In this document: positions 1 to 64,000 of the stretch, in pieces
Layout of the letters: each line of letters opens with the position of its first letter
How positions within the stretch are numbered: position 1 is the first letter of the stretch
Notes under the pieces: generated by a model
Databases searched by the model: none
What the model was told of the DNA's origin: nothing
The model's input: the letters and a program-made list of their open reading frames with translations, nothing else
Source of the DNA: Candidatus Doudnabacteria bacterium
Lineage (GTDB): Bacteria; Patescibacteriota; Dojkabacteria; J137; JAEUSD01
Reading direction: 5' to 3'
DNA: 64,000 bases
Assembly: GCA_016788825.1 (NCBI GenBank)
Contig: JAEUSD010000001.1
Span: 19,391 to 83,390, forward strand
Translations under genes and position numbers: made by a program

Positions 1-2779
1 TAGCCTCGATCTGTTTTGCTAACTCAATTGAAACTTGTTCCCCTTTCTTTGCCAATACTTCTCCGGTCGCAGGGTTTACAAGATCTTCAGCCAAGAATCT
101 TCCAGTAACTCTGCCACTAAATGGCTGATTCCTCTTGTCTGTCTTGGCTAGATAGATACCCTCTTCTGTGTGACAATCCTCTTCTTTGATCACCACATCC
201 TGAGCGACATCAACCAACCTTCTGGTCAGATAACCTGAGTCTGCAGTACGTAGAGCTACGTCTGCGAAGGACTTTCTAGTACCACGAGCTGCAACAAAGT
301 ATTCAAAGTTATTCAAACCACTCTTGTAATTATTCATCAATGGCAGGTCTACAACATTACCCTGTGGGTCCGTTACTGTACCACGTACACCAGAAATGTT
401 TTTTACCCAAGAGGACACAGGTGTAGCACCAGAGTCATTCAAGTGGGTCAAGTTGCTAGACTTTTTACGAGCCAGATTCCATGTCTCATCAGCAATCTGC
501 TCATATATGGCCACCCACAGATCTCTCTGAAGTCTCTGTAATTCCTCTCGTGTAATCAATCCCTCTTCAAAGTCATTCATTAGAGCTTGTTCGCGTTGTG
601 CAAACTCAGCAAGCTTCTCATTTACCATTGGATCAGCTCCAAATTCGAATTCTTCCATAGAGACTGAGAAACCAGATTGCCTAGCAAACTTGAATCCTAG
701 ATCCTTCATGCTATCCAATACTGTAATAGCCTCATCTCGACCGTAGCGGTTGAAGATATCTGCGGTTATGCTCTGTACATCTTTACGTGCCAATGTTTTG
801 TTTACAAATCCGTAACCTGCTGGCAGTATTGAGTTGAAGATGATTCTACCCACAGTTGTGGTAACCATGTCTCCATTTAGCAAGAATTTAACTGGCTCGT
901 ACAGAGAAACATGTCCTAATGCGTATTTGCTATTTGCCTCATCTACACTCGCGAACGCGTGCTTTGGATCTTCAGTTTCTCCCTGCATCAATGTCAGGAA
1001 GTAGATTCCCATCGCCATATCTTTTTCCATGTTCATGATCGGCTGACCATTTGCCATAGACAACATGTTGCTTGGTGCCATCATTCTCTCTTTCACTTCT
1101 TCTACTGCTTGCTTGGAAAGAGGTAGGTGCACAGCCATCTGGTCTCCATCGAAGTCAGCGTTGAATCCACGACACATAAGTGGGTGTAGTTGGATTGAGT
1201 TTCCTTCGATCAAGATTGGGTAGAAGGCTACGATACCTTGCTTGTGCAAAGTCGGAGCACGGTTTAACAATACTGGGCGGTTGCGGCTTACTTCTTCCAA
1301 TATATCCCAGACAACTGGAATCTTCTCTTCGTAAATCATACGGGCTCGAGCAGGGTTTGTAGCATAACCTCTCGCCACTAGCTCACGGACGATAAATGGC
1401 TTGAACAGCTCCAATGCGATATTTTTTGGCAATCCACATTGGTAGTGTTTAAGTTCTGGTCCTGGAACAATAACAGCACGACCAGAATAGTCTACACGCT
1501 TACCCAACAAGTTCTGACGGAATCTACCTTGTTTACCACGTAGCATGTCAGATAGAGACTTGTATGGCAAACCACGAGAGTTGGATGTTGGGGCACCGGG
1601 ACGGTGACTGTTATCCAACAATGCATCCACAGCTTCTTGTAACATTCTGCGCTCGTTTCGCAAGATAATCTGAGGTGCCCCCAGATCCATCAAACGACGT
1701 AGGCGGTTATTGCGGTTAATCACACGACGATAAAGATCGTTTAGATCTGAAGTTGCGAATCGGCCTCCAGGTAACTGAATGATTGGGCGCAAATCCGGAG
1801 GTAATACCGGTAGTACATCTAGTACAACCCACTCTGGATTTACATTAGCCTGCTTCATCCCGTTAACTATCTTTTTGCGCTGGATAGCACGAGCTTTCTT
1901 CAATTCAGATTTTGTATTTGCAATAGTATCATCGAGTTCAGCAATCAACTTGTCTAAGTCGAGTGCTTGTAATAATGTGCGAACAGCTGGAGCACCCATG
2001 TCAGCTTGGTAGAAGTCAAAGCCTAGGCTCATGATATCGTTCTGTTCCTCCTCTGAAAGGGTGAAGCCAACTTCAATTTGTTCTACCAAAGAAGCCAAGG
2101 TCTTAAATTTTTCTTCCAAGTTCTCCAACTTTTGATTGTAAGCCGACTTGATGTGCGCCTGTTTCTTGCGCTCATCTCCGCGCATACGCTCAAGATGTAC
2201 ACCTAGTTTCTGCTCATCTTTTTCTTGTTTGCGTGCATCAGCTGTCTTCTCTTCTGATTCTTTCGTTATCTCAGCTAGCTTCGATTCTAGCTCAGCTTGT
2301 AATTCAGCAACCTGTTGGTCTTTGATCTCGGAGATCTTGGCAATCGCTTCTGCTTTGCCGTTATCTTCGACAGAGGTTACAACGTAACGCGCGTAGTAGA
2401 TCACAGTTTCCAATTTCTTTTGTGGAATATCCAAGATCAGGGCCAATTTGTTGGGCACACCGTGAGAAAACCACACGTGAGTCACTGGAGACACAAGGCG
2501 GATATGCCCCATGCGTTCGCGACGTACGCGTTTGTGAGTTACTTCTACCCCACAACGGTCACAGACAATACCCTTGTAACGAACCTTTTTGTACTTACCA
2601 CAGAAACACTCAAAGTCTCTGGAAGGTCCAAAGATCTTTTCATCCATCAAACCATCCACCTCCGGTCGGAAAGTACGATAGTTGATAGTTTCAGCCTTGG
2701 TTACTTCTCCGTGAGACCATGACATCATGTCCTCTGGTGAAGCCAACACTATTCTGATTGCATCGAAGTCGCGAATCAT
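1..2779 (-). CDS. rpoC: DNA-directed RNA polymerase subunit beta' (N-terminal ~925 aa; the 3' end runs off the window edge)
   Basis: The reverse-strand reading frame is open from the ATG at 2777-2779 to position 1. Translation begins MIRDFDAIRIVLASPEDMMSWSHGEVTKAETINYRTFRPE. It contains the zinc-finger CGKYKKVRYKGIVCDRCGVEV and the catalytic NADFDGDQMAVH motif. It lies 30 bp downstream of rpoB. It is absent from the ORF track only because it has no stop inside the window. Confidence 0.93.
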   Translation of the reverse strand, partial: MIRDFDAIRIVLASPEDMMSWSHGEVTKAETINYRTFRPEVDGLMDEKIFGPSRDFECFCGKYKKVRYKGIVCDRCGVEVTHKRVRRERMGHIRLVSPVTHVWFSHGVPNKLALILDIPQKKLETVIYYARYVVTSVEDNGKAEAIAKISEIKDQQVAELQAELESKLAEITKESEEKTADARKQEKDEQKLGVHLERMRGDERKKQAHIKSAYNQKLENLEEKFKTLASLVEQIEVGFTLSEEEQNDIMSLGFDFYQADMGAPAVRTLLQALDLDKLIAELDDTIANTKSELKKARAIQRKKIVNGMKQANVNPEWVVLDVLPVLPPDLRPIIQLPGGRFATSDLNDLYRRVINRNNRLRRLMDLGAPQIILRNERRMLQEAVDALLDNSHRPGAPTSNSRGLPYKSLSDMLRGKQGRFRQNLLGKRVDYSGRAVIVPGPELKHYQCGLPKNIALELFKPFIVRELVARGYATNPARARMIYEEKIPVVWDILEEVSRNRPVLLNRAPTLHKQGIVAFYPILIEGNSIQLHPLMCRGFNADFDGDQMAVHLPLSKQAVEEVKERMMAPSNMLSMANGQPIMNMEKDMAMGIYFLTLMQGETEDPKHAFASVDEANSKYALGHVSLYEPVKFLLNGDMVTTTVGRIIFNSILPAGYGFVNKTLARKDVQSITADIFNRYGRDEAITVLDSMKDLGFKFARQSGFSVSMEEFEFGADPMVNEKLAEFAQREQALMNDFEEGLITREELQRLQRDLWVAIYEQIADETWNLARKKSSNLTHLNDSGATPVSSWVKNISGVRGTVTDPQGNVVDLPLMNNYKSGLNNFEYFVAARGTRKSFADVALRTADSGYLTRRLVDVAQDVVIKEEDCHTEEGIYLAKTDKRNQPFSGRVTGRFLAEDLVNPATGEVLAKKGEQVSIELAKQIEA

Positions 2780-2809
2780 AGTTGTTTATTAATAATATTA
2801 GTTAATAAA

Positions 2810-5800
2810 TTAAACCGCTGCCTCGTCAGTCCCCTCGTTCACTTCAAATCCACCCTCTGGACTTTCAAGTTCGGCTACTACTTGGGCTTGGTCTGCTGCA
2901 GGAGTATTTTCACCAATACTATCTACAATCTCATCCAAGCTTGCATTTTCAATAAATGGATCCACCACCGCTCCGATCTTTTCCAACTTCACACATAGAG
3001 CAGCCAATTCTCGATCAAATACATTGAATGACTCTGGTACAGATGGGACTGTTACATCCTGCCCTGTGATGATTGATTTGTATGCTGCGGAACGTCCTAC
3101 CAAATCGTCTGACTTGATAGTCAACATCTCGTGCAATACATAAGGTACTCCATGTGCTTCTAGTGCCCATACTTCCATTTCTCCGAACCTCTGTCCTCCA
3201 CGTTGAGCCTTACCTCCAAGAGGTTGCTGAGTAACCATGGTGTATGGTCCAGTTGAACGAGCATGTACCTTGTGGTCAGCCAAGTGCTCTAACTTGAAGA
3301 AGTACCTTGGTCCAACTGTAACCTTCTGGTCATATGGTTGTCCCGTGCGTCCATCAAATAGAGCAACTTTCTCTTCATAATCAACGCCGGCTTTCTTGGC
3401 CATATCCATCAATGGTGCAGTATCGTAGTCAGTAAATGGAGGGATTTCTACACGAACTCCCAATTTTGCTGCTAGTGCACCGATATGCGCCTCCATCAGC
3501 TGTCCCACATTCATACGACGAACCATAGATCCTGGTCCGACAATGATATCTACTGGCTCACCGTCTGCTGTATAAGGCATATCTTCTTGTGGAAGAATTT
3601 TGGTGATAACACCTTTATCTCCGTGATACCCTGTCAACTTGTCTCCTACAGAGATCTTGTGAGTCTTTGCAACCCAGACTTTCACTTGTTTGATCACACC
3701 AGGGTTAAGTTTTGCACCAGTGTTTTTGTCTAATATTTGTACACTTACCACTACTCCACGGTCTCCGTGAGGAAGGCGAAGTGAGTTGTCACGCACATCT
3801 CGAGCATAGTCTCCAAAGATCGCTCGTAGCAATTTTTCTTCAGCGCTCAGCTCTGTTTCCCCTTTAGGAGCAATAATTCCTACCAAGATATCGTTTGGCT
3901 CAACATGAGCTCCTACACGTACTACTCCACCCTCGTCCAAGTTTCTTAGAGCATGTTCACCAACATTTGGAATATCTCGAGTAATCTGTTCATCACCCAA
4001 TTTTGTCTCACGAATTTCTTGAGTGTACTCGTAGATATGAACTGAAGTTAGGACATCTTCTTTGAGTAACCTCTCTGAGATCACAATTCCGTCTTCATAG
4101 TTGTACCCATCGTACACAATGTAAGCAGTACGTAGGTTAGCTCCAAGAGCGATCTCTCCGTTTGCTGTACATGGGGCATTGATGATTACCTGTCCCTCTT
4201 CGATCTTATCTCCACGCTTTACAGCTGGGGTTTGGGAGAAAGAGGTAGATTGGTTTGTGCGGCTAAAGGTTTCTATCTCATACTCTTTCTTATACTTCTT
4301 ACCTTTAGCCGGTGTGTATTCAACAATTACTTTGTCCGCATCTGCGTAGGACACAACCCCCTCAGCCTCAGCGTAGACATTACGGCCTGTCGCCTTTGCT
4401 GCAACCTTCTCAAAACCTGTCCCTACAATTGGTGGATCTTGTCTCAACAAAGGCACAGCCTGAGTTTGAGTCTTAGATCCGATTAGGGTGCGGTTTGGGT
4501 CATCCATGGAGGCGAATGGGATCAATGACAACCCCAAACCGCCAATCTGTGCAGGGCTGACATCTACCAAGTCTACCTCTGAAACCTCTACTTTGAGGTA
4601 GGTACGGCCATCACGCACATAAGTCTTATCTTCTAACATGTTTCCCTTTGCATCTGTGTGAACACTTCCGCTAGCGATCTTGTACCTCAGCTCTGTCTCG
4701 GCATCCAAGTAAACAACCTCGTCTGTTACAAAAGGCACGATCTTGATCTCGGTCAAGCCTGCTTTATCTGCAGCCTTCACAAGACTATCACTCAGTTCAT
4801 CGCCCTTTTTTGCAATCACTTTTCCTTTATCATCATGTAGATCACTCCAGATTGCACGGCCTTTGAAGTCTGCCAATTTGTCTTGTCCAATCTTAAACTT
4901 GTTCACAACTTTCATGTACGGAGCTTCCAAGAAACCGAAGTCATTCAAACGAGAGAATACAGACATGTGCATTACAACCCCGATAGATGGACCTTCTGGT
5001 GTATTTACTGGACAAATCTTAGAGTAGTGAGAGTTATGTACATCACGAACAGAGAACGTTGCACGCTCTTTGGTCAAACCACGTGGTCCACCTGCAGTGA
5101 TACGTCTCTTCGTCTCAATCTCGCTCAACACATTCTGTTGATCCATAAACCTAGATAGCGCGCTTCCACCAAAGAACTGGTTGATTGCGGCGATTACTGG
5201 CCTGGTGTTGATGAGCATCGAAGGAGTAATGTTGTCGTCAGTAGAGTAAAGACTCATTCTGTCTTTTATATTCTTCTCCATTCGAAGTACTCCAACACGG
5301 ATCTTGTCGGCGATAAGCTCACCAACTCCGCGGATGCGACGGTTGATCAAACTATCAATATCGTCCACTGGGCGACGACCGTTATTCACTTCGATCAAGG
5401 CTCTTACAATTTGAACAATGTCTTCTCTATTTAATAGATAGTCGGCCGGAGTGATATCTTTATCAATGTTTAGTTTTTTGTTTAGCTTGTAACGTCCGAC
5501 TTTACCCAAGAAGAAACGGCGCTTATTGAAGAATAATCCTTCGATAAACTCACGTGCATTCTCGATAGTTACAGAGTCCTCTGGACGAAGCTTGCGGTAG
5601 ATTTCAATAAGCGCCTCATCTGTATTATGGCTAGGATCTTTCTTCAAAGTAGCATCCACGAAGCTAACTTCGCCATTATCCACATCTTCCAAAACCTTGC
5701 GGATCTGATCATTGGATGAATATCCTAACGCACGCAACAATGTAGTCAACAAAATCTTAGGGTGCTTCTCCAACAACTTCACACTCATTACTCCGTATTT

Positions 5801-6307
5801 GTTTACCTCAAAATCAAACCACTTTCCTCGCAGAGGCATCAACTTAACTGTGTATAGTCTCTTCTTTGGTTTGGAAGCTTTGGATTCTACAAACAACAAT
5901 CCTTCAGAACGAAGGATCTGCAAAACAACCACACGCTCATTGCCAGATACCATAAAACTACCACGCTCTCCCATAAGTGGCATGTCTGCCAAGAAGATCT
6001 TCTGTTTCTTGATCTCCCCTGTACGCTTGTTGATCAACTTCACGTGCATGTGTACAGGAGCATCGTATGACAACCCCAACTTCTGAGCCTCACGGAAACT
6101 ATGCTTAGGATCATCCCAGCTAAAGTCTTCGAATATCAACTCCCAACTTGAGTTGGTGTAGTCGGTGATTGGGTTAACTTCATCAAACAACTCGTAGAAA
6201 CCTGTATCCTTAAAATCCGCAAAAGAGTCCAGTTGTGCGTCAAGAAGATTGATATCTAAATTCTTAATGGGACGCTTGGCGAGGCTGATTCTGTTGATTG
6301 CAGTCAT
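2810..6307 (-). CDS. rpoB: DNA-directed RNA polymerase subunit beta
   Basis: 1165 aa ORF. N-terminus MTAINRISLAKRPIKNLDIN. Conserved RpoB blocks are present (GRYKLNKKL, rifampicin-region SQFMDQQNVLSEIETKRRITAGGPRGL-like, C-terminal catalytic region). It is immediately followed by rpoC. Confidence 0.96.
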   Translation of the reverse strand: MTAINRISLAKRPIKNLDINLLDAQLDSFADFKDTGFYELFDEVNPITDYTNSSWELIFEDFSWDDPKHSFREAQKLGLSYDAPVHMHVKLINKRTGEIKKQKIFLADMPLMGERGSFMVSGNERVVVLQILRSEGLLFVESKASKPKKRLYTVKLMPLRGKWFDFEVNKYGVMSVKLLEKHPKILLTTLLRALGYSSNDQIRKVLEDVDNGEVSFVDATLKKDPSHNTDEALIEIYRKLRPEDSVTIENAREFIEGLFFNKRRFFLGKVGRYKLNKKLNIDKDITPADYLLNREDIVQIVRALIEVNNGRRPVDDIDSLINRRIRGVGELIADKIRVGVLRMEKNIKDRMSLYSTDDNITPSMLINTRPVIAAINQFFGGSALSRFMDQQNVLSEIETKRRITAGGPRGLTKERATFSVRDVHNSHYSKICPVNTPEGPSIGVVMHMSVFSRLNDFGFLEAPYMKVVNKFKIGQDKLADFKGRAIWSDLHDDKGKVIAKKGDELSDSLVKAADKAGLTEIKIVPFVTDEVVYLDAETELRYKIASGSVHTDAKGNMLEDKTYVRDGRTYLKVEVSEVDLVDVSPAQIGGLGLSLIPFASMDDPNRTLIGSKTQTQAVPLLRQDPPIVGTGFEKVAAKATGRNVYAEAEGVVSYADADKVIVEYTPAKGKKYKKEYEIETFSRTNQSTSFSQTPAVKRGDKIEEGQVIINAPCTANGEIALGANLRTAYIVYDGYNYEDGIVISERLLKEDVLTSVHIYEYTQEIRETKLGDEQITRDIPNVGEHALRNLDEGGVVRVGAHVEPNDILVGIIAPKGETELSAEEKLLRAIFGDYARDVRDNSLRLPHGDRGVVVSVQILDKNTGAKLNPGVIKQVKVWVAKTHKISVGDKLTGYHGDKGVITKILPQEDMPYTADGEPVDIIVGPGSMVRRMNVGQLMEAHIGALAAKLGVRVEIPPFTDYDTAPLMDMAKKAGVDYEEKVALFDGRTGQPYDQKVTVGPRYFFKLEHLADHKVHARSTGPYTMVTQQPLGGKAQRGGQRFGEMEVWALEAHGVPYVLHEMLTIKSDDLVGRSAAYKSIITGQDVTVPSVPESFNVFDRELAALCVKLEKIGAVVDPFIENASLDEIVDSIGENTPAADQAQVVAELESPEGGFEVNEGTDEAAV

Positions 6308-6559
6308 ATTATTAAATATGGTTAATATTATTTAGTTCTCACTTCAGTCAGCAAAAAAAGCACATACTACTGAGCCGAGTATGCGCTTGGTGATTCCAAG
6401 ATTAGTTTTTTATGTTCAAAATCATGGTTTAGTATTAGAGACTGCGTGAGCGGTGTGGATTTATAGCATAAATTAGCTAAAACGGGAAGCCCTCGGAGAG
6501 CAATTTAATAGTTTATATTTATAACATTATGATACAATCGGCGGTAAAGATCAATATAT

Positions 6560-8128
6560 ATGAGTAAAAAGTCGACCACACAAGTTAGAACACCAATAGT
6601 TGCCGTGATGGGTCATGTTGACCACGGTAAGACTAGTCTCTTGGATGCAATCCGGGGGACAAACGTTCAGGCAAAAGAAAAAGGGGGAATCACTCAAAAC
6701 ACGCGCGCGCATCAGATTGTGAGCGAAAGTGGACAGAAGATCACCTTTATCGATACACCTGGGCACGAAGCGTTTGGCGCTATGCGCGCGCGAGGAGCAG
6801 CTGTGACAGACTTTGTACTTCTTGTAGTTGCAGCAGATGATGGTATTCAACCTCAAACAAAACAATCGATCGAGTTTGCAAAGTCTTCCAAGACACCGAT
6901 TATTGTAGCTATCAACAAGGTAGATATCCCAGGAGTTAAGGTAGAGAAAGTGAAGCAGCAACTTTCTAGCTTTGGGGTGCAGGTTGAGGAATACGGTGGA
7001 GACAGTATGTGTTTTGAGGTATCAGCAACCAAAGGGACAGGTTTGAAAGAGTTGATCGAGGGCATTGAACTACTTGCTCAAGTTTCAGAGCTTAAACCAC
7101 ATCAACCGGAAATGGGGAGCTTAGCCGAGGCGTTTGTACTCGAGTCTTCGCAAGACAAAAAGGTTGGCGCGGTTGCTTTGTGTATTTGCAAAGCTGGAGA
7201 ACTCACCAACCGCGCCATTGCTACCTCAAAGTCTAGCGAACCTTTTAAGGTTCGCAGCTACTTAGACCAAGAGCAGACCAACGTTGAATCTGTGTTTGAA
7301 TCGGACCCTTTCTGGGTTACCGGCTTGAAAAAACCTATGCAATCAGGGGATAGAATATATTTCTTCTCTGATGAAAAGCAGGCACAAAAAGTTTACTCGG
7401 AGATCAAGTCGCAGCCAGATAAAGCGTCTGAGGCCGACCAGCTCGATACTACAAGTAAACTGGTGGCCTTACTTTTGCAAAAGAAAAGTAAGGAAGAGGG
7501 ACTCGAAAAGAATAAGCTAAATATTATTGTGAAGGCTTCCACCTTTGGTACTCTCGAAGCTATAAGGAACGAGCTTCAGAAACTAGGTACCGAAGAAAGT
7601 GAGATCAATATTCTTTCGGCAGACACAGGGGATGTAACTGAGAGTGATATTAGGCGTGCAAAGTTGGCGAATGGAATCGTAGTTAGCTTTCAGCTTCCTA
7701 TCAGTACAAATATCGAGAAGCTTGCCAAACAAGAAAAGATTTTGGTCAAAAACTATGAAATTATCTACGAGATCACTGACGAACTAGGAGCTGTATTAAA
7801 CTCCCTTGGAGAACCAGCCGAAGAAGAGGTCGAAGTTGCTCGCGCCCGCGTGAAGCAAGTTTTCAAACTTTCTGATGGGACACTTGTCGCGGGCGCCGAA
7901 GTCATCAAAGGAACCCTACTCAAAGGTTACAGGGTCTATGTGGAGCGGCCGAGCGAGAGTACATCAGATACGATCGCTGAGCTCGGCCGCGGCAAGATCA
8001 CCAACCTCCGCATCAACAAAAACGAAGTGAAAGAAGTCAAAAAAGGCCAAGACTGCGGAATCATGATCGATCCACAAGTTGAAACCATCGCCGAAGGCGA
8101 CGAAGTCGTCGCGTATAAAGTTGAATAA
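6560..8128 (+). CDS. infB: translation initiation factor IF-2, short form lacking the N-terminal domain
   Basis: 522 aa. The G-domain motifs are [15 protein letters not shown] (G1), DTPGHEAF (G3) and NKVDIP (G4), followed by IF-2-type domain II and C-terminal domains. It is divergent from rpoB. Confidence 0.85.
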
Positions 8129-8144
8129 TTTTTATAAAAAACTC

Positions 8145-8570
8145 ATGCTTAAACAATTCGGAGTCCCACAGCCGTTCAAACTAAGTACAGACTACAGCTT
8201 CCCTGAGGATCTCGACTACTCTGGTATCCTATATGAAAAAATGATCCACGAAACAGGCCTCGCTTCAAACCCAACCATACTTAGTGGCAAATTCTCCACG
8301 ATATTTGATGATGAAAGTATTAAGAGGATCTTAGAAGAGCTTGGAACTGAAGGTAAGGCCATAATAACAGAGCTAGTATTTTTAAGGCATGACCTCATTA
8401 CCGCTGGCAGAGCAACAGGAATTAATCCAGTATTTATACAAGAATATTATTTAGCTTTTTGGAAGTTTTTTAGGGAGGCTGTAGCTGGAAATAAAAAACC
8501 TGAACAAATAATTGATGCTATTAAGGAGCTTAATAAAGCTCACGAAGAAGGTGAAGTAGCATCAATATAA
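8145..8570 (+). CDS. hypothetical protein
   Basis: The ORF at 8079..8570 overlaps the infB 3' end. The internal ATG at 8145 (MLKQFGVPQPF...) lies just after the infB stop and is the more plausible start. The region is AT-rich and I see no recognisable domain. Confidence 0.45.
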   Translation: MLKQFGVPQPFKLSTDYSFPEDLDYSGILYEKMIHETGLASNPTILSGKFSTIFDDESIKRILEELGTEGKAIITELVFLRHDLITAGRATGINPVFIQEYYLAFWKFFREAVAGNKKPEQIIDAIKELNKAHEEGEVASI

Positions 8571-8615
8571 AACCTTCAGACTATTCACAAAGCAATAATC
8601 CCCCTATAATAAGTC

Positions 8616-10550
8616 ATGGAAGCTTTACCGCCGACAGTGACGGCACTGAAACAGATGGAGCAGCAGACGATATCGCCTGTAGCTCAGACACCTTCACCTG
8701 CTGCTCCTGTAGGGCCCTCTCTACCCTGGTATAAGAAACTATTTGGCAAATTTAAAGTGCAACCTATTTGGGTGAAGGCCATCGTGGTTGGGCTAACTCT
8801 TGTGTTTTGTTTGGGAAGCACGATGGCCGTGATGACCTTAACTGCTTTGGATACAAAGATCTTTCAGTTAACTTTGGATGGAGTCGTGCTTGATGAAAAA
8901 GGATCACCTGTCGCAAATGCCATAGTCGCACTTGATACTGCAATCGGACGCACCGACACTTCTGGAAAATTCTTTTTCGGTAACTTGGAGATTAAGAAAT
9001 ACAAGCTAGAGATCAGTGCCGAAGGCTACGAAGATTTCTCTCAAGAAATCGTGATCTCACGTTCATTCCTTAATTATGCGAATAACCGCACATTCACACT
9101 TAAAGAAGCCGGTGAGGCAAGTATCGCCGGAAGGTTGATTAGCCCAGACGCGGCGTATGACTTCGTGAACGATGTATTTGAAGTCGGCGACAAAGCATTC
9201 AATATTGGACTTGATGGTAAATTTGAGCTAACTAAGCTCGAGACTGGTAAGCAGAAGGTCGAATTCAAGTCGGCCGCGTTCAAAGATCTCACCTGGGATC
9301 TGGAACTCAAAGGCGGCCGAAACGATTTGGGGGATATCCAGCTAACCCCCACAGGGGACATTGTCGGTTCATTGGCCAGCTGGCTACGTGAAGATATTGT
9401 GGATAACATTGAAATTACAGTCGAAGGAGTACCAAAAGAGCAAATTATCTTGGACGCATCTGCAGGCGAGTTCATTGTAAAGGATCTAGAAGTCGCGCGT
9501 AAATACAAACTACGTACCCAGGCTGCTGGATACCTGACGCGCGACTATGAGATCGGCATCGATCAGGGACCAAACCAGATCTTCGAGTTTAGGATCGTCG
9601 AAGACCTCAAACTTCCACTTGTGCGTGAGATCGAGCGCAATGAACAGTTGGTCGCCTTAGAACTTGATGGCAAGAACCCGGTCACACTCACACAGGAACA
9701 AAGAGACCCACCTTTCGGCGCAGAACTTGTGCAAGACGTTGTTTATTACTTTTCTACAAGAGATAACATTCAAAACAATATCGGAGGGGATGGTTTCTCG
9801 GCCTATGTCACCAACCTTACCGGAGGTAACCCACAGAGATTAACCTCAAATGTCCAAAACTTAGGCCGGCAGGTACCAAACTTCGAGGCTCAAAAGATCG
9901 CAAACGTCCGCAAAGGCAGCACTGCCCAAGCACGTATTCTAGAAGTAATGGATTTGGCTGGTAACGGTCGTCAGACTATCAAGGATATCGCTCAAGGGCA
10001 GTTTGGAGATATTGTTATCAGCGATGATGGGAAAGTTATCTACTTCTATATCCAAAGTTCGGATACCCAAGTCGCTGGTGTATATCGTGCCAACATCGGG
10101 ACCAACCCGGTCCGACTTTTCAACAAACAAAATATCCAACTACTCTCTGTCGGACCTGATGGAAATCGCCTACTCTACTCTGCACGCAATGAGGCTACTG
10201 GACTATCCGATTTGTACACTTATACAAATTCAACCGGACAAGATACCACAGCCAAGAGTGCCATCACAGGTGGACAGTATCAATTTATTGAGGATAGCGA
10301 TACCCTGGCCATATTCGTGGACAATCGCCAAGGCGCATCAAATGTCTATCAATTAGACGTCAGCACAAATACCGAGACACTACTTACCAAGTTTACTGAC
10401 AACGTCGAAGGTGTAGAGGCCATCTGGCAGCAAGGCAAGTTGATAATCTACCAGTCAAACAAAGGTGTATACGCTTTGGACCCCAAAAAACCGAAACATG
10501 GGAAACTCATAACCACAGACTTCGAAAGGTATACCGGCTACGACTTCTGA
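8616..10550 (+). CDS. membrane-anchored surface protein with repeated carboxypeptidase-regulatory-like (beta-sandwich) domains and a C-terminal TolB-like beta-propeller
   Basis: 644 aa. One TM helix (WVKAIVVGLTLVFCLGSTMAVMTL). Three segments resemble CarboxypepD_reg folds (e.g. GVVLDEKGSPVANAIVALDTAIGRTDTSGKFFFGNLEIKKYKLEISAEGYED). The C-terminal half has repeated propeller-like blades (LLYSARNEATGLSDLYTY...). Domain calls are by eye only. Confidence 0.65.
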   Translation: MEALPPTVTALKQMEQQTISPVAQTPSPAAPVGPSLPWYKKLFGKFKVQPIWVKAIVVGLTLVFCLGSTMAVMTLTALDTKIFQLTLDGVVLDEKGSPVANAIVALDTAIGRTDTSGKFFFGNLEIKKYKLEISAEGYEDFSQEIVISRSFLNYANNRTFTLKEAGEASIAGRLISPDAAYDFVNDVFEVGDKAFNIGLDGKFELTKLETGKQKVEFKSAAFKDLTWDLELKGGRNDLGDIQLTPTGDIVGSLASWLREDIVDNIEITVEGVPKEQIILDASAGEFIVKDLEVARKYKLRTQAAGYLTRDYEIGIDQGPNQIFEFRIVEDLKLPLVREIERNEQLVALELDGKNPVTLTQEQRDPPFGAELVQDVVYYFSTRDNIQNNIGGDGFSAYVTNLTGGNPQRLTSNVQNLGRQVPNFEAQKIANVRKGSTAQARILEVMDLAGNGRQTIKDIAQGQFGDIVISDDGKVIYFYIQSSDTQVAGVYRANIGTNPVRLFNKQNIQLLSVGPDGNRLLYSARNEATGLSDLYTYTNSTGQDTTAKSAITGGQYQFIEDSDTLAIFVDNRQGASNVYQLDVSTNTETLLTKFTDNVEGVEAIWQQGKLIIYQSNKGVYALDPKKPKHGKLITTDFERYTGYDF

Positions 10551-11194
10551 TTCATTTCAAACTCCCTTAATTCCTCTACTACTGGGTTGACTAGTTGATC
10601 AGTGATATCTGAAGGTTTTATGGTGCAAACAGAAAAAATCTGCTGCTCTATTCTTTGCATACCTCGCGCAAGTTGTTCGAACTTCTGGGGATCTTCTTGG
10701 GTATTTTTGTTCAAGGCAAACCGACTTCTCCCCTCTTGCATACGTTCTTCCAGTGAGGTTACCCCAAAAGGTGTGACACGGTGATCGCTGTACGCACAGA
10801 TCTTTTTTGCAGTATCAGAATGAACCGCATTCTCCAATGCCTTGGAAAAACCGATGGCACTCAATAAGTCCATTACACGTGTCGGCTGATTAAGTTCTCG
10901 CGCGATTTCGTGGGTAGCTACATGCTCATCGGTTCCGTACTTACCCACGAAATCGCGCTTCACCCCCTCCCAATATTCAAGTCCCTGAGGTTGGAGAAAA
11001 TCCGGAAAAAGGTCGAGTTTGAACTTCAAAATATTTCCCATGTCATGCAGCAAGCAGGCTGCAGTTATCTCCGAAACCTCACCCAAACCAGGAGTGTTCA
11101 GAGCTATTACTCTAGCCACTGCCGCAACTCTCAACATATGGAGCTGCAGACTTGGCATAATTTGATACTGTTCGTAAATGCTAGTAATGGTCAT
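10538..11194 (-). CDS. HD-domain phosphohydrolase
   Basis: 218 aa. H..HD motif (AACLLHDMGNILKF), consistent with the HD superfamily. Confidence 0.7.
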   Translation of the reverse strand: MTITSIYEQYQIMPSLQLHMLRVAAVARVIALNTPGLGEVSEITAACLLHDMGNILKFKLDLFPDFLQPQGLEYWEGVKRDFVGKYGTDEHVATHEIARELNQPTRVMDLLSAIGFSKALENAVHSDTAKKICAYSDHRVTPFGVTSLEERMQEGRSRFALNKNTQEDPQKFEQLARGMQRIEQQIFSVCTIKPSDITDQLVNPVVEELREFEMNQKS

Positions 11195-11235
11195 CTCTAA
11201 TTATACAGCTTGGTAGACAGTGCTAAAATCTGATT

Positions 11236-12948
11236 ATGTCAGATATTGAGGAAATAAAAAATCGCTTGGACATCGTAAGTATTGTGGGGGAGTATGTTCC
11301 CGACCTCAAACGTGCTGGACAGAGTTTCAAGGCACCATGCCCTTTTCACAAAGAGAAAACTCCCTCGTTTATAGTGACCCCAAGTATTCAACTGTTCAAA
11401 TGTTTCGGATGTGGCGAAGGCGGAGATGTGATCAAGTTTATTCAAAAGATAGAGAGGGTCGAGTTTGGAGAAGCTCTGCAGATTGCAGCCTCAAAAGCCG
11501 GCTACGAACTAAAGAATCAATCCAGTGGCAATAAGGCTTTCAAGGAGCAATCCAAAAGAGTATTGGAAATGAATAATTTGGCTTGTAGTTTTTGGGAATT
11601 TATCTTGCACAAGCATAATGCCGGGAAGCCAGGCAGAGACTATGCTACGAAGCGGAAACTGGCTGAACCCCAGCTTAAGCTGTTTCGCATTGGATACGCA
11701 CCAAAAGGGAACAACCTCTTAAAATTTCTACTCAGCAAAGGATTTAATCAAAATGAGTTGCTTACAAATGGTCTAGTGGTAGAACGAAACGGGCAGATAA
11801 TCGATAAGTTTAGGGATCGTCTGATGCTGCCAATTCTGAATGCCAAGGGGGATGTGCTGGGGTTTAGCGGGCGAATTGTCACACCTAACGAGTATGCCCC
11901 CAAATACCTCAATTCGCCCGAGACTGCAGTCTACAAGAAAGGAGAAATTCTGATGGGCTTGCATCAAGCTATACCTGCTATGCGCGAACACAAATTTGTG
12001 ATCCTTGAAGAGGGAAATATCGACCTACTCTCATCTCACCGAGTTAAAGTAGGAAATATCCTAGCTACTGGGGGAACCGCTCTTACACTTGAGCAGTGTA
12101 AGTTAATAAAACGCTACGTTGATATTGTTTACTTCTGTTTTGACTCAGATAATGCAGGGCTTAACGCGCTGATCAAAGGGATTGGACTTGCCGAGCAAGC
12201 AGGGCTAAAGCACAAAGCGTTGGATATTGGTCAACACCAAGACCCTGACGCCTTGATAAGTGCAGATCCTCAATCCTGGGAAAGAATAATTGCGCAACCA
12301 ATCAATAGTGTAGAACTGGTAATGAAGCGAATCGAAAAGGAGTATGATCTGGGAACCCCAGATGGGAAATCTGACTTGTTCGCGAGAATGATCCCAGTCC
12401 TTCAAAGCCTGAAGGATAAAGTCCAACTTGCCCACTTCGCAGAAGAACTGGCTGTAAAAGTGGGAGTGCAAGTTGACGATGTACACTCGGCAATCAAGGC
12501 GGGCGCTACGCGCCCGCCGCTCAGAACCAAAGCTTCTGAGTCAACAACCGTAAGTGTCAACGTGGCCCCACATTTCAACAACAAAGAGATCTACCTTCTG
12601 TCATTGTTGTTACAAGTTCCCAATCTTAAAGACCTCGATATCAGCCAAGAAGTATTTTCTGATCCTGCTTGCAAAGATATTTTGGTCCAAATGCAAAAAA
12701 CATCAGACTTTGCCACTATCTCGGCAAATATCTCAGATGCAGGTCGAGAAGCATTGCAGCAAGCACTTGCACTCGATGTTCTGAGTATCGAAGACCCGAA
12801 GGCTGAGGCCGCCAGGGTGTATAGAATGCTTTACACAACATCTATTCGAAAAGAAATTTTGAATTTGCGTCAGGCGCTCCATGAAAATCCTGACAACGAA
12901 GAATTACTTGCCAAGTTGCAGTACTACTCCAAAGAGCTTAGACTGTAA
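11236..12948 (+). CDS. dnaG: DNA primase
   Basis: 570 aa. N-terminal CHC2 zinc finger (CPFHKEKTPSFIVTP...FKCFGCGEGGDVIKF). A TOPRIM region is present (LEEGNIDLLSSH, CFDSDNAG). Confidence 0.9.
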   Translation: MSDIEEIKNRLDIVSIVGEYVPDLKRAGQSFKAPCPFHKEKTPSFIVTPSIQLFKCFGCGEGGDVIKFIQKIERVEFGEALQIAASKAGYELKNQSSGNKAFKEQSKRVLEMNNLACSFWEFILHKHNAGKPGRDYATKRKLAEPQLKLFRIGYAPKGNNLLKFLLSKGFNQNELLTNGLVVERNGQIIDKFRDRLMLPILNAKGDVLGFSGRIVTPNEYAPKYLNSPETAVYKKGEILMGLHQAIPAMREHKFVILEEGNIDLLSSHRVKVGNILATGGTALTLEQCKLIKRYVDIVYFCFDSDNAGLNALIKGIGLAEQAGLKHKALDIGQHQDPDALISADPQSWERIIAQPINSVELVMKRIEKEYDLGTPDGKSDLFARMIPVLQSLKDKVQLAHFAEELAVKVGVQVDDVHSAIKAGATRPPLRTKASESTTVSVNVAPHFNNKEIYLLSLLLQVPNLKDLDISQEVFSDPACKDILVQMQKTSDFATISANISDAGREALQQALALDVLSIEDPKAEAARVYRMLYTTSIRKEILNLRQALHENPDNEELLAKLQYYSKELRL

Positions 12949-12959
12949 CAGCAATAAAT

Positions 12960-13868
12960 TTGATCCACATACCCATGAGTAACTTTCGTCGCCAAGCAAC
13001 TAGATTTAGAACTATCATTTTGCTACTTCTGTTAGTAATTGCTGGCTTAGTAGTTTTTATCATCAGTAGGCAGAACAGAACTAGCCCAATTCCGGAGAGT
13101 AGTCTATTTACTGCCGGAGTACGAAACATTCGCCAAGAGATCACTGCAGAAGGCAACCTCAAGGGGGTAGATACTCGCCAAGTCCTAGCACCAGCCGGGG
13201 CGGAGATCACAGGAATCAACTACTCTGTAGGAAGTACGGTAAATAAAGCAGATGTGATAATGGCATTGTCTTTGAACGGTCGAACTGTAGAGCTAAAAGC
13301 CCCAATAACCGGAACACTGACTCGTACAGGACTCAAGGTGGGCGATATCTCTAGCGGAAGTACTGCATTTGAAATAGCGGATACGAGTTCCTACATTATT
13401 GAGCTGGCTGTGAATGAAGCAGATGTAGTTGCATTGATCCCTGCACAGCCAGCCGAGCTTGTTTTTCCCGCCTTATCCTTGGATGAGGTGTACTCCGCCG
13501 AGGTGGGAACGGTAGCTCTGGCCCCAAACACTAGCTCTGGCGCAGTCAGTTACTCTGTAACTATCAAGCCTTTGGAGCTCCCAGATAACTTCAAACTCGG
13601 GATGAGTGTAGATGTGACTATCATCAGCGCTCAAGTAGATGGGGCACTCGCAATCCCAGAGAACTATTTAATCGAAAAGAACGACGAGTTCTTCGTCAAA
13701 CACATTACTTGGAACGATGACAATAAGCTAACCTACACAGAGACTGAGCGTAAGGTGGAGATTGGGTTAAGGACAAATGAGTATGTTGAAATTACTTCTG
13801 GATTGGCGGAAGGAGATATCGTACTTGAACCTACAGCCAACGTTCAGAGAAGATTTGGATTCTTCTAA
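12960..13868 (+). CDS. HlyD-family periplasmic adaptor / membrane fusion protein (MacA/YknX-like)
   Basis: 302 aa. N-terminal TM anchor. The biotinyl/lipoyl-like hairpin region and beta-barrel domain pattern are typical of efflux adaptor subunits. It is followed by ABC ATPase and FtsX-type permease genes. Confidence 0.75.
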   Translation: MIHIPMSNFRRQATRFRTIILLLLLVIAGLVVFIISRQNRTSPIPESSLFTAGVRNIRQEITAEGNLKGVDTRQVLAPAGAEITGINYSVGSTVNKADVIMALSLNGRTVELKAPITGTLTRTGLKVGDISSGSTAFEIADTSSYIIELAVNEADVVALIPAQPAELVFPALSLDEVYSAEVGTVALAPNTSSGAVSYSVTIKPLELPDNFKLGMSVDVTIISAQVDGALAIPENYLIEKNDEFFVKHITWNDDNKLTYTETERKVEIGLRTNEYVEITSGLAEGDIVLEPTANVQRRFGFF

Positions 13869-13870
13869 AT

Positions 13871-14557
13871 ATGCCCAATGCCCTCATTTCTCTCCAAAAT
13901 ATTACGAAGGTATACAACAGAGATGCGGACAATGAGTATCGCGCACTCAAAGGGGTAGATCTTACTATTGATGAAGGAGAATTTGTAGCAATTATGGGGC
14001 CGTCGGGCTCTGGTAAAACCACTTTGATGAATATTCTAGGGGCTCTCGATACACCTACTTCCGGGAAGTATCTGCTTAGGGGGCAAAATGTGGGAGACTT
14101 ACACCCCAATGAACTTGCCGAGTTTCGGAATAAACAGGTGGGATTTGTATTTCAACAGTTCAATCTGCTTCCAAGATTTAATGTTTTGGACAATGTGCTC
14201 TTGCCTACTATCTACGGCCAGGTCTCTGATGCTGAAGAGAAGGCGAAATTGGTTTTGGCCAAAGTGGGTTTGGAACACAAGATGAATAGTCGTCCGAACC
14301 AGCTTTCTGGTGGGCAAGTTCAGCGAGTTGCTATTGCCAGAGCGCTTATCATGTCTCCGGCCATCATAATGGCCGATGAACCAACGGGGAACTTGGACAG
14401 CAAAACCGCTACAGAAATTATGGCATTGTTTGAACAGTTAAATTTTGAAGGTAATACTATCATCCTAGTTACCCATGATGAAGAGGTTGCAGACTATGCG
14501 AAACGGACGATCAAGGTAAGGGATGGGGAAGTTATCAATTCACGTAAACAAAAATGA
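13871..14557 (+). CDS. ABC transporter ATP-binding protein (MacB/LolD family)
   Basis: 228 aa. Walker A GPSGSGKTT, signature LSGGQVQRVAIARAL, Walker B IIMADEPTGNLD. Confidence 0.92.
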   Translation: MPNALISLQNITKVYNRDADNEYRALKGVDLTIDEGEFVAIMGPSGSGKTTLMNILGALDTPTSGKYLLRGQNVGDLHPNELAEFRNKQVGFVFQQFNLLPRFNVLDNVLLPTIYGQVSDAEEKAKLVLAKVGLEHKMNSRPNQLSGGQVQRVAIARALIMSPAIIMADEPTGNLDSKTATEIMALFEQLNFEGNTIILVTHDEEVADYAKRTIKVRDGEVINSRKQK

Positions 14558-15771
14558 GCATTCGAGAATTAGTCAAAATTTCATGGTTTTCTATTCGCGC
14601 AAACAAAGTGCGCGCCGTGCTCACCACTTTGGGGATCGTAATCGGTATTGGAGCTGTAATTGCAATGTTGTCTGTCGGTCAAGGCGCGCAGCAAGTAATT
14701 CTTGAACAAGTTGAGGGATTGGGGGCCAATACTGTTTCCATCATTCCGGTGGCAAATTTCCGTGGCCCCCAATCCCGGTCTACATTTCAGCAGCTCTTGG
14801 TGAATAGGCTAGATAAGAGGTTGCTGGAGACTTTTGCGAATGAAGTACGGTTTCCGGAAGTGGAACAGATCGGGGCCGAGCTTAGCAATAGCTACGAGGT
14901 GAGTTATCGGTCCGAGGCCGCTTTTCTGACTGTTTATGGTGTCTCTGCATCGCTTTTCGATATTAGAGAGGCCGAGCTGGACAGAGGACAGCTGTTCGAT
15001 GCAAACGATGAGGCACGTCAAGCTAAGGTGGCTGTATTGGGGAGTCAAGCTGCTCAACGGTTATTCAACCTGGATGACCCAATCGGGAAGGTGATCAATA
15101 TCAATGGGATTAAGTTTACGGTGGTTGCGATTCTAAAGCCAAAGAGTGCTGGGGTAGATAATCGTGTGGATATTCCGCTTACCGCGATGAGCTCGTACCT
15201 TACTGGTTCGCGTGATGTATCGCAAATCGTTCTTCGTGCCAAAGATGAGAGTGTAGTGGATACTTTGGCGACGAAGGTCGAAGATGAGTTAAGGGATTTC
15301 TACCATGTGGCAGAAGGTAAACAGGGGGATTTTACGGTTTTTACCTCACAAGATATTCAGGAATTAGCCTCTACTGTGACCAGTATCTTCACAACCCTAC
15401 TCGCAAGTATTGCCGGTATCTCGTTGATTGTCGGAGGAATTGGGATTATGAATATTATGTTGGTTTCTGTGACTGAACGTACAAAAGAGATCGGTCTTCG
15501 CAAGGCTGTAGGCGCCAAGCAAAGCGCTATCTTGGGGCAGTTCCTAATGGAATCGGTCCTCCTGACCTTGATTGGGGGGATTATTGGGATTGTGCTTGGT
15601 GTCGGACTTGGACTCCTTGTCGGCGCGGTAGGCGGGTTTACAATCATTATCTCTTTGCAATCTATCGCATTAGCCACATCCGTGTCTGTGGCCATCGGCC
15701 TTGTATTTGGCTTCTACCCCGCCTACCGCGCCGCCCAACTCAACCCGATCGAGGCGTTGAGATATGAGTAA
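14554..15771 (+). CDS. ABC transporter permease, FtsX/MacB type
   Basis: 405 aa. N-terminal TM (MacB_PCD-like), a large extracytoplasmic domain, and a C-terminal FtsX-type four-TM bundle. A 4-bp overlap with the upstream ATPase indicates translational coupling. Confidence 0.85.
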   Translation: MSIRELVKISWFSIRANKVRAVLTTLGIVIGIGAVIAMLSVGQGAQQVILEQVEGLGANTVSIIPVANFRGPQSRSTFQQLLVNRLDKRLLETFANEVRFPEVEQIGAELSNSYEVSYRSEAAFLTVYGVSASLFDIREAELDRGQLFDANDEARQAKVAVLGSQAAQRLFNLDDPIGKVININGIKFTVVAILKPKSAGVDNRVDIPLTAMSSYLTGSRDVSQIVLRAKDESVVDTLATKVEDELRDFYHVAEGKQGDFTVFTSQDIQELASTVTSIFTTLLASIAGISLIVGGIGIMNIMLVSVTERTKEIGLRKAVGAKQSAILGQFLMESVLLTLIGGIIGIVLGVGLGLLVGAVGGFTIIISLQSIALATSVSVAIGLVFGFYPAYRAAQLNPIEALRYE

Positions 15772-15807
15772 ACCCTTATGCTATCCTAATGTAACTATGT
15801 TTCTAGT

Positions 15808-16251
15808 ATGAATACTTCTAACCCTATCTGGCAACAATTTGATTTGGAGAATAACCTCCTGAAAGAGTATCAGTATTGGATGCTTCTAGTCCGCAAGAAG
15901 AATGTGAAGTTAGGAACATGTGTCGCTATTTTAAAGCGTGATGCCTTCCCTCTATCAGAAGCCACCTCAGAAGAAATGGCAGAATACGCACTGGTTGCAA
16001 GAGAAGTCGAAACAGCCTTAAAAAGTGCTTTCAAACCTCACTTAGTTCAACATCTAGCACTTATGTTCAAGGATAAACAAGTTCACTTCCACATTATCCC
16101 CAGGTATACAGAGGTCATTGAATTTGCAGGCCTACGTTGGGAAGATGATAATGTTCCTGATCCCTTATCCCAAAAGGGTGGGGAAGTAACCCAAGAGGTG
16201 CTAGAACAGATTAGGCAAGAACTCAAAAAGCACTTACGACAAGTCGTTTGA
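15808..16251 (+). CDS. HIT-like domain protein (degenerate histidine triad)
   Basis: 147 aa. Motif KQVHFHIIPR resembles the HIT signature H-phi-H-phi-H-phi-phi with the first His replaced. Assignment is tentative. Confidence 0.45.
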   Translation: MNTSNPIWQQFDLENNLLKEYQYWMLLVRKKNVKLGTCVAILKRDAFPLSEATSEEMAEYALVAREVETALKSAFKPHLVQHLALMFKDKQVHFHIIPRYTEVIEFAGLRWEDDNVPDPLSQKGGEVTQEVLEQIRQELKKHLRQVV

Positions 16252-16974
16252 TCCCAAGTAGTGTTTCAGCGTGAATTTCAAATTTGGATCTAGGTCTGTT
16301 TGTTTGCTGAGCCAGATTAGATAGTCAGGCTCAGATTTGGCTACTTCTTCCCAGGTCTTACCTTTGTGTTTTCCAAACTTTACATGTCTTAGCAAGATCG
16401 GTTTAGTTGCTAGATCTTGCATGTGTTGTAAGATGATTTCCTCCTCTGTTGTGTCGAGTTGTTCAGAAACCACAGCATACAGTTTGCGAAAGAGTTTTTC
16501 CAAGATTATTACATCTCCTTCTGCATCGTGGGCTGTTACCCCAGGCTCATCCAAATCAAGCGCATAGCGCAGGTATTGTAGACTTCGACTTTGTAGTGGC
16601 TCTTCGTTCATATCTTTTTCTAGATACTTGTGAGCTACTTTGAAAGTGCAAATATATTTGGGTGTTTCTATCCCTTCGTTGCGCAGTATTCCGATATCAA
16701 ACTCTGCGTTGTGAGCGACAAGGATGTTGTTTTTAAGTAGCTCAGGAAGCTTTGTATATTCTTCATGATCAGCAAATGCTGGCTTGCCTTCAAGCATTCG
16801 GGGGTGGATATGGTGGACAGACATTGCAAAGAATGAGATTGGGACAGGCGGCTGGTACAGCTGGTTTACCATCTCCCCTCCGTCGAGTTTGTACGCCAGC
16901 TGTACCAGCCGGTCTCCCGGAAAGGCATTACCCGCAGTTTCAGTATCTAAGAATATTACGTTCACGAGATACAT
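16234..16974 (-). CDS. DnaQ-like (DEDDh) 3'-5' exonuclease with a C-terminal DUF3820-like domain (exonuclease X-like)
   Basis: 246 aa. Exo I motif FLDTETAG, Exo II HNAEFDIGIL, Exo III H..D (AHDAEGD). C-terminal KFGKHKGKTWEEVAKSEPDYLIWL matches the DUF3820-type tail seen on ExoX-like enzymes. Confidence 0.75.
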   Translation of the reverse strand: MYLVNVIFLDTETAGNAFPGDRLVQLAYKLDGGEMVNQLYQPPVPISFFAMSVHHIHPRMLEGKPAFADHEEYTKLPELLKNNILVAHNAEFDIGILRNEGIETPKYICTFKVAHKYLEKDMNEEPLQSRSLQYLRYALDLDEPGVTAHDAEGDVIILEKLFRKLYAVVSEQLDTTEEEIILQHMQDLATKPILLRHVKFGKHKGKTWEEVAKSEPDYLIWLSKQTDLDPNLKFTLKHYLGSNDLS

Positions 16975-17028
16975 TCTACCAAATTAAGCTAACGAAAGGC
17001 CTTTTTGCTGAACAGTGGGTAAAAATAT

Positions 17029-18795
17029 TTACTGTCGTGGATTGCCGGTGACGGTCACTTTGTTGTTTGTAAGGTTCGGATCTGTGATGCTAGCGTCTTG
17101 TGTAAGCTCCGATGTAATTGTGATTGAGTTAGTGGATGAGTTTGTCACAAAACTCATCCCAGCCGTCGCCGTGCTAGCTGCAGCAAGATCAGCACTAAAG
17201 ATACAAACTATTTGCCTGGCCGTACTTTGGCTGCAGGTTGCCTGGCCTGATGAAGACGGCCTTATGGAAACGTCCACACTAAAGTTCGTAGTTACCTTGA
17301 TAGCCTTGCTTACACCGGGTCCTGCATTTCGTACATTTACGATCCATTGAGTAGGATTTGTGGCACTTGTTTGTGGAACAAGCCTGGTTGAAGTAACAGT
17401 CAAATCGGCTATATTATCCGTATTTGGTAAGTCTACATATTCATTTGTGAAGGTGATTTTTCCTAGTTTAAAATCCCCTCCCGCTACTTCGGAATCCCTA
17501 AATACTATGTTATCCGCAGCATCCACAAATGCAAGGAATATATCGCGATTGCGAGCAAAAAACTCCCGTACCTCTCCCGTATTGGCCAGACGACTGAGCG
17601 GGAGAGTGACCCCAGCTTCAAATCCGATTATGAAGTAGACGCTGTCAAGCGGTCCTGGGTTTAATTGGGCCAAACCACCGACACCGTTGAAATAGGCACT
17701 TAGGTCAAACTCCTTGGTACTTGCATTGTTGGGATTCAAGAGAAAGGCACGTCTATTGTAAATGTACCCCCACCCAGAAACAATTGCACCAATTTGATTA
17801 TTTTTACCAATTATAGGTCTGAGCAAGAGGTCTTCCCTCTCCTCAGGCTTACCTAACGCCACTGCACTCAATTGCACATCTACAGTTGTCTTAGTCGGTA
17901 GGTATCCCCTCACATACGGAGTTGCATCTGGGGCAGAATAGAAAAGCGCTGCTGAGTCAAAAGGAGTGAAAGTGAACTGGAATGCATAGATGGCATTTTG
18001 AGCATTTATTAAGTCTTGGAAGTTGATCACCGTTTCCCCCACCCTACCATTTGTCAGACGCTTCACCGTTCCGTACAAACTATTCGCAGGCAATGCCGCT
18101 CCCTGAGCCCCTCTTGCTATACTGCTAACTATGTATATCCCCCCACGATAGTCTTTCACCAGATTAAACGAACGTGCATGATTCTGTGCCTGGTCATAGC
18201 CTGTAGGGGCACCTACATTGATTTTGGCAAATGATTGTACGGCACCTGTTGTAATAGTTACTTTGTGGACTTCCAATTGAGTAAACGTAGTATCGGTAAA
18301 ACTTGTAAGATATATTGTGTTATTCAATTCGTCTATTAAAATCGGCCTGGAATTGTTTGTAGAATCGGTTAGAAATCGCTTACCATTCCCTACCGGCAAT
18401 GAGGTGGTAGTTTCTTGTCCCAATGGAAGCTTAGCAATGGCATGCTCAAAGTAAATATTCCCGTCAAAATAGATAGAGTTGCTTTCAAGCACGTAAATGG
18501 AATTGTTCATTTGAAAGATCCGCACAGGATAATAGCTATCCGAATACCTACGAGAAGCGATATCTTCTGTAATTATGTATTTACGGCAACGGTTGGTAGT
18601 AAATACATAGCCATCGGGGCATGGGTCTGAACGGACAGGAACTGCTACGGCCGCTTTTGGGGTGAGTGCTGCCACACTGACATCTTGCTCTGGAGCCGCT
18701 GGCACTGTGAGGGTTTGGATTACAAGTGCTGTCACCACAAACAGAGCCAACAACAATACAAACACGACTCCTGGGCTAAAATTCCTAGTGCGCAT
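17029..18795 (-). CDS. secreted/surface protein with a C-terminal DUF11 (conserved repeat) domain
   Basis: 588 aa. N-terminal signal/anchor (VVFVLLLALFVVTALVIQTL). The C-terminal ~110 aa resemble the DUF11/TIGR01451 repeat (WIVNVRNAGPGVSKAIKVTTNFSVD...LTNNKVTVT). Confidence 0.65.
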   Translation of the reverse strand: MRTRNFSPGVVFVLLLALFVVTALVIQTLTVPAAPEQDVSVAALTPKAAVAVPVRSDPCPDGYVFTTNRCRKYIITEDIASRRYSDSYYPVRIFQMNNSIYVLESNSIYFDGNIYFEHAIAKLPLGQETTTSLPVGNGKRFLTDSTNNSRPILIDELNNTIYLTSFTDTTFTQLEVHKVTITTGAVQSFAKINVGAPTGYDQAQNHARSFNLVKDYRGGIYIVSSIARGAQGAALPANSLYGTVKRLTNGRVGETVINFQDLINAQNAIYAFQFTFTPFDSAALFYSAPDATPYVRGYLPTKTTVDVQLSAVALGKPEEREDLLLRPIIGKNNQIGAIVSGWGYIYNRRAFLLNPNNASTKEFDLSAYFNGVGGLAQLNPGPLDSVYFIIGFEAGVTLPLSRLANTGEVREFFARNRDIFLAFVDAADNIVFRDSEVAGGDFKLGKITFTNEYVDLPNTDNIADLTVTSTRLVPQTSATNPTQWIVNVRNAGPGVSKAIKVTTNFSVDVSIRPSSSGQATCSQSTARQIVCIFSADLAAASTATAGMSFVTNSSTNSITITSELTQDASITDPNLTNNKVTVTGNPRQ

Positions 18796-18840
18796 AACGG
18801 ATATAGATATGTACTACTGTAAGGGAAGAAAGGTGCGAAG

Positions 18841-19605
18841 TCAATTCGGGGCCTTGGGGTGCAACTTCAAGTCCATCTTTGTCAAAAATTCCAAGGCCAC
18901 CTCTTTAGTCAACTGAAATACCTCTGCCTTGCTGTAGCTTTTTTGGCGTTGAGCAAATTCGACTTTGGCGGCAGCGCCGTGGGCGCTGCCGTAGTCTGCC
19001 TTTTTGTACTGCATGTAAATCATTTCTACAAATTCGTGCATCAGAATATAGGGTCGTTCAGACTCTTGGACCTGATCTTCGATCCAGATCTCGCCTTTGG
19101 GTATCCAAGGATAGACGTATCCATGTCCGCCTTCGATGAACTCTGTACGGTAATGGTTACGAACCTCTTCTCCGTTTACGATCCAAACTGTCACATCTTC
19201 GCCGAAAAATTCACCATATTTGTGGAGGCGGATCTCGGGCGCCACGTCAGATCCATCAGCTGTTTCATCGTAAATGTCGCCCGACAATTGCCACCGCAGC
19301 TTTTGTTCTAATGCCAAGGAAGTATCGTATGCTTTTTCCCAAGGGGTTCCTGCTTTCATGAGTCTGGCATAGGCCAATGCGTGGTGGATATAGCATTGCC
19401 TGTCGATTTCCGTTGCCTTCTGATTTATCCAAATCTCTCTTTCGGGGATGAAATCAAAATCATAGTGGCTACCGAAGCCGCCGAATTCTTCGGCGGTTTC
19501 ACTGCTGTTGCGTACCACTAAGTCGTCAACCAGATAGACTTTATAATCACCATAGGTATCAAGTAATTGTTTGGAGGTCTCTGACATTTTATACGTTACT
19601 TTCAC
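18841..19605 (-). CDS. hypothetical protein with an internal tandem domain duplication
   Basis: 254 aa. Two ~85-aa halves align. Shared pattern: V.V(D/N)...VRN.......GG.G....(F/W)IP...EIWI.......R..YI..H(H/E). No known family recognised. Coupled to the upstream GNAT gene. Confidence 0.6.
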   Translation of the reverse strand: MKVTYKMSETSKQLLDTYGDYKVYLVDDLVVRNSSETAEEFGGFGSHYDFDFIPEREIWINQKATEIDRQCYIHHALAYARLMKAGTPWEKAYDTSLALEQKLRWQLSGDIYDETADGSDVAPEIRLHKYGEFFGEDVTVWIVNGEEVRNHYRTEFIEGGHGYVYPWIPKGEIWIEDQVQESERPYILMHEFVEMIYMQYKKADYGSAHGAAAKVEFAQRQKSYSKAEVFQLTKEVALEFLTKMDLKLHPKAPN

Positions 19606-20155
19606 CGATAAAGAATACTTCTACTGACTGGAGTACCTTGGCGAATTTATCTCGAGAGTTTATAGGGGCAATCATACCCGAATCATCTTCGTGCACTTGG
19701 CCAGATTTACCAACAAAGGAATAGTTCCTGCCCAGAGGTTGGAATCCAAACTTTGCAAACATTCCCCCCAACTTATCAATATCGGTATTGAGAAATGCTA
19801 TGTCCGCACCCCACTCCTGCGCAATTTTCAACCTTTCCTCAATTAATTTGCGGCCCACTCCTTCTCCTCTGTGCTCCTTAGCTACAGTCAAACCTCCTAG
19901 CCCTGCTATTTTTAACTTTTCACCTTGAAATTCAACTTCTTTCTTGAAGAATGTTGCCACACCGACCAATTCATCTCCTAAATATGCAAGAACGTAAGTG
20001 TCGGGATCTTTCCAAAACCATTCCTTTATTTCCTCTGCCCAATCTGGATCTCCCGCCTCCTCAATGTCGAAGTTTCTATCTCCAAAGTTTTTACGTACTA
20101 TTTCTAGTTCGGGAGATAACTCGGAGAAGGTTTGAATTTGGATTTTTTCAGGCAT
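19589..20155 (-). CDS. GNAT-family N-acetyltransferase
   Basis: 188 aa. Acetyl-CoA binding motif A region (AKEHRGEGVGRKLIEERL) and the typical GNAT beta-alpha topology. Confidence 0.8.
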   Translation of the reverse strand: MPEKIQIQTFSELSPELEIVRKNFGDRNFDIEEAGDPDWAEEIKEWFWKDPDTYVLAYLGDELVGVATFFKKEVEFQGEKLKIAGLGGLTVAKEHRGEGVGRKLIEERLKIAQEWGADIAFLNTDIDKLGGMFAKFGFQPLGRNYSFVGKSGQVHEDDSGMIAPINSRDKFAKVLQSVEVFFIGESNV

Positions 20156-20163
20156 TCGCCATT

Positions 20164-20637
20164 CTACACCGCAAAGCTGAAGAAGTCTTCGGGTAGTTGG
20201 AGTCCGAAGGGAAGCACAGGCGCTGGGCCTTTGAGGTAGGTCGCCAAATCATGAGACTCGCGACGAAGTTTCTCTTCATAACCTAAAACTAGTAGGGTAT
20301 TGCCGCTTGCGGCCCCGAGTTCACGTTCAATATTCATATCTTTGTAAACCCGCACATCGGCCAAAGGCCCAGAACGATCATCAACGAAGTTCCCATTAAA
20401 TTTCCACATATCCAGCATCTTACTACCTTCAAAATTCCAGATGAAAGAGATAGCATAGTTCATATCGGCGAAGTATTTAGGGTCGGACTTTATTAGCTTA
20501 CGGACATGTCGCTCTAGATCTTGTTGTTGAAAACCTTTGTAAGAATCGACTGCATCCCTATCTGGGTAAACGATTACTTGCTTACCGTCAATGAATAAGT
20601 CAATTGAATTGTAGAAGCTGTAGTTGGATATTGTCAT
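20164..20637 (-). CDS. hypothetical protein
   Basis: 157 aa ORF with coding-like composition. It lies 8 bp upstream of the GNAT gene on the same strand. No recognisable motif. Confidence 0.55.
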   Translation of the reverse strand: MTISNYSFYNSIDLFIDGKQVIVYPDRDAVDSYKGFQQQDLERHVRKLIKSDPKYFADMNYAISFIWNFEGSKMLDMWKFNGNFVDDRSGPLADVRVYKDMNIERELGAASGNTLLVLGYEEKLRRESHDLATYLKGPAPVLPFGLQLPEDFFSFAV

Positions 20638-20652
20638 AATAATGAATTTAAT

Positions 20653-22026
20653 TTATTTATTCTTCGCCACAATTTTGACCTGCGCTAGCTCGTGGAAACC
20701 ATACTTGCCATGTTCACGTCCAAACCCAGAGTTTTTGTAACCCCCGAATGGGTTAAATGGCATGATGTAGTTAGTTCCATTCACACTCACCATTCCAGAC
20801 TGAATTGCTGATGAAACTCTCTCCGCTAATTCGCTGTCTGCGCTGAACACATAAGCGCCCAACCCGTAGGCAGTTTCGTTCGCTAGAGCGATGGCTTCCT
20901 CTTCTGTTTTGAAAGTCATAATCGGCAGCACTGGACCAAATACTTCCTCGGTCCACACACGCATATCTTTCTGCACATTTGTCAGAATAGTAGGAGCATA
21001 GAAGGCTCCACCAAGTTCTTTCTCCAAACTCTTACCTCCCACAACAACCTCTGCGCCATTGGCAACAGCGTCTTCTACTTGAGCAACTAGTAGGTCTAGC
21101 TGACGTTTGGCAACCAAGGGGCCAGTTTCAGTTGCCGCATCTTCAGCGTTTCCAACCTTTTTTACCTCAAACACTTCTTTTAATTTCTCTACCACCTTGT
21201 CGAAGATACTCTCGTGCACGATCAACCTCTTCAATCCGTCGCAACATTGTCCCTGATTTAATAGTCGATTGAAGCACACCGTACCTACCGCGACCTCCAA
21301 ATCTGCATCCGCAAACAGAACCCCTGGTGCGGAACCGCCCAACTCCATCACTGCTTTGATAAACTTTTCGCCTGCAAGCTTGTATAAGTACTTACCTGTC
21401 TTTGTGCTTCCGGTGAAGTTAATCAGATTAATATCTTCGTTTACTAATACATCACCAACCTTACCGTCGCCATAAACTTCGGCGAAAACATCTTTGGGTA
21501 AGTGCTTAGTCATCACTTCTTCGATAAATTTACCGCTTAGTGGACACTCTTCAGAATGCTTCAATACAACTGCGTTTCCCACAAGTAAGTTCTGAATGCT
21601 TGCCCACACGAAGTTTGCAAAAGGAAAGTTCCAAGGGATTACCACTGCTGCGACGCCGATGGGTTCAAAGAATACTTGGTGCAATTCGGCGTCGCTCTCG
21701 AAAGTCGTTTCCGGAGCTAAGTACTTTTCAGCATTATCCAGGTACCACGAGAAATAACTGGCACTTCCGTCTACATCACTCAACGCTTCTGTGATAGGCA
21801 TACCCATTTCCTTGGCTTGTATCGCTGCTAGCTCTTCTTTGCGAGAAACAAATTCGTCCAAAGCGCTACGTAAGTGTTCGATTCTTTTGGCTAAACCTAT
21901 ATCTCTCCAGGCGACCCGCGCAACGTGTGACTTGGCTACCTTATCTTTAATTTCCTGTGGTGTAGATACTTCAACTTCATCAATAACTTCGTAATTTGAG
22001 GGGTTTATGGACTGTATTTTGGCCAT
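20653..22026 (-). CDS. NAD(P)-dependent aldehyde dehydrogenase
   Basis: 457 aa. ALDH glutamate active-site region ELGGSAPGVLFADADL and the catalytic Cys region FNRLLNQGQCC. Rossmann GxxxxG regions are present. Confidence 0.9.
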   Translation of the reverse strand: MAKIQSINPSNYEVIDEVEVSTPQEIKDKVAKSHVARVAWRDIGLAKRIEHLRSALDEFVSRKEELAAIQAKEMGMPITEALSDVDGSASYFSWYLDNAEKYLAPETTFESDAELHQVFFEPIGVAAVVIPWNFPFANFVWASIQNLLVGNAVVLKHSEECPLSGKFIEEVMTKHLPKDVFAEVYGDGKVGDVLVNEDINLINFTGSTKTGKYLYKLAGEKFIKAVMELGGSAPGVLFADADLEVAVGTVCFNRLLNQGQCCDGLKRLIVHESIFDKVVEKLKEVFEVKKVGNAEDAATETGPLVAKRQLDLLVAQVEDAVANGAEVVVGGKSLEKELGGAFYAPTILTNVQKDMRVWTEEVFGPVLPIMTFKTEEEAIALANETAYGLGAYVFSADSELAERVSSAIQSGMVSVNGTNYIMPFNPFGGYKNSGFGREHGKYGFHELAQVKIVAKNK

Positions 22027-22144
22027 TTAGGTTTCGAGAATAATAGTAGCCAATGTTAACAAACTTTCTAGGGATGTCTAGACTATTCTGGTTTCTTCCT
22101 GGTTTAGAATATTTTACTGTGTTTGCACAGAGTACAGGGGGGGG

Positions 22145-23113
22145 TTAACTCTCTAACTGACTTATCGACTTGAAGTAGTTTTCTAGTTCTTCTCTTACAT
22201 CCTTTGCTATCTCAGAGCCAAAACTACTAAGGACAAGCTCTACCAAGAAACCCTGGAAAAGTTTATCATTAGTTACATTCTTCTTAGCTCTAAGATACCT
22301 CACAGCCACCCTCCCTTCTCTACTAAGTCTATCTCCAATATTCCTTAGAAACTTATTTCTATTTAGCCCTCTCCAATTTAGAAGGGCAATTAAATCGTTA
22401 ATCCGACTACTTGCTTTCTGAGCTTCCTTGCTCTTAAAGGAGTTTGCTAAGTCCTTTATCAGATCATCCCAAGAGAAATTTTGCATAAGTTTTGTTAAGT
22501 ATCCACCATCATCACCCTCTGGGGCTGTCACTTCAGCTTCCCCCGAAATGGACAAGGTCGCCAACCTCTTAAAAAAGGGACTTGGTACATAATAACCCCC
22601 ATTTTCTATACACAGGATAACGACTAACTTAGACCTCCATTTCTGTAAGTACCTAAGCATCCCCACGTCTTTGTCTTCATTAGCTGCCAGTACTACACCA
22701 TAATCAGTTTTTAACTGAAGTGCTGAAAGTCCCATCTCTAGTGCATCAATCTCTACTTGAAAAGTCTGAGATAGTCTTACTATAAAATCATTCTTTAATG
22801 CTTTCAGATTAATTTCTCCAAACTCAGGGGGAATTGGAGTACTGTTAGTTACAAACCTAACAACTTCCTGCACCAAAAGTAACTTCTGGGCAATGTTTAG
22901 TAAATTAAACAATTGTCCTCCTAGCTCAATGTCATCGAATTCTATTTGTGTGGCTACTGCGTTCCTTTCCTCCTGCGGAACATCAATAACGGAACTAATT
23001 GAGTCCTGCCATTGCTGGAGGATTTCTCCTGAGACATATTCAAGTAAAGCAATGGCCTGTCTAGCCTGTTCATTTGAGAATACGTAAACATCCAGATTAA
23101 TAATATTTTTCAT
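22145..23113 (-). CDS. hypothetical protein (AT-rich, lineage-specific)
   Basis: 322 aa ORF in a distinctly AT-rich segment between the ALDH gene and tRNA-Ser. No recognisable domain. Confidence 0.55.
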   Translation of the reverse strand: MKNIINLDVYVFSNEQARQAIALLEYVSGEILQQWQDSISSVIDVPQEERNAVATQIEFDDIELGGQLFNLLNIAQKLLLVQEVVRFVTNSTPIPPEFGEINLKALKNDFIVRLSQTFQVEIDALEMGLSALQLKTDYGVVLAANEDKDVGMLRYLQKWRSKLVVILCIENGGYYVPSPFFKRLATLSISGEAEVTAPEGDDGGYLTKLMQNFSWDDLIKDLANSFKSKEAQKASSRINDLIALLNWRGLNRNKFLRNIGDRLSREGRVAVRYLRAKKNVTNDKLFQGFLVELVLSSFGSEIAKDVREELENYFKSISQLES

Positions 23114-23160
23114 GTCTGGATATTACCATTATATTACTATAACTGAACAGTACACATGAT

Positions 23161-23364
23161 TCAAGAAAATAGTTGGGGAAGTTTCATAGGAAGTTGGCCT
23201 ACATGAGCCAGTAGGTTCTCATGTTCTCCGGGGTGAAATGGATCTAGGGTCGCGCGGTTAGTAGTTCCATACGCTTTCGTAAGGTCCACCAAGCCGTCTA
23301 TTATTTTGTCTAGTTCTCCTTTATTTATACCCACCATCGACTTCAATAATACTTCCGTTGACAA
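23161..23364 (-). CDS. small hypothetical protein
   Basis: 67 aa ORF immediately upstream of the 322-aa ORF on the same strand. It may be spurious. Confidence 0.25.
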   Translation of the reverse strand: MSTEVLLKSMVGINKGELDKIIDGLVDLTKAYGTTNRATLDPFHPGEHENLLAHVGQLPMKLPQLFS

Positions 23365-23474
23365 AACTGGCTATCAATAAAAAGGTCTTCTATTCCAAAC
23401 CAATTCTAAGCTCTGCCTGCCTGTTAGGAAAGGCATCGCTGTCAAAATATTATTATTTATCTTTGAAAGACCTT

Positions 23475-23562
23475 CGGAGAGGGGGAGATTCGAACTCCCG
23501 CTGGGTTTTACCCCACTAACTCGTTAGCAATGAGTCCCCTTGAGCCTCTTGGGTACCTCTCC
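23475..23562 (-). tRNA. tRNA-Ser (anticodon GCT), class II with long variable arm
   Basis: The reverse complement folds as GGAGAGG-TA-CCC..GGG-(ACTCA)TTGCTAA(CGAGT)-long variable arm-GGGAG TTCGAAT CTCCC-CCTCTCC-G. It closely parallels E. coli tRNA-Ser(GCU). Discriminator G. There is an A31-C39 mismatch in the anticodon stem. Confidence 0.85.
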
Positions 23563-23651
23563 AATAAAATTTCGCAAAATTTGTATTGCAATACATTGTT
23601 GGCGAAACGGACAAATTATAACATCAGTGCATAATTTAAGTCTCTCAAAAT

Positions 23652-24314
23652 ATGCATACAATCTTTATCCTTACTGACAATCTCCGTTTCGCCCTACAAC
23701 TGAGACGGGAACTGCAAAGGTTTAAATTATCACTTCACATACTGCTCGATCCCACCCGCTGTGACAAACCATTACAGAAGTCCCCCAAAGCTACGCTGGT
23801 TGTAAACATGGAAAAATCCTTCGCACATAGTCAAATTGTTTGCCGACAGCTGCACAAGAAATTTCCTTTGATGGCAAAAGCTATAGTTATGGGAAAGTAC
23901 AATAGTTTCCAATATATAGAATCGGGTAAATGCGGCGCTGATGAGTACTTCAGTTCAGATTTAGCCATTGAAGATGTCTGCAATCGATTGGTCAAACTAG
24001 CGTCACGGCCACCAGTTCGTCCTGAACGAGAGATAGTCCTGAGTGAATACACCATAAACACAGAAGGTGGGACTGTACATTACGCAGGGAAACCCTTGCA
24101 CTTGCGCCCCAGAGAATTTGAGATCCTGAAGTTACTGGCTGAAAACCATGGAAAAGTCGTATCTCGCGAGAAGATAGAGGCCAACCTCGAAGGCGGGCGG
24201 CGCACAAGTATTCACGCGCACATTTGCAATGTGCGCAAGAAATTAAGCAGCTGCGCCGCCCGCAACATTATTCAGACGATCCACGGCGTGGGGTACATGA
24301 TCCGAGTTGACTGA
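23652..24314 (+). CDS. OmpR/PhoB-type winged-helix transcriptional regulator with atypical (probably non-phosphorylatable) receiver domain
   Basis: 220 aa. The C-terminal trans_reg_C pattern is LRPREFEILKLLAENHGKVVSREKI...TIHGVGYMI. In the N-terminal receiver-like fold, the expected phospho-acceptor Asp position reads N (TLVVNMEK). Confidence 0.65.
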   Translation: MHTIFILTDNLRFALQLRRELQRFKLSLHILLDPTRCDKPLQKSPKATLVVNMEKSFAHSQIVCRQLHKKFPLMAKAIVMGKYNSFQYIESGKCGADEYFSSDLAIEDVCNRLVKLASRPPVRPEREIVLSEYTINTEGGTVHYAGKPLHLRPREFEILKLLAENHGKVVSREKIEANLEGGRRTSIHAHICNVRKKLSSCAARNIIQTIHGVGYMIRVD

Positions 24315-24335
24315 TGGAGCTCGCAAAGCTTCCGC

Positions 24336-25304
24336 TTGGCAAGATGCTATATAATGTCAGAAATGCCGACGCAAAGAACATCACTCGGAGACTTACTTCG
24401 CCGAGAACGCGAAAAACAACAACTAACGACAGCCCAAGTGGCGAAGAAAACTTTTATTCGAGCTGAAGCTATCGAAGCTCTGGAGGCTGGGAATTATGAG
24501 TTCTTTGGTTCACCAGTGTATGTAAACGGGATAATGAAGTCGTACGCTACGTTTCTGCGGGCGGATTTGGACAAAGTAGCTGCTCTGTACCGCAGAGATA
24601 CAGCCACAGCCAAAAAAGCAGCCATCCAAGAGACCAAATCTGCCCCCAAGACATTTATCCCAACTTCTTTCATCTACAGTCGCAAAGGACTCACTGCCAT
24701 TGGTCTGGGACTGCTGCTAGTTATTGGAGCAGCTTTCATACTCAACCAGGTTCAGGCACTACTTACCCCGCCTCAACTGACAATTACCGTGCCGCAAGAG
24801 CTCGCCGCAGACTACACGGGGGAACTTCTCATCTCCGGAAATAGCTTTCAGCTGAAGGGAAGAACATCCCCACGCACAGTTGTACGCTTTGGCGGTGAGG
24901 TGTTGGAAGTAGATTTGGACAATACATTTGCCACACCGGAGATACCGTTAGCCGGAGATGAATTCTTGGCAACGCTCACCGCCACAAACCAGCTGGGTCG
25001 TACCGCTACGATCAACTTGACTATCCGCAAAGCCGGCAGCAGTGTAATAAAAGTGGATAAACTCTCTGCACTTATCGAAGTCAGAGATGCCACCACGCAG
25101 GTGCTCATCCGAACAGATGGCAAGATCCAATTTGATGATAGATTGCTACCTTCGGAGGTGATCAGCGTGGAAGCGACCACTCGGATCCAGATCGAAACTG
25201 CGGATCCTCAGCGCCTGAGGATCCGCATAAATGGCACCGACTACACGACCTCTGCCCTTTCTACATCGTGGGAAATCGTGGAAGGGAGTGTGGTTCAAAA
25301 ATAG
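24336..25304 (+). CDS. rodZ: RodZ-like cytoskeleton/morphogenesis protein (HTH + TM + C-terminal domain)
   Basis: 322 aa. N-terminal XRE-type HTH (LGDLLRREREKQQLTTAQVAKKT...) is followed by the RodZ-typical GSPVYVNGIMKSYATFL segment, a single TM helix (AIGLGLLLVIGAAFIL) and an extracytoplasmic C-terminal domain. Confidence 0.6.
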   Translation: MARCYIMSEMPTQRTSLGDLLRREREKQQLTTAQVAKKTFIRAEAIEALEAGNYEFFGSPVYVNGIMKSYATFLRADLDKVAALYRRDTATAKKAAIQETKSAPKTFIPTSFIYSRKGLTAIGLGLLLVIGAAFILNQVQALLTPPQLTITVPQELAADYTGELLISGNSFQLKGRTSPRTVVRFGGEVLEVDLDNTFATPEIPLAGDEFLATLTATNQLGRTATINLTIRKAGSSVIKVDKLSALIEVRDATTQVLIRTDGKIQFDDRLLPSEVISVEATTRIQIETADPQRLRIRINGTDYTTSALSTSWEIVEGSVVQK

Positions 25305-25532
25305 CCAAATCTACATTCTTGGTAGATGACTTCTCTCTTTACATTTCCATTGACCACCTAGGTACCTACTGTTATGATCTTTATAACTTCCTGAACAGAA
25401 AGTTGGCTCGGAGTCCAGAAAATGTACGCGAACCTCAGATGAAAGAGCCATCTGGAAGTAAATACTCTGCTTGAGCCAAACCCGGGTTTGCATCAGAGTT
25501 TCCAAAAAACGAAACATGTCTAAAAGAGTCCC

Positions 25533-25553
25533 GCACAGCGGGAAACGAAGGTG
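25533..25553 (+). promoter_or_regulatory. T-box-like antiterminator core (GAAGGTGGCACCAC) in the serS leader
   Basis: Sequence AACGAAGGTGGCACCACTCTG contains GGUGGCACC. This matches the T-box consensus core GGGUGGNACC, with N=C complementary to the G73 discriminator of tRNA-Ser. It lies about 10 nt upstream of a strong terminator hairpin and about 100 nt upstream of the serS ATG. Confidence 0.35.
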
Positions 25554-25562
25554 GCACCACTC

Positions 25563-25627
25563 TGCCTAGCTTAGAGTCCTTGTGTATATTAAGTATAGTC
25601 GTACTTGGTATACATGAGGACTTTTTT
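25563..25627 (+). terminator. Rho-independent terminator/attenuator hairpin immediately upstream of serS
   Basis: A 14-bp stem AGTCCTTGTGTATA...TATACATGAGGACT (two G-U pairs) is followed by TTTTTTGTTTT. The serS start codon is only ~25 nt downstream. Confidence 0.6.
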
Positions 25628-25651
25628 GTTTTAATTATTACTTAAGAGATA

Positions 25652-26914
25652 ATGCTAAACCCCGAAATCATTCGTAAAAATCCTGACATGGTGCGCAAAA
25701 ACACAGCGGAACGTAATATGGACCCAGCCCTGGTCGATGCCTGGCTACAGAAAGATGCAGAGCGCAAAAAGACCCTGGCCGATGTTGAAGACTTGAATCG
25801 TAAGAAAAATGAGTTGGCAAACATGGGGAAACAGGGAGTGGATGTGGAGACGATTCGCGCACAAGGAAAAGAAGTGAAGGAGGCAAGTGTAAAGCTAGAA
25901 GAGAGCCTGAAAACTGTGGAGGAGGAATGGTTGACATTGATTAACCAGATTCCGAACTTGCATCTGCCTGATGTAAAGATTGGCAAAACTGATACCGAGA
26001 ATGAAGTGGCTCGTGAAGTTGGTGAAAAACCAAAATTTGATTTTGAACCAAAGGACCACTTCACTTTGGGAACTGAATTGGGACTTTTGGACTTTGAGTC
26101 TGGCGCGAAGGTTGCTGGCTCTCAATTCTATTTCCTCAAAGGTGATGCTGTACTTTTGGAGTTTGCACTGATTCAGTTTGGGCTGGAAATTTTGCAGAGC
26201 AAAGGTTTCCAACTAGTTTCAACTCCTGATCTAGCGAAATCTCGTTACTACCTCGGGACAGGCTACGCTCCACGTGGCGATGAGGCGCAGATATATGAGA
26301 TCGAAGGTGAGGACCTGGGCCTCATCGCCACGGCTGAGGTGACTATGGCTGGAATGCACGCTGACGAAGTTCTAAACCTTGAACAGTTGCCACTCAAGTA
26401 TGCAGCGATTTCACATTGTTTCCGTAAAGAAGCCGGTGCCTACGGGAAGTATTCAAAAGGTTTGTACCGTGTGCATCAGTTTACAAAGTTGGAAATGTTT
26501 GTGTACTGCGAACCTGGCCAGTCTGAAGCGATCCACCAAGAGCTTTTGGCTGTTGAAGAAGAGATCGCACAGCAGTTAGGCATCCCTTACCGAGTTTTGA
26601 ATATGTGCTCAGGCGACCTGGGAGCCAGCGCCGCAAAGAAATACGACTTGGAAGCTTGGCTCCCAGGTCGCAACGACTACGGCGAAATCACATCGACTTC
26701 AAACTGCACCGATTTCCAAGCTCGCAACCTAAATATCAAGTACCGCAATGAAGAGGGCAAGAATGATTTCGCCCACATGCTCAACGGTACTGCGATCGTA
26801 ATGTCTCGTTTCCCGATTGCTATCATGGAGAACTACCAGCAAGCCGACGGCACGATCAAAATCCCTGAAGTGCTACGTAAATACTTTGGGAATAGGGAAT
26901 TTATTGGGAAATAG
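25652..26914 (+). CDS. serS: seryl-tRNA synthetase
   Basis: 420 aa. N-terminal coiled-coil tRNA-binding arm. Class II motifs are present (motif 2 FRKEAGAYGKYSKGLYRVHQF, motif 3 region GTAIVMSRFPIAIMENY). Confidence 0.95.
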   Translation: MLNPEIIRKNPDMVRKNTAERNMDPALVDAWLQKDAERKKTLADVEDLNRKKNELANMGKQGVDVETIRAQGKEVKEASVKLEESLKTVEEEWLTLINQIPNLHLPDVKIGKTDTENEVAREVGEKPKFDFEPKDHFTLGTELGLLDFESGAKVAGSQFYFLKGDAVLLEFALIQFGLEILQSKGFQLVSTPDLAKSRYYLGTGYAPRGDEAQIYEIEGEDLGLIATAEVTMAGMHADEVLNLEQLPLKYAAISHCFRKEAGAYGKYSKGLYRVHQFTKLEMFVYCEPGQSEAIHQELLAVEEEIAQQLGIPYRVLNMCSGDLGASAAKKYDLEAWLPGRNDYGEITSTSNCTDFQARNLNIKYRNEEGKNDFAHMLNGTAIVMSRFPIAIMENYQQADGTIKIPEVLRKYFGNREFIGK

Positions 26915-27009
26915 GTTAGGCAAGTTTACAGCTGGTTATATCGGAGTTAAAATCCAGCGCAGGCGGAAGGATACAATTAGTCATACACTTTACGTCTTCA
27001 AACCTTAAT

Positions 27010-29676
27010 TTACTCCAGTATCATTCCCTTCACAATCCCTCCCCACTCTACAAGCGTGAACCCTATGCGTTCAGGAGCCTGATAATCGCTTCCCCATTGC
27101 ACCATATCTGGTAATGAGCTTACAGGAATTGGATTCAGCAAAACCCTAATTGCTGTTTCAGGTGTGGGTGAAACAGCTAACGGGATCACTTTATCGATAG
27201 ACTGGGCATCAAAGAATTGCATCACGTAGAAAGGCGCTTCTTCGAGTTGCGGCAACCAATACTGCATAAAATCTGCACTCTCTGTTGCATTTAACCCCAA
27301 CCGATTAAGAGTTTGTGTTAAGTAATTACTCATATCTTGTTTCGCAACGACTTGTTGTATCACAGGGCTGGTCGGTAATGGTGCGTTAGCCTCCCAGAAT
27401 AGGTATCTATGCTTTTTCTGAGTCATCAAGTCCATAAGAGTGCCATTTGGATTTGCCAAGACATTCCAAACACCACTGTACTTAGGCTCAACTCTTACAA
27501 TATCAAGGTCTCTAGGCAAACTAACACTAACTTCTGTAGGAGTTGTCGGATAAAGGTAGATCACAGGCTCCGCATAGCATGTTGGTGATACCATATCTTC
27601 TCGAAATACTGCACGCCAAATTCCTAATGTGTCTTTCCATAACAAGACTGGTTCATACTCTAAGTAAGTCTCATAATCAACCGCCGCAACTGATTTGGTC
27701 ACTATCTTTCTATTATCATAGAAAATCTTAAATAAAGGCCATGATTTGTCGGTCACTATATATATTTCATCCCCTTGGTCCGTTGTGGCAGCTAATTGAA
27801 CCCCAGATCCCAAATCCAATTCAGCCTGTTTAAGCTCTTCGGAAATATCTAGTAAAAGCTTACTGTTAGGTGTAACGGCGCCATTCAACCCCATTCCCTG
27901 TGTATTCAAAAAGTTACACCCAATAGGATCTCCTATGTATTGAATGGTATTGGTATTGAAGAGTTGATAGCCAGCATCTGCAACATCTGGAAAATCTTCT
28001 AACACCTTTGAAGCAGTCCAAACAAGGTCCCTTGATGTGTAGGAATAATAAGCCTCTTTTGCCGTATCTTCATAGTAAACGAATGGCTGATTGAAACCAG
28101 ATTTTCCTAATTCACTTCTAAGTCCTGCGACAGTTCTAATTGAAACCTTTGAATCAACAGCATCCACCACCGAAAGTTTTGAACTTTTAGGATCTCGGTT
28201 TGAATAAAACTGAGATCCTGACCCTAAAGTATCTAGCAAGTACAATTCAGCCAAAGATTCACTTGTAAATAATTCTCTTCCTACCGTGCTGTTTACAATA
28301 AGCTCTTTCCCCTTATAGTCAATTTCTCGGTTATTAATTGAATCAACGATATCCAGATCCAAAGCGGCATCAAAAGTAATTCCAACTTCGGGCATTGATT
28401 TAACCTCACTAATAAAGCTATCTGGAGCTGTATAAGACAATATCCGAGGTTCCTGTCGTAGAATGTTCACGTTATCGTAATCCCTACCCAAAACATACTT
28501 GTTATCTCCTAGATCAATAAACAGTGTTGCAAAAGTAACCCCTAGCTTAATATCGGCCTCAGTTGGAAGACCTTTCACAACATCACCATAGGGCATTTCG
28601 CTACTTAAGGCTAAATAGACATTTTTACCAGGATATATAGTCTTCATTTGACCTACAAGATAGTATTTTGTCGTAGCGGCAAAAGACTTAGTGTATATCT
28701 GATAATCAGGTTTCGTGACTCCGTTAACAGTAATATAACAATCCTGACCTGTTTTACAGTACTCCATCTGGAAAGGGAAGTATTGGTCTATCAAGGTCAT
28801 CAACGTAGGGCCAACCTCTTCTTTGATATCTAAATACCATATGGCTTGATCTGTTTCTATGACGCGGGTTTCGGGCGTAGTAGTTGTACTCTCTGTTGAC
28901 GAGCTTTGTTCCGGAATAATTTCGGTAGAAGTCCCCGTTTTCCCATAGGTCAAGAAGAATAAGATTAAACCTATAACCACGACTGGCAGAGCCAAAAGTG
29001 AAACCTTCGCACCTACCGGAAGAGCCTTAAACTTTGTCGTCATTTTTTGCCACATATTAGTTTGAGGTTGAAAATTAATACTCTGTTGCACCGAACTTAC
29101 TAATGTCGAAGAAGGCACAAACTCTGGTGCGGATACAATTTCAGGAATTGCCAAAAGCAGGAGCGGAATCGTAAGAACACGCATCTTCATTTGTTTCTTG
29201 GCCATCTGTTCAAGTCCACGGTAGTATTTTGCTTTTACGGTGCTTTCGGTGGTTTCCAAAAGCTCAGCAATCTCCGTAAATTTCATATCTTCCCAAATCT
29301 TGAGGATAATGATTTCTTTGGTGACTTCATCCAACTTATTCAGTTCGGACTTCACCTGCTCGAGTAGAGCACCGTCAATTACAGCATTTTCAACAGGAGG
29401 AAAGTCGGAAACAGTCTGTTCTTCATCTTCAAGCGGTTCAATCTGGGGTTTATTACGGAATTTTTTATAAATTAGGTTTCTGGCGGCACCAATTAGCCAT
29501 GCGTGTGGGTTATCAACTTTAGAATAATTTTGCACGAGACTTAAGAAAACTTCGCTGACAATATCTTCAGCATCGGCCTTATTTCCCAACTTGGAAAATG
29601 AGTAGCGGTAGACGTTTGGCAAATATTCTTCGTAAACTTTTGGTATTTGTGAGTGTTGCATACCTAGTAGTACCAT
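27010..29676 (-). CDS. ECF-type sigma-70 factor fused through a TM helix to a ~650-aa extracytoplasmic domain
   Basis: 888 aa. N-terminal sigma region 2 (VYRYSFSKLGNKADAEDIVSEVFLSLV) and region 4 HTH (EIIILKIWEDMKFTEIAELLETTESTVKAKYYRGL). Then a hydrophobic TM segment (RVLTIPLLLLAIPEIV) and a long non-cytoplasmic domain with no recognisable fold. Confidence 0.75.
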   Translation of the reverse strand: MVLLGMQHSQIPKVYEEYLPNVYRYSFSKLGNKADAEDIVSEVFLSLVQNYSKVDNPHAWLIGAARNLIYKKFRNKPQIEPLEDEEQTVSDFPPVENAVIDGALLEQVKSELNKLDEVTKEIIILKIWEDMKFTEIAELLETTESTVKAKYYRGLEQMAKKQMKMRVLTIPLLLLAIPEIVSAPEFVPSSTLVSSVQQSINFQPQTNMWQKMTTKFKALPVGAKVSLLALPVVVIGLILFFLTYGKTGTSTEIIPEQSSSTESTTTTPETRVIETDQAIWYLDIKEEVGPTLMTLIDQYFPFQMEYCKTGQDCYITVNGVTKPDYQIYTKSFAATTKYYLVGQMKTIYPGKNVYLALSSEMPYGDVVKGLPTEADIKLGVTFATLFIDLGDNKYVLGRDYDNVNILRQEPRILSYTAPDSFISEVKSMPEVGITFDAALDLDIVDSINNREIDYKGKELIVNSTVGRELFTSESLAELYLLDTLGSGSQFYSNRDPKSSKLSVVDAVDSKVSIRTVAGLRSELGKSGFNQPFVYYEDTAKEAYYSYTSRDLVWTASKVLEDFPDVADAGYQLFNTNTIQYIGDPIGCNFLNTQGMGLNGAVTPNSKLLLDISEELKQAELDLGSGVQLAATTDQGDEIYIVTDKSWPLFKIFYDNRKIVTKSVAAVDYETYLEYEPVLLWKDTLGIWRAVFREDMVSPTCYAEPVIYLYPTTPTEVSVSLPRDLDIVRVEPKYSGVWNVLANPNGTLMDLMTQKKHRYLFWEANAPLPTSPVIQQVVAKQDMSNYLTQTLNRLGLNATESADFMQYWLPQLEEAPFYVMQFFDAQSIDKVIPLAVSPTPETAIRVLLNPIPVSSLPDMVQWGSDYQAPERIGFTLVEWGGIVKGMILE

Positions 29677-29718
29677 TCTGACGGAAAAAGTTGCAGAATT
29701 GTAGTGGTAAAATCACGC

Positions 29719-30552
29719 ATGCCAGAGCTACCTGAGGTAGAAACCACAATTCGTTACTTGCGACCAGCCTTGCTGGGTGAGGTGATACGCGATTTGACTG
29801 CGTCAAATCGCGGGGAAAGTCACTTCAATATTCCTTTCTCAGAAGTTCAAGAGCGGATTATTGGGACAAAAACCGCAGCGCTGAATCGATTAGGAAAATG
29901 GATGCTGTTTGAGTTCTTAAACCCGGAAGAGAATTCTGAACTAAAGGCAGTCGGTCATTTGCGAATGTCTGGAAGGTACAAAATCGCCGACGAGGTGATA
30001 AAGCATCCGCATAACCGCTTTCAAATACATTTAGAGAATGGGCGAATCATCAACTACATTGACCAACGTAGGTTTGGGACATTTCATTTTGTAGAAGATT
30101 TTAAGAACCACAAAGCCTTAGCAGCGCTGGGGCCAGATATTTTGGCTGCCGATTTCACAGCAGAACAATTGTATGAAGGACTACGAAAAACGAAGAAACC
30201 CCTCTACTCTGCGTTGCTCGACCAAAGCATTGTGGCCGGCCTGGGAAATATCTATGTAAATGAGACGCTACATGCGGCCGGCCTGCATCCTCTTATGCCG
30301 GGCCTCGCTATTACTCCCACCCAAGCTGAAAGACTCCTCCGCGAGGCCCGCCGTATCCTCACCCTGGCTCTCGAAATGAAGGGAACTACTCTGATCGACA
30401 ACCTCTATCAAGACCCCGAAGGCAAGACCGGTCAGTTCGCGAAAATGCTTCAGGTATATGGGAAAAAGTCCGATCCCGATGTTGAAGTACTAAAGATTGG
30501 TGGACGCTCCGTATTTGTGCACAGAAACACGAAGCCAACTTTTTCCCACTAG
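29719..30552 (+). CDS. formamidopyrimidine-DNA glycosylase / endonuclease VIII family (Fpg/Nei), zincless-finger variant
   Basis: The ORF at 29704..30552 has its true start at MPELPEVE (N-terminal Pro nucleophile, Glu3). An H2TH region is present. The C-terminal segment VYGKKSDPDVEVLKIGGRSVFVHRNTKP keeps the conserved Arg but has no cysteines where the CxxC...CxxC zinc finger normally lies. Confidence 0.85.
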   Translation: MPELPEVETTIRYLRPALLGEVIRDLTASNRGESHFNIPFSEVQERIIGTKTAALNRLGKWMLFEFLNPEENSELKAVGHLRMSGRYKIADEVIKHPHNRFQIHLENGRIINYIDQRRFGTFHFVEDFKNHKALAALGPDILAADFTAEQLYEGLRKTKKPLYSALLDQSIVAGLGNIYVNETLHAAGLHPLMPGLAITPTQAERLLREARRILTLALEMKGTTLIDNLYQDPEGKTGQFAKMLQVYGKKSDPDVEVLKIGGRSVFVHRNTKPTFSH

Positions 30553-30594
30553 AAGGGTTGTATATTTGGTATATAGCTGATATACTGGGTATAT

Positions 30595-30948
30595 ATGAAA
30601 GATGTAATAGCCTTAGTTCCTGAGGATGTCTCACAAAGCATAGAGTTACTCTTTAAAAGGATGCGAGCTGATAGTCAGTTCAAGAACTGGACCGACCATG
30701 AAATAGAGTTGTTTTGGACTAATCAATTAGAATGTGTCCACAGTCAGTTTGAAAGTTGGGGTATCATTAGTGCAAGTGATCTCGTAGTCAGGCTACTTTG
30801 GCTACTCAAACATAACCGAAGGTTATTTGAATCTACCCTCTCCTACCACATGACAGGTGGGCATGGACCACTAATGATCACTCATCCTGCCGGATATCCA
30901 ATAGCACTAGCGTCTTTCCTAAAATCTATCTCAGGAGTTGAATCATAA
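30595..30948 (+). CDS. hypothetical protein
   Basis: 117 aa ORF, convergent with tsaD. No recognisable domain. Confidence 0.4.
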   Translation: MKDVIALVPEDVSQSIELLFKRMRADSQFKNWTDHEIELFWTNQLECVHSQFESWGIISASDLVVRLLWLLKHNRRLFESTLSYHMTGGHGPLMITHPAGYPIALASFLKSISGVES

Positions 30949-32154
30949 ATCCCACCCTGGCATTCTATCCATTTGCTCAAAATCGTTGAGGTTGTAGAGT
31001 TTGGCGATGTTTTCGGAGATTTTTCCTTGCTCTTCAAGTTGCCTTAACGCTACTGTGGCTGCAAGGCCGATCATGCCGGCGTTGTCGGTGAGGAGGGCGC
31101 GATCTGGCGCGATGTGGAATCTTACTTGGGACTTTGTGGCAAATTCCGCGATCAGATCGCGCAGACGAGGGCTAGCAGCTACACCACCACCTAGCAGTAG
31201 TTCTTGAGCAGGAAACTGTTTCAAAGCGGCTTCTAGCTTCAAAACTAGGGTTCTCAGTGCGGCTTCCTCAAACATTACGCACAGCTCCCCAATTTGTTCT
31301 TCAGTCAACTTCTCTGCTCTACCCGTTTGCTTGATATCTAACTTGTGACTAACACCGCTTAGTTCATTGATCAGCTGCTTCGCCGCAGTTTTCAGGCCCG
31401 AATAGCTCATGTTTAAATCACCAGAGTTCGCCATAGGGATCGGCAACTGGTACTTCAGTTCTTCGTCCCCGGCGGCGTAACCTTTTACAAACAAAGTCTG
31501 CTGATCCCGTTCCAACCTAATATCTAGCTGACTGCGGGACTGCCCTGCAAGCTTGGAAATCTGCGGTCCGCCGGGATATTCTAGGCCAAGCATCGTGGCA
31601 AATTTATCGAAGGCTTCACCACAAGCATCATCCAACGTTTGGCCAACCTTGCGAATCGAATACAGATCTTCCAGAACCAATATCTCAGTATGCCCACCAG
31701 AAACCAGTAGTCCTAAAGCAGGAAATTCCCAATCTGCGTTTTTGAGATCCAAGGCCGAATACAAGTGGCCGGCCATATGGTTCACACCCAAAAGTGGCAG
31801 CTTGTATTCGGCCGCCAACTCCTTCGCTTTGCGAATCCCCACTTCCAGCGCAATCGCCAAACCTGGCCCTTGAGTAACCGCGATGTGCGTAACTTGATTT
31901 AGTGCGACATTCGCAACTTCCAAAGCTTCTTTTAGAACTTCGTTAATTTTATTCTCATGCGCCACACGTGCGATGCTAGGAACTACTCCACCATAAGCTT
32001 TGTGCAAATCTAGCTGTGAAAACACAACATTGGAAAGAATCTCACCATCACGTACCACCGCCACAGAGGTTTCGTCGCACGAAGTTTCAATTGCAAGAAT
32101 CAGTTTATTCATTCCACCCCCTACTCTCTTCAACTGCAATATGCCTTTTGCCAT
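30943..32154 (-). CDS. tsaD: tRNA N6-adenosine threonylcarbamoyltransferase TsaD (Kae1/YgjD family)
   Basis: Motifs ILAIETSCDETSVAV, the metal-binding HMAGH..H (GVNHMAGHLYSAL), and C-terminal GGVAAS. The likely true start is the internal MNKLILAIETS (about 32112), which would overlap tsaE by 8 bp. Confidence 0.9.
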   Translation of the reverse strand: MAKGILQLKRVGGGMNKLILAIETSCDETSVAVVRDGEILSNVVFSQLDLHKAYGGVVPSIARVAHENKINEVLKEALEVANVALNQVTHIAVTQGPGLAIALEVGIRKAKELAAEYKLPLLGVNHMAGHLYSALDLKNADWEFPALGLLVSGGHTEILVLEDLYSIRKVGQTLDDACGEAFDKFATMLGLEYPGGPQISKLAGQSRSQLDIRLERDQQTLFVKGYAAGDEELKYQLPIPMANSGDLNMSYSGLKTAAKQLINELSGVSHKLDIKQTGRAEKLTEEQIGELCVMFEEAALRTLVLKLEAALKQFPAQELLLGGGVAASPRLRDLIAEFATKSQVRFHIAPDRALLTDNAGMIGLAATVALRQLEEQGKISENIAKLYNLNDFEQMDRMPGWDL

Positions 32155-32581
32155 CAGCCACCTCCGTTATTTTTACATCAATCTTCACCAGCTTTGGCAA
32201 ATTGACCAAATCTTTAGATAACAAACCGCCCCACTCCATCACAATAATATTCCCATGTCGAATATATTTCTCTAAACCAATATCCCGTAGATCTTGCTCT
32301 GTTTTTAACCGCCAAGCATCTACATGAACAAAGTTTCCCACCCTTTCGTTGTATTTAAACGAATACTCGCGAATATATACGTAGCTCGGGGAAACGATCT
32401 CATTTAACACCCCGGCGCCTTTGGCAGCCCCCTTCACAAAATGAGTCTTCCCGGCGCCGTAGTCACCAGTCAGCAAGACCACGAAACAATTCTCTGCTCC
32501 ATACAGCTGCAGCCATTTTTGCATCAATTTTTCTGCCAAAGCCATCGTGGCTGCAGCAGAAGTAGTTTCAAACAAACTCAT
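32105..32581 (-). CDS. tsaE: tRNA threonylcarbamoyladenosine biosynthesis ATPase TsaE (YjeE)
   Basis: 158 aa. Walker A GDYGAGKTHFVKG. Typical TsaE size and operon position upstream of tsaD. Confidence 0.85.
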   Translation of the reverse strand: MSLFETTSAAATMALAEKLMQKWLQLYGAENCFVVLLTGDYGAGKTHFVKGAAKGAGVLNEIVSPSYVYIREYSFKYNERVGNFVHVDAWRLKTEQDLRDIGLEKYIRHGNIIVMEWGGLLSKDLVNLPKLVKIDVKITEVADGKRHIAVEESRGWNE

Positions 32582-33111
32582 TTCTTAGGTTTAAAAGATT
32601 TAGTCTTAGTTAAAACCACCTCCACCCCACTTGATTCAGCAAGTTCCTGGGCATATTCCTCAATCGGTTCCAGATTTGCCAGCTTTCTATTCTGCTCCAT
32701 CTCTTGCCAATCTTTGACTTTGCGCAGAACCAACTTATCTCCTTGATCCGCAAACTGAGTACCAAATTCTTGTGGTCGACCTTGTCTCACACAAACCCGA
32801 TCAGTCAAATATGCCAACCACGAGACATCAATATCATCTCTGTTCTGGCTAAGAAGCAACAAGTAGCCAAGTTGCTTTGTCACGTCTTCAGTTTGCAAAG
32901 CAATCAAATAAGCATAGTACGCCGCTTCTTCACCCACCTGCGAAATGGTAGGCCAGCCAATTTCAGAAATCACAGCATCCAAGACCAAATTATTTTCTCT
33001 AGCCCGATCAGCCAGGCGCTCACTATCTACTTTCTCATCCTTCCACAGAACCTCTGTTTCTTTTATAGCTTTCACCAAAGCTGATGTGAAGCTGCGCTGC
33101 TTCTTCGACAT
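32578..33111 (-). CDS. hypothetical protein translationally coupled to tsaE
   Basis: 177 aa. Its stop overlaps the tsaE start (ATGA). No TsaB/Kae1 fold motifs and no RimI/YrdC motifs recognised. Confidence 0.55.
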   Translation of the reverse strand: MSKKQRSFTSALVKAIKETEVLWKDEKVDSERLADRARENNLVLDAVISEIGWPTISQVGEEAAYYAYLIALQTEDVTKQLGYLLLLSQNRDDIDVSWLAYLTDRVCVRQGRPQEFGTQFADQGDKLVLRKVKDWQEMEQNRKLANLEPIEEYAQELAESSGVEVVLTKTKSFKPKK

Positions 33112-33201
33112 AAAGGATTATACACCAATCAAAGCGCCCCTTCACCTTCACTACTTGCGTAATCAAGGATTCGGGGCGCCTAACTGCGATATTATTGCAA
33201 A

Positions 33202-33474
33202 TTATGCAACCATCTCGCGGAACTGTTTACCAGCGCGGAAGCGTGGTACGTTCTTAGCTGGAACGCGAACTGGAGCGTTGGTCTTAGGATTGCGTTTCAT
33301 GCTCTCCTTTTGGTGTACAGCACGGAAAGTTCCGAAACCGGTTAGAGTTACAGAATCACCTTTCTTTAAGCTGGACATCACAGCGTCCAATACAGCATCC
33401 AAAACATCTGCTACCATTTTTTTGGTTGCACCTGTCTTGCTAGCTACTGCATTTACTAAATCTTGTTTGTTCAT
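33202..33474 (-). CDS. hup: DNA-binding protein HU
   Basis: 90 aa. MNKQDLVNAVASKTGATKKMVADVLDAVLDAV...GFGTFRAVHQKESMKRNPKTNAPVRVPAKNVPRFRAGKQFRE is the classic HU/IHF fold with the arm motif. Confidence 0.92.
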   Translation of the reverse strand: MNKQDLVNAVASKTGATKKMVADVLDAVLDAVMSSLKKGDSVTLTGFGTFRAVHQKESMKRNPKTNAPVRVPAKNVPRFRAGKQFREMVA

Positions 33475-33818
33475 TTGAGTTTTCCCTCCTTTCTAGTGGA
33501 TTTCCCTATAAAGGGATAGTTATTGCTTTAAATTTCATTACAGTAATACCGTAATGTGACCAAAGTCTATGACGAAGTCGGCGTTATGTCAAATAAACCT
33601 TTGTGAGTAAGGGAATATTTGACAGAGTTCAGAAAAACCTGTAGCACAAAGACTTTGAACCATCCGTAGCACCAGATCAGGTTGAAGAAAACCTTTACCT
33701 ACAAGCCTTATTGCCCACTTAGCATTCAAGTGCTGTCAGAAAATAATTCTCCCCTCCTCTACCCAATGCTGCACAAAGTTCTGGCTGGACTATACTAATA
33801 TCTCTCAGCTAACAAGGT

Positions 33819-33848
33819 TTTCACGTGCAATATATGTTACACGTGAAA
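33819..33848. promoter_or_regulatory. perfect inverted repeat TTTCACGTG-N12-CACGTGAAA (candidate operator) in the hup-def intergenic region
   Basis: 9-bp perfect arms, each containing the palindromic CACGTG, separated by an AT-rich 12-bp spacer. About 60 bp upstream of the def start. Confidence 0.4.
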
Positions 33849-33905
33849 GAATATGATTTGGCTACAAGTACTAATCTTTTTTTCACTAAACAGCTATAAT
33901 ACCTG

Positions 33906-34454
33906 ATGGTTCGGGATATATTACAAATTGGCAACCCTATTCTGTATAAAAAATCAGCCCCGGTTGCGGTGAAAGACATCCCTAGTAAGGAAATTCAGAC
34001 TTTGATCCAAGACATGCTTGAAACATGTGCCGCACACGATGAAGAGACGGCAGGGCTTTCGGGAGTACAGATCGGTGAACCAACTCGAATATTTATTATC
34101 CGCAGGGTGGACTTAGAGTCAGAACCCTGGGAGGTATGTATAAACCCAGAGTTGGAAATCGACGCCAGCGTACGATCAACTGTATGGGAAGGATGCCTGT
34201 CAATCGGAACAGGAGCTGAACGCGTGTTTGGGCCAGTAGAAAGACCTGACCACGTAAAGATGACATGTTTGAACGAGAAAGGGGAACAAAAAACCGTTGA
34301 TGCTAAAGGTTATCTGGCACATATCATACTTCACGAGTTTGACCACCTAGAAGGAAAACTTTTCCTACAGTACATCGCAGACCCTAGCAACATTTGGCGT
34401 AGCGAAGATTTGGACGAATACCTCGAGGAGAACGGAACTTTTCCACCTAGTTAA
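33906..34454 (+). CDS. def: peptide deformylase
   Basis: 182 aa. Motif 1 GLSGVQIG, motif 2 EGCLSIG, motif 3 HEFDHLEG. Confidence 0.92.
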   Translation: MVRDILQIGNPILYKKSAPVAVKDIPSKEIQTLIQDMLETCAAHDEETAGLSGVQIGEPTRIFIIRRVDLESEPWEVCINPELEIDASVRSTVWEGCLSIGTGAERVFGPVERPDHVKMTCLNEKGEQKTVDAKGYLAHIILHEFDHLEGKLFLQYIADPSNIWRSEDLDEYLEENGTFPPS

Positions 34455-35961
34455 TCTCAGCCCGAAACTGCATCGCCTGCATAATGTGCACATCGTGCAC
34501 TTTCTCTGAATCGGTAAGATCTGCAATAGTTCTCGCGATTCGCAACAGCTTGAAGTATGTGCGGCCGCCGAAGTTGAGACGTTCATGCGCAGCTTGCATT
34601 ACCTTAGCGGCGGCCGGGGTAAGTTGTATCACTTGCAACAACTCTTTACTGTGGATTTGAGAATTGAGAGTGTTCGTACTAGATCCACGGCGGCTTAATT
34701 GTCGACTCCTTGCTTGTATTACCTGCGCCGCCATTTGTGCTGATGTAAGATCTGTCAATTCTTGCTTGCTGGGGGTAAGTTCCTCCCAGGCAACTTTTGA
34801 CACAATTACGCGCAAATCTATTCTGTCCCAGATAGGACCTGACACTTTCTCTCGGTATGAACGGACTTCCTTCGCGCTGCAGCTGCATGGTTTGACTCCT
34901 GAATTGTAGTACCCGCATTTACAGGGGTTCATTGCTGCCACAAGTTGAAAATCTGCAGGAAACTTTACACTGTGGGTTGCACGGGAAACTACGATCTCTT
35001 TATCTTCTAATGGTTGGCGCAAGCTATCCAGTGCCTGCCGGCTAAACTCTGGAAACTCATCCAGAAACAGTACCCCGCGGTGAGCCAAAGTTACCTCCCC
35101 CGGCTGAGGAACTGTTCCACCTCCTACCAAAGCAGACACTGAGATACTGTGGTGAGGAGAACGAAACGGAGGAGAGTACAGACTTTCACGTGAAACACTT
35201 TTTGCCGAGACACTCTCGATTGCCGCAACTTCTAGCACCGCATCTTCTGACAAGGACGGTAGAATCGAAGGTAAAGCCTTTGCTAGCATAGTTTTTCCCG
35301 CACCTGGGATACCGGAGAGAAGTAGGTGGTGCCCGCCAGCTGCAGCAATAAGCATTGCCTGTTTGGCTAATACCTGACCGCGAATATCCTCAAACTTTGT
35401 GGTGTGAGCAGCCTGGGTCGACATTTTGTCGCTAGAGGAGAGTAGTGCCCCCAAACTTTCAACTGAAAAGCTCAGCACTTCTTGTAAATGGTCGATAGGG
35501 TAGAGGTTTACCCCTTTGATTAACGTTAGCTCCTGAGTACATTGCGCAGGAACCACCACATCCGTAATGCCAGATTCTAACAGACCGGTTATCAGCGGTA
35601 AGATTCCCTTCACAGGGAGGACTTTGCCTTCGAGGTTGAGTTCCCCTACAAATGCCACTTTGCGCGTGGGGATAGTAACTTGTTCTGTAGCGATGAGAAA
35701 ACCAACAGCAATGGCAAGATCGTACACCGGACCAGTTTTGGGAATGTTTGCCGGCGCGAGGTTTACGATCACTCGTTGGGGGACAAACTGCGCGCCGGCA
35801 TTGCGAATTGCAGACATCACCCGTTCACGGGACTCCTGGACCGCCTTATCCCCCAGACCAACTATGGCGAAATGGCTTAACCCACTGCGGTAGTCGACCT
35901 CCACCTCAACAGGGACCCCCTGCATTCCAAGCAGGCAAGCCGAAAAAACTTTTGCATACAT
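34447..35961 (-). CDS. comM: Mg-chelatase-like AAA+ protein YifB/ComM
   Basis: 504 aa. N-terminal Lon-protease-like domain. AAA+ Walker A GIPGAGKTMLAKAL and Walker B LFLDEFPEF. C-terminal Mg_chelatase_C region. Confidence 0.9.
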   Translation of the reverse strand: MYAKVFSACLLGMQGVPVEVEVDYRSGLSHFAIVGLGDKAVQESRERVMSAIRNAGAQFVPQRVIVNLAPANIPKTGPVYDLAIAVGFLIATEQVTIPTRKVAFVGELNLEGKVLPVKGILPLITGLLESGITDVVVPAQCTQELTLIKGVNLYPIDHLQEVLSFSVESLGALLSSSDKMSTQAAHTTKFEDIRGQVLAKQAMLIAAAGGHHLLLSGIPGAGKTMLAKALPSILPSLSEDAVLEVAAIESVSAKSVSRESLYSPPFRSPHHSISVSALVGGGTVPQPGEVTLAHRGVLFLDEFPEFSRQALDSLRQPLEDKEIVVSRATHSVKFPADFQLVAAMNPCKCGYYNSGVKPCSCSAKEVRSYREKVSGPIWDRIDLRVIVSKVAWEELTPSKQELTDLTSAQMAAQVIQARSRQLSRRGSSTNTLNSQIHSKELLQVIQLTPAAAKVMQAAHERLNFGGRTYFKLLRIARTIADLTDSEKVHDVHIMQAMQFRAEIN

Positions 35962-36030
35962 GAGTCCATGCTAGCTGGCAATTCTTAAATAATTATTAAC
36001 TCTAGCCAAACTAGTGTATGATTATGCTGT

Positions 36031-36945
36031 ATGGAGAAGCATTTCTTGCAAACAGAATTTTGGGCAGAAGTCAGGGCAAAGCAGGGGCATCAGCCGGTTT
36101 GGATCAACAACAATCTATTACTCGTAAAACAAACCCCTCTAGGAGGATTCGGTTACATGCCCCAGGTTCAAGCCGCAAGTATTGATTATGCACAATTGGT
36201 GAAGCAAGCTAAAGAGCTTAATTTGTCGCATATTCTAGTTGACCCAGCAGACTTGGATTCCACCCCGTTGCCCAAAGTCCCAAACTCTGTACCTGCAGAA
36301 TCGCTTTACTACCGTCATACTTGCATCGTAGACCTCACGCCCGATCTTGATCAAATCCTGGAAAGAATGAAGCCTAAATGGCGTTACAACGCGAAATTGG
36401 GGGGGCAAAAAGGTGTAGTGGTTGAAGTGAGTGATACCGACGAAGTATTTGAAATATTTTGTGACTTATTTTTCAAAACCGTTGCCCGCCAAAAGTACTT
36501 TGGTCGTGATAAGGCTTACTACGAAGTGATTTGGAATACACTTCGCCCTCAAGGAAAAGTTAAAATCGCTGTTGCCAAGTACCAGGGACAACCCCTCACT
36601 GCATGGATGTTGTACCTTGGGGAGCAGACGGTTTACTATCCCTATGGAGGCAGCAGTGAGTCTGGTCGAGATCTAATGCCCGGTCATGCACTTGTGTGGG
36701 GGATTATCCAGTGGGCGAAGGCGGCTGGTTTTAAGCAGTTTGACTTGTGGGGAACTCTCGGCCCAGCCGCCGACGAGCAATCTCCTCAGTATGGTTTTCA
36801 TCGTTTCAAGATGGGTTTTGGGGGGACAGAGATTTCCTATGCTGCTAGTTTTGTGGTCGTGATTTCCGCTTGGCGATATGGCTTGTTTAGACTCGCAAAT
36901 TCTCTTCGCTGGCTACTTCTCAGGCTCAGCAAAGCACTCAAGTAA
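36031..36945 (+). CDS. FemAB-family peptidoglycan interpeptide-bridge aminoacyltransferase-like protein
   Basis: 304 aa with a FemAB/GNAT-like layout (LQTEFWAEVRAKQGHQPVWI...; C-terminal acyltransferase-like half). Family call is by eye only. Confidence 0.6.
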   Translation: MEKHFLQTEFWAEVRAKQGHQPVWINNNLLLVKQTPLGGFGYMPQVQAASIDYAQLVKQAKELNLSHILVDPADLDSTPLPKVPNSVPAESLYYRHTCIVDLTPDLDQILERMKPKWRYNAKLGGQKGVVVEVSDTDEVFEIFCDLFFKTVARQKYFGRDKAYYEVIWNTLRPQGKVKIAVAKYQGQPLTAWMLYLGEQTVYYPYGGSSESGRDLMPGHALVWGIIQWAKAAGFKQFDLWGTLGPAADEQSPQYGFHRFKMGFGGTEISYAASFVVVISAWRYGLFRLANSLRWLLLRLSKALK

Positions 36946-36946
36946 C

Positions 36947-38092
36947 CTAGTCTCGTTGCAGCGGCATGATAATGTGCAGAAAATCTTTGTCTTTGGAGTC
37001 TTTGAATACTGCTGCGGCCAATGGACCGTTTGTGGCAAAGCTTACCTCGTCCCCTTGAATGTGAGACACCAGCTCGATTAAGAACTGCAAGCTGTACGCC
37101 CCCTTGAAATCGGAGCTGCCAGTAACATCTTTCAGTTTAAGTTGGACTTCGTTTTGCCCCATCTGACTAATGCTGCTGCGCATGGTTAGTGTAGTTGTTT
37201 CTAGGTCTAAGTCCCAATCCACACGATAGCCTTGAGAATTCTTAGCAAAAGTGTAAACCACTTTCAGCGCATGTTCTAAATCGGCTTTGGGAACAGAGAA
37301 GCTTAAGGATTCGTCTGCAGGGATCACTTTTGCATACTCAGCATACGGTCCTTCGATCAATCTCACACTCACTTCGATCTCGCCACAGCGATAAATAATT
37401 TGAGTCTTTGCTTCGTTAACAAAGATTTCACATTCTTCCACATCTTCCGCAGAGAGGATTTTGATAAGCTCTTGTAGTGGACGCGCAGGAACTATCAGTT
37501 TCATTGGCTCTTCCGCACTAGAATCTGTTACCTCAATAGTCTTCAGAGACAAACGATAGCCATCTAAACCGACAAGGGTAACTTCGTTTTCTTTTAGCTC
37601 AGGGTCTATCTCCCACAGCACACCTGTATGTTGGACCTTGCTAGTCACCACATCTGCTGCACAAGCGAAAACTACTTTTGTAAGTGCATCAACCAACAGG
37701 TTTGACTTGACTTTCATCAAAGGTTTTTCGCTAACGCGTGGAAGAATGGGAAATTCTTGCGCGGATATGGTAGCAAACTCTGCCTGAGCCTTATCTGTAA
37801 GCGCTTTCAGCGTATCTCCCTCTTGCTTGAGTACCACATTTCCCTCTCCGGTTGCCGCTACAAAATCTGCAAGCAATTTACCTGACACAGTAAGGCTTCC
37901 TTCACTCTCAACCTGACCAGGTATCCACAAATTTATCCCCATATCTAGATTGGTAGCTGCAAGGTGTAAGTTAGTCTTGTTGACCTCAACTAAAACATTA
38001 GAGAGAACAGGAATATTGGGCTTCACACTCACTGCTCTAGTTACATAGTTTAATGCTTTGCTTAGGCTGTGCTGTGCAAGTTTGATCTCCAT
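36947..38092 (-). CDS. dnaN: DNA polymerase III beta sliding clamp
   Basis: 381 aa. Three-domain clamp pattern. The N-terminus MEIKLAQHSLSKALNYVTRAVSVKPNIPVLSNVLVE is typical, and it sits immediately downstream of dnaA. Confidence 0.92.
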   Translation of the reverse strand: MEIKLAQHSLSKALNYVTRAVSVKPNIPVLSNVLVEVNKTNLHLAATNLDMGINLWIPGQVESEGSLTVSGKLLADFVAATGEGNVVLKQEGDTLKALTDKAQAEFATISAQEFPILPRVSEKPLMKVKSNLLVDALTKVVFACAADVVTSKVQHTGVLWEIDPELKENEVTLVGLDGYRLSLKTIEVTDSSAEEPMKLIVPARPLQELIKILSAEDVEECEIFVNEAKTQIIYRCGEIEVSVRLIEGPYAEYAKVIPADESLSFSVPKADLEHALKVVYTFAKNSQGYRVDWDLDLETTTLTMRSSISQMGQNEVQLKLKDVTGSSDFKGAYSLQFLIELVSHIQGDEVSFATNGPLAAAVFKDSKDKDFLHIIMPLQRD

Positions 38093-38299
38093 AAGTTTCT
38101 ATATTTTTATAAACTAGAATGTTTAGTATTAGGCAATGTAGATTTGTGTATAAACTTCAATTGTGGCCCATTATATCAAAGTAATCGTGAAGCAACAGCA
38201 TGTGGAAAACTTTATTTTGACTAATTGCTTTGTGACTATAGTTGACCAGGCAAATATACTTTAGGATAAAGGAGTTTAACTGTGGATGAATTTGTGAGC
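38093..38299. promoter_or_regulatory. candidate oriC segment (dnaA-dnaN intergenic) with DnaA-box-like 9-mers and an AT-rich stretch
   Basis: DnaA-box-like 9-mers are TGTGGAAAA (38201-38209) and TGTGGATGA (38282-38290), each 1 mismatch to TGTGGATAA, plus TTGTGGCCC. An AT-rich run tatatttttataaactagaatgtttagtattagg at ~38101-38135 is a possible DNA-unwinding element. Confidence 0.5.
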
Positions 38300-39676
38300 T
38301 TAATTCTGGATATCTTGTCCCAAAGTCCCAACTATTTGTTGGAGTTGAGCCTTGAAATTACTGTCGGTTAGCAGCATTGACTTCACTTTATCCACAGCAT
38401 GCATCACGGTTGTATGGTCCTGACGGTCGAGTAGAGTAGCGATTTCTTCTAACTTGTAGCCAAGTTCTTCTCTGAGGACATACATGCAGATCTGCCTGGC
38501 CATGGCGACATCCTTTGTGCGGCGTGGCCCCTTGATGTCTTTTATCTTCACATTTAGCGTTTGGGCCACGCACTTGATCACGTCCGGAACTTTGACTTTC
38601 TCACGCTTAGCATAGGAGTCTGTTCCCATGATCCGGGCAACCTCTTCTAGACTAAGATCGCCCTCAGGTTTCATCTGATTGAACAAACTCACCTTTTGCA
38701 AAGCTCCTTCGAGTTCGCGGATGCTCTCGGTTATCTCGCGGGCCATCATTTCCAAGACAGTACGGCTGAGCTGCGCGCCCATGCTGACAGCCTTGCGCTC
38801 CAAGATAGCTAAGCGCAGCTCAAAATCTGGCTTGGTGATATCTACTACCATACCTCCCTGAAAGCGAGTCTTAAGCCGGTCTTCAATATCTTTAATGTCT
38901 TCGGGGCGCCGATCTGCGATCAAGATGACTTGGCTATTGTTGTTGTGTAGCTCGTTGAAGGTGTTGAAGATCTCTCCGCGAGTTGCTTCCCATTTCGAGA
39001 TCTGCTGTACATCATCGATGATGAGAATATCTGCAGAACGATACTTATTTCTAAACTCGCGGTTCTTATTGCTTTTTATGGCCTTCACCATATCGTTCAT
39101 AAAACCTTCGGACGCAGTGTAGACAATCTTTTTGTTCGGCGAACGCTCCAAGATACTGCGTCCGACCGCTTGAGCCAAATGAGTTTTTCCTACCCCGCTG
39201 GGACCAAAGATGTACAGGGGGTTATAAATAGTGCCAGGTGAGCCAATCACTGCAGATGCTGCAGCATGAGCTATTCGGTTGGCATCCCCGATGATGAAAC
39301 TCGACATTGTGTACCGAGGATTAAGTCCGGCGGTTTGCAAAAGGGTATCAATACTTGCGGCAGGCGATTCGCTGCTCAACGGTAGTAGCGGCGTTGAAAG
39401 TTGACTCTGTTGGGTGAGATCTTGCTGAACGATGAATTGTGGCTCTACAGAGTTGCCGTAGACATGGCTAATGGTGTCGGTGATCAGCTTAGTATATTTT
39501 TGTTTCAACCAATCGGATGTGAATGGGTTGGGAACTGCAATGGTTGCCTGCGATTCTCCAATATTAACTAACCTCGCTCCTGAAAAGAAGGTCTTGTATA
39601 TTGCAGGGGAATCGAGTTTGACTTCGATTTGAGCCAGCACTGTTTTCCATAGTAATTGTTGTTCTGCAGCAGGCAT
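38300..39676 (-). CDS. dnaA: chromosomal replication initiator protein DnaA
   Basis: 458 aa. AAA+ Walker A GPSGVGKTHLAQAVG, Walker B ILIIDDVQ, sensor motifs, and C-terminal domain IV with the DnaA signature (KDVAMARQICMYVLREEL). Confidence 0.96.
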   Translation of the reverse strand: MPAAEQQLLWKTVLAQIEVKLDSPAIYKTFFSGARLVNIGESQATIAVPNPFTSDWLKQKYTKLITDTISHVYGNSVEPQFIVQQDLTQQSQLSTPLLPLSSESPAASIDTLLQTAGLNPRYTMSSFIIGDANRIAHAAASAVIGSPGTIYNPLYIFGPSGVGKTHLAQAVGRSILERSPNKKIVYTASEGFMNDMVKAIKSNKNREFRNKYRSADILIIDDVQQISKWEATRGEIFNTFNELHNNNSQVILIADRRPEDIKDIEDRLKTRFQGGMVVDITKPDFELRLAILERKAVSMGAQLSRTVLEMMAREITESIRELEGALQKVSLFNQMKPEGDLSLEEVARIMGTDSYAKREKVKVPDVIKCVAQTLNVKIKDIKGPRRTKDVAMARQICMYVLREELGYKLEEIATLLDRQDHTTVMHAVDKVKSMLLTDSNFKAQLQQIVGTLGQDIQN

Positions 39677-39818
39677 TTTCTATGATAGAATGATATTTAG
39701 AAATCGCTGGACAGTAAGCGGGATTCGAAAGTAGACATAGAATATATCCACGTGGATAACTTGTAAATATCCTGTAGCTAAATTATCCTTTTGGAGAGAA
39801 TTTGAGATATAATCAGCC
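39677..39818. promoter_or_regulatory. dnaA upstream region with inverted DnaA-box pair (candidate oriC/dnaA autoregulatory site)
   Basis: ATATCCACGTGGATAA (39744-39759) is two overlapping inverted boxes TATCCAC / GTGGATAA. There are further partial boxes AAATATCCTGT (~39765) and TTATCCTTT (~39783). Confidence 0.55.
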
Positions 39819-40205
39819 ATGGTTCTAGAGAAGTTACCTTTCTTGATAGCAGCTTTTATACTAGGATTCTTTGTTGTGGCTCTAATGTTTACGAAAGAGA
39901 AGTTGTGGCTACGAATATTGCAGATCTTTCTCCCAACCCTAGGCTTTATTGCCGTTTTAGTTGTGCTACTTAATTGGCGTTCTGACTTTGTCTCTCTAAA
40001 CAGTGCCCTGGTTGTGTTTTTGGGAAGTGCGGTCATTGCCGAATTATGTATTTGGGGAATTAAAGGCTATGTTCAGTCATTGGCGACTAAGCGGCAAAGT
40101 CTTCTTGTTCCGCTAATATATGGGGTTGTCTTAACCTTCATACTTTTGGTAAGTCTTTGTTCATTCGCGCTGGTATATTCTATTGCTCTCACACCTCCTG
40201 CTTGA
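39819..40205 (+). CDS. hypothetical integral membrane protein
   Basis: 128 aa, four predicted hydrophobic helices. No motif recognised. Confidence 0.45.
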
Positions 40206-40206
40206 T

Positions 40207-40503
40207 ATGGTAAGTCTTATCCTAAGTATTCCAAAGAATATAGCCAAGTTACTGATTCGAATTTATCAGAAACTTTTTTCTTTTGATCACTCCTTCTGGG
40301 CGAAGTATGTGAACTATCGTGTCTGCATTTATCATCCCTCTTGCTCAGAATATACTTATCAAGCAATTGATCGATTTGGGTTGCTCAAAGGCGGTTTGAT
40401 GGGAGCTGCCCGTATTTGGCGTTGCAACGGGGTGAATATGGGCGGGGAAGATCCTGTTCCTGAGCATTTCAGTCTCAAGCGTAATAATCAGACAAACAGC
40501 TAA
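40207..40503 (+). CDS. yidD: membrane protein insertion efficiency factor YidD
   Basis: The ORF runs 40183..40503; the probable start is the ATG at 40207 (MVSLIL...). Conserved YidD core [33 protein letters not shown]. Origin-proximal location as in many bacteria. Confidence 0.7.
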
Positions 40504-41886
40504 CTACTTTTCTTCTTCTGCCCTAAACCTTGTGAGTTTGCGGAATGTGCTGCGAATACTTTCTACCGAGTCTGGACCGTCAATATAGCTTTTTAACTGT
40601 GGTAGGAATTCAATCTCTGGCTTGCGTGCAGATATTTGGTCTACTAGGTGATCTTCTGGAGCTTTGCCCCGGATAAGCTCAATTGCCAACGAGGTACGCA
40701 TGGCACAGTTTCGCAGTTCTGGTTTATTTGCAAGGCTGGCTAGCGGTTGCTGCGCAACTTTTCCAATTACATTCATATTTACGTTTATGACTGGGCCGGA
40801 GAGCACCGAATTTGTTGCTGGATGACGGTCAAAGTAGGTATATATCTGATTCAACCAATCAGGGGCAACTTCTACTTCGGGTCCTGTGAATGCTGTAACT
40901 GGGGCTTGAATGCTTTGCAAGAGTAGGGTGAGCTTTTCACCTAGAGTGTAGGCCCCGGGAAACTTCATAATGTGCACGTTGGGGAAGAGTCGGGCAATGT
41001 TTAGGGACTGATCGATGCAAAAGTTGTCGAGAGCGTAAATCTGAAAACTGTAGTTGAAATCTTGCTCTTGCAGGCATGTGAGGATGCGAGCGATTTGTTT
41101 TTGGTTATTTCCTACTGGGATGATCACGGCAATCTGTTCCGTCTCGCCTTTGCCAAAATTTTCTGAGCGGTAATCTGCGAAATTCGTACGTAATGTACGA
41201 ATTTCGCCTGTCACCAAGTAGCTAAGCTGGATATATAGACTGTTTAAACCGTAGCCTTTAAACCACTCACGGATACTGTTCAAAAGCCCCTTGTTGAATC
41301 GTCTCCCATCCATCTCTACAAATACGTCGTCAAGAACTTTTACTTTGCCAAATTTTTCGATCAGGAGAGAGAATATGGCGTCCTCGTTAACGTTCACCCC
41401 ATGGTCGAAACCCCCAACTTTATCAAATACCCATTTACGACAAGACAGGGAGGTTCCCCACATTGCTTGCTTGGGGTTGAGGCGGTAATTTATCAGGTCT
41501 AAACAGAAATTTATCCACGGGGAAACGTTGAAGAATCTTACACGTGTCCCCACGCCAACGACTTGAGGGTCTGCGTATGCAGCGACGATCTTTGAGATCC
41601 AATTCTGAGGTAAACGTGTATCTGCATTGGTTACCAAGACCAATTCTCCGCTGGCACTGCGAATCCCTTTGTCATATGCGAAGCGGGTGCCTTTGCGCGG
41701 TTCGGTTACAACTGTAGCACCAGCCTTTTGCGCTACCTCTGCTGTGCGATCGGTACTGGCATTGTCAACAACAATGATTTCCACCTCGCCCTGATAATCT
41801 TGTGACTGCAGATCGCGGATTGTTTGTTCTATCTGCAGTTCTTCGTTGTATGCTGGTATGGCAACACTTACTCTAGTCTGTGACAT
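40504..41886 (-). CDS. tandem family-2 glycosyltransferase (two GT-A domains)
   Basis: 460 aa. N-terminal GT2 (VAIPAYNEELQIEQTI...VVDNASTDRT...DAD-like NADTRL). A second GT2-like half (IAVIIPVGNNQKQIARILTCLQEQDF...YALDNFCIDQS). Confidence 0.75.
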   Translation of the reverse strand: MSQTRVSVAIPAYNEELQIEQTIRDLQSQDYQGEVEIIVVDNASTDRTAEVAQKAGATVVTEPRKGTRFAYDKGIRSASGELVLVTNADTRLPQNWISKIVAAYADPQVVGVGTRVRFFNVSPWINFCLDLINYRLNPKQAMWGTSLSCRKWVFDKVGGFDHGVNVNEDAIFSLLIEKFGKVKVLDDVFVEMDGRRFNKGLLNSIREWFKGYGLNSLYIQLSYLVTGEIRTLRTNFADYRSENFGKGETEQIAVIIPVGNNQKQIARILTCLQEQDFNYSFQIYALDNFCIDQSLNIARLFPNVHIMKFPGAYTLGEKLTLLLQSIQAPVTAFTGPEVEVAPDWLNQIYTYFDRHPATNSVLSGPVINVNMNVIGKVAQQPLASLANKPELRNCAMRTSLAIELIRGKAPEDHLVDQISARKPEIEFLPQLKSYIDGPDSVESIRSTFRKLTRFRAEEEK

Positions 41887-41889
41887 AAA

Positions 41890-42744
41890 TTATTCTCCAA
41901 TTTCGCCTATGGTCTCATCAGACTTGATGATCCACAGATGTACGTTTGTTTTCTCTAAACGCTGTCTCAGGGGTAAGATATGATCAAAAGCGATCAACTC
42001 CTGTAACAGAATATATGTATCTAGCGGTTTCTCACCGCTGATGATTATACCTAATATTTCTGGGCCGGGCTTGTGTGTGGCAAATGGGTTGTGCAACAGG
42101 TCTGTGGCCTCTTTTGTAGCAGATGGATCTAACTTGAGAGTTTTTATTTCCAGAGACAAGTAATTGTCTTTTAGCTCTAAAGCAAGTTCTTCGTGCGTAG
42201 TAGGGTGCATTAGTGCGACTCTCCAAGGGTTAGCCCCCTTGGCAATGAAATGCTTGTCGAGCGTTAACAGGTAGTCCTCGAGACCATTTTTGTCGAGTAC
42301 ACTACGCACTTCTTCTACGAGCAGTATGGGTGCGAGCACTGGTACGAGGCGCAGCTCCTGATGTTTTGTTACAGTAGTTTCGGATATATCTAGCTGCGCC
42401 TCCGACAATAGGGCTAAGTCCTTGTTAGCAGTCAGCTCGTTATTCTTGGCAATTTGGATGCTCAACTTAAGATACTGACTAAATGCGGAAGGTATTTTGA
42501 GGGGAACCTCAAGGGGTTGTTGTCGAAATCTGATGATAGTCGATTCAGTATTGTTTAGGTCAAAAAGCCCTTTGTAGGTATGCACAATTTCTTCTACTTC
42601 GTCATAGATTTCCTGCCACAGTTTCACTCCTACCCGTGAAGTAGTCTGGACCTTTAGAATATTTGTGCCAAAATTGAATGAGATAGTTTCCAACTTTGAC
42701 ATTTTACATCTATTCCGCCAGACTATCATAGGTGAAAAAAACAA
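41890..42744 (-). CDS. hypothetical protein
   Basis: 284 aa ORF downstream of the glycosyltransferase on the same strand (3-bp gap). No recognisable domain. The start may be the internal MSKLETIS. Confidence 0.5.
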   Translation of the reverse strand: MFFSPMIVWRNRCKMSKLETISFNFGTNILKVQTTSRVGVKLWQEIYDEVEEIVHTYKGLFDLNNTESTIIRFRQQPLEVPLKIPSAFSQYLKLSIQIAKNNELTANKDLALLSEAQLDISETTVTKHQELRLVPVLAPILLVEEVRSVLDKNGLEDYLLTLDKHFIAKGANPWRVALMHPTTHEELALELKDNYLSLEIKTLKLDPSATKEATDLLHNPFATHKPGPEILGIIISGEKPLDTYILLQELIAFDHILPLRQRLEKTNVHLWIIKSDETIGEIGE

Positions 42745-43346
42745 CTGCCAAACACAAAAAGTCTTTTAATCTTCTTAAGCCAGAGCTTCCTCCGCCTTCG
42801 GCATGGGACCGCATATATGACTGGATTGTGACTAGGGCGAGAGTAGTAGTAGTGGTTTGTGAAATCTTGATAGTGCTTGCGTTTATAGGAAAGGTGATAG
42901 TGGATATCCAAGCCAAAGATATAAATCAGGCCCTGGAGGAGAAATCTACAACACTGGCACAATTTTTCGGCACTATAGAGAGTGAGTTAAGAGATATTCA
43001 GCAGCGCGCAGGTGTTTATCGCAATGTGTGGGAGTTTTCGAACAGTTTTTCCAGTATCTTAAGGGAAGTTCAGAGCTATATAACTAATCCCGGTGTAAAG
43101 GTTACGATTACGATCAGCGGGAAAAATTTGACCATTCGAGGCGATGACAACTTGCAAGCCTTGCAGTTGATTGAATCACAAATGAAGACATCTCCCAATT
43201 TCAAGGATGTAAAGCTAGAACTGAATACTGAATCAAGTGAGGTGGTAGCAGAAGTGGGTAAGTATGCGATCACGGCAACAATCTTGGAATTGGATACACG
43301 AATTAAACTAGACGAAATCGAAACTACGACAGATATTACACAGTAA
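42732..43346 (+). CDS. PilN-like type IV pilus assembly protein (tentative)
   Basis: 204 aa. Short cytoplasmic N-terminus with an NLLKP motif reminiscent of PilN INLLP. Single TM, then a periplasmic/extracytoplasmic coiled-coil plus ferredoxin-like region. It is followed by a PilO-like gene. Confidence 0.45.
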   Translation: MKKTTAKHKKSFNLLKPELPPPSAWDRIYDWIVTRARVVVVVCEILIVLAFIGKVIVDIQAKDINQALEEKSTTLAQFFGTIESELRDIQQRAGVYRNVWEFSNSFSSILREVQSYITNPGVKVTITISGKNLTIRGDDNLQALQLIESQMKTSPNFKDVKLELNTESSEVVAEVGKYAITATILELDTRIKLDEIETTTDITQ

Positions 43347-43349
43347 TCT

Positions 43350-43976
43350 ATGCCAAGGGGAAGTATAAGTGCCAGAATAAATAAAATTCTTGAGACGAAG
43401 CAAGGTCAGGCTTATGCTGTGGCGGCCGGAACGGCCGCCGTGGTTATAGTGTTGATTGGGTTTGGCATTTTTCCTATCTTGAGCTCAATATTCTTCGTAA
43501 GTGAACAGAATGCGATCAAGCAGCAAGTCTTGGATAGCATGACTGTGAAGGAGCAGAATCTGCGAGGTCTTGTCAGCAAAGAGTTTAATAATCGGGCAGT
43601 AACGTTGGCTCTAAAAGCTGCTATGCCTGATCAATTGGAGCAGGCCGTCCTAATTGAGAAAGTTACAAATTTGGCAGCGTTAACTGGCTTGCAAATAAAC
43701 TTAATGAGCTTCACCGAACTGGAAACAAAAATTGAGTTGCGTGAGACTTTTGATGTAAGTGCAAACCTTCAAGGTAAAAGTTTTTCAATGAGTGCCTACG
43801 GAAGTCGATCTGGGATAGAAGGATTTGTGACTGGTGTCGAGTCGATGCATCGAGTGGTGAATATCCAAACTCTCACAGTGGGAAGAAGGGATGATGAAGA
43901 CTTGCAGCAGGGGGGGCAACTGGGCAAAGAATACAAACTAGATCTGCAGGGTGAGATATATTTTATAGCGAAATAA
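43350..43976 (+). CDS. PilO-like type IV pilus assembly protein (tentative)
   Basis: 208 aa. Single N-terminal TM (AVAAGTAAVVIVLIGFGIFPIL), then a coiled-coil segment followed by an alpha/beta domain. Adjacent to the PilN-like gene with a 3-bp gap. Confidence 0.45.
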   Translation: MPRGSISARINKILETKQGQAYAVAAGTAAVVIVLIGFGIFPILSSIFFVSEQNAIKQQVLDSMTVKEQNLRGLVSKEFNNRAVTLALKAAMPDQLEQAVLIEKVTNLAALTGLQINLMSFTELETKIELRETFDVSANLQGKSFSMSAYGSRSGIEGFVTGVESMHRVVNIQTLTVGRRDDEDLQQGGQLGKEYKLDLQGEIYFIAK

Positions 43977-43977
43977 G

Positions 43978-44217
43978 ATGGATAAAACATGGATTAGACT
44001 GATACTTTTGGCGATAGTGATCATGGTAGTAGTGATAGGATGGGATATATTCTTGACTGTTTCAGGTGCGAAAAATACCAAAGAGTACAATGTGATAGAT
44101 ATCAGCCCCAATTTGTATGGGCTTACCGAGCAGCATTTGAGGAATGATCCTGAGTTTTTTAAGTTTGAACAAGGGGTATCTACAACGACTACGACCAGTA
44201 CTGCTGGTGCGAATTAA
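43978..44217 (+). CDS. small membrane-anchored protein (possibly PilP-like component)
   Basis: 79 aa, N-terminal TM, Thr-rich tail. Coupled to the PilO-like gene (1-bp gap). Confidence 0.35.
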   Translation: MDKTWIRLILLAIVIMVVVIGWDIFLTVSGAKNTKEYNVIDISPNLYGLTEQHLRNDPEFFKFEQGVSTTTTTSTAGAN

Positions 44218-46472
44218 CTCTGGAGGTTCTCTTCATTACTCCCACCGCCTTTCTTGCGTGATAAAAACTCATCTGCATCCGTGATGAGCACATCTCTGGT
44301 TTTGCTACCGACTGCTGGTCCGACGATTCCCATCTCTTCCATTTCTTCGAGCAGTCGGGCCGCACGGTTAAATCCTATGTTTAGTTTTCTTTGTAGGAAC
44401 GACGACGATCCTTTTTGGTAGTTGACTACGATGCGTACAGCCTGAATAAAGAGATCGTCGTCTGACATACCTTCTGCCTCGCCTGGGGCAAGTTGGTTAC
44501 CAGTTTCGCTCTCCAGCACTGCTGTGACGTACTCAACTTCTGGTGCTTGTGCTTTGATGAAATCAACTACACGGATTACTTCTTCTTGAGCTACATATCC
44601 TCCTTGTAGACGAGTGGCTTTGGTTTTGTCCGGGGCTTTGAACAGAAGGTCTCCCTTTCCCATCAAACTTTCAGCCCCAATATCATCGATGATTACCCGA
44701 GAATCAACCCCGCTAGTCACACTCATTCCGATACGGGCGGGGATGTTGGCTTTGATCAGCCCTGTGATAACGTTTACCGAAGGTCTCTGAGTAGCTAGTA
44801 CTAAGTGGATTCCAACTGCGCGGGCTTTTTGGGCCAATCGCACAATTGCAGTTTCTGCTTCGACGCGATTGGCCGTCATCATCATATCTGCCATTTCATC
44901 GATTACGATTACGATGTATGGCATTGCGGCAAACCCCATCTTTTGGTTGTAGCCCTCAATATTTCTGACTTGAGATTTGTTTAGTACAGTGTAGCGGCGT
45001 TCCATTTCGTTTACTGACCACTTGAGTGCATTCACAACTTTTTCCATGTCAGTGATGACGGGAGTAAGTAGGTGCGGAATATCGTTATAGTCGGATAATT
45101 CAACCTGTTTCGGGTCAACAAGGATCAGTTTTACCTCGTCAGGAGTTTTGCTCATCAATAGAGTAACGATGAAACTGTTTGTAAGGATAGATTTTCCTGA
45201 TCCTGTAGCTCCGGCGATCAGTAAATGAGGCATCTTCTGGATGTCTGCTACCACTGGCTTTCCATTGATATCTTTTCCGACAACTGCTGGAAGGTTAGCC
45301 TTGCCAGACTGCATTTCTTGTGACTCAATTAATTCCCTGATCTTCACCTCATCTCGTTTGCCACGAGGCACTTCAATTCCGAGGTAGGTTGTCCCTGGGA
45401 TAGTTTCGATACGGACAGCTTGAGAGTCAACTCCAAGGGCCAAAGCGATATTGGGACTGAGAGTTACGACTTTGGAAACTTTTACTCCTAGAGGGATATC
45501 TAAAGCATACTGTACAACTGAAGGGCCAATGTAAGCGTCCATCACTTTGGCATCGATATCAAAGCTGTTGAGAGTTTGTTCAATAATTTTGGCATTGCGC
45601 TCTTTGTCTGCATCGCTTGGCTTCGTTTTCTTGAAAGGTGCGAGTAAACTAGATGGCGGCAGTTGCCAGTTTGGATATTTCAACTCTTCGAAGGAGAGAC
45701 CGGACTCTGGCACTGCCGCCTCTTTTATCTGCGGCTGCTCCCCAGTGTGTTTGTTTGGCTGGATTCGTTGAATTTGAGGCGTCGCAGCCGCCACCTCGGT
45801 TTGTTTTATTGCTGTCTCAATAGGTGTTTCTTGTTTACTTCTTTGAAAGTCGCTGAAGCGTAGTTTCCCATTAGGGGTCTGTTGTTCCAACTTTTCTGCT
45901 TCTTCGTCTACTTCTTGGCCACGGTACTCAAAAAACCAGTTAACAATGCGAGAAATAAACGCAAAGACTGCTTTTATTCTTTCTACGGTTTCGCTTAGAG
46001 AGAGCGAAAGGGCAATCGGGGTAAAAATGGCAATCAGCGCTCCCAATACCAATGGGGTGTATTGGGCAAATACGAGTGAATCGGCAAACAAGTCATAAGC
46101 AAGGAAATAACCTATGAACCCGCCTGCTTGTCCGCTATCGCGGAGCAAAATTGCTGCGGTCTTCGTGGATGCTAAAGATGATACAAAAGCCGGGATCAGC
46201 AAGCAAAGGATAAACTGCGCAGCTAAACTGCCAGTATTTGCTAATGGCCATGTAGCACCCAGTAGACGGGCACCAAGGTTTAAAAGAAATATTCCACTCA
46301 CGAAAGTTGTCTGGCCAAATAGGCCCTTTGCTTGGGTGAAAAAGTTTGCTTCGGTGGTGTTTACGAAGAGTCCGATAATCAAAACTGCTGCCATCAAAAT
46401 ACACAAAAGGCCCAACACAGTAGATGTTTCGCGGCTATCGTAAGTAATTTGTTTTTTGCGACGTCGACCCAT
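44214..46472 (-). CDS. ftsK: DNA translocase FtsK
   Basis: 752 aa. N-terminal polytopic membrane domain, linker, motor domain with Walker A GATGSGKS and Walker B, and a C-terminal gamma winged-helix domain. Confidence 0.9.
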   Translation of the reverse strand: MGRRRKKQITYDSRETSTVLGLLCILMAAVLIIGLFVNTTEANFFTQAKGLFGQTTFVSGIFLLNLGARLLGATWPLANTGSLAAQFILCLLIPAFVSSLASTKTAAILLRDSGQAGGFIGYFLAYDLFADSLVFAQYTPLVLGALIAIFTPIALSLSLSETVERIKAVFAFISRIVNWFFEYRGQEVDEEAEKLEQQTPNGKLRFSDFQRSKQETPIETAIKQTEVAAATPQIQRIQPNKHTGEQPQIKEAAVPESGLSFEELKYPNWQLPPSSLLAPFKKTKPSDADKERNAKIIEQTLNSFDIDAKVMDAYIGPSVVQYALDIPLGVKVSKVVTLSPNIALALGVDSQAVRIETIPGTTYLGIEVPRGKRDEVKIRELIESQEMQSGKANLPAVVGKDINGKPVVADIQKMPHLLIAGATGSGKSILTNSFIVTLLMSKTPDEVKLILVDPKQVELSDYNDIPHLLTPVITDMEKVVNALKWSVNEMERRYTVLNKSQVRNIEGYNQKMGFAAMPYIVIVIDEMADMMMTANRVEAETAIVRLAQKARAVGIHLVLATQRPSVNVITGLIKANIPARIGMSVTSGVDSRVIIDDIGAESLMGKGDLLFKAPDKTKATRLQGGYVAQEEVIRVVDFIKAQAPEVEYVTAVLESETGNQLAPGEAEGMSDDDLFIQAVRIVVNYQKGSSSFLQRKLNIGFNRAARLLEEMEEMGIVGPAVGSKTRDVLITDADEFLSRKKGGGSNEENLQS

Positions 46473-46542
46473 GCTTATTAGCTTATCAGTATAGTATAAC
46501 AGGCTAGTGGGTCCTTTCCGAGAGGTGCTAAACTAATTTTGT

Positions 46543-47319
46543 ATGCAAGTTCTAGACAAAGATACTAAGTTCGCTCACTTGGGAAAACCAGGAGGAGCGT
46601 TTACACCAGGATTTCGTAGGCGATTAAACAAGTTGATGAGCGTTTTGGACTTGCGGGATAAAAAAATACTAGATGTTGGTTGTGGGGAGGGGGTGTGGTT
46701 GGCGGAATTTGCCAAACTCACGGCGCCCGAAAACGTATTTGGTTCTGAGTATGATAGTGAGTTGGTAGCTGAGATTGTCCGGCATGGCTCAGATGCACTT
46801 GTAGATTCACACATTCCATTGACCAATATCGTAAACTGCCCAGCAGAGGCTTTGCAGTTTGCGGATAATACTTTTGATATTGTGTTCTCGCACGAAGTGC
46901 TGGAGCATGTTCAGGATGATGCGAAAGCAGTTTCCGAGGCGATTCGGGTTTTGAGGCCTGGGGGGTACTTTGTGGTCTTCACCCCGAATCGCGGCTGGCC
47001 ATTTGAACAACATGGAATGTTCTGGTGGGGCAAATATTACTGGGGGAACATTCCTTTGTTGCCATGGTTCCCATGGCTTTACCGCATATTTGCCCCGCAT
47101 GTTCGCAATTACTGGTGGTGGGATATTCGTAGACTGATGACTTCGGTTCCAGGTGTGCAAATCTACAAGCATGATTTTGTATTTCCGGCTTTTGATCGTT
47201 TGAAATATAAGTGGGGTGGGGTTGGAAAACTCATCCAGCAAACTTTCTATGCGCTTGAACACACTCCCTTAAGAGTCTTCGGGATAAGCCATTTAATAAT
47301 CGTCCAAAAGCCTACTTAG
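46543..47319 (+). CDS. class I SAM-dependent methyltransferase
   Basis: 258 aa. Motif I ILDVGCGEGVW, motif post-I, and VLRPGGYFVV. Trp-rich C-terminal extension. Confidence 0.8.
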   Translation: MQVLDKDTKFAHLGKPGGAFTPGFRRRLNKLMSVLDLRDKKILDVGCGEGVWLAEFAKLTAPENVFGSEYDSELVAEIVRHGSDALVDSHIPLTNIVNCPAEALQFADNTFDIVFSHEVLEHVQDDAKAVSEAIRVLRPGGYFVVFTPNRGWPFEQHGMFWWGKYYWGNIPLLPWFPWLYRIFAPHVRNYWWWDIRRLMTSVPGVQIYKHDFVFPAFDRLKYKWGGVGKLIQQTFYALEHTPLRVFGISHLIIVQKPT

Positions 47320-47351
47320 CAAACTAGGTTGGTGTCTGCTAAAATTATCTG

Positions 47352-48416
47352 ATGCAACGAGATTACTACGAAGTCTTAGGAGTAAGTAAATCTGCTTCCA
47401 AAGATGAAATTAAAAAGTCATACCGCAAACTTGCGAAAGAACTACATCCAGATCGAAATAAGGCCGCTGATGCAGAGGCAAAATTCAAAGAGGTTCAACA
47501 GGCTTATGATGTGTTGTCGGACCCGCAGAAGCGAGATGCCTATGATAAGTATGGCTTTGCAGGGTCGCAGGCTTTCAACGGTGGTGGGGGTATGGGTGGT
47601 TTTGCGGCTGATGTAGGAGATCTAGGTGATTTGTTTGGTTCATTCTTTGGCGGAAACTTTGGAGGCTTCGATTTTGGCGGTGGTATGCGTAGTGGAAGTC
47701 GTCGTGGGGCGGATATTGAGGCTACCCTGCAAGTTGAATTCAATGAAGGGGTGTTTGGTGCTGAGAAGAATATCTCTTACAAAAGAAAAGTGAAGTGCGA
47801 CTTGTGCGCAGGTTCTGGTGCCAAAGATGGGAAAAAACAGACCTGTCACGAGTGTGGGGGGCGAGGTCAAGTGGCACGTACTCAACAGACAATATTTGGA
47901 ACGATGCAAACGATAACTACTTGTCCGACATGTGGGGGAACTGGCCAAGAGATCGTGGATAAATGTACGAAGTGTAAAGGTGAGGGAAGAGTAGACCACA
48001 ATGAAGACTTTAAACTCAAAATTCCGGCCGGCATCCCGGATGGGGTGACTCTACGTTTTGCTGGGCAGGGGCATGCCGGCCAGCATGGTGGCGCTCCTGG
48101 CGATTTATACATCACTATCGAAGTTGCTGCTCATCCGCGCCTGGAGCGCCGCGGCAATGACATCTACCTAGATCAAGAGATTGACGTAGTTACGGCCACT
48201 CTAGGCGGTGAGGTTGAGATTCCTACCGTGCATGGGCAAGTCACAATGAAGATTCCGGAGGGGACTCAGCCAGGTAAGGTGCTTCGTTTGAGCGGCAAAG
48301 CCGGTCCGAAATTCAAAGGCCATGGGAATGGCGACCAGTACGTGCGAATTCAAGTAAAAATCCCCGAGAAACTTAGCCGTGATGAGCGCGCGAAGTGGGA
48401 GCAGCTGCGTGGATAA
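47352..48416 (+). CDS. dnaJ: molecular chaperone DnaJ
   Basis: 354 aa. J-domain with HPD (LHPDRN), a Gly/Phe-rich linker, four CxxCxGxG zinc-finger repeats and a C-terminal substrate-binding domain. Confidence 0.93.
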
Positions 48417-48464
48417 CCGCATATTTTCTGCAACTTTATTCCTTTTTCTGCCATACTATTAGGT

Positions 48465-50153
48465 ATGGAAAGTAACTATTCGGCTTTAGTGACTGAGCTC
48501 TATCGTTATGCTTTGTTTAAGCTTAGAAATAAAGAAAAAGCAGATGAAGCAGTGCAAGAGGTATTTGTCCGCTTACTAGCCTCTGATAAGCGTAATCTAA
48601 AGGATTTAGAGCTAAAACGTTGGTGCATAGGGATTTTGCGCAATGTTATTCTTGAAAGTTATAAGGAGGTAACAAACAGCCTCATGTATGAGGAAATAGA
48701 TACGACAGATCTTGAGGGCGAAACTATCTCAAGTGAATTACTGAAATCCGTATGGGTATGTCTAAACAACCTTGACGAAGAGAGTCGTGAAATAGTGACT
48801 TTAAAGGTATGGGATGAGCTCAAATTTGAAGAGATAGCTGAAGTTTTAGCGATGAACGCAAACACGATAAAGGCAAAATATTACCGAGCAATTGAAGATC
48901 TTAAAGCCATGCTAAACAAAGAACCTGACAGGAAAACGTATGCTGTGTCTTTACCTTTGTTACTTATGTTGCTTGCAAAGCTGAAAGACTCCAAGTTATT
49001 GCTACCGAATAGCACTTTATTTAAAGCATTAAATATTAATAACCACAGTATGGCTAAATTCTCTATTACTACCTTATCGCCTAAGACTATTGTAATTTAT
49101 GCTACTGTTCTGGCAACAGTGATTGTCGCGTCGGCAGCAATTGTTGTCAGCCTTGCTAATCAAGAGCGGTTCCCAAATCCGCAGATTCCCGTAGCTCCAT
49201 CAGTTAGTACCTCAGTTTCCACAACGACTAGTTCAACAATAACCCCCGAACAAGAAGATGTTGAAGTTATAAGTATGGATGATAAATGGAATATATATCG
49301 TTTTAACAAACTAGGTTTTTCAATTAGGATTCCCAAATACACAAACTACTTTTACGGCGGATGTGAGTATAAATCGAATGAGCCTCGACCGGGGAGCAGT
49401 TATCGACCAGTTACCACACTCACACCGGTTAGTTACTTTGTAGAGGGAAATAAGGTGTACTTCTTTCCAGAGTACGGGTACAAGTTAGGTGGACAAACAG
49501 ATACAGATATAGGCAATGGCGCACAGATAAGTAACTATAGCTCGTGTGATAGGGTAACTTTTACAAAAGATGAGGTGATGACCGAGATCTTTATGCTGTC
49601 TAGTTGGGTAATGTTATTCGAAGTGAACGAGGATGATGGACAGGTAATTTATGCCCCGATTGGTCAGGCATATACATTCTTTGATGGTGATAATGTAGGG
49701 CTGGATCAAGAAATCCATGATTCCATCGTGGTCCATACGGGTGAGTTTAAAGAGTGTAAGAATGGTAGTCTTTTGCTCACGATGACTATTCCAGGAGACT
49801 GGTCGTGTAACTCGACTGCAGGAGAGGTTGGAAAAGGGAATATGAGTACCAATCACAATGGATTTACGTTTGATAACCCTGAATTACCTTGGATTTGGAT
49901 TACTAGCCAAGGTCGTGGCCCAAACTGTATGCTCTGTACTTCTGGCACAGTATTTTTTGAAAACCCAGTATTGAAGGTGGTTAATTTTGAAGAAGAGGGG
50001 AAGGTAAAGGATATTATAGGGACCCTAAAAAGCTGGCCAGTAGCGGGAATATCTATTTCGATTAGGTTTCAAAATTCAACTGAGCCAACGTTGAAGCAAA
50101 AGGTACAGCTAGTAGAGGTGCTAAACAGTATCACGGGTGTTACGCTTGATTAA
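48465..50153 (+). CDS. ECF-type sigma-70 factor fused via TM segment(s) to a ~330-aa Cys-containing extracytoplasmic domain (paralogue of 27010..29676)
   Basis: 562 aa. Region 2 (LYRYALFKLRNKEKADEAVQEVFVRLL) and region 4 (EIVTLKVWDELKFEEIAEVLAMNANTIKAKYYRAI). Then hydrophobic segments (VSLPLLLMLLA; IVIYATVLATVIVASAAIVVSLA) and an extracytoplasmic domain with several Cys. Confidence 0.72.
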   Translation: MESNYSALVTELYRYALFKLRNKEKADEAVQEVFVRLLASDKRNLKDLELKRWCIGILRNVILESYKEVTNSLMYEEIDTTDLEGETISSELLKSVWVCLNNLDEESREIVTLKVWDELKFEEIAEVLAMNANTIKAKYYRAIEDLKAMLNKEPDRKTYAVSLPLLLMLLAKLKDSKLLLPNSTLFKALNINNHSMAKFSITTLSPKTIVIYATVLATVIVASAAIVVSLANQERFPNPQIPVAPSVSTSVSTTTSSTITPEQEDVEVISMDDKWNIYRFNKLGFSIRIPKYTNYFYGGCEYKSNEPRPGSSYRPVTTLTPVSYFVEGNKVYFFPEYGYKLGGQTDTDIGNGAQISNYSSCDRVTFTKDEVMTEIFMLSSWVMLFEVNEDDGQVIYAPIGQAYTFFDGDNVGLDQEIHDSIVVHTGEFKECKNGSLLLTMTIPGDWSCNSTAGEVGKGNMSTNHNGFTFDNPELPWIWITSQGRGPNCMLCTSGTVFFENPVLKVVNFEEEGKVKDIIGTLKSWPVAGISISIRFQNSTEPTLKQKVQLVEVLNSITGVTLD

Positions 50154-50266
50154 GTACGAAAGTATTAAACCTTACTGGCTAAGGCTTAGTATGGTTGATG
50201 TTTGACAGATATGTAACGACATATATATAATAAGAAATAGCTAAAAAGTTAGCTATAAGTACTGCT

Positions 50267-51073
50267 TTGCCTCAGCTAAATTCACTGCTTGTAAATATGT
50301 CTGTGCTAAGTTTGGTAGATTTGATCGGCTTTGAGGTGGGGTTCGACGAGCAAAATGAACGCTTAGACTATGATCCTCAAAGGGTGAGTTGTGCTGGCAT
50401 TTCGACTGTGAAGTTGAGTGATATCCCCGTGCTTTTGAACAAAGCTTTACGTTATCCCGAAACTGTTTATTCCTGCTACAGTGGCATTTCTCCATGCGGT
50501 GGAAATGTGTCTTGGCCTGAGGGCTATAGTTACGATGTTAGCGTGATTCCAGTTGGCTTGTTGGGTATCGAATTTGTAAAGACTCATGTCCACGAGACTG
50601 ATGATGCAAAGCAAGGTAAGGCATCAGTAGTCCAGGTTTTGAATGGGGATGTAACATTGCTAATGCAGAGGAATTTACCTAAAAAAGATATTTTCGATAT
50701 CGATACTAGGGTGGAAAGAGTGATTGTGGCTGATCTTCGAGCTGGGGATAAGCTGGCTATTCCAACTGGTTATATGTACACCTTTATAAATGCTGGGACA
50801 AGACCTGCAGTGTTTGGCCGTACATTCAGACGTGAACATATAATTGACTACAAAAAACGCCTACAACGCGAAAATGGGTTGGCTTATTATGTGATTGCCA
50901 AGAATGCACGCAAGGAACTTGTGGCCAACCCGAGGTATAGAAACATTCCTGCTCCTGAGCAGCCTGAGTTGGCGGAGATCAACAGAATGGCCAATTATGA
51001 GCCAGAGAATGAAACTGGGTTATTTGAGGAGGTGTGTGGGTCCCGCTACAAATTCTCTGATATGTGGAGTTGA
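50267..51073 (+). CDS. cupin-like protein (possibly cupin-type sugar-phosphate isomerase); tentative
   Basis: 268 aa. The segment PVGLLGIEFVKTHVHETDDAKQGKASVVQVLNG resembles cupin motif 1 (G..x5..HxH..E..G). No other motif is confident. Confidence 0.4.
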   Translation: MPQLNSLLVNMSVLSLVDLIGFEVGFDEQNERLDYDPQRVSCAGISTVKLSDIPVLLNKALRYPETVYSCYSGISPCGGNVSWPEGYSYDVSVIPVGLLGIEFVKTHVHETDDAKQGKASVVQVLNGDVTLLMQRNLPKKDIFDIDTRVERVIVADLRAGDKLAIPTGYMYTFINAGTRPAVFGRTFRREHIIDYKKRLQRENGLAYYVIAKNARKELVANPRYRNIPAPEQPELAEINRMANYEPENETGLFEEVCGSRYKFSDMWS

Positions 51074-51077
51074 ACGA

Positions 51078-52424
51078 CTAGTTTTTCACACTCGGCAGTG
51101 GGTCAGTTGACTGATTTCCAAAACCGCCAATAGGTCCAAAATCTGCAAAAGAATTATTCGCTGTTGTTGGAGCGATATCTGCACCTACTGGTGCTGGGTC
51201 AGGTGTGATAGTTTCTGTGGCAGCTGCCAATGGAGGTAGTTCGGGTTGGCTAACTTTTTCTGCTTGTTTTACATTCGTTGGTGGCTTGGGCGTAGAATCC
51301 AAGCCATCTGTCGTTTGTTCAGTCTTTGGGGTATGGTTAAAGACTTTTTGGTCTAAAGTCTGAGTGATTTTTTTCTCCGCATCGGTGACGTTCATATTCA
51401 GAGTTATTTCCGCCTGAATACTGTCTCCGACATAGTTATATTCTCCAAATAGCTTGCGAATGTTGACCTTGTCTTCTTGATAGGATGTCAGCACAAGTGT
51501 TTTTGTGTCATCCATGGGTATGAAAACGAAGCTTGCCCAGGTATCGCTAAGCTCGACGAGGGGGTTTTTATTTGGTGTAATTGGTTGATGCTTAAGTAAT
51601 TGTTGCGCCGTGTCCTTACTTACTTTGCTGAAAGCGATTTTATCTGAGTTTACTACCAGGTTTTGATAGATTTCTTGGCGAGATTTTGCCTCGATCAAAC
51701 TCAATGAAGAGAATACTTTATGCTGGGCATCGTCGTGATCCGCGCCCAAAGCGATAAGTTTTCCGACGTTCTGCCATGTAGATGCAGATGTGTACTTGTT
51801 GCGGAAAGCATTTGTCTTCCAATAGATGGCGGTCAATAGTTCTGTGGCGATCCCGTTCGGGATCGCCACATCCAATTCGTTGCTTGCAATCAAAATTGTT
51901 TCGGCATATGACTTAGCTTCTGGGTAAACCAAGTTCTGGTTTGCGTACTTCGTATTTTCTGCACGAAAATCGATGTTTGTGGTCGGGATCTTTGTCCAGA
52001 TCGACTTGTTCTCTGCGAGGATTTCTTCTAAGTCTTGCTGTGTCTTGATTCCGAGAGTGTAGATTGCTTTGTAGTCAGGCAGCCCTTGCTGGCTGTGAAT
52101 ATCCTGTGAGACAAGTTCTCCTGATTCTGTGAAAACTAGTAATTTTATTTCGTCAGCTGTTTCTTCCCATTTCACCTCTTTTACTTTGGCATCTCCGCGA
52201 GGAAGTCGAATACTAAAAAATCCGCTACTCAGTTTCTCAATAAATTTTATGCTGGCGGTAGAAACTAATTTGCCTAGTGTGGCAGAAGGGAATTTGCCAT
52301 TAACCATGACTTCTACTGAAGAGCCGGACTTTTCGGCTAGTAGCTTTGATAGTGCTACGGTACTGATAAGCTTGTCTACATCGAAGAATGTGATTTTGGT
52401 AATTACGAGTACTCGATCTGACAT
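51078..52424 (-). CDS. hypothetical protein with low-complexity Pro/Thr-rich C-terminus
   Basis: 448 aa. The N-terminal region is faintly DHH-phosphoesterase-like (VLVITKITFFDVDKLISTVALSKLL) but the DHH motifs are not intact. The C-terminal ~90 aa are low-complexity. Confidence 0.5.
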   Translation of the reverse strand: MSDRVLVITKITFFDVDKLISTVALSKLLAEKSGSSVEVMVNGKFPSATLGKLVSTASIKFIEKLSSGFFSIRLPRGDAKVKEVKWEETADEIKLLVFTESGELVSQDIHSQQGLPDYKAIYTLGIKTQQDLEEILAENKSIWTKIPTTNIDFRAENTKYANQNLVYPEAKSYAETILIASNELDVAIPNGIATELLTAIYWKTNAFRNKYTSASTWQNVGKLIALGADHDDAQHKVFSSLSLIEAKSRQEIYQNLVVNSDKIAFSKVSKDTAQQLLKHQPITPNKNPLVELSDTWASFVFIPMDDTKTLVLTSYQEDKVNIRKLFGEYNYVGDSIQAEITLNMNVTDAEKKITQTLDQKVFNHTPKTEQTTDGLDSTPKPPTNVKQAEKVSQPELPPLAAATETITPDPAPVGADIAPTTANNSFADFGPIGGFGNQSTDPLPSVKN

Positions 52425-52466
52425 TTTGCTCTAGCTAACCTGGTTAATGGATCATAACAGAAATAC

Positions 52467-53207
52467 GTGAACTTCCTCAAATATTTGTTAGAATTGAGGA
52501 TGGATTGGTTGAAAAGACAAGACAATGCATTGTATTGGTTGCTGGGAGTGAATGTGGGGCTCTTTGGTTTAATAATGTTACTCACTGCTGGCTTGGGGTT
52601 AAATGCAGAGGGGGCGTGGGGTTTGTTTCTTAATTTGTTTGGAAGTGTGAGTCGGGGGGAAGTTTTTGCTGGTGAGGTAGCTAGATTGGTAACTGCCAAT
52701 TTCTTGCATGCGGATTTGTTGCACTTGGCGAGCAATATGTATGGGTTGTGGTACTTGGGGGAAGCTGTTCAGCGGGTGTTTGGGCGCAAATGGTTATTTT
52801 CCACTTATGTGATCACAGGCGTGGCGGCCTCAGTGGTCACTGTGGCCGCCACGCCTTACCCTTCTGTGGGAGCTAGCGGGGCTGTATTTGGCTTGATGGG
52901 GATCTTGATCGGTGCTGCGTTGCGCAGGTCTCGTTATGGAGTGGATTTTCCTTTTGATTGGAGACAGATTCTCCCGCTGGTGCTTTACTCGTTATGGTTT
53001 GGTTTCTTGGCGGGGGGGACTATAAATAACTGGGCGCATATTGGGGGACTGGCTGTAGGGGGTTTGATGGGGTACTTGTTGCCGCGCAGAGATATCAACT
53101 CACATGTGTTCTGGGGGCGTGATGTAGCATTCTATTTCTCGGTGGTGTTGGTGGTGGTATGCTATATTCTGCAAGGTATATTTATATTTTCAACTTTGAG
53201 AGCATGA
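52467..53207 (+). CDS. rhomboid-family intramembrane serine protease
   Basis: 246 aa. Catalytic GASGAVFGLMG (Ser) and the His helix NWAHIGGLAVG. Six TM segments. Confidence 0.82.
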   Translation: MNFLKYLLELRMDWLKRQDNALYWLLGVNVGLFGLIMLLTAGLGLNAEGAWGLFLNLFGSVSRGEVFAGEVARLVTANFLHADLLHLASNMYGLWYLGEAVQRVFGRKWLFSTYVITGVAASVVTVAATPYPSVGASGAVFGLMGILIGAALRRSRYGVDFPFDWRQILPLVLYSLWFGFLAGGTINNWAHIGGLAVGGLMGYLLPRRDINSHVFWGRDVAFYFSVVLVVVCYILQGIFIFSTLRA

Positions 53208-53851
53208 ATTTACTTTTCTTAGGCCCGCCCGGAAGTGGTAAGGATACTCAGGCTGAACTTTTGGCGGCTGGTGGTGATTTTGTAGTGGTGTCTACTGGGC
53301 AAGTAATGCGGGATGGAATTGTGGCTGGAAGTGAGCTGGCCTTGCAGGCTAAGAGTTTTATGGATGAAGGGAAGTGGGTGCCAGATGAGATTGTATATAA
53401 GTTGTTGGCGGAGCATGTAAAGAGTCTTGGAGATAAGAGTATTATTTTCACAGGGGCGGTGCGCCGTGCAACTCAGATTCCTTTGTTAGAAGACTCGCTT
53501 GATGCTGTTGGCAAGAGTTTGGACAAAGTCTTGTATTTTGATCTTCCGGATGCCGAAGTGATGAATCGCCTTTCCAATAGATGGTTTTGTCCGCATGACA
53601 AAACCATCTACAACACGTATTTCAAATCTAGGTCTCCCAAGGTTGCTGGGGTTTGTGACAAATGTGGAAACCAACTCGTTCAACGTGATGATGACAAGCC
53701 AGAAGTCGTCCAGCAGCGGTTGGCTGAAGTACGCCAGTTTGATGCAGATATCTTAAGTGCTTATGAGGCTAAAGGACTTTTGGTGCATGTGGATGCTACA
53801 CCTAGTGTGGAAGATATTGCTGTTAAGGTGCGTGAACTTTTAGGACTATAA
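53204..53851 (+). CDS. adk: adenylate kinase (zinc-lid type)
   Basis: Start MNLLFLGPPGSGKDTQAELLA (P-loop). The ATG at 53204 overlaps the rhomboid TGA (ATGA). The LID has C-x2-D...C-x2-C, a metal-binding variant. The upstream extension in the ORF track (53159) is an ORF-finder artefact. Confidence 0.9.
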   Translation: MNLLFLGPPGSGKDTQAELLAAGGDFVVVSTGQVMRDGIVAGSELALQAKSFMDEGKWVPDEIVYKLLAEHVKSLGDKSIIFTGAVRRATQIPLLEDSLDAVGKSLDKVLYFDLPDAEVMNRLSNRWFCPHDKTIYNTYFKSRSPKVAGVCDKCGNQLVQRDDDKPEVVQQRLAEVRQFDADILSAYEAKGLLVHVDATPSVEDIAVKVRELLGL

Positions 53852-53854
53852 AAT

Positions 53855-55651
53855 ATGACAACGAAGCTAGAAATTCAAAAACTCCTCGCAGAGGCACTAC
53901 AAAAGTGTTTTGCTGTTAGCAAACAACCAGACCAGGTTCACCTTGAACGCCCAGCTGATTACTCCCATGGTGATTGGGCGAGCAATATCCCTATGGTTTT
54001 GGCGAAGGAGCTGAAGCAAAATCCAAAGCAAATAGCCGAAAAATTGGTTGCCGAGATTTCTGCAGATAAAGGCGCGTTGTTGCAAAGTGTAGAAGTTGCA
54101 GGTCCAGGGTTTATAAACTTCAGAGTACTAGATTCGGTACTGGTCGGAGAACTTGAGGAGATTGCGAGACTTAAAGAAAAGTTCGGACATCAACAAATAA
54201 ACTCAGGGAAAGTGATTCTAGTTGAGCATACCTCACCTAACCCGAACAAAGAATTTCACCTAGGACATTTAAAGAATAATGTTACAGGTCTTGCGGTTAG
54301 TTACCTACTTGAAGCATCTGGCGCAAAAATCTTTCGTGATTGTATAAACAATAATAGAGGGATAGCTATCGTTAAACTAATGTGGGGCTATCTACGATTC
54401 GGTCGAAAGGATGAAAAAGTCGTAACGGATGTTCATTACTGGTTTGAACACCAGCAAGAGTGGCATACTCCGGGATCAATCGGCTTAAAGCCAGATAGGT
54501 TCATGGATAAAATGTACACTTCGGGAGCACATGACTTCAAGAATTCTCCTGAGGTGGAGGGTATTTTGAGACAGATGTTACTAGATTGGGAAGCAGAAGA
54601 GCCTCACGTGTGGGCTTTGTGGAAATTAACTCAGGATTGGGTATGGGAGGGTTATGAGAGGTCTATAGGTAGGGTGGATGGGTTTAAATTTGACCGAATT
54701 TGGAACGAACATGAGATTTACAAGAAAGGAAAGGAACATGTATTGGCGGGTCTCGAAAAGGGGGTTTTCAAAAAGACAGAAGATGGGGCAATAGTGAGTG
54801 ATTTGAAGGAATTTAATCTGTCAGACACTATCTTAGTTCGTGGCGATGGAACAAGTCTTTACATAACCCAAGATATTGAGCTAACAAACTTGAAGAGAGA
54901 GACTTTTCATCCCGACCAAATGTTTTGGGTGATTGGTCCAGAGCAGAGCTTGGCAATGAAGCAGATGTTCGCTGTTTGCAGCTTGCTGGGGTTTGGGCGT
55001 TATGAAGATTTTCACCATATTTCTTATGGTTTCGTGTCGATTAGAAACGCAGAGGGTAAAGTATCGAAGATGAGTTCTAGGGATGGTACGGCAATTTATG
55101 TAGACGATCTTATCGATTTGGCGAAGGAAAAAGTACTTAATTATATTGATGAAAGCATTCTGGGTGAGGAACGAGATCAAATTGCTGAACAGGTCGCAAT
55201 AGGGGCGATAAAATATAGTCTTTTAAAAGTTTCTAGAACTACTGATCAGGTTTTTGATATCGATACAACACTAAGTTTGGAAGGTGATTCCGGTCCTTAC
55301 ATCCTATACTCTTATGCGAGGGCGCAGGCGATATTGAAGAAGTCAAATCTGCAGGAGTATTCGGTTGATACTGACTGGGAAATTTCCGAGATAGAGCGAG
55401 AGTTGATGCATAAGCTGAGCACCTTTCCTGAAGTAGTCTCTTTGGCTATTGAGATATACGCGCCAAATATTGTGGCGGGGTATGTCTATGAACTGGCCCA
55501 GATTTTTAACAATTTTTATACTCATACGATTATTCTTAAAGCTGAATCTGAGAAACTGAAGTTGAATAGGCTGATGCTTGTTAAGGGGTTTCAGCAGGTG
55601 ATGCATAATGCGTTAGGTATCCTCGGGATCGAACCGTTGGACAAGATGTAG
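53855..55651 (+). CDS. argS: arginyl-tRNA synthetase
   Basis: 598 aa. N-terminal Arg_tRNA_synt_N domain. Class I HIGH-type motif (PNPNKEFHLGHLKNNVTG). C-terminal DALR anticodon-binding domain (ends ...GIEPLDKM). Confidence 0.9.
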   Translation: MTTKLEIQKLLAEALQKCFAVSKQPDQVHLERPADYSHGDWASNIPMVLAKELKQNPKQIAEKLVAEISADKGALLQSVEVAGPGFINFRVLDSVLVGELEEIARLKEKFGHQQINSGKVILVEHTSPNPNKEFHLGHLKNNVTGLAVSYLLEASGAKIFRDCINNNRGIAIVKLMWGYLRFGRKDEKVVTDVHYWFEHQQEWHTPGSIGLKPDRFMDKMYTSGAHDFKNSPEVEGILRQMLLDWEAEEPHVWALWKLTQDWVWEGYERSIGRVDGFKFDRIWNEHEIYKKGKEHVLAGLEKGVFKKTEDGAIVSDLKEFNLSDTILVRGDGTSLYITQDIELTNLKRETFHPDQMFWVIGPEQSLAMKQMFAVCSLLGFGRYEDFHHISYGFVSIRNAEGKVSKMSSRDGTAIYVDDLIDLAKEKVLNYIDESILGEERDQIAEQVAIGAIKYSLLKVSRTTDQVFDIDTTLSLEGDSGPYILYSYARAQAILKKSNLQEYSVDTDWEISEIERELMHKLSTFPEVVSLAIEIYAPNIVAGYVYELAQIFNNFYTHTIILKAESEKLKLNRLMLVKGFQQVMHNALGILGIEPLDKM

Positions 55652-55681
55652 TAATTGCCTATTTGGGTGTAAAATGTAACT

Positions 55682-56104
55682 ATGAAAAGATTGTATCGAC
55701 CTAAAAAAGATCAAGTGATTGCCGGGGTATGTGCGGGCTTGGGGAGGTATTTTGAGGTAGACCCTATCTTTGTGCGGATTTTGTTTATCCTGTTTACCTT
55801 GGCTGGCGGTGGCGGCGTGCTACTGTATATCCTGCTGTGGGTAGTCATTCCCTCAGAAGATGCCGTCTCGCAAGAATTTGGTTCAACGGTGAAGGAAAAC
55901 AGTGCAGAGATCAAAGAAAAAGTGATGAACGTAGCCGCAAAGTGGGAAGATGGCCGCCACCGCCATATGTGGGGTTGGTTGGTGGTATTCTTAGGAGTCT
56001 TTTTGCTACTAAGTAACTTGGGTGCGTTTCAATGGTTTCGCCTTGACCTAGTATGGCCAATTTTGATCGTGACTTTAGGTCTGATTCTAATTGTTAAAAG
56101 ATAA
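55682..56104 (+). CDS. PspC-domain membrane protein
   Basis: 140 aa. N-terminal PspC domain (LYRPKKDQVIAGVCAGLGRYFEVDPIFVRILFIL) followed by TM helices. Confidence 0.75.
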   Translation: MKRLYRPKKDQVIAGVCAGLGRYFEVDPIFVRILFILFTLAGGGGVLLYILLWVVIPSEDAVSQEFGSTVKENSAEIKEKVMNVAAKWEDGRHRHMWGWLVVFLGVFLLLSNLGAFQWFRLDLVWPILIVTLGLILIVKR

Positions 56105-56106
56105 CA

Positions 56107-57060
56107 ATGTCCGCAAAGAATTACCGTGAGATAAGCAGTGCGTTGGTTTGGGGGTTGGGGTTGATAGGGGTAGGAATAGTTTTACTTCTAAATACAACCG
56201 GAACACTTAGTTGGGATATATGGCAAACTGTAGTTCAGTTTTGGCCAGTTGCGTTGATAATCGCCGGGTTGAACTCAGTCTTTGGCCACCGGAGATTGGG
56301 AGCAATCGTTGTGCCAGTGCTGGGACTTGGGATGCTTGGCTTCGCGTTCTTTTACTCCTACATCACGTTGCCCGGAAATGAGTGCTGCGTAATAGCACCT
56401 CCTGCTCCAGGTTCTTCTGCCCAGGTCTCTGTTCCTGATTCAGACAAAGGTGTGCAAGTAATGAATGTAGAACTAGATGTCGATAGCCAAAAGGTAGCCA
56501 TTAATGAAACGTCCTCCGGTAGCTTATTTACATTGAGCGGCATCATCCCTCAAGCAGAGTTAACAACTTGGCTCAAAAGCGAGGTGGATGGGGAAGTGGC
56601 AAATATCTTGGTCAAAAGCCCTGATAACAGTAAGCAGGTGGAAGGTGGGGTGAAGGTTGAGATTGCCACCAGGACTGCGGAGACAGCATTCGACCTTAAG
56701 TTATCAAGTTCAAGCCTGACTTTGGGATTGAAAGATTCTCAAGTTAAAGACTTCGAGCTAAATGCTAATTCCAGTTCAATAAACATCACACTTGATGGAA
56801 CTGCTGCCCCAACACAGACAAGTAGACTCGTTCTTAACTCCAGCCAGCTAAACATTAAGCTTCCAAAGAATGTAGGGTTCAAGGTGACTTATGAGGCAAA
56901 CAGTTCAAACGTAGTATTTGCTGGCGACGAAATATCTGGGAGAGGCGTGTATACCTCAGAGAATTATCAGGATGCAGATTTTAAGTGGGTAGTAGTACTG
57001 GATGCAAATAGCAGTAAGGTCTCCTTCTCATTTGATGCAGACAAGGCTACGAACCTATAA
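56107..57060 (+). CDS. membrane protein with C-terminal beta-rich adhesin-like domain (LiaF/DUF4097-like), partner of PspC
   Basis: 317 aa. Four N-terminal TM helices. The C-terminal ~200 aa are a repetitive beta-strand domain. It sits 3 bp downstream of the PspC-domain gene. Confidence 0.5.
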   Translation: MSAKNYREISSALVWGLGLIGVGIVLLLNTTGTLSWDIWQTVVQFWPVALIIAGLNSVFGHRRLGAIVVPVLGLGMLGFAFFYSYITLPGNECCVIAPPAPGSSAQVSVPDSDKGVQVMNVELDVDSQKVAINETSSGSLFTLSGIIPQAELTTWLKSEVDGEVANILVKSPDNSKQVEGGVKVEIATRTAETAFDLKLSSSSLTLGLKDSQVKDFELNANSSSINITLDGTAAPTQTSRLVLNSSQLNIKLPKNVGFKVTYEANSSNVVFAGDEISGRGVYTSENYQDADFKWVVVLDANSSKVSFSFDADKATNL

Positions 57061-57154
57061 GCCCAATTTGCTTTACTTTGAAGCTTTTGGTTAAAAAGTG
57101 TGGTGATGGTGCCTTTCCCGCTCGAAGGTGGGCCTCTGAAAATGTAAGTGTGTG

Positions 57155-59665
57155 TCATGGCAATATTTTAGTCGGTAGGGATAGTTTTGCAACTGTCTTT
57201 TCGATGTCTATCCCTTCTCCCAATACTCCTTTCCATAGGTCACCCTCTTTGTCCAGGCGGTTGCGCATCGTTTTGATAGTAAATTCGGCGGGGTCTAGGC
57301 GCGCGGTGACTTCTGACCACTTCAACGGGGTGGATACCCGCGCGCCGGCAATTGGACGAACGGAGTAGGCGCAAGCCGTTGTTTGGCCTTTGCGATTTTG
57401 CAAATAATCAATGTAGACTTTTCCTTGGCGGTCCTCAGGCTTGCGCTCAAGACTGACCAGTTTTGGCAAACGACTTTGGATTTCGACGGCTACCAATTCG
57501 GCAAAAAGCTTCACTTGCTCAAAGTTGTATTTAGCCGCAAGCGGTAGATAGATGTGCAATCCTCGTTTGCCGGATGTTTTGCAAAATGCAGGAACTTCCA
57601 GGTTTTCACAAAGTTTGTGCAATTCTTGGGCAACTTTCACCACATTACTAAAGTGTGTGCTTTCTGGGTCCAAATCAAACAGAATGTAGTCAGGTTTCTC
57701 TAGGCTTGTAACCCGTGAATTCCACGGGTTGATCTCGATACAGCCAAGGTTTGCCAAAAATAGAAGTGTCTCTTTGTTTTGGCAAAGAATATAGTCAAGT
57801 TCTCGATCATTTGATTCGGAGTAGATTTTCTCTTGTTTTACATAGTCAGGAACATCTTGAGTGTAGTCTTTGTGGTAAAAGCTTTCACCTGAGATACCGT
57901 TGGGGTGACGGTTTAGGTTTTGTGGTCGATCAACTAAGTACGGCAGCATGAGTTCTCCGACGTCGTTGTAGTATTCGAGTAAGTCACGCTTTGTATATTT
58001 ATCTTTGGGCCAGTAGATTTTCTCCAGATGCGTAAACTCTAAGTCCGGTAATTCTTTAGCCTCGGGAGGTGTCACTTTTTGTTCGGCCTGGACCTCTTTT
58101 GCATTTTTGTCTTTGCGCAGGCCGAGGAAGACTGGGTGGCGCAGGAGGTGTTCGTCAGTCCATTCTGTGAATTTCACCTGCGCCACATACTTAGGACTCA
58201 CCCACTGAGCAACAGTTTTGGAGTCGATGAGGTCTGTATTTGTGAAAGGTGGATTCTTCAATGCAGACTTATCCAAGAGCGCTTTTATCTCTTGGATGTT
58301 ATGCGAGTTAAATCCAGTTCCGACATGACCTCTAAATAGAAGTTCCCCTTTATCGTATTCGGCCAATAATAATGAACCAAAACCTTTCTGGCTTCCTTTT
58401 GGTTTTGTATAACCGCCGATCACGAATTCGCGCTCGTTTGCGATTTTGATTTTCAGCCAATCCTTTGAACGCCCAGAGGCATATTTGCTGCTTTTCTTCT
58501 TCGCGATAATCCCTTCTAACCCAAGCTTCTTTGCACTTTCGAACAAGCTCTTTCCATCTGCAAAAACTTCACTTAGCTGTATATGTTTAGAAGGTTTGAT
58601 GATTTGCTTCAAGATCTCTTGACGCTTTTCCAAACTTAGATCGCGCAAATCGAACTTGTCGAAATAGAGGATGTCAAAGATGTAGTAAATGAGTTTTTGC
58701 GGTGTACCTTTTTTGTAGTTTTGGAGCAACTGGAAGCGCGGAACGCCTTTGTTGTCTATGGCGACAACTTCTCCATCAAGTAACAGGGTTCCAGGTAGCT
58801 GCTCCAATGCTGATACGATCTGGGGAAAGTCAGGGTTGAAATCTTGATCGTTGCGCGAATAAAGCCTGACTTTCCCATCCTTTATCTGGGCCAATGCACG
58901 GTACCCGTCCCATTTGAGCTCATAAAACCATTTATCGTTAGTAAACTCATCAGATAGGCTGGCAAGCATTGGCTCCACGTTTTCAGGCAACTTTGCTTTC
59001 TCAGGTTTCCCTATCTCAATATTAGGGCTTTCCGGTTCTGAAATTGGTTCTTCTTTGGGCCAGCTGACTTTCTTGTGTTTTTTGCCTTCTGTTATCTCGT
59101 CCATTGTTCTGCCTGAGCGAACTGATAGATCTTGCTGGGGGATTACTTTGTTTGCTGCTTCGTCATCGTGCTTGATCAGTAGCCAAGAGTTGTTTTTGGA
59201 GGAGAATTTGTTCTTAATTTTTACAATGGCGAACTCTCCATGTAGCTTGTGGCCGTGAAGTCTAAATTTCAAGTGTCCGTCTTTGAGATGTCGCTTCACG
59301 GCCTGTTCCTCGTTTTCATCGGCGTGGACTATCAGGGGAGAGTAGGTTCCTTCATCCCAGATCATCACGGTGCCGGCACCGTAGTTTCCTTCTGGAATGG
59401 TGCCTTCGAAATTGTTGTACTCCATTGGGTGATCCTCCACTTCCATAGCGAGGCGTTTTTCATGTGGGTCCAGGGTGGGACCTTTGGGCACTGCCCAGCT
59501 TTTCATCACCCCTTCATTCTCTAAACGGAGGTCAAAGTGCAGGTGTGATGCTGCGTGTTTTTGGACTACGAAGCGGAGCCGCGCGGGCTTTTCAGGTTTA
59601 ACGGTACCGCGCGGCTCCGGAGTATTTTTGAAATTGCGCTTTTGATGATATTTTTTAAGAGGCAT
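57155..59665 (-). CDS. ligD: multidomain ATP-dependent DNA ligase D (PE - ligase - Pol domains) for non-homologous end joining
   Basis: 836 aa. N-terminal 3'-phosphoesterase domain (HAASHLHFDLRLE). Central ligase with the KxDG adenylation motif (ELKWDGYRA). C-terminal primase-polymerase domain (ILFDLDP...GKRGLHIYLPL). Confidence 0.9.
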   Translation of the reverse strand: MPLKKYHQKRNFKNTPEPRGTVKPEKPARLRFVVQKHAASHLHFDLRLENEGVMKSWAVPKGPTLDPHEKRLAMEVEDHPMEYNNFEGTIPEGNYGAGTVMIWDEGTYSPLIVHADENEEQAVKRHLKDGHLKFRLHGHKLHGEFAIVKIKNKFSSKNNSWLLIKHDDEAANKVIPQQDLSVRSGRTMDEITEGKKHKKVSWPKEEPISEPESPNIEIGKPEKAKLPENVEPMLASLSDEFTNDKWFYELKWDGYRALAQIKDGKVRLYSRNDQDFNPDFPQIVSALEQLPGTLLLDGEVVAIDNKGVPRFQLLQNYKKGTPQKLIYYIFDILYFDKFDLRDLSLEKRQEILKQIIKPSKHIQLSEVFADGKSLFESAKKLGLEGIIAKKKSSKYASGRSKDWLKIKIANEREFVIGGYTKPKGSQKGFGSLLLAEYDKGELLFRGHVGTGFNSHNIQEIKALLDKSALKNPPFTNTDLIDSKTVAQWVSPKYVAQVKFTEWTDEHLLRHPVFLGLRKDKNAKEVQAEQKVTPPEAKELPDLEFTHLEKIYWPKDKYTKRDLLEYYNDVGELMLPYLVDRPQNLNRHPNGISGESFYHKDYTQDVPDYVKQEKIYSESNDRELDYILCQNKETLLFLANLGCIEINPWNSRVTSLEKPDYILFDLDPESTHFSNVVKVAQELHKLCENLEVPAFCKTSGKRGLHIYLPLAAKYNFEQVKLFAELVAVEIQSRLPKLVSLERKPEDRQGKVYIDYLQNRKGQTTACAYSVRPIAGARVSTPLKWSEVTARLDPAEFTIKTMRNRLDKEGDLWKGVLGEGIDIEKTVAKLSLPTKILP

Positions 59666-60443
59666 GACTTGCTGCTTTGAATTTCGTGAGACTTTCTTGC
59701 AGTAGTTTTGTGAGGTCGTCAGCGTCGATCTTGTGGTGCTCGGCTGGCTTATTTACTTGAATTGTCTTATGCTTGGCTTTGGCCTCGATGAGCTTCTTGA
59801 GCTTGGCGATATAGTCATCTTTGTAATCAGAGATATCAAACTCTTCGGACATTTTCTTGATCAGTTCTAATGCCATGTCCAATTCTTTTTCGTTTACATC
59901 TACGTTGCCGGGTAGATCTAGTCCCTTGGCGGATCTCACTTCTTCTTCGTATCTCATCTGGTTGAGGATCAGCATGTTTCCCTTGGGGGCAATCAGGCAA
60001 AGTCTTTCTCTGTTCCGCATCACGAACTCGGCGACTCCGACTTTGCCAGACTTCTTCAGTGCTTTATTCAGCAATGCATACAGTTTCTTGGCTTTGGGGT
60101 CTGGTTCGAGATAGTAGGGAGTATCGAAATATATTGGGTCAACGTCGACTTCGTCTACAAACGATGTGATTTCTAGGTTCTGGCTTTTTTCCATGTCTAC
60201 TTTTTCGAAGTCGTCAGGTTCTAGGACGACATAGCTACCTTTTTTATGTTCATAGCCTTTGACGACGTCTTTCCAGGCGATTTCCTCGCCTGTTTTGGCG
60301 TTGATGCGTGCGTAGCGGATGGGGGCTTTATCCTTTTTGCTGAGTAGGTCTAGGTCAAGCTGAATAGCGTTTGTGGCGCTGTACAATCTGACTGGGATGT
60401 ATACAAGTCCAAATGTTACTCCTCCGGTCCAAATTGGTCGCAT
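59655..60443 (-). CDS. ku: Ku DNA end-binding protein
   Basis: 262 aa. Ku core begins MRPIWTGGVTFGLVYIPVRLYSA. An 11-bp overlap with ligD indicates an operon. Confidence 0.9.
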   Translation of the reverse strand: MRPIWTGGVTFGLVYIPVRLYSATNAIQLDLDLLSKKDKAPIRYARINAKTGEEIAWKDVVKGYEHKKGSYVVLEPDDFEKVDMEKSQNLEITSFVDEVDVDPIYFDTPYYLEPDPKAKKLYALLNKALKKSGKVGVAEFVMRNRERLCLIAPKGNMLILNQMRYEEEVRSAKGLDLPGNVDVNEKELDMALELIKKMSEEFDISDYKDDYIAKLKKLIEAKAKHKTIQVNKPAEHHKIDADDLTKLLQESLTKFKAASHAS

Positions 60444-60460
60444 GGGTTATTCTATATGAA

Positions 60461-60853
60461 TTAGCTTAACCGCTCAAGCTTTCCTTTTTTCTTCACAATA
60501 TTCTTGTAGTCCCACTGGATTTCTCTGCCTTTTTGCAGCCAGCGTTTGAGGTCGTCTGTACTAACTTCATCGATAGATGTGTAGAAAATAGATGCATCTT
60601 TGAATTTCCCGCCTTTTACATCCAAGCCAGCTTCTTCGAAGCTGGCACCGCTCCAAAACATTAGCCGAAGTCCAGCCTTCTGTTTGCTGTAACCTACGAT
60701 CGGATTCCCACCTAAAAACCACACAGGATGTTTATGCCAAACTTTACTTTCTGCTTCTGGTAGGCCTTTATCTATTTCCGCGGCCAAAAGCTCACAAATC
60801 TCTTTATCTGCTGGGGATAGCTTGTCGTTGTAGGTTGCGATGTCAGTATGCAT
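60461..60853 (-). CDS. DUF1801 (YdhG/YdeI-like) domain protein
   Basis: 130 aa. The pattern ...KVWHKHPVWFLGGNPIVGYSKQKAGLRLMFWSG... fits the DUF1801 fold. Immediately upstream of ku on the same strand. Confidence 0.55.
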   Translation of the reverse strand: MHTDIATYNDKLSPADKEICELLAAEIDKGLPEAESKVWHKHPVWFLGGNPIVGYSKQKAGLRLMFWSGASFEEAGLDVKGGKFKDASIFYTSIDEVSTDDLKRWLQKGREIQWDYKNIVKKKGKLERLS

Positions 60854-60925
60854 TTTGTTTGATTAATCGAATAATATAGTGGTCTTGTCTTTGAAAATCA
60901 AGATATATTAAGCTTGGGGTTGGCG

Positions 60926-61504
60926 TCAGCATAAGGCCTCAGCAAACAGAAGTACATTACTCATTTGATTGAACAGCCCTGCCCTCTGAGACATAGGTAT
61001 AAAGTATTCTTTGGTCTCGTAGATATAGCGTTTTTTCTTTTCTGTATCTTCAATAAACTGTACACCAATTAGGTTTGTAATCCTATCGCAGATCTTTATT
61101 TGCATTGCACCGAGAGCAAGTCGTTCATTAATTTCAATATAATCAAAGATTCTTTTGTAATAAGCTGCCACCGAACTTTCATCTTTATTATCGAAGTCGT
61201 TTGGCTTGGTACAGAGCTCCACCATAACCCTTACATTACTACCAAATCTAGTTTCAATCTTTTCCAAACTAACATTATGGTCCTCGACAATATCATGAAG
61301 TATTCCAGCTATAAGTATGTCTTGGTCTTCTACGCCCGAAACAATTAATTGTTCCAACACTGCATTTAGGTGTCCCCAATACGGGTATGGTGATAGCTCA
61401 TCTTGAACTTGGTATACAAGACTTCTTTTTTCACCCTTTGCGGATTTAGTAACTAAATCGAGGGCTTTTATTATTTCTGCAATACTTATATCCTTTGTGC
61501 TCAT
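60926..61504 (-). CDS. HD-domain hydrolase (small RelA/SpoT-like or YfbR-like HD)
   Basis: Probable start MSTKDISIAEII (ATG at 61502-61504); the ORF track's longer 61648 start would overlap the upstream gene. HD motif GILHDIVED. Confidence 0.62.
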   Translation of the reverse strand: MSTKDISIAEIIKALDLVTKSAKGEKRSLVYQVQDELSPYPYWGHLNAVLEQLIVSGVEDQDILIAGILHDIVEDHNVSLEKIETRFGSNVRVMVELCTKPNDFDNKDESSVAAYYKRIFDYIEINERLALGAMQIKICDRITNLIGVQFIEDTEKKKRYIYETKEYFIPMSQRAGLFNQMSNVLLFAEALC

Positions 61505-61505
61505 T

Positions 61506-62216
61506 CTATTTATACTCCACCACAGCCAACCAGATACAATCTGAGACTGCTTCGTACTGGTGCCAGGGGTAATTAAAGTCTTTATCGTAAAAAGTGTCGT
61601 GAGAGAATCCGGGTGCCATATAGACCCGTTGATACAGACTCTGGTCATCTTGTTCTTTAAACTTGTTCATAATTCCCAAACCATAAATTTGGGTATGGAA
61701 CTCTTTAGGGAACGGGTGAGTATTATGAATGCTGGAGGCTGTATCGCTGGGTAGGAACCAGCAATTGAACTCAAGGTTTCCAATACGCTCTACCGGAGAG
61801 CGGAGTATTTTGTATACCCATTTAGTGGGATCATTGGGATAGCGTTTCTGGTTGTTGTCCCAGTTCTCAGTGCAATATTTATTTAGGTCCGGATTAGTTC
61901 TGGCTGGGTCAAAGGCAAATGTCAAAAGAATGGCTTTGGAAATCTTGGACTCCAGTTCAAAATCTTTCAAGAGATATGACTTCGAAGGAAGTAGAGTATT
62001 GTAAGCGTCAATTATGATAGGCTCATCAGAAATATTGATAAGTAAGCCATACTGAGAAATTTCAAGCACATCCAAATCCTCAAGGAGTTCGGCATCGAAG
62101 AATTTATTAGAGAAGCTAAGTTTTGTTCGCATAGATAATAATACACTAGCTCTTTGATTTTTTACCTTCAAGTTCCAGCTTATCCGACTCATCTCTATGA
62201 ACGCCATCTGTGCCAT
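61506..62216 (-). CDS. hypothetical protein (AT-rich)
   Basis: 236 aa ORF whose TAG stop lies 2 bp from the HD-protein start. AT-rich codon usage. No motif recognised, although an H/D-rich segment (SSIHNTHPFPKEFH) might be metal-binding. Confidence 0.5.
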   Translation of the reverse strand: MAQMAFIEMSRISWNLKVKNQRASVLLSMRTKLSFSNKFFDAELLEDLDVLEISQYGLLINISDEPIIIDAYNTLLPSKSYLLKDFELESKISKAILLTFAFDPARTNPDLNKYCTENWDNNQKRYPNDPTKWVYKILRSPVERIGNLEFNCWFLPSDTASSIHNTHPFPKEFHTQIYGLGIMNKFKEQDDQSLYQRVYMAPGFSHDTFYDKDFNYPWHQYEAVSDCIWLAVVEYK

Positions 62217-62400
62217 GTAGTATTAATACATTTTTCATTCTATATTTAATAATTTCTAAGTAATTGATTTCCACATAAATCACTTCTTTTAATAGATTCA
62301 AAGTTGTTGCTACTGAACTTGTGTGCAGAAATAATATTAGCTTTGTTTCTATTAAACAGTTTTTTAAAAATCATGTTTTATACATAATATTAGATTAATA

Positions 62401-62485
62401 CGGAGAGGACAGGATTCGAACCTGCGATCCCTTGCGGAACACCCGTTTTCGAGACGGGCCCTTTCAACCACTCAGGCACCTCTCC
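62401..62485 (-). tRNA. tRNA-Ser (anticodon CGA), class II
   Basis: The reverse complement folds as GGAGAGG TG CCTGAGTGGTTGAAAGGG C CCGTC TCGAAAA? The anticodon stem-loop is CCCGT CTCGAAA ACGGG with anticodon CGA. Long variable arm, T-arm AGGTTCGAATCCT, discriminator G. Confidence 0.85.
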
Positions 62486-62564
62486 GTAGTCGATTATATC
62501 AATAAGTTCGTGAAACGCGCAGAAGTCTTGTTTAAAGTATATACATAGATATATACTAGGTTCT

Positions 62565-62915
62565 ATGGATACACAACAAACAACAACGTTACCAACTACT
62601 AATGATGTGCCTGTGGCGGCAGCGGGGGAAGCCTCGTCTGCGCAGCCTGGGACGTCCGCCGATGCCGCCACATTAGGGCGTATCAAAAGTTTAGGTGAAG
62701 TGGGGACTGCCTTGGTGGAGATGTCTAATGGCCGCAACTTCGATACAAATATTTTCTCGGCTCGAACTGCGCTTCAAGAATTCCGTGATGGGATTGCGAA
62801 GCTCAATCTTGAACCTCAACTACAAAAGGGGATGGATGATCTGATGAAAATTCTGGAAGATATGCTTGGCAAAAAGATGCAGGATACTTTCGATACACCA
62901 CAGCAGAATTTTTAA
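62565..62915 (+). CDS. small hypothetical protein between two tRNA genes
   Basis: 116 aa. GC-rich, with a Thr/Ala/Gly-rich N-terminal half and a helical C-terminal half. No motif. Confidence 0.35.
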   Translation: MDTQQTTTLPTTNDVPVAAAGEASSAQPGTSADAATLGRIKSLGEVGTALVEMSNGRNFDTNIFSARTALQEFRDGIAKLNLEPQLQKGMDDLMKILEDMLGKKMQDTFDTPQQNF

Positions 62916-62918
62916 ATT

Positions 62919-62992
62919 TGCACTCGGCAGGACTCGAACCTGCAACCTTTTCTTCCGCAAAGAAATGCTCTATCCAGTTGAGCTACGAATGC
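62919..62992 (-). tRNA. tRNA-Arg (anticodon GCG as read; unusual G34)
   Basis: The reverse complement GCATTCGTAGCTCAACTGGATAGAGCA TTTCT TTGCGGA AGAAA AGGTTGCAGGTTCGAGTCCTGCCGAGTGCA is near-identical in its acceptor/D/T arms to E. coli tRNA-Arg. The anticodon loop is TTGCGGA, giving anticodon GCG. Discriminator A. Confidence 0.75.
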
Positions 62993-63033
62993 GTGATGGT
63001 GTTGGATTATACCAAGTTTTGGCGAAATCGTGT

Positions 63034-63627
63034 TTAAGCCTTGTCTAAATCAGGCAAAAATTGGGAAATTGGCAAATACTCGCCGTATATTATCCTAGAA
63101 ACGAAGTTGTATTCAGCTTCTGCAGGGGTAGAGTACTTTAGATGTGAAATCATTAATTCAAATATTTCCTGCAGATCCTCTTTGTCGATAAGGATCGTAA
63201 TCCTGGGTTCGCGTAAATGTCTTGGGAAGTCCAAGTATAGAATGTGTTGGTTTTCTTTCTTTGCAAGCCAAAATCGGGCAATATTATCCCAGGTGTATAG
63301 GATAGAGTAAGTGTAAAAGCCTTTGTTTGTGATGCGGTGTTCGGTCTCGATAGGTGGAATAGTTCCATGGATAAACCATAGAGCTAGGAAAGCGATCATC
63401 ATTAGGATAAGCCAAGGGTAGCTCGGGTACTTAGATAAGACAACAAACAGCATCACGGCGAGCACCAGGGCCGCGGATGATAAGTACCACACCTTCGTTT
63501 TTGGTCGCCAGATCCGCGATGGTGCTCGCCAGCTGAACAGTGTTTCTAGAGTTCTCCTACTATTGCTATTCTCCGCTTCGCGGCTAGGTAACTTAGCTAA
63601 TTTAACTTTGCTGGCTTTTCCTGGCAT
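63034..63627 (-). CDS. hypothetical membrane protein
   Basis: 197 aa. Two hydrophobic helices (AALVLAVMLFVVL; WLILMMIAFLALWFI). No motif. Confidence 0.5.
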   Translation of the reverse strand: MPGKASKVKLAKLPSREAENSNSRRTLETLFSWRAPSRIWRPKTKVWYLSSAALVLAVMLFVVLSKYPSYPWLILMMIAFLALWFIHGTIPPIETEHRITNKGFYTYSILYTWDNIARFWLAKKENQHILYLDFPRHLREPRITILIDKEDLQEIFELMISHLKYSTPAEAEYNFVSRIIYGEYLPISQFLPDLDKA

Positions 63628-63705
63628 CCTTCATTCTAGTCTGTGAGGCCTTGGGGTGCAACTAGGTAGGTGATAGAATCGGGCTACGGCTATTAAAACA
63701 GGTAT

Positions 63706-64000
63706 ATGGGTCGCTTAATTTATTATGAACAGCCTCAAGTACTGTGTAAAGTATTAGATCAATTAGACCAAGCCCCAGGTTGGGAGAAAGTGTTAGAGTG
63801 GATTCAGTTGCAAACTGAAACTGACCCAATGAAAATATTCTATGAGCTTCTTGCGTGCCGTGAATTTATTAAGGATATACTTAATGCAGTGGGTGATAAT
63901 AGACTACAGGTCTTGGAAAGTATGCGTGAATGTCTGCACAGTGGGAATAGGGACCTATTATCATCTGTGGAATATACTAAGTGGTTTGTAGCCCTTAATA
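63706..64000 (+). CDS. hypothetical protein (5' partial view; continues beyond window)
   Basis: The open frame from the ATG at 63706 (MGRLIYYEQPQVL...) reaches the window end without a stop. Confidence 0.35.
   Translation, partial: MGRLIYYEQPQVLCKVLDQLDQAPGWEKVLEWIQLQTETDPMKIFYELLACREFIKDILNAVGDNRLQVLESMRECLHSGNRDLLSSVEYTKWFVALN

Follow-up and report, generated by a model that had tools for sequence, protein, structure and literature searches.

Lineage-specific gene juxtaposition and a probable solo copy of a phage module in Candidatus Doudnabacteria

Four adjacent minus-strand genes of a Candidatus Doudnabacteria MAG, encoding an aldehyde dehydrogenase (ALDH), a GNAT acetyltransferase and two proteins of 157 and 254 aa, are best explained, at a probability of roughly 0.55, as a lineage-specific juxtaposition in which the 254-aa protein represents a phage module as a solo copy resident in the host and is probably a metal-dependent hydrolase. 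The genes lie within the window, the 64,000-nucleotide stretch of DNA analysed here, and would have come together on the downstream side of tRNA-Ser(GCT), in a segment prone to indels, where they are possibly co-transcribed, although they would not represent a conserved functional unit. The widespread phage module is made up of two homologous domains, each about 100 aa long, one predicted to be catalytically intact and one degenerate, and the 254-aa protein provides a small, clean and well-folding (pLDDT 89) stand-alone representative of it.

A strain-variable gene cluster beside tRNA-Ser(GCT)

The features of the region are as follows (window coordinates, with the source of each assignment in parentheses).

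17029..18795, minus strand: 588-aa protein, hydrophobic segment at the N-terminus, DUF11/CARDB domain at the C-terminus (Pfam)
18841..19605, minus strand: 254-aa gene, a stand-alone tandem module with a degenerate N-half and an intact C-half (ORF)
18934..19233, minus strand: C-terminal half of the 254-aa protein, residues 125-224, intact (conservation across 180 relatives)
19024..19038, minus strand: HEFVE (H190-E194), the HExxE motif, on the predicted first long helix (sequence)
19282..19572, minus strand: N-terminal half of the 254-aa protein, residues 12-108, degenerate, with HHALA for HExxE and AY for AH (alignment, hhalign, domain census)
19589..20155, minus strand: GNAT N-acetyltransferase gene, 188 aa, intact in the window strain (Pfam GNAT profiles)
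19640..19936, minus strand: GNAT segment of 297 bp (residues 74-172, with the AcCoA motif) deleted in sister strain L007 (comparison with L007)
20164..20637, minus strand: 157-aa orphan gene, predicted alpha/beta fold, without relatives of known function
20626..23463, unstranded: strain-variable 2.84-kb segment holding the 322-aa orphan and ALDH (blastn of L007 versus the window, junction sequences)
20653..22026, minus strand: aldehyde dehydrogenase gene, 457 aa, NAD(P)-dependent (Pfam Aldedh)
22145..23113, minus strand: 322-aa orphan ORF (AT-rich stretch)
23474..23563, minus strand: tRNA-Ser(GCT), border of the variable region (ARAGORN)

All four minus-strand ORFs of the original prediction were present with the spacings it gave, 15, 8 and -17 bp between the ALDH, 157-aa, GNAT and 254-aa genes by ORF coordinates, and no convincing internal terminator was found among them. 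The true start of the 254-aa gene may be the ATG at 19587, which yields 248 aa and is the start called in the sister strain; it leaves a 2-bp gap to the GNAT gene instead of the 17-bp overlap. While the genes are indeed co-directional, the cluster exceeds the four that had been proposed, as it also takes in the 322-aa orphan upstream and, after a gap of 45 bp on the downstream side of the 254-aa gene, the co-directional gene for the 588-aa CARDB/DUF11 protein, which is 99% identical in L007. The 322-aa orphan was unmatched in Pfam, NCBIfam, PHROGs and PADLOC scans, and its stretch has a GC content of 0.40 versus about 0.445. With regard to the signature of an integrative element, the surroundings of the variable segment lack att-like direct repeats of at least 14 nt, and an integrase is likewise missing from the cluster.

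The family assignments of ALDH and GNAT, made from sequence profiles, are solid. Pfam Aldedh (PF00171) covered residues 3-453 of the 457 residues of ALDH at 4e-136, while no specific equivalog could be named, all 25 NCBIfam families listed for this protein being below cutoff (the best, SSADH TIGR01780, at 348.6 bits versus a cutoff of 646). The GNAT protein matched Acetyltransf_1 (50.3 bits, cutoff 20.7) and Acetyltransf_9 (50.5 bits, cutoff 25) at about 3e-13, exceeded the Pfam cutoffs for Acetyltransf_7 and Acetyltransf_10 as well, and contains the AcCoA motif RGEGVG, which satisfies the pattern R/Q-x-x-G-x-G/A. It is 100% identical to the NCBI entry 'GNAT family N-acetyltransferase [Candidatus Doudnabacteria bacterium]'. 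Both proteins are best seen as ordinary, dispensable accessory enzymes. As originally stated, neither of the two unknown proteins could be assigned to a named family, and scans of Pfam, NCBIfam, PHROGs and PADLOC returned zero matches for both. The 157-aa protein, with an alpha/beta fold in its structure model, stays an orphan; no viral loci were found for its family, and the N-terminal extensions of its longer homologs were without a Pfam match.

Comparison with sister strain L007, which shares 98% DNA identity with the window in the flanks, revealed how variable this region is. L007 lacks positions 20626-23463 of the window, and with them the 322-aa gene and the whole of ALDH (blastn), the missing segment beginning immediately next to the 3' end of tRNA-Ser. 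In addition, its GNAT gene has lost 99 codons in frame and with them the catalytic core, while both unknowns, the 157-aa and the 254-aa genes, are retained. Between the window and L007 dN/dS was 0.04 for the 157-aa gene (dS 0.63) and 0.14 for the 254-aa gene (dS 0.30), the dS of the flanks being 0.04-0.09; the 157-aa gene is accordingly under strong purifying selection in a strain in which GNAT is destroyed. When all cluster proteins were compared with 37 loci by tblastn, their co-occurrence was limited to L007. The gene neighbourhood was repeated at 0 of about 30 homolog loci (approximately 25 independent loci of the 254-aa gene, 3 independent loci of the 157-aa gene and 3 GNAT-ortholog neighbourhoods), and GNAT orthologs with 60-67% identity had different neighbours. 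The operon is not conserved; the part of it that recurs is common to L007 only, minus ALDH and the GNAT core.

These observations bear directly on the original prediction of a four-gene operon, from ALDH to the 254-aa gene, that would serve a small-molecule modification or detoxification pathway. The common strand, the short spacings (15, 8 and -17 or +2 bp) and the lack of a convincing terminator within the cluster are consistent with such an operon, as are the union of a GNAT with the tandem module in one polyvalent protein (P0116) and an unrelated GNAT located 5 kb away at one homolog locus. However, the P0116 GNAT is only marginally similar to the window GNAT (24% identity over 72 aa), and the pathway reading fails on two counts: the nearest strain has neither ALDH nor the GNAT core, yet keeps both unknowns under purifying selection, and the neighbourhood does not recur, not even as a single pairing, at the independent homolog loci of the 254-aa, 157-aa or GNAT genes. 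A shared pathway is thus improbable, and the four-gene operon is not worth following as a candidate for one. The original prediction also raised the possibility of an AtaT/TacT-like GNAT toxin with unusual partners; the 157-aa protein, for example, could then be the antitoxin. In keeping with this, the GNAT gene is small and directly follows another small gene, of unknown function, in a variable part of the chromosome. A probable third strain moreover keeps the two genes adjacent (P0035 and P0199, each from a 1,237-bp contig, presumed to be the same contig). Nevertheless, we regard a toxin as highly improbable, given that the 157-aa protein carries no DUF1778/RHH or other DNA-binding signature and its model is not antitoxin-like, that PADLOC gave nothing meaningful, and that GNAT had no toxin-type match, its nearest NCBIfam similarities being Eis, RimI and ArsN2-type families, every one below cutoff. 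Homologs of the 157-aa protein also occur without GNAT and GNAT orthologs without the 157-aa gene, and the latter has a dN/dS value of 0.04 in the very strain with the destroyed GNAT.

The tandem module and its phage relatives

That the 254-aa protein is internally duplicated, as suspected originally from a repeated pattern, is borne out by alignment statistics. Residues 19-102 aligned with residues 135-222 at a Smith-Waterman score of 81, whereas 1000 shuffled sequences gave 27.6 +/- 4.8 with a maximum of 51 (z=11), and at the family level the profiles of the N-half and the C-half matched with an hhalign probability of 99.8% (E=5.8e-30). Across 180 diverse relatives 19 positions are at least 90% conserved, and the C-half of the window protein has all of these residues (V143, G145, R149, G159, G160, Y165, P169, E172, W174, E183, H190, E191, E194, M198, Y205, A208, H209, E216 and R220). 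H190, E191 and E194 are conserved at 96-99%, H209 at 95% and E216 at 93%, the last two being located on the helix that follows the HExxE helix in the predicted structure. A degenerate N-half combined with an intact C-half was found in 153 of the 180 relatives and the reverse arrangement in 10, while neither half was intact in only 2; exactly one half keeps the HExxE...H...E set in 170 of the 180, in agreement with the enzyme-like pseudo-dimer that the conserved Arg, Glu and His residues had suggested. HExxE was present in 163 domain occurrences, HExxH at this position never. The AF2 model of the protein (pLDDT 88.9) predicts a beta-beta-alpha-beta-beta topology for the C-half, followed by two long helices.

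An exhaustive profile search returned 2,695 representatives of the protein's family, of which 460 reached E<=1e-30, whereas a word-indexed homolog search gave only 34 relatives and made the family look misleadingly rare. Among the top 150 representatives, 110 are solo proteins of up to 300 aa and 32 exceed 400 aa, and in 15 of these 32 long proteins the module starts within the first 100 residues. Its fusion partners comprise domains related to the phage head and packaging (Phage_portal, Portal_Mu, Phage_Mu_F) as well as ART-PolyVal, Peptidase_C39, GNAT, InPase, acylphosphatase, Topo IB, SET, 2H/Acb1-like, SNF2/Sno helicase and KTSC domains and a DarB-like C-terminus. Portal fusions were found at L026, L028, P0081 and P0152 and a MuF fusion in P0139. 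This partner set is the polyvalent-protein repertoire described by Iyer et al. (2017; PMC5512222), and, in line with the definition given there, the hallmark partner domains occur in large proteins with a link to portal, MuF or head genes. Likewise, 14 module loci were found in IMG/VR, including contigs of 259, 250, 187 and 110 kb, and in the complete podovirus genome MW202743 a single-domain module gene is located between the portal and scaffold/MCP genes. In tblastn searches GenBank phages yielded one metagenomic podovirus only (three identical records) and PLSDB plasmids no match to the module; only 2 module loci were detected among 185,579 species genomes. Solo copies are also found on the chromosomes of bacteria and of one archaeon, and there are lipoprotein versions with signal peptides.

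The module is so far unnamed in Pfam, NCBIfam, PHROGs and the other libraries searched. A Pfam scan of 32 family members at E<=10 produced scattered noise only, and neither the LPD nor the MPTase-PolyVal models of Pfam matched. The module thus escapes all domain and phage-protein libraries searched, yet uncultured phages, very large ones included, commonly carry it in polyvalent proteins and in fusions to the portal. An HExxH string was present in 10 of the 32 long members, its context being zincin-like in about 8, with a chance expectation of less than 1; the idea that the module substitutes for an HExxH processing peptidase, the two being mutually exclusive, was rejected on account of these 10 proteins.

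Candidate activities of the module

Each domain of the module is predicted to be zincin-like, with a small beta-sheet and a backing helix preceding two long helices, of which the first bears HExxE and the second the conserved His and Glu. This fold class is suggested by weak matches in a structure search, in which peptidase-type zincins were the sole consistent neighbours. At the sequence level no zincin family was detected among the 32 members (Pfam scan, E<=10), a PDB sequence-profile search gave 0 matches at E<=10, and the profile of the active half aligned significantly by hhalign neither with a YgjP-like protein nor with the HEVIH region of L021, the non-significant L021 alignment setting 'GDVWLD...IFHEVIH' opposite 'GEIWIE...LMHEFVE'. 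Zincins carry HExxH on the active-site helix, and the ligand set of gluzincins is two His and one Glu. The module lacks this hallmark (HExxH or HExxxH) and has HExxE instead; in its intact half a metal site could be formed by H190, E194 and H209 (or E216), which would equal the gluzincin set with positions swapped, with E191 as putative general base and the degenerate half as a pseudo-dimer partner. From these features we infer metal binding, catalytic activity and the kind of substrate, the 254-aa protein then probably being a metal-dependent hydrolase, for which a peptidase is the likeliest type. In phages the module, either fused to the portal or mostly near the N-terminus of giant polyvalent proteins, would be packaged into capsids and, along with the DNA, injected.

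The same distribution could be read as that of a packaging domain without catalytic activity, which would anchor to the capsid or portal, like MuF/SPP1 gp7 in function, and tether cargo to the portal for encapsidation and ejection; its polar residues would then bind metal, DNA or the portal. In no fewer than four independent proteins the module comes directly after a portal domain, its start in the first 100 residues of 15 of the 32 long proteins resembles that of MuF in MuF-toxin fusions, and the single-domain gene between portal and scaffold/MCP occupies the classical MuF/gp7 position. In addition, the metallopeptidase region of the N4 vRNAP is required for encapsidation (Iyer et al., 2017; PMC5512222). 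However, a His/Glu/Arg set that is 95-99% conserved and systematically lost in exactly one half is typical of an enzyme/pseudo-enzyme pair, the module stands beside a genuine Phage_Mu_F domain in P0139, none of 32 members matched Pfam MuF with a threshold as loose as E<=10, and chromosomal solo copies in bacteria and an archaeon, like the signal-peptide lipoproteins, have no capsid to bind. Pure anchoring consequently appears unlikely. We consider it distinctly unlikely that the module, instead of being a peptidase, has nucleotides or phosphoesters as the substrates of a metal-dependent activity (as a nuclease, a phosphatase or a signal-degrading enzyme). Such an activity is suggested by the order InPase-module-acylphosphatase in P0125, by 2H/Acb1-like domains in P0106, P0138, P0148 and P0157, by an adjoining inorganic pyrophosphatase (L010), a Metallophos gene (L004) and a nearby acylphosphatase (L012), and by the frequent presence of canonical HExxH peptidase motifs in the same polypeptides, which would leave a different task to the module. 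Domains within polyvalent proteins are, however, typically unrelated to each other in function (PMC5512222), known nuclease or phosphatase folds are not resembled, and the only consistent structural neighbours are of the peptidase type.

Beyond the preferred reading of a solo, probably hydrolytic host copy, we tentatively suggest, at odds well below even, that the tandem HExxE module represents a large and hitherto unnamed clade (at least 2,700 clusters) of 'ligand-swapped' zincin-like enzymes, with His changed to Glu on helix 1 and Glu changed to His on helix 2, which would function as built-in pseudo-dimers of one live and one dead site. Tailed phages, jumbo phages included, would package it in polyvalent proteins or fused to the portal and inject it as a distinct class of effector, and solo copies like that of the window would have been domesticated under purifying selection. 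Should the module prove to be an active metallohydrolase whose zincin site is rearranged, zincins would gain a new catalytic variant and virion-delivered effectors a new class, and thousands of blank regions in giant phage proteins could also be annotated. Moreover, with the 254-aa gene under purifying selection in a reduced CPR genome, one may ask how the host benefits from its retention.

Comparison with known systems

Similar to the AtaT-AtaR and TacT-TacA systems, the window pair combines a small GNAT gene with a small preceding gene; unlike them, it has no DUF1778 antitoxin, conserved pairing or toxin-type match. The minigluzincins (proabylysin, projannalysin, PDB 4jiu) are archaeal single domains with HExxH plus Glu, whose similarity to the module is marginal. 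MuF/SPP1 gp7 (PF04233) shares with the module the gene position between portal and scaffold/MCP, the fusion to portal proteins and the location N-terminal to variable effectors, but the two do not match in sequence, differ in their conserved residues and co-occur, as a true MuF domain beside the module, in P0139.

Zincin-like MPTase domains are known from polyvalent proteins of phages and conjugative elements (Iyer et al., 2017; PMC5512222). The module differs from these domains (MPTase-PolyVal, ArdC C-terminal, SprT-like, IrrE/ImmA M78) in having HExxE and never HExxH, followed by a helix with a conserved His and Glu, in being an obligate tandem with one degenerate copy apart from rare single-domain exceptions, and in lacking a match to Pfam zincin profiles, with a canonical HExxH domain often beside it in one protein. 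Nevertheless, both occur in polyvalent proteins, in portal or MuF fusions and as solo copies in hosts, and they would be alike in their predicted core, which consists of a small beta-sheet, an 'active-site' helix and a second helix with a putative extra ligand, the HE dipeptide of the module occupying the equivalent place on the first helix; it is to these families that the consistent but weak structural matches of the module point.

Gene content and strain variation of the cluster

All four minus-strand ORFs of the original prediction were found in place, and the same-strand cluster is longer than these four genes, with an orphan ORF upstream and a DUF11/CARDB protein downstream:

23474-23563, tRNA-Ser(GCT); a strain-variable segment begins right at its 3' end
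22145-23113, minus strand, 322-aa orphan ORF; of the 2-kb bins around the cluster, the one that holds it is the richest in AT (GC 0.398 vs ~0.445)
20653-22026, minus strand, aldehyde dehydrogenase (ALDH)
20164-20637, minus strand, 157-aa protein
19589-20155, minus strand, GNAT acetyltransferase
18841-19605, minus strand, 254-aa protein
17029-18795, minus strand, 588-aa protein, hydrophobic segment at the N-terminus, DUF11/CARDB domain at the C-terminus; 45 bp downstream of the 254-aa gene

Both predicted enzyme assignments were confirmed, the ALDH being full-length (Pfam Aldedh, 4e-136) but falling far short of each cutoff that NCBIfam sets for specific equivalogs, and the GNAT scoring above the Pfam gathering scores and carrying the acetyl-CoA motif RGEGVG. 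In sequence the GNAT equals (100% identity) an NCBI protein of a Candidatus Doudnabacteria MAG, which bears out the Patescibacteria origin assumed in the original prediction. It also held that neither the 157-aa nor the 254-aa protein can be assigned to a named family, as scans of Pfam, NCBIfam, PHROGs and PADLOC returned no match to either. The 322-aa ORF was likewise without a family match and without a homolog in any fetched locus, while the 588-aa protein, 99% identical between the window and the sister strain (locus L007), is probably a surface protein. For the 254-aa gene, the ATG at 19587 is a possible start, as called in the sister strain, and would shorten the product to 248 aa. Some homologs of the 157-aa protein (P0042, P0045 and P0047) possess an additional N-terminal region of 70-100 aa (…IFDxTVAxY…LLIIEDxxFA…) that found no match in Pfam, so that the 157-aa unit acts as the C-terminal domain of longer proteins.

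The best test of the operon reading was provided by the sister strain, in which SerRS, the response regulator, RNase T and the 588-aa gene are ~98% identical in DNA to their counterparts in the window. In L007 almost nothing separates the tRNA-Ser/response-regulator side from the 157-aa gene, and window positions 20626-23463 (2.84 kb, comprising the 322-aa ORF and the ALDH) are absent. Moreover, its GNAT (5718-5987) has lost residues 74-172, AcCoA motif included, to a 297-bp deletion that stays in frame and leaves 89 aa. Because of these losses, and since a tblastn comparison of all cluster proteins with 37 fetched loci revealed zero co-occurrence apart from the sister strain, the proposed small-molecule modification or detoxification pathway is not supported, and neither is the alternative of a GNAT toxin. 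The surroundings of 254-aa homologs are phage-like or unrelated, 157-aa homologs neighbor CHAP, glyoxalase, NUDIX or MFS genes, and GNAT orthologs (60-67% identity) lie next to TP_methylase/HAD or GlmS/YbaK/AspRS genes. Against the toxin speaks in addition that a DUF1778-type antitoxin is lacking and that the 157-aa gene is strongly constrained in the strain with the dead GNAT.

L007 retains intact copies of the 157-aa and 254-aa genes, and their dN/dS values between the two strains (0.04 and 0.14, respectively) indicate purifying selection. The exactly in-frame GNAT deletion leaves the 3' end of the ORF abutting or overlapping the start of the 254-aa gene, and this preserved end may keep translational coupling to the latter. 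Within the same 8 kb, a HIT gene (~15772-16233) occurs in the window only, and an RrnaAD methyltransferase gene (L007 8525-9304), placed between RNase T and the 588-aa gene, occurs in L007 only. These 8 kb, which lie downstream of tRNA-Ser (15772-23463), are an indel hotspot between two ~98%-identical strains; neither att-like repeats nor an integrase were found. Comparison of window 18841-20637 with L007 5239-6735 gave dS values of 0.63 for the 157-aa and 0.30 for the 254-aa gene, 5-10 times those of the genes directly on either side (0.04-0.09), at dN/dS values that remain low. This suggests allelic exchange of the segment through recombination with a lineage more distantly related.

A large family of tandem-duplicated modules

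The interest of this locus lies in the protein family of the 254-aa protein rather than in the gene cluster. The predicted internal repeat is real (Smith-Waterman score 81 vs 27.6 ± 4.8 in shuffles, z = 11), and family profiles of the N-half (residues 12-108) and C-half (125-224) align with an hhalign probability of 99.8% (E = 5.8e-30). A word-indexed search recovered 34 unnamed relatives only, whereas an exhaustive search with an HMM of the family alignment yielded 2,695 cluster representatives (all at E ≤ 1e-3, 2,218 at ≤ 1e-10 and 460 at ≤ 1e-30); the apparent rarity is an artefact of the former search's sensitivity. Among the best 150 representatives, 110 are solo proteins no longer than 300 aa, whilst 32 exceed 400 aa, reaching up to 2,399 aa.

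Scanning the long members, together with ORFs of the IMG/VR loci, against Pfam and PHROGs identified these fusion partners:

Head/packaging: Phage_portal or Portal_Mu in four independent fusions (L026, L028, P0081, P0152); Phage_Mu_F
Protein-modifying: ART-PolyVal, Peptidase_C39, GNAT, SET
Phosphoester-related: InPase, acylphosphatase, 2H/Acb1-like phosphoesterases
DNA/transcription: Topo IB, SNF2/Strawberry-notch helicase, sigma-70
Remaining: KTSC, RMF, DarB-like antirestriction C-terminus

Pyrophosphate and acyl-phosphate enzymes are recurrently linked to the module: on a Planctomycete-like contig (L010, 7001-8400) it is followed after 6 bp by a gene for inorganic pyrophosphatase, on an archaeal contig (L012, 7001-10928) an acylphosphatase lies 3 kb from it, and P0125 is an InPase-module-acylphosphatase fusion. 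Fourteen IMG/VR loci carry the module, among them contigs of 259, 250, 187 and 110 kb, and a pattern scan of 185,579 species genomes gave only 2 loci. A complete 42.6-kb podovirus genome encodes a single-domain version between portal and scaffold/major capsid protein, and the solo tandem version is found in bacteria, one archaeon and large elements that bear ParB/primase/SNF2, in many cases close to an integrase. In a giant phage protein of 2,171 aa (L021:141-6656) the tandem module occupies approximately residues 480-700, followed near residue 1100 by HEVIH, a canonical zincin motif, and at the C-terminus by a region matching DarB-like antirestriction PHROGs. The 254-aa protein is one of the solo members of this large and unnamed family of phage-borne tandem modules, and its gene, in this CPR bacterium, sits next to a tRNA gene in a strain-variable region.

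Candidate activity of the module

In 153 of 180 diverse members the N-half is degenerate and the C-half intact; the order is reversed in 10, and neither half is intact in only 2. The reversed members include a subfamily of lipoproteins encoded in MAGs of Bacteroidales and Ignavibacteria (P0028, P0030-P0033, L030:5815-6714), in which the tandem module bears a signal peptide or lipobox and HExxE...H...E is intact in the first half. Nineteen residues of the intact half are conserved in ≥90% of the 180 members (V143, G145, R149, G159, G160, Y165, P169, E172, W174, E183, H190, E191, E194, M198, Y205, A208, H209, E216 and R220), all of them present in the window protein, and HExxE was counted in 163 domain occurrences, HExxH in none. 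In the AF2 model, which is confident (pLDDT 88.9), each half folds as β-β-α-β-β followed by two long helices, the first of which carries HExxE and the second AH…E…R. A Foldseek search of BFVD returned one probable true homolog within a giant viral protein (E = 2.4e-6) and further weak matches to small phage proteins (probability 0.8-0.99, E 0.03-0.3) annotated as peptidase, SprT-like, metallopeptidase or IrrE-like. Such structural hits are weak, but the recognisable ones agree. Together with the anatomy, conservation and predicted topology they suggest a zincin-like metallohydrolase, the 254-aa protein probably being a variant of this type, although profile comparisons did not tie the family to zincins. 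The intact half would keep a metal ligand set of two His and one Glu, in which His and Glu have traded places between the helices; E191 would serve as general base, and the dead half as a built-in dimer partner.

A non-catalytic, MuF-like portal/capsid anchor would fit the positional data, as the module lies within the first 100 residues in 15 of the 32 long members, comes after the portal in fusions and occupies a head-module gene slot; however, such a role agrees poorly with the enzyme-like conservation pattern and leaves the lipoprotein and chromosomal copies unexplained. A nucleotide or phosphoester hydrolase is suggested by the module's repeated association with PPase, acylphosphatase, 2H and Metallophos. 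That the module substitutes for the canonical processing MPTase was rejected, since about a quarter of the long members also contain a canonical-looking HExxH elsewhere.

We found no paper describing an HExxE zincin-like phage module, the unpublished LPD/MPTase clades of Iyer et al. not being covered. The module's partners are the hallmark repertoire of the 'polyvalent proteins', which are packaged and injected by phages and conjugative elements and of which solo copies and remnants in host genomes have also been described (Iyer et al. 2017, PMC5512222). While the HExxH that defines zincins is missing from the module, the β-β-α-β-β unit and two long helices of its AF2 model resemble the zincin core as in PMC5512222.

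Follow-up and report, generated by a model that had tools for sequence, protein, structure and literature searches.

The serS locus

A strong terminator-like hairpin standing directly in front of an aminoacyl-tRNA synthetase gene raises the question of whether it closes the transcript of the gene upstream or controls the gene downstream. This question is posed by serS in the 64-kb stretch of DNA analyzed here (hereafter the window; Table 1), the product of which matches an NCBI "serine--tRNA ligase" at 100% identity and has the Pfam domains PF02403 and PF00587. A preliminary description of the locus had noted an untranslated gap of 347 bp before serS, and the interval between the stop of the upstream rodZ-like ORF at 25304 and the serS ATG at 25652 is indeed 347 nt; the ORFs within it vary among relatives, and no conserved leader ORF was found in the leader alignment. 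As a whole the gap folds with -94.2 kcal/mol (z = -3.4), the strong hairpin dominating the fold, while a small separate hairpin (25309-25327) lies directly 3' of the rodZ-like stop codon.

The same description had proposed a T-box-type attenuator, possibly a divergent one, in which a UGGC would pair with the G73-CCA end of uncharged tRNA-Ser. We find this proposal supported by a promoter, by covariation in the A1/bulge/A2 region and by the overlap of the terminator with the antiterminator, and we put at about 80% the probability that the 265-nt serS leader is a T-box-type transcription attenuator responsive to uncharged tRNA-Ser. Most likely it is a T-box whose tRNA-recognition half has diverged so far that the standard detection model misses it. 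The positions originally assigned to its parts were, however, about 10-14 nt too low: the core GAAGGTGGCACCAC exists but occupies 25547-25560 rather than 25536-25549, and the strong hairpin followed by TTTTTTGTTTT is likewise present, with the hairpin at 25573-25624 and the U-run at 25622-25632 rather than both within 25563-25627. On folding, the stem comprises 24 bp, G-U pairs included, where 14 bp had been claimed, and the spacing of core and hairpin is 12 nt instead of ten.

Table 1. Coordinates of the serS leader elements and of the related genes in the window
Feature	Position	Strand	Details
Predicted leader promoter	25350..25378	+	-35 TTGACC 25350-25355; 17-nt spacer; extended -10 TGTTATGAT 25370-25378; 10/12 match, with TG
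Hairpin 1 (P1)	25387..25458	+	P1a CUUCC 25387-25391 / GGAAG 25454-25458; P1b UGGCUC 25404-25409 / GAGCCA 25445-25450
Distal-loop insertion of hairpin 1	25410..25437	+	28 nt; 11-nt GUACGCGAACC 25424-25434, invariant in 8/8 full leaders; conserved CCA 25415-25417
Hairpin 2 (P2)	25464..25499	+	ACUCUG 25464-25469 / CAGAGU 25494-25499; inner hairpin GCC-AAAC-CCGG-GUUU-GC 25475-25491
Candidate specifier	25501..25504	+	Ser codon UCC 25501-25503 and purine A25504; unpaired, 2 nt 3' of the P2 CAGAG strand
A-rich linker	25505..25547	+	Conserved UAAAAGAG 25521-25528; stem III CCCGC 25530-25534 / GCGGG 25538-25542; AAACGA leads into the T-box
T-box sequence and antiterminator	25548..25581	+	A1 AAGG 25548-25551 / CCUU 25578-25581; bulge UGGCACC 25552-25558; A2 ACUCU 25559-25563 / AGAGU 25573-25577
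Intrinsic terminator	25573..25632	+	24-bp hairpin 25573-25596 / 25601-25624; loop AGUC; U-run UUUUUUGUUUU 25622-25632
serS	25652..26914	+	Seryl-tRNA synthetase, 420 aa; gene under the proposed regulation; ORF list and Pfam
tRNA-Ser(GCU) gene	23474..23563	-	Discriminator G; CCA not encoded; effector family, not the isoacceptor predicted to read UCC
tRNA-Ser(CGA) gene	62400..62486	-	Discriminator G; CCA not encoded

A predicted dedicated promoter and the distribution of the element

Comparison with the serS leaders of related genomes, which had been suggested as a check, recovered the same arrangement in ten others, giving together with the window a set of 11 leaders from related CPR bacteria, 8 of them full-length; the relatives carrying the element have SerRS proteins that are 63-81% identical. 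The predicted promoter of the leader has its -10 hexamer at 25373-25378, and transcription is predicted to start at ~25383-25386, 1-4 nt 5' of hairpin 1. A promoter of the form TTGAC[CT]-17/18-TGnTATnAT occupies the same position in 7/7 full leaders and in the leader L164, i.e. in 8/8 full-length ones. The gene preceding the element is of the HTH_25/rodZ-like type in the window, L161, L162 and L251, but codes for AhpC in L163 and GPI in L248, and in L164 it is an ahpC-serS operon that follows the leader; since the upstream neighbors thus differ among relatives, the element is linked to serS and not to the gene upstream.

These observations bear on the possibility that the hairpin is a plain terminator of the rodZ-like gene, with a serS promoter located downstream of it. 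While the hairpin has the look of an ordinary strong terminator and sits 3' of a gene on the same strand, only 19 nt (not ~25, as previously claimed) lie between the end of the U-run and the ATG, and no promoter-like site is found there. The rodZ-like stop codon, moreover, is furnished with the small hairpin of its own, the element persists with serS whatever gene lies upstream and even in front of the ahpC-serS operon, and the invariant bulge and covarying antiterminator described below would have no role in a plain terminator. We accordingly consider this explanation extremely improbable: because 8/8 full-length leaders have their own promoter upstream of the hairpin, the latter is an attenuator and not the terminator of the upstream gene.

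The element has been lost altogether in the close relatives L165, L166/L167, L169 and L173. Searching metagenomes with SerRS brought up no relative of more than 55% identity, and a scan of viral contigs for AATGTACGCGAACC yielded 74 chance matches, none with a T-box core. The copies recognized so far come from a single CPR lineage, labelled Doudnabacteria / Dojkabacteria / Saccharibacteria.

Mutually exclusive antiterminator and terminator folds

The 3' half of the leader contains the hallmarks of a T-box switch. In the antiterminator, the A1 helix of 4 bp and the A2 helix enclose a 7-nt bulge, UGGCACC, which is invariant in 11/11 leaders. Pairing of the antiterminator is preserved in 96.6% of the cells of the alignment, with double (compensatory) changes at 5/8 pairs; none of 500 shuffles matches the observed score, and controls in which the helices were slid pair in 22-60%. 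Across the leaders hardly any change affects the segment GGUGGCACC (25550-25558) or the CC(U/C)U strand, whereas the terminator stems vary in sequence. Most compensatory changes come from few lineages (L163 with L168, L164, L001 and L248) and hence represent few independent events.

The N of the UGGN motif is C in 11/11 leaders and is complementary to the discriminator G of both tRNA-Ser genes of the window. That these genes have discriminator G had been pointed out in the preliminary description and is borne out by their 3' ends, which in 2/2 cases read ...CCUCUCC-G with G as the discriminator in the standard U8 register, the ARAGORN boundaries being off by 1 nt. We predict base pairing between UGGC at 25552-25555 and the 3' end of tRNA-Ser, G73-C-C-A.

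The terminator hairpin is the best terminator-like site in the interval 24000-27500. Its first 9 nt (25573-25581) are at once the 3' strands of A2 and A1, and folding of the two alternatives, another of the suggested checks, confirms that they exclude each other through this 9-nt overlap and that the terminator is far more stable (-30 to -37 kcal/mol, versus about -5, or -4.7, for the antiterminator), energetics that suit a T-box. Three strands covary: that on the 5' side of A2, the shared one, and that on the 3' side of the terminator. The last follows the shared strand as GCAGACC/GGUCUGC in L163 and L168 and as CCCUAGG/CCUAGGG in L164. This output helix leads into a U-run, and in the relatives its distance to the AUG is 18-144 nt.

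Hairpin 1 and the putative elbow-platform pentamers

At the 5' end of the predicted transcript lies hairpin 1, with 87.5% of the cells paired and double changes at 9/11 pairs, values attained by 0/500 shuffles; its P1b helix is also recovered by RNAalifold. Two pentamers stand out: AGAAA (25397-25401) lies in the 5' bulge and directly precedes the 5' strand of P1b, and UGAAA (25440-25444) ends the loop and directly precedes the P1b 3' strand. They conform to the AGARA and UGxRA consensus (PMC7583486) and lie in the canonical positions in 8/8 copies of hairpin 1. In canonical T-boxes, two such T-loop pentamers beside a short helix build the platform on which the tRNA elbow stacks. From this correspondence we read hairpin 1 as the putative distal, elbow-platform part of stem I. 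The 5' half of the leader would be the tRNA-recognition half. R2, a covariance model built on the distal stem I of canonical T-boxes, gives at most 4.5 bits on hairpin 1 with filters off; the loop of this hairpin holds a 28-nt insertion. Since R2 fails to recognize the hairpin, the platform assignment rests on the two pentamers and their positions. A covariance model of hairpin 1 itself (R1) scores 72.9 bits in the window and also found the copy in L164, on which it had not been trained; its true matches lie at 63-81 bits and the next best at 14 bits, and no further copy emerged from a search of 172 serS loci and the rest of the window.

The insertion in the distal loop harbors the invariant GUACGCGAACC, for which no covarying partner was found in the leader alignment. 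For a possible pseudoknot of GCGAACC with GGUUUGC, which within P2 forms the 3' side of the inner hairpin, there is complementarity of 5-9 bp in all clades; as the motif is invariant no covariation is possible for it, while the local P2 hairpin does covary. It may be remarked, as speculation, that CGAACC could pair with the GGUUCG of the tRNA T-loop over 6 nt in the CGA isoacceptor and 5 nt in the GCU isoacceptor, which is within chance expectation.

The preliminary description had instead considered a CCAGA/TCTGG helix as part of stem I. The two strands are present and complementary, at 25415-25419 and 25451-25455 rather than at 25406-25445, but the helices conserved across clades are CUUCC/GGAAG and UGGCUC/GAGCCA. 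The CCAGA/UCUGG pairing is only partly conserved, with one compensatory change in L164, is missing in L001 and L248, and clashes with P1a. An alternative base helix for hairpin 1, UUGGCUC/GAGCCAA with its 3' strand at 25473-25479, was also set aside, this 3' partner not being conserved; the conserved one is GAGCCA at 25445-25450.

Hairpin 2, the candidate specifier and the linker

Hairpin 2 is part of the RNAalifold consensus in the closest clade, with a G-C to A-U compensation in L163; other helices take its place elsewhere, ACCGA/UCGGU in L001 and CAGUU/AACUG in L248 and L002. What is shared by three clades with these differing hairpins is the succession of a helix, 2 nt, UCC and A, found in the window, L161, L162, L163, L164, L001, L248 and L002, each of which has a single UCCA between hairpin 1 and the core; it is absent from L168 and L251. 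UCC accounts for 65% of the Ser specifiers in TBDB (PMC7778990). Candidate codon and discriminator match alike point to Ser. We propose that UCC-A probably reads the anticodon, in which case the effector would be tRNA-Ser(GGA), a gene for which is absent from the 64-kb window.

The preliminary description had suggested looking for a Ser specifier codon in a stem I internal loop, but none materialized: the AGU (25456-25458) in GGAAGUAAAU, the sole AGY codon in the loop, is replaced by AGA in L161-L163. The UCU/UCA within ACUCUG was rejected as a specifier because it belongs to the paired, covarying 5' strand of P2, and no Ser codon of hairpin 1, whether in its 5' bulge or its apical loop, is positionally conserved. 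Beyond UCC-A, the linker of the serS leader is devoid of stem II and of a stem IIA/B pseudoknot, and L251 has no clear stem III.

A second possibility, that an attenuator is present but is controlled by a protein, a small molecule or a leader peptide, with a convergent or co-opted T-box-like core, must be judged against this organization. The recognition half matches no T-box model, a canonical specifier loop is absent, and the invariant 11-nt motif could be a protein or ligand site. Against it, UGGCACC is not only invariant in 11/11 leaders but identical to the bulge of canonical serS T-boxes, with its variable position fitting the discriminator of tRNA-Ser; AGARA and UGxRA sit at canonical positions; a Ser codon with its purine is conserved across three clades; and there is neither a conserved leader ORF nor, in the window, a match to any Rfam riboswitch family. 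On this balance we regard control by such an effector as unlikely and favor tRNA-Ser.

Missing parts of stem I and the detection model

Several parts of the canonical stem I were sought in the leader without success. No tandem G-A motif of a K-turn lies beside P1a, a lack that is not decisive because about 29% of known T-boxes are also without it (PMC11404447). Neither an AGUA/GAA S-turn nor a specifier internal loop was found in the leader, and the lower (proximal) part of stem I has no 5' strand, the promoter ending 8 nt before P1a. The idea that transcripts beginning farther upstream supply a concealed proximal stem I was rejected, since complementarity between the 35 nt preceding hairpin 1 and the 35 nt following UCCA does not exceed that of shuffles (z from -0.7 to +1.3).

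The Rfam model RF00230 has no match in the window at its gathering score of 93 bits and none at E<=10 on 25250-25720. Thus the proposed search drew a blank in the window itself, but it gave weak matches in four relatives (L248 28.2, L164 26.3, L162 24.8 and L002 23.9 bits), confined to the 3' half and corresponding in L248 to the linker/stem III part (model positions about 149-219); the other relatives gave nothing, and canonical serS T-boxes used as positive controls scored 81-105 bits. The preliminary description had treated the joint absence of an Infernal hit and of a conserved stem I/specifier loop as decisive against a T-box. Both are literally absent in the window, but this yardstick is too strict, as the covariation together with the weak RF00230 matches in relatives points to a real switch.

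The absence of the proximal stem I also speaks for a third possibility, namely a decaying T-box relic: a 3' switch inherited from a canonical ancestor would survive, tRNA binding would have been lost with the truncation of stem I, and the hairpin would now act as a constitutive, leaky attenuator. The disappearance of the leader from the several close relatives listed above and the lack of UCC-A in L168 and L251, and of a clear stem III in the latter, would accord with such decay. However, both the 5' and the 3' domains are under strong purifying selection at a SerRS identity of 63-81%, with invariant blocks of 11 and 9 nt; compensatory changes occur in hairpin 1, hairpin 2, A1, A2 and the terminator; a relic would not retain T-loop pentamers, bulge and codon; and a constitutive -30 kcal/mol terminator before an essential single-copy gene would be costly. 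A relic is therefore improbable in our estimation, if marginally less so than an effector other than tRNA, and we retain the reading of the leader as a functional T-box-type attenuator.

Comparison with known T-box systems

The closest points of comparison are the canonical class I T-boxes of the RF00230 type upstream of serS in Lactobacillus (L073), Veillonellaceae (L067) and Anaerolineae/Chloroflexi (L036, L038), which likewise regulate an aminoacyl-tRNA synthetase gene. The canonical serS T-boxes of Chloroflexi and Firmicutes share with the leader an A1 helix of 4-5 bp, a 7-nt UGGNACC bulge with N = C, and A2; common to the leader and canonical T-boxes are also a terminator overlapping the antiterminator 3' strands, a stem III placed after an AAAGNG-type purine block, AGAGA-type and UGxRA pentamers flanking a helix that in the leader is putatively the distal one, and, as in most Ser T-boxes, a UCC triplet with A. 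Unlike them, the leader has no long stem I, the predicted start of its RNA lying at the helix just below the AG bulge, and it lacks the K-turn, the AGUA/GAA S-turn, the specifier internal loop and the lower helices. Its distal loop, with the invariant insertion motif, measures 35 nt as opposed to 11 nt in canonical serS T-boxes, and RF00230 assigns 0-28 bits to the leaders versus 81-105 bits to the canonical examples.

Other systems depart from the canon in different directions. The minimal transcriptional glyQS T-boxes of Bacillus and Geobacillus resemble the leader in being without stem II and the stem IIA/B pseudoknot and in having a single-stranded linker between the recognition domain and the part made up of stem III and antiterminator, but their stem I is complete and includes the specifier loop. 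The class II translational T-boxes of Actinobacteria, such as that of Mycobacterium tuberculosis ileS, have an "ultrashort" stem I (PMC7583486, PMC7778990); like the leader they are truncated in stem I and poorly handled by RF00230, and the family evidently tolerates large changes of this stem. The truncation is nevertheless opposite: in class II the specifier loop persists and the distal elbow platform is gone, whereas the leader has retained the platform pentamers but not the proximal part; furthermore, class II employs stem II and sequestration of the ribosome-binding site, while the leader is without stem II and its output is an intrinsic terminator.

Lineage-specific insertions are known from T-boxes, as exemplified by stem Sa of staphylococcal glyS (PMC9177973), which belongs to the antiterminator domain, unlike the insertion of the leader in the loop of hairpin 1. 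The Chloroflexi serS leaders L123 and L127 do have insertions at the same position of this loop, that of L123 containing GGUACGCGAAG, but these two keep a full canonical stem I (30-31 bits with R2), unlike the leader, and the weak similarity of the L123 insertion to that of the CPR leaders (z = 2.3) is only suggestive.

Proposed mechanism and implications

Taken from the sequences, we envisage that transcription would begin at the dedicated promoter and that the nascent RNA would adopt one of two exclusive folds. By default the very stable terminator would form and RNA polymerase would stop 19 nt before the serS ATG. When uncharged tRNA-Ser is bound, its G73-C-C-A would pair with UGGC in the antiterminator bulge, and the antiterminator so stabilized would occupy the first 9 nt of the terminator 5' arm and let the polymerase read into serS; more SerRS would be made when tRNA-Ser is undercharged, because uncharged tRNA-Ser would stabilize the antiterminator and thereby permit read-through. 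In the 5' half, the pentamers of hairpin 1, the loop of which is enlarged by the conserved insertion, would stack on the tRNA elbow, whereas UCC-A would be presented 2 nt after a separate hairpin and not from the internal loop of an extended stem I.

We tentatively raise the possibility, which we hold to be somewhat less than even, that the leader represents a distinct and previously unrecognized T-box class with a "split" stem I, in which the platform is carried by the 5'-terminal hairpin and the specifier stands beside a separate hairpin, the K-turn, S-turn and ruler helix being dispensed with; the GUACGCGAACC insertion may then contact a feature specific to the class II tRNA-Ser, for instance its long variable arm or the region of its T-loop. 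According to the current view, a transcriptional T-box requires a long stem I as a ruler between the tRNA anticodon and elbow (PMC7583486). If functional, a platform without the proximal stem I would mean that the anticodon and elbow contacts can be made by separately tethered modules, and would widen the design space of RNA-RNA recognition.

Regulation in the reduced genomes of CPR bacteria is poorly known, and a literature search found no paper pairing T-boxes with CPR, Patescibacteria or Saccharibacteria. TBDB, too, relied on RF00230 (PMC7778990); as this model misses the serS leader element, surveys of T-box distribution are probably blind to it and perhaps to other divergent classes.

Layout and distribution of the serS leader

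The 347-nt gap between the rodZ-like ORF and serS (25305-25651) contains most of the elements collected in the table below. The leader features named in the preliminary description all exist, though at positions about 10-14 nt higher than it gave, and the stem that it counted as 14 bp has 24 bp. The SerRS of the window is identical to an NCBI protein labelled Candidatus Doudnabacteria; its relatives, at 61-81% identity, include Candidatus Dojkabacteria, and two genome matches at 63-64% identity are labelled Candidatus Saccharibacteria, all of these being candidate-phyla (CPR) bacteria. Having gathered the serS loci of these relatives through protein look-ups, we recovered the same element in 11 serS leaders, the window included, by the comparison that the preliminary description had proposed. 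Eight leaders are full-length (the window and the loci L161, L162, L163, L164, L251, L001 and L248) and three are 5'-clipped by a contig end (L168, L171 and L002).

The distribution of the leader among relatives is patchy. None was found in the sequence examined at L165, L166/L167, L169 and L173, the loci of close relatives with 69-71% identical SerRS, and none at the serS loci examined from other CPR lineages. At L166/L167 and L173 about 10 nt separate serS from the gene before it; at L165 and L169 it is preceded by AT-rich gaps that lack a T-box core. The element has been gained or lost repeatedly within this CPR lineage. As a separate observation, a tRNA-Ser(GCU) gene is found 1.8 kb 5' of serS in the window and 1.4 kb 5' of it in the distant relative L001 (1184-1274, minus strand), a linkage that may be conserved.

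Features of the serS leader and its surroundings, in window coordinates
Feature	Position	Remarks
tRNA-Ser(GCU) gene	23474-23563 (-)	upstream of serS
AU-rich small hairpin	25309-25327	AUCUAC-N7-GUAGAU, then a U-rich stretch; directly 3' of the rodZ-like stop codon, 5' of the leader promoter
Leader promoter elements	25350-25355 and 25370-25378	TTGAC[CT] and TGnTATnAT matches; promoter and start site predicted
Hairpin 1	25387-25458	P1a CUUCC/GGAAG; 5' bulge of ~12 nt; P1b UGGCUC/GAGCCA; 35-nt loop
CCAGA/UCUGG	25415-25419, 25451-25455	complementary segments
GUACGCGAACC	25424-25434	invariant, within the apical-loop insertion of hairpin 1
Hairpin 2	25464-25499	3' strand CAGAG
Hairpin 2 apex	25477-25490	palindrome
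Candidate specifier UCC, then A	25501-25504	unpaired, 2 nt past hairpin 2
GGUGGCACC	25550-25558	inside the gap 5' of serS
24-bp hairpin	25573-25624	then UUUUUUGUUUU, ending at 25632, 19 nt 5' of the serS ATG

A dedicated promoter and a probable attenuator

A hairpin so placed might simply terminate the transcript of the upstream rodZ-like gene. However, a predicted promoter of the form TTGAC[CT], 17-18 nt spacer, TGnTATnAT is present in 8/8 full-length leaders, its end 6-9 nt (in L001, 19 nt) from the first hairpin. Every one of these leaders therefore places the terminator downstream of a dedicated promoter and upstream of the gene. What precedes the leader also differs by relative: an HTH_25/rodZ-like, an AhpC or a GPI gene. 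On these comparative grounds the hairpin is predicted to be an attenuator rather than the terminator of the upstream gene; that latter part may be played, weakly, by the small hairpin just past the rodZ-like stop codon. At L164 a complete leader, promoter included (380-1201: hairpin 1 at 425-499, UCC-A, T-box core at 612-621, terminator to about 680), stands in front of an AhpC/Redoxin-family gene (710-1195), with serS beginning 5 nt after that gene, so that this peroxiredoxin-like gene and serS would seem to share regulation by the T-box. In L163, by contrast, the leader comes after the homologous AhpC gene (253-723). The distance from the U-run to the serS AUG is 83 and 144 nt in L168 (200-285) and L171 (140-285), against 18-56 nt in the other leaders measured; the L168 spacer carries an additional GC-rich hairpin, GCACCUCCCC...GGGGAGGUGC.

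A predicted antiterminator/terminator switch

All leaders are able to fold into a 4-bp helix A1 (AAGG/CCUU) and a helix A2, which in the window is ACUCU/AGAGU, with the 7-nt bulge UGGCACC between them; the 5' arm of the terminator opens with the 3' strands of these two helices, first that of A2 and then that of A1. In the alignment of 11 leaders, which come from few clades and hence represent few independent compensatory events, 96.6% of cells support the antiterminator pairing and 5/8 pairs show two-sided changes. The observed covariation score was reached by 0/500 shuffles, and sliding the partner by 1-3 columns in the same alignment reduced pairing to 22-60%. A switch of this kind predicts three-way covariation, as is seen in L163 and L168, where A2 is GUCU/AGAC and the terminator 3' strand is altered to GGUCUGC, and in L164, where A1 is GGG/CCC and the terminator reads CCCUAGG.../...CCUAGGG. 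The computed stabilities, about -5 kcal/mol for the antiterminator and -30 to -37 for the terminator, are as expected of a fold that needs its ligand to win.

The bulge is unchanged in 11/11 leaders, and its fourth base, C, is complementary to the tRNA-Ser discriminator G. In the window the two tRNA-Ser genes, with GCU and CGA anticodons, both end in ...CCUCUCC-G without an encoded CCA, G being the discriminator of both in the standard register with U8; the proposed pairing of UGGC with the G73-CCA end is thereby borne out as complementarity. Against the U8 register, ARAGORN places the boundaries of both genes 1 nt off. This antiterminator layout, UGGC included, is shared by canonical serS T-boxes of Chloroflexi and Firmicutes. 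Judged from these conserved sequences, the 3' half of the leader is in all likelihood a T-box decoding module.

A putative, divergent stem I

The leader RNA begins, within a few nucleotides of its predicted start, at hairpin 1. Its P1b helix was recovered by RNAalifold from a plain MAFFT alignment. R1, a covariance model of this hairpin, scored its eight copies at 63-81 bits, detecting that of L164 though it was outside the training set, and the next best match across about 890 kb of serS loci reached 14 bits. In the R1-fitted alignment, which is biased towards the fitted structure, 9/11 pairs are changed on both sides, with 0/500 shuffles equal.

Two T-loop pentamers, AGAGA and UGxRA by consensus, make up the elbow platform of stem I (PMC7583486). 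All eight hairpin 1 copies have AGAAA, AGAGA or AGGAA in the bulge immediately 5' of P1b, and a loop end of UGAAA, UGAGA, UGCAA or UGUGA abutting its 3' strand. Canonical Chloroflexi serS leaders read UUCAGAGAGU-CGCC-GGUGAGUGCGA-GGCG, and L001 reads UCAGAGAGU-GAUUC...UGUGA-GAAUC. We infer that hairpin 1 is the counterpart of the distal stem I platform, enlarged by a 28-nt apical-loop insertion. R2, a covariance model for which 29 canonical segments of distal stem I were used, gave hairpin 1 at most 4.5 bits with filters off, which is no detection; it finds the Chloroflexi loci L123 and L127, with insertions at the same place, at 30-31 bits. These two (L123:1168-1240; L127:1183-1259) are otherwise canonical Chloroflexi serS T-boxes with 30-35 nt distal-loop insertions in stem I. 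That of L123 contains GGUACGCGAAG, as against the CPR invariant GUACGCGAACC (alignment z = 2.3 against shuffles), and a shared origin of the two insertions is possible.

The helix CCAGA/UCUGG had been put forward as part of stem I. The nearest clade retains its complementarity (as CCAG/CUGG in L161 and L251, UCCA/UGGA in L162, and CCAAA/UUUGG, with one compensatory change, in L164), but it is absent in L001 and L248, and its formation would create a pseudoknot with P1b and contest two G residues with P1a. Possibly it is a tertiary pairing, either alternative or clade-specific.

A candidate specifier outside stem I

The leader lacks a K-turn, an AGUA/GAA S-turn and the internal loop in which a Ser specifier codon had been expected. 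The 35 nt 5' of hairpin 1 and the 35 nt 3' of the candidate codon are no more complementary than shuffles (z -0.7 to +1.3), so that, wherever transcription starts, no proximal stem I can form. Like glyQS leaders, the RNA also has neither stem II nor the IIA/B pseudoknot.

Ser codons at the sites first inspected, in the preliminary description or here, were each either unconserved or paired. A further UCC follows hairpin 2, which RNAalifold predicts independently in the closest clade, leaving UU-UCC-A free. The pattern of a helix, 2 nt, UCC and A recurs in L161-L164, and again, with the 2-nt spacing, after a different hairpin, ACCGA-CGCG-UCGGU, in L001 and after another, CAGUU...AACUG, in L248 and L002. 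Each leader showing the pattern has a single UCCA between hairpin 1 and the core. A purine after the specifier codon is the rule. Among Ser specifiers UCC is the most frequent (65% in TBDB; PMC7778990). UCC-A is not found in L168 (45-60), which has AGCGCA where its sister L163 has UUUCCA, and L251 (975-1055) has neither UCC nor a clear stem III, its hairpin 1 and core being 80 nt apart where the remaining full-length leaders have 91-159 nt. An AGC followed by a purine lies close by in both L168 and L251, which may be decaying copies or copies switched to an AGC specifier. No tRNA-Ser(GGA) gene, which would match UCC, occurs in the 64-kb window. On balance we lean slightly towards UCC at 25501-25503 as the specifier.

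The apices of hairpin 2 and its equivalents are perfect palindromes in every clade, forming hairpins with self-complementary tetraloops CCGG, CGCG or CUAG: CAAACCCGGGUUUG in the window, L161, L162 and L164; ACCGACGCGUCGGU in L001; CCUAGG in L163 and L168; and CAGCUG and GCUCGAGC in L248 and CCCGGG in L251. Speculatively, this could reflect loop-loop dimerisation or a DNA-level site.

Relation to known T-boxes and proposed mechanism

A search of the whole window with Rfam 15 at gathering score returned two tRNAs and nothing else, and the Infernal search for the Rfam T-box model RF00230, put forward as a check in the preliminary description, gave no T-box in 25250-25720 even at E<=10. The test is judged to work because RF00230 scores canonical serS leaders at 81-105 bits (104 for Lactobacillus, 105 for a metagenomic leader, 81-92 for Chloroflexi and Veillonellaceae). 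Weak matches of 24-28 bits occur in four CPR relatives; in the one alignment inspected, that of L248, the match covers stem III and the T-box sequence only, skipping the stem I positions. By structure the leader falls outside the T-box family on two counts, matching neither the Rfam model nor the expectation of a long stem I that encloses a specifier loop; its decoding domain passes the family tests.

Among known T-boxes the truncated variant is class II, the translational type of Actinobacteria, which has lost the platform and kept the specifier loop (PMC7583486), the opposite of the truncation proposed for the CPR leader. Insertions in T-boxes are known generally "in every domain" (PMC7583486). 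T-boxes are known from Firmicutes, Actinobacteria, Chloroflexi, Deinococcus-Thermus and a few Proteobacteria (PMC2494555), and a full-text literature search returned no paper joining them with CPR, Patescibacteria or Saccharibacteria. TBDB, for which RF00230 and a single class II model were used (PMC7778990), would therefore not contain the CPR serS element.

Comparative sequence analysis indicates that transcription starts from the dedicated promoter and by default ends at the strong terminator just 5' of serS, the alternative being the weak antiterminator, whose bulge could pair with the G73-CCA end of uncharged tRNA-Ser. The tRNA would be captured by pairing of UCC with the anticodon and by stacking of its elbow on the hairpin 1 platform, these two recognition modules in this reading being tethered by a 4-6 nt linker and a hairpin rather than by a continuous helix. 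Functionally, the leader is a predicted serS T-box in the textbook arrangement.

Follow-up and report, generated by a model that had tools for sequence, protein, structure and literature searches.

Sigma factors that are tethered to the membrane through a fused segment are already known, examples being IutY and the ECF52 protein SCO4117. In groups ECF52, ECF53 and ECF48 of Actinobacteria, an ECF sigma factor is followed by one or two C-terminal transmembrane (TM) segments and, on the far side of the membrane, by a linker of low complexity and a (carbohydrate-binding) domain (PMC5826349, PMC8999054). SCO4117 of Streptomyces coelicolor has the order sigma–ZAS–TM–Pro-rich–CBM; its proteolytic release has been proposed and positive autoregulation was observed (PMC5826349, PMC8999054). 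IutY of Pseudomonas putida (ECF243) likewise combines an N-terminal ECF sigma factor, one TM segment and a periplasmic domain in one polypeptide, and experiments showed that it is activated by sequential proteolysis, being released by Prc and then RseP (PMC5411451, PMC8999054). IutY is a FecI–FecR fusion that needs a TonB-dependent outer-membrane receptor. RsgI of Clostridium thermocellum, the partner of SigI, consists of a conserved cytoplasmic sigma-binding module, a single TM segment and varied extracellular sensing modules, and occurs in paralogous copies; in this system sigma and anti-sigma are separate proteins, and SigI is not an ECF factor of the type described below. ToxR and CadC unite a cytoplasmic DNA-directed domain, a single TM segment and a periplasmic sensor in one polypeptide, but as winged-helix activators of the OmpR type they do their work in the anchored state. 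We know of no sigma factor that does so.

We analyzed a 64-kb window of a Candidatus Doudnabacteria chromosome, i.e. the whole stretch of DNA under study, which contains two genes (P1 and P2) encoding proteins of comparable layout. Judged from sequence, P1 and P2 belong to a family, previously undescribed, whose members would transmit signals across the membrane as single polypeptides and have been seen to date in bacteria of the Candidate Phyla Radiation (CPR). The family lacks the ZAS and FecR anti-sigma domains of the known fusions; no ZAS (HxxxCxxC), FecR, RskA or RsgI_N domain was recognized in P1 or P2. Whereas ECF52, ECF53 and ECF48 proteins carry ZAS (PF13490) between sigma-4 and the TM segment, have a Pro-rich linker and are reported to be exclusive to Actinobacteria, the P1/P2 family has its own hPLLhLA helix at that position, an S/T-rich stalk and many unrelated ectodomains. 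In contrast to IutY, P1 and P2 contain no FecR domain, and no gene for a TonB-dependent receptor adjoins either of them in the window; to our knowledge, Patescibacteria have no outer membrane. The family shares with RsgI the logic of one chassis bearing many ectodomains. Unlike the cytoplasmic part of ToxR or CadC, that of P1 and P2 is a sigma factor, which must join core RNA polymerase. The best explanation, to which we give somewhat better than even chances, is a family of tethered ECF sigma factors that are released by proteolysis and carry swappable sensor ectodomains.

Two genes encode N-terminal ECF sigma factors

P1 occupies positions 27010..29676 of the minus strand (888-aa ORF) and P2 positions 48465..50153 of the plus strand (562-aa ORF), as given in the preliminary description. 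Both encode, in order, an ECF sigma factor, a linker, a TM segment, a stalk and an ectodomain of about 610 aa (P1) or 300 aa (P2). A six-frame hmmsearch found no third copy in the window. In P1 (29203..29634, minus strand), sigma-2 (PF04542, aa 15–75) scored 45.3 bits against a Pfam cut-off of 24 and sigma-4 (PF08281, aa 106–158) scored 42.4 bits against 25.7. The corresponding regions of P2 (48480..48905, plus strand) were also above the cut-offs, with 27.1 bits for sigma-2 (aa 6–67) and 42 bits for sigma-4 (aa 96 to about 145–147), and the NCBIfam sigma70-ECF model TIGR02937 (cut-off 42.9) gave 74.6 bits for P1 and 56.7 bits for P2. The N-terminal ECF sigma factors reported previously are thus genuine. 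The nearest PDB sequence to the P1 sigma part is SigW (5wuq), pLDDT in an AF2 model of P2 was 70–95 across the sigma part, and alignments showed that canonical ECF motifs are kept throughout the family. Between P1 and its orthologue P0001, the sigma codons contain 23 synonymous and 7 non-synonymous differences; on this codon evidence, purifying selection acts on the sigma part.

As a frameshift could have joined separate genes in the assembly, we looked at independent sources. P0001, which comes from an independent Logan assembly, is also 888 aa long and 95% identical to P1. P2 has an identical counterpart in a Candidatus Doudnabacteria MAG at NCBI, and P0078, another protein of the family, appeared on 24 contigs that were read and in 35 indexed blocks of the collection. 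Since the same fusions occur in independent assemblies, we conclude that they are not assembly artefacts.

Membrane topology and a conserved helix after sigma-4

P1 contains a single strong hydrophobic segment (aa 225–243, KD 2.76), from which we placed a TM helix at aa 225–244 (28945..29004, minus strand). The single strong segment of P2 (aa 209–227, KD 2.54) lies in a TM helix at aa 206–228 (49080..49148, plus strand), modeled by AF2 as a helix spanning residues 206–231. Four K/R residues precede the P1 helix and one follows it, indicating an N-in/C-out orientation; when the 15 residues on each side were pooled for 16 members, 36 K/R residues were found before the helix and 16 after it. An S/T/N-rich stalk directly follows the TM helix across family members, and the number of Cys residues is even in all 16 ectodomains. 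From these data we conclude that P1 and P2 are type II proteins with one span and C-terminal domains outside.

One or two TM segments per protein had been proposed; one stands in each case. The second candidate, a stretch of 13–18 apolar residues after sigma-4, was rejected as too weak or too short (below KD 1.3 in P2). With two spans, moreover, the C-terminal domain would end up on the cytoplasmic side, in conflict with the other evidence. The alignments indicate instead that this stretch is a conserved, family-specific hPLLhLA helix rather than a membrane span. It comprises aa 166–183 of P1 (RVLTIPLLLLAIPEIVSA; 29128..29181, minus strand) and aa 159–173 of P2 (YAVSLPLLLMLLAKL; 48939..48983, plus strand; residues 163–175 in the AF2 model). 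Its Pro is invariant and its Leu residues are nearly so, a degree of conservation equal to that of the sigma core motifs. This helix and a second, short one behind it make up the stretch of about 60 aa that separates sigma-4 from the TM helix.

The surfaces by which sigma-2 and sigma-4 bind core polymerase are docking sites for short anti-sigma domains of class II, CnrY being one. The hPLLhLA helix and the helix that follows could dock in the same way, with an outside ligand relieving inhibition without proteolysis. Besides the conservation of the first helix, its co-occurrence with a TM segment and ectodomain and the two short helices in the AF2 model (pLDDT about 70–79 for the first) are consistent with such a switch. 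However, no anti-sigma family was found to resemble the helix in sequence, and a single-pass helix would transmit conformational change poorly unless the protein oligomerizes. We consider this explanation improbable, and favor proteolytic release.

A candidate autoregulatory promoter

A promoter-like bipartite motif precedes P1 (TCTGCAACTTT-N14-TACTACTAGGT, followed directly by the ATG of Met6; 29659..29697, minus strand) and P2 (TCTGCAACTTT-N16-TACTATTAGGT, with the ATG of P2 immediately after it; 48427..48467, plus strand). It is also present upstream of the family genes on contigs L001, L006 and L092, with near-variants on L004, L090, L008 and L010. The family consensus is TGYAAC-N17-19-TAnnAnTAGGT, and its end often lies 5 nt upstream of the ATG. 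A regular expression for the motif matched three times in the window versus 0.17 expected matches, and a stricter pattern matched twice versus none expected. The first five codons of the P1 ORF overlap the motif, which is non-coding upstream of P2. The real start of P1 is probably Met6 (ATG at 29661–29659), giving a protein of 883 aa.

We regard the P1 motif as a candidate autoregulated ECF-type promoter that would yield a leaderless mRNA. The motif precedes none of the other genes in the window, which therefore gives no sign of a regulon. Its –10 part resembles a TATAAT-like housekeeping box, so the motif could also be a variant of a housekeeping promoter.

Proposed proteolytic release and its alternatives

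The layout of an ECF sigma factor, a TM helix and an extracytoplasmic domain supports the earlier proposal of a one-polypeptide trans-membrane transcription switch. In the mechanism that we favor, a functional sigma domain of sigma-2 and sigma-4 is tied in the cytoplasm, via the juxtamembrane module of about 60 aa, to the type II TM helix, with the S/T-rich stalk bearing an exchangeable sensor ectodomain outside. The tethered sigma factor would be unable to form a productive holoenzyme, and the conserved hydrophobic helix may mask it as a built-in anti-sigma element. An ectodomain signal would trigger removal of the ectodomain, after which a site-2-type protease would cut the TM helix within the membrane. 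The freed sigma factor would then transcribe its own gene, among other targets, from the consensus described above (positive autoregulation of a leaderless mRNA). We infer tethered inhibition, proteolytic release, autoregulation and the nature of the signals, which may come from a host or a surface; inhibition by the linker is our conjecture. S2P/RseP cleaves type II membrane proteins (PMC9401612), and no S2P/M50 gene was found in the window or in the family contexts examined.

This lack of a linked protease would also suit a sigma factor that is never released, and that recruits RNA polymerase and promoter DNA at the membrane in the manner of ToxR or CadC while its ectodomain acts allosterically or by oligomerization. 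The flexible spacer between sigma-4 and the TM helix, the absence of a canonical anti-sigma domain and the constant proximity of the nucleoid to the membrane in ultra-small CPR cells are compatible with this arrangement. On the other hand, the reviews consulted describe no sigma factor that functions in the anchored state (PMC8999054), the characterized fusion IutY requires cleavage, and the invariant hydrophobic helix beside sigma-4 points to a masked sigma factor, not a freely active one. Activity in the tethered state is therefore rather unlikely.

The preliminary description had instead suggested that a nearby rhomboid protease cuts the TM helix and frees the sigma factor. The rhomboid gene (52467–53207; PF01694, 119 bits) is genuine and lies 2.3 kb from P2, but a cupin gene and an opposite-strand gene of 448 aa, both unrelated, intervene. 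None was found near P1 or in the five other family contexts examined. Searches for bacterial rhomboid substrates were restricted to type I and III proteins, and substrates are typically of these types, whereas the fusions are type II; the type II protein Star is, nevertheless, a reported substrate (PMC2941825). Rhomboid-mediated release is very unlikely, and a site-2-type protease fits our model better.

Ectodomains and their probable exchange within the family

The outer domains of P1 and P2 are unrelated, as previously stated, their C-terminal parts having no detectable similarity. The S/T-rich stalk (aa 245–275) and ectodomain (aa 276–888) of P1 span 27013..28944 on the minus strand, and the AF2 model of the ectodomain had a pLDDT of 85.9 and a pTM of 0.84. 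The ectodomain is homologous over its full length to stand-alone N-anchored proteins; phmmer matched P0014–P0021 and P0024 with E values of 1e-68 to 1e-85, none of which has a sigma domain. Among the matches listed, most stand-alone homologues have a single N-terminal hydrophobic anchor, and a minority, some of which look truncated, lack one. Full-length P1 retrieved 615 cluster representatives at E<1e-30, and nearly all of the best 150 align to a conserved C-terminal domain (aa 625–882; 27031..27804, minus strand). This extracytoplasmic domain is widespread and uncharacterized; it has no Pfam, NCBIfam or PDB match, and one homologue, P0002, carries a dockerin. The P1 ectodomain is a member of a large N-anchored protein family that is uncharacterized. 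The anchors of the stand-alone homologues and the dockerin further support an outside location of the C-terminal domains.

The S/T-rich stalk and ectodomain of P2 lie at 49149..50150 (plus strand), a region for which the AF2 model was poor. The earlier label of Cys-rich was too strong for 6 Cys residues in about 330 aa, but four of them form a pattern, C-x13-W-x-C...C-x(2-8)-C, that is kept in P0141 and P0130. These three proteins share a 4-Cys subdomain, which makes up the last 138 aa of P2 (49737–50150, plus strand).

The window and the best 150 phmmer matches yielded at least 10 family members, and a metagenome scan added five. The sigma–linker–TM chassis is common to at least 16 distinct proteins from Doudnabacteria, Saccharibacteria and metagenome contigs, and bears at least nine mutually dissimilar types of ectodomain. 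Of the 80 best genome loci, just one encoded a fusion, the single Saccharibacteria member. Every one of the six complete metagenome ORFs that matched through the hPLLhLA helix was a fusion to a TM segment and ectodomain, and matches that stopped inside sigma-4 were short ORFs of ordinary ECF size. Together with the alignments, these results show that the conserved linker is specific to fusions.

These data also bear on whether a frameshift or mis-assembly fused two neighbors, a sigma gene and a membrane-protein gene downstream of it, or whether a surface protein merely retains a sigma part that no longer functions. In the member on contigs L100/L101 the hPLLhLA helix is retained, but an in-frame TAA interrupts the gene before the TM segment, after the linker, and the P1 ectodomain also exists on its own. 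Against artefact or decay stand continuous reading frames in many independent assemblies, the fusion-restricted linker, purifying selection on the sigma part and the lack of a neighboring sigma gene at the stand-alone homologue examined. This explanation is largely refuted and has hardly any probability left, and we retain that of genuine fusions.

The proposed expansion of the architecture in this lineage is borne out by the number of members, including two tandem copies at the TsaE-TsaD-Fpg locus of a related contig (L090). P1 and P2 had been called paralogous, which holds in a distant sense (37–38% identity between sigma domains, E 6e-23), but P1 is nearer to proteins of other genomes than to P2. 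The sigma part of P0017, the closest from a syntenic locus among the matches listed, is 60% identical to that of P1; P0017 lies at the TsaE-TsaD-Fpg locus, syntenic with P1, and has a TolB-like ectodomain unrelated to that of P1. The family has probably diversified by duplication and by recombination that swapped ectodomain cassettes onto the conserved chassis. P1 and P0001 form a mosaic, with 81–94% nucleotide identity in the sigma–linker–TM region and 97–99% in the flanks and most ectodomain windows, one window being 92% identical.

P1 and P2 are ECF sigma factors with unrelated outer domains

The preliminary description placed two sigma factor fusion ORFs in the window, P1 (27010-29676, minus strand; 888 aa) and P2 (48465-50153, plus strand; 562 aa), and both were found at these positions. 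As it had proposed, each protein begins with a sigma domain, in which PF04542 (Sigma70_r2) and PF08281 (Sigma70_r4_2) exceeded the Pfam gathering scores; the same was observed for eight relatives. Only sigma-2 and sigma-4 are present in P1 and P2, without sigma-3 or sigma-1.1, which places both in the ECF group (group 4). The NCBIfam sigma70-ECF model TIGR02937 scored 74.6 bits with P1 and 56.7 bits with P2 (cut-off 42.9), while all NCBIfam subfamily and equivalog models fell far under their cut-offs for these proteins (e.g. Sig70_bacteroi1, 79.8 vs 126.4). The best PDB sequence matches of the two sigma domains were the ECF sigma factors SigW, SigE and SigL, and an alignment of the N-termini of the family described below contains the ECF motifs AEDxxSExF, WLxxxARN, REIhxLKxWE and EIAExL..sEsTVKxKYYRG.

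The sigma domains of P1 and P2 are 37-38% identical. Their C-terminal parts have no detectable similarity, in agreement with the earlier claim that the outer domains are unrelated. The two had also been called paralogues; they are old paralogues rather than products of a recent duplication, as they form one of the most divergent pairs of family members. A six-frame search of the window with the family profile revealed no copies beyond these two. NCBI contains a protein identical to P2 that is annotated as 'MAG: RNA polymerase sigma factor [Candidatus Doudnabacteria bacterium]', and the organism therefore belongs to the Candidate Phyla Radiation (CPR). Signal transduction in CPR bacteria is almost uncharted; their genomes are small and are not known to contain more than a few regulators.

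The fusions belong to a family of at least 16 proteins

Independent assemblies and further members argue strongly that the fusions are real. A P1 orthologue of the same length and 95% identity is present in an independent Logan assembly, and an exhaustive phmmer search yielded eight more 50%-cluster representatives (430-648 aa) that share its N-terminal module. These relatives were recovered where word-indexed searches had failed: queries with both ectodomains and with the P1 N-terminus returned almost nothing, and the last of these missed even the orthologue. Five additional members came from a metagenome scan and one, from Candidatus Saccharibacteria, came from a genome scan. The best 80 loci of the genome-contig scan, for which the N-terminal alignment served as query, consisted of this one fusion and 79 ordinary ECF genes that share the generic sigma motifs. 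One member, P0078, was read on 24 contigs. The suggestion that the architecture is expanded was borne out, as the family has at least 16 distinct members, including a tandem pair (P0022 and P0130) at the locus syntenic with that of P1.

Topology and the conserved linker helix

P1 and P2 each contain one strongly hydrophobic segment of 19-22 residues followed by a stretch rich in Ser, Thr, Asn, Gln and Pro. Throughout the family this transmembrane (TM) helix is preceded by Lys and followed by an S/T-rich stalk. The 15 residues before the TM helix contain 36 K/R and 1 D/E in total in the 16 members, and the 15 residues after it contain 16 K/R. The number of Cys residues was even in all 16 ectodomains (0, 2, 4, 6 or 8). 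Four Cys residues of P2 form a pattern kept in two other members, P0141 and P0130. In P1, the Cys307/Cys313 pair is kept in three stand-alone homologues of its ectodomain (P0014, P0015 and P0024), and Cys587 and Cys700 occupy the conserved GCG and AECGKP positions in the consensus of the ectodomain alignment (A2). Because the positive-inside counts, the even Cys parity and the N-anchored ectodomain homologues all point the same way, the proteins are predicted to be type II (N-in/C-out), with the C-terminal domains outside the cell.

Sigma-4 is followed by a basic stretch and then by a helix with the pattern K/R-x-Y/R-A-h-S-h-P-L-L-h-L-A-h, here called the hPLLhLA helix, in which Pro is invariant and Leu is near-invariant. 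Approximately 35 less conserved residues separate this helix from the membrane; among them, a Met just ahead of the membrane is near-invariant. Of the one or two TM segments originally predicted, the single strong TM segment stands in each protein, and the second, which corresponds to the hPLLhLA helix, is not a span. Its apolar stretch between charged residues is limited to 13-18 residues, and in P2 it remains below KD 1.3; its length and hydropathy, together with the Cys parity and the N-anchored homologues, rule it out as a second TM segment.

The presence of the hPLLhLA helix tracked fusion in the metagenome scan. All complete ORFs matching through the helix (6/6) were TM-ectodomain fusions, and matches that stopped inside sigma-4 were short ORFs of ordinary ECF size. 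No Pfam anti-sigma family was detected in the linker, zf-HC2 (PF13490) gave no match even at E<=5, and the ZAS motif HxxxCxxC did not occur within residues 1-300 of any member examined.

In two metagenome contigs (L100 3111-4586, and L101) one in-frame TAA breaks the family layout exactly where the linker meets the TM helix. The ORF ahead of the stop encodes the sigma domain and linker (232 aa), and the frame runs on into the TM helix, stalk and ectodomain. The gene may be a pseudogene or naturally split, or the stop may be recoded.

The ectodomains

Over its whole length (aa 225-882), the P1 ectodomain shares 30-35% identity (E 1e-68 to 1e-85) with sigma-less proteins of 559-679 aa, most of which begin with a short tail and a single anchor helix. 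These stand-alone proteins were considered as split anti-sigma partners. This possibility was rejected, as the neighbourhood of one of them (P0019) is devoid of a sigma gene and their N-terminal tails are unrelated to the linker of the fusions. The last 250 aa of P1 recur at the C-terminus of many proteins that are mostly N-anchored or secreted. This C-terminal domain (aa 625-882; window 27031-27804) defines a family with relatives P0014-P0162 and 615 50%-cluster representatives at E<1e-30, a number obtained against full-length P1 and of which nearly all of the best 150 match the C-terminal domain; the relatives listed are mostly N-anchored proteins of ~550-600 aa.

AF2 modelling of the P1 ectodomain with a 61-sequence alignment gave a pLDDT of 85.9 and a pTM of 0.84. 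Despite this confident model, the C-terminal family was matched by neither a Pfam nor an NCBIfam model, nor by any PDB fold; one of its structural matches was to a Terrestrivirus protein. The P1 ectodomain family is thus large, structured and uncharacterised, and this by-product provides a confidently foldable family without a Pfam model or a solved structural relative. Many aromatic and acidic residues are invariant in the ectodomain alignment, and one homologue, found by word-index search, carries a dockerin. These two features hint weakly at a glycan-related role.

The last 138 aa of P2 constitute a small 4-Cys domain common to P0141 and P0130. AF2 modelling of full-length P2 relied on a shallow alignment; the sigma domain was usable and the ectodomain was poor (pLDDT <50 over most of its length). 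The ectodomains of the 16 family proteins fall into at least nine mutually dissimilar types, and those of P0017 and P0022 are weakly similar to TolB propellers.

Probable ectodomain exchange at the P1 locus, and the replication origin

P0017, the closest sigma relative of P1 (60% identity), occupies the same TsaE-TsaD-x-Fpg-x locus yet bears an unrelated ectodomain. The tandem genes for P0022 and P0130 (627 and 430 aa; contig L090 5737-9034) are situated at a TsaE-TsaD-Fpg locus syntenic with P1. When window positions 27010-29833 were compared with positions 1-2824 of L001, the contig of a close strain that carries the P1 orthologue, nucleotide identity ranged from 81% to 94% across sigma domain, linker and TM helix. 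It was higher in the upstream flank (96-99%) and in the ectodomain, where most windows reached 97-99% and one was at 92%. Recombination that broke near the stalk would be expected to leave such a mosaic. Between its fusion gene and serS, L001 contains an ABC-ATPase gene and a 368-aa gene, both of which are absent from the window.

From the positions of dnaA (38300-39676, minus strand) and dnaN (36947-38092, minus strand), and a cumulative GC-skew minimum near 36-38 kb, we conclude that the window surrounds the replication origin (36947-39676). P1 and P2 are each ~9 kb from the origin on opposite sides. Housekeeping genes around them include rpoB, infB, dnaG, serS, argS, tsaD/E, fpg, ftsK, dnaJ and adk.

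A candidate promoter upstream of the fusion genes

A bipartite promoter-like motif is located upstream of P1 (29659-29697, minus strand) and P2 (48427-48467, plus strand). It consists of TCTGCAACTTT, a spacer of 14 nt (P1) or 16 nt (P2), and TACTA(C/T)TAGGT, with the ATG following at once. The same motif lies upstream of sigma-fusion genes in L001 (139-171), L006 (82-115) and L092 (9941-9977), and, when near variants are counted as well, it is present ahead of family genes in L001, L004/5, L006, L008, L010, L090 (both genes) and L092. The consensus is T(G/C)YAACT(T/A)T-N14-17-YAnnAnTAGGT. A regular expression for the motif matched the window three times (0.17 expected), the third match being antisense inside a glycosyltransferase gene.

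The P1 motif abuts an ATG at codon 6 of the long ORF, and the P2 motif is non-coding. Because the motif lies directly before this ATG and is non-coding upstream of P2, Met6 is most likely the real start of P1, which agrees with the N-termini of the family. The distance from the motif to the ATG is ~22 nt in L092 and ~60 nt in L006, and the motif is therefore more probably a promoter than a translation signal. In most members the ATG lies 5 nt beyond the end of the -10-like hexamer, and leaderless mRNAs are therefore predicted. The -35 part, GYAAC, is of the ECF type. Positive autoregulation is a common trait of ECF sigma factors, and we read the candidate promoter as an indication of it; the motif may instead be a variant of a housekeeping promoter. 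Autoregulation has been discussed for SCO4117 (PMC5826349).

Comparison with known sigma fusions

Fusions of sigma factors to membrane helices are known, such as IutY of P. putida, which is released by Prc and RseP (PMC8999054, PMC5411451), and ECF48/52/53 of Actinobacteria, including SCO4117, for which release by proteolysis is predicted (PMC8999054, PMC5826349). Like ECF52/53/48, the family has a C-terminal extension with a TM helix and an extracytoplasmic domain; unlike these groups, it has no ZAS domain between sigma-4 and the TM helix. In contrast to IutY and the FecI-FecR hybrids (ECF243), the family has no FecR Pfam match, and unlike IutY, P1 and P2 have no TonB-dependent receptor among their neighbours in the window. 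A conserved juxtamembrane module of its own and unusually diverse, recombining ectodomains further distinguish the family from the ECF52 and IutY types. Judged from these comparisons, the mode of action is probably that of the ECF52 or IutY type, but the family does not share the features that define these types.

Patescibacteria, Parcubacteria or 'candidate phyla' were not found mentioned in the 2021 ECF reclassification (PMC7826278), and our literature search found no ECF fusion tied to Patescibacteria. The architecture alone is unsurprising to a specialist; the hPLLhLA helix, the syntenic cassette exchange and the candidate promoter allow several questions to be tested directly. The family would extend the ECF classification by a group from a phylum-level radiation. 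It represents a compact and well-delimited type of sensor and offers three handles for testing, i.e. the candidate cognate promoter, the conserved juxtamembrane element, which may be a new way to silence an ECF sigma factor, and the natural domain-swap variants that mark module junctions.

A model for sigma factor release

In the model that we favour, the sigma domain would be held by its membrane tether and possibly also masked by the hPLLhLA helix. Signal-dependent removal of the ectodomain would be followed by intramembrane cleavage of the type II TM helix, and the free sigma factor would then induce its own expression; the proteolytic steps are predicted. We favour this model because the precedents for fused sigma factors are proteolysed (IutY) or predicted to be so, and because a type II orientation suits S2P proteases, which cut substrates in that orientation (PMC9401612). 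The family has the single-pass type II layout of S2P substrates. No M50 (S2P) gene was found within the 64-kb window, and no protease was linked to the fusion genes in the window or at the family loci examined. Alternatively, the sigma factor may work while still tethered, or the conserved hPLLhLA helix may mediate a non-proteolytic conformational switch.

Release by a rhomboid protease had been considered plausible. The gene at 52467-53207 does encode a genuine rhomboid, but it is near P2 only, is not adjacent to it and is not conserved at the other family loci examined. Rhomboids usually take type I/III substrates (PMC2941825), and we rejected the family as rhomboid substrates on the basis of its type II orientation and the lack of conserved rhomboid linkage.

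A bolder reading combines three claims: the hPLLhLA helix is a minimal, built-in anti-sigma element of a new class, the family is a principal extracytoplasmic sensing system of CPR/Patescibacteria, and cassettes recombine onto one sigma chassis (the sigma-linker-TM part) at a hotspot beside the replication origin. We regard it as unlikely that either these claims hold jointly or the sigma factor works while tethered. If the former were true, cassette exchange would let episymbionts retune sensing strain by strain, e.g. to host surface or glycans; if the latter were true, a sigma factor functioning while membrane-tethered would be unprecedented.

Other genes in the window

Genes for PspC-domain and LiaF-like membrane proteins of the envelope-stress type (55682-57060) are located a few kb downstream of P2, and two LiaF-like genes are present 5-7 kb from the gene for P0078 (L092 17030-18757). 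Their proximity in both cases may be coincidence. The neighbourhood of P2 is separated from the rhomboid gene by a soluble 448-aa ORF without a Pfam match (51078-52424, minus strand). At 23652-25304, a 220-aa protein containing only a C-terminal OmpR-type Trans_reg_C domain, with no Pfam receiver-domain match, is encoded next to a RodZ-like HTH_25 protein with one TM segment; this pair is kept beside serS in L001. Finally, a full-length LigD (phosphoesterase, ligase and primase-polymerase; 836 aa) adjoins Ku at 57155-60443, so that this small CPR genome encodes both partners of a complete NHEJ pair.
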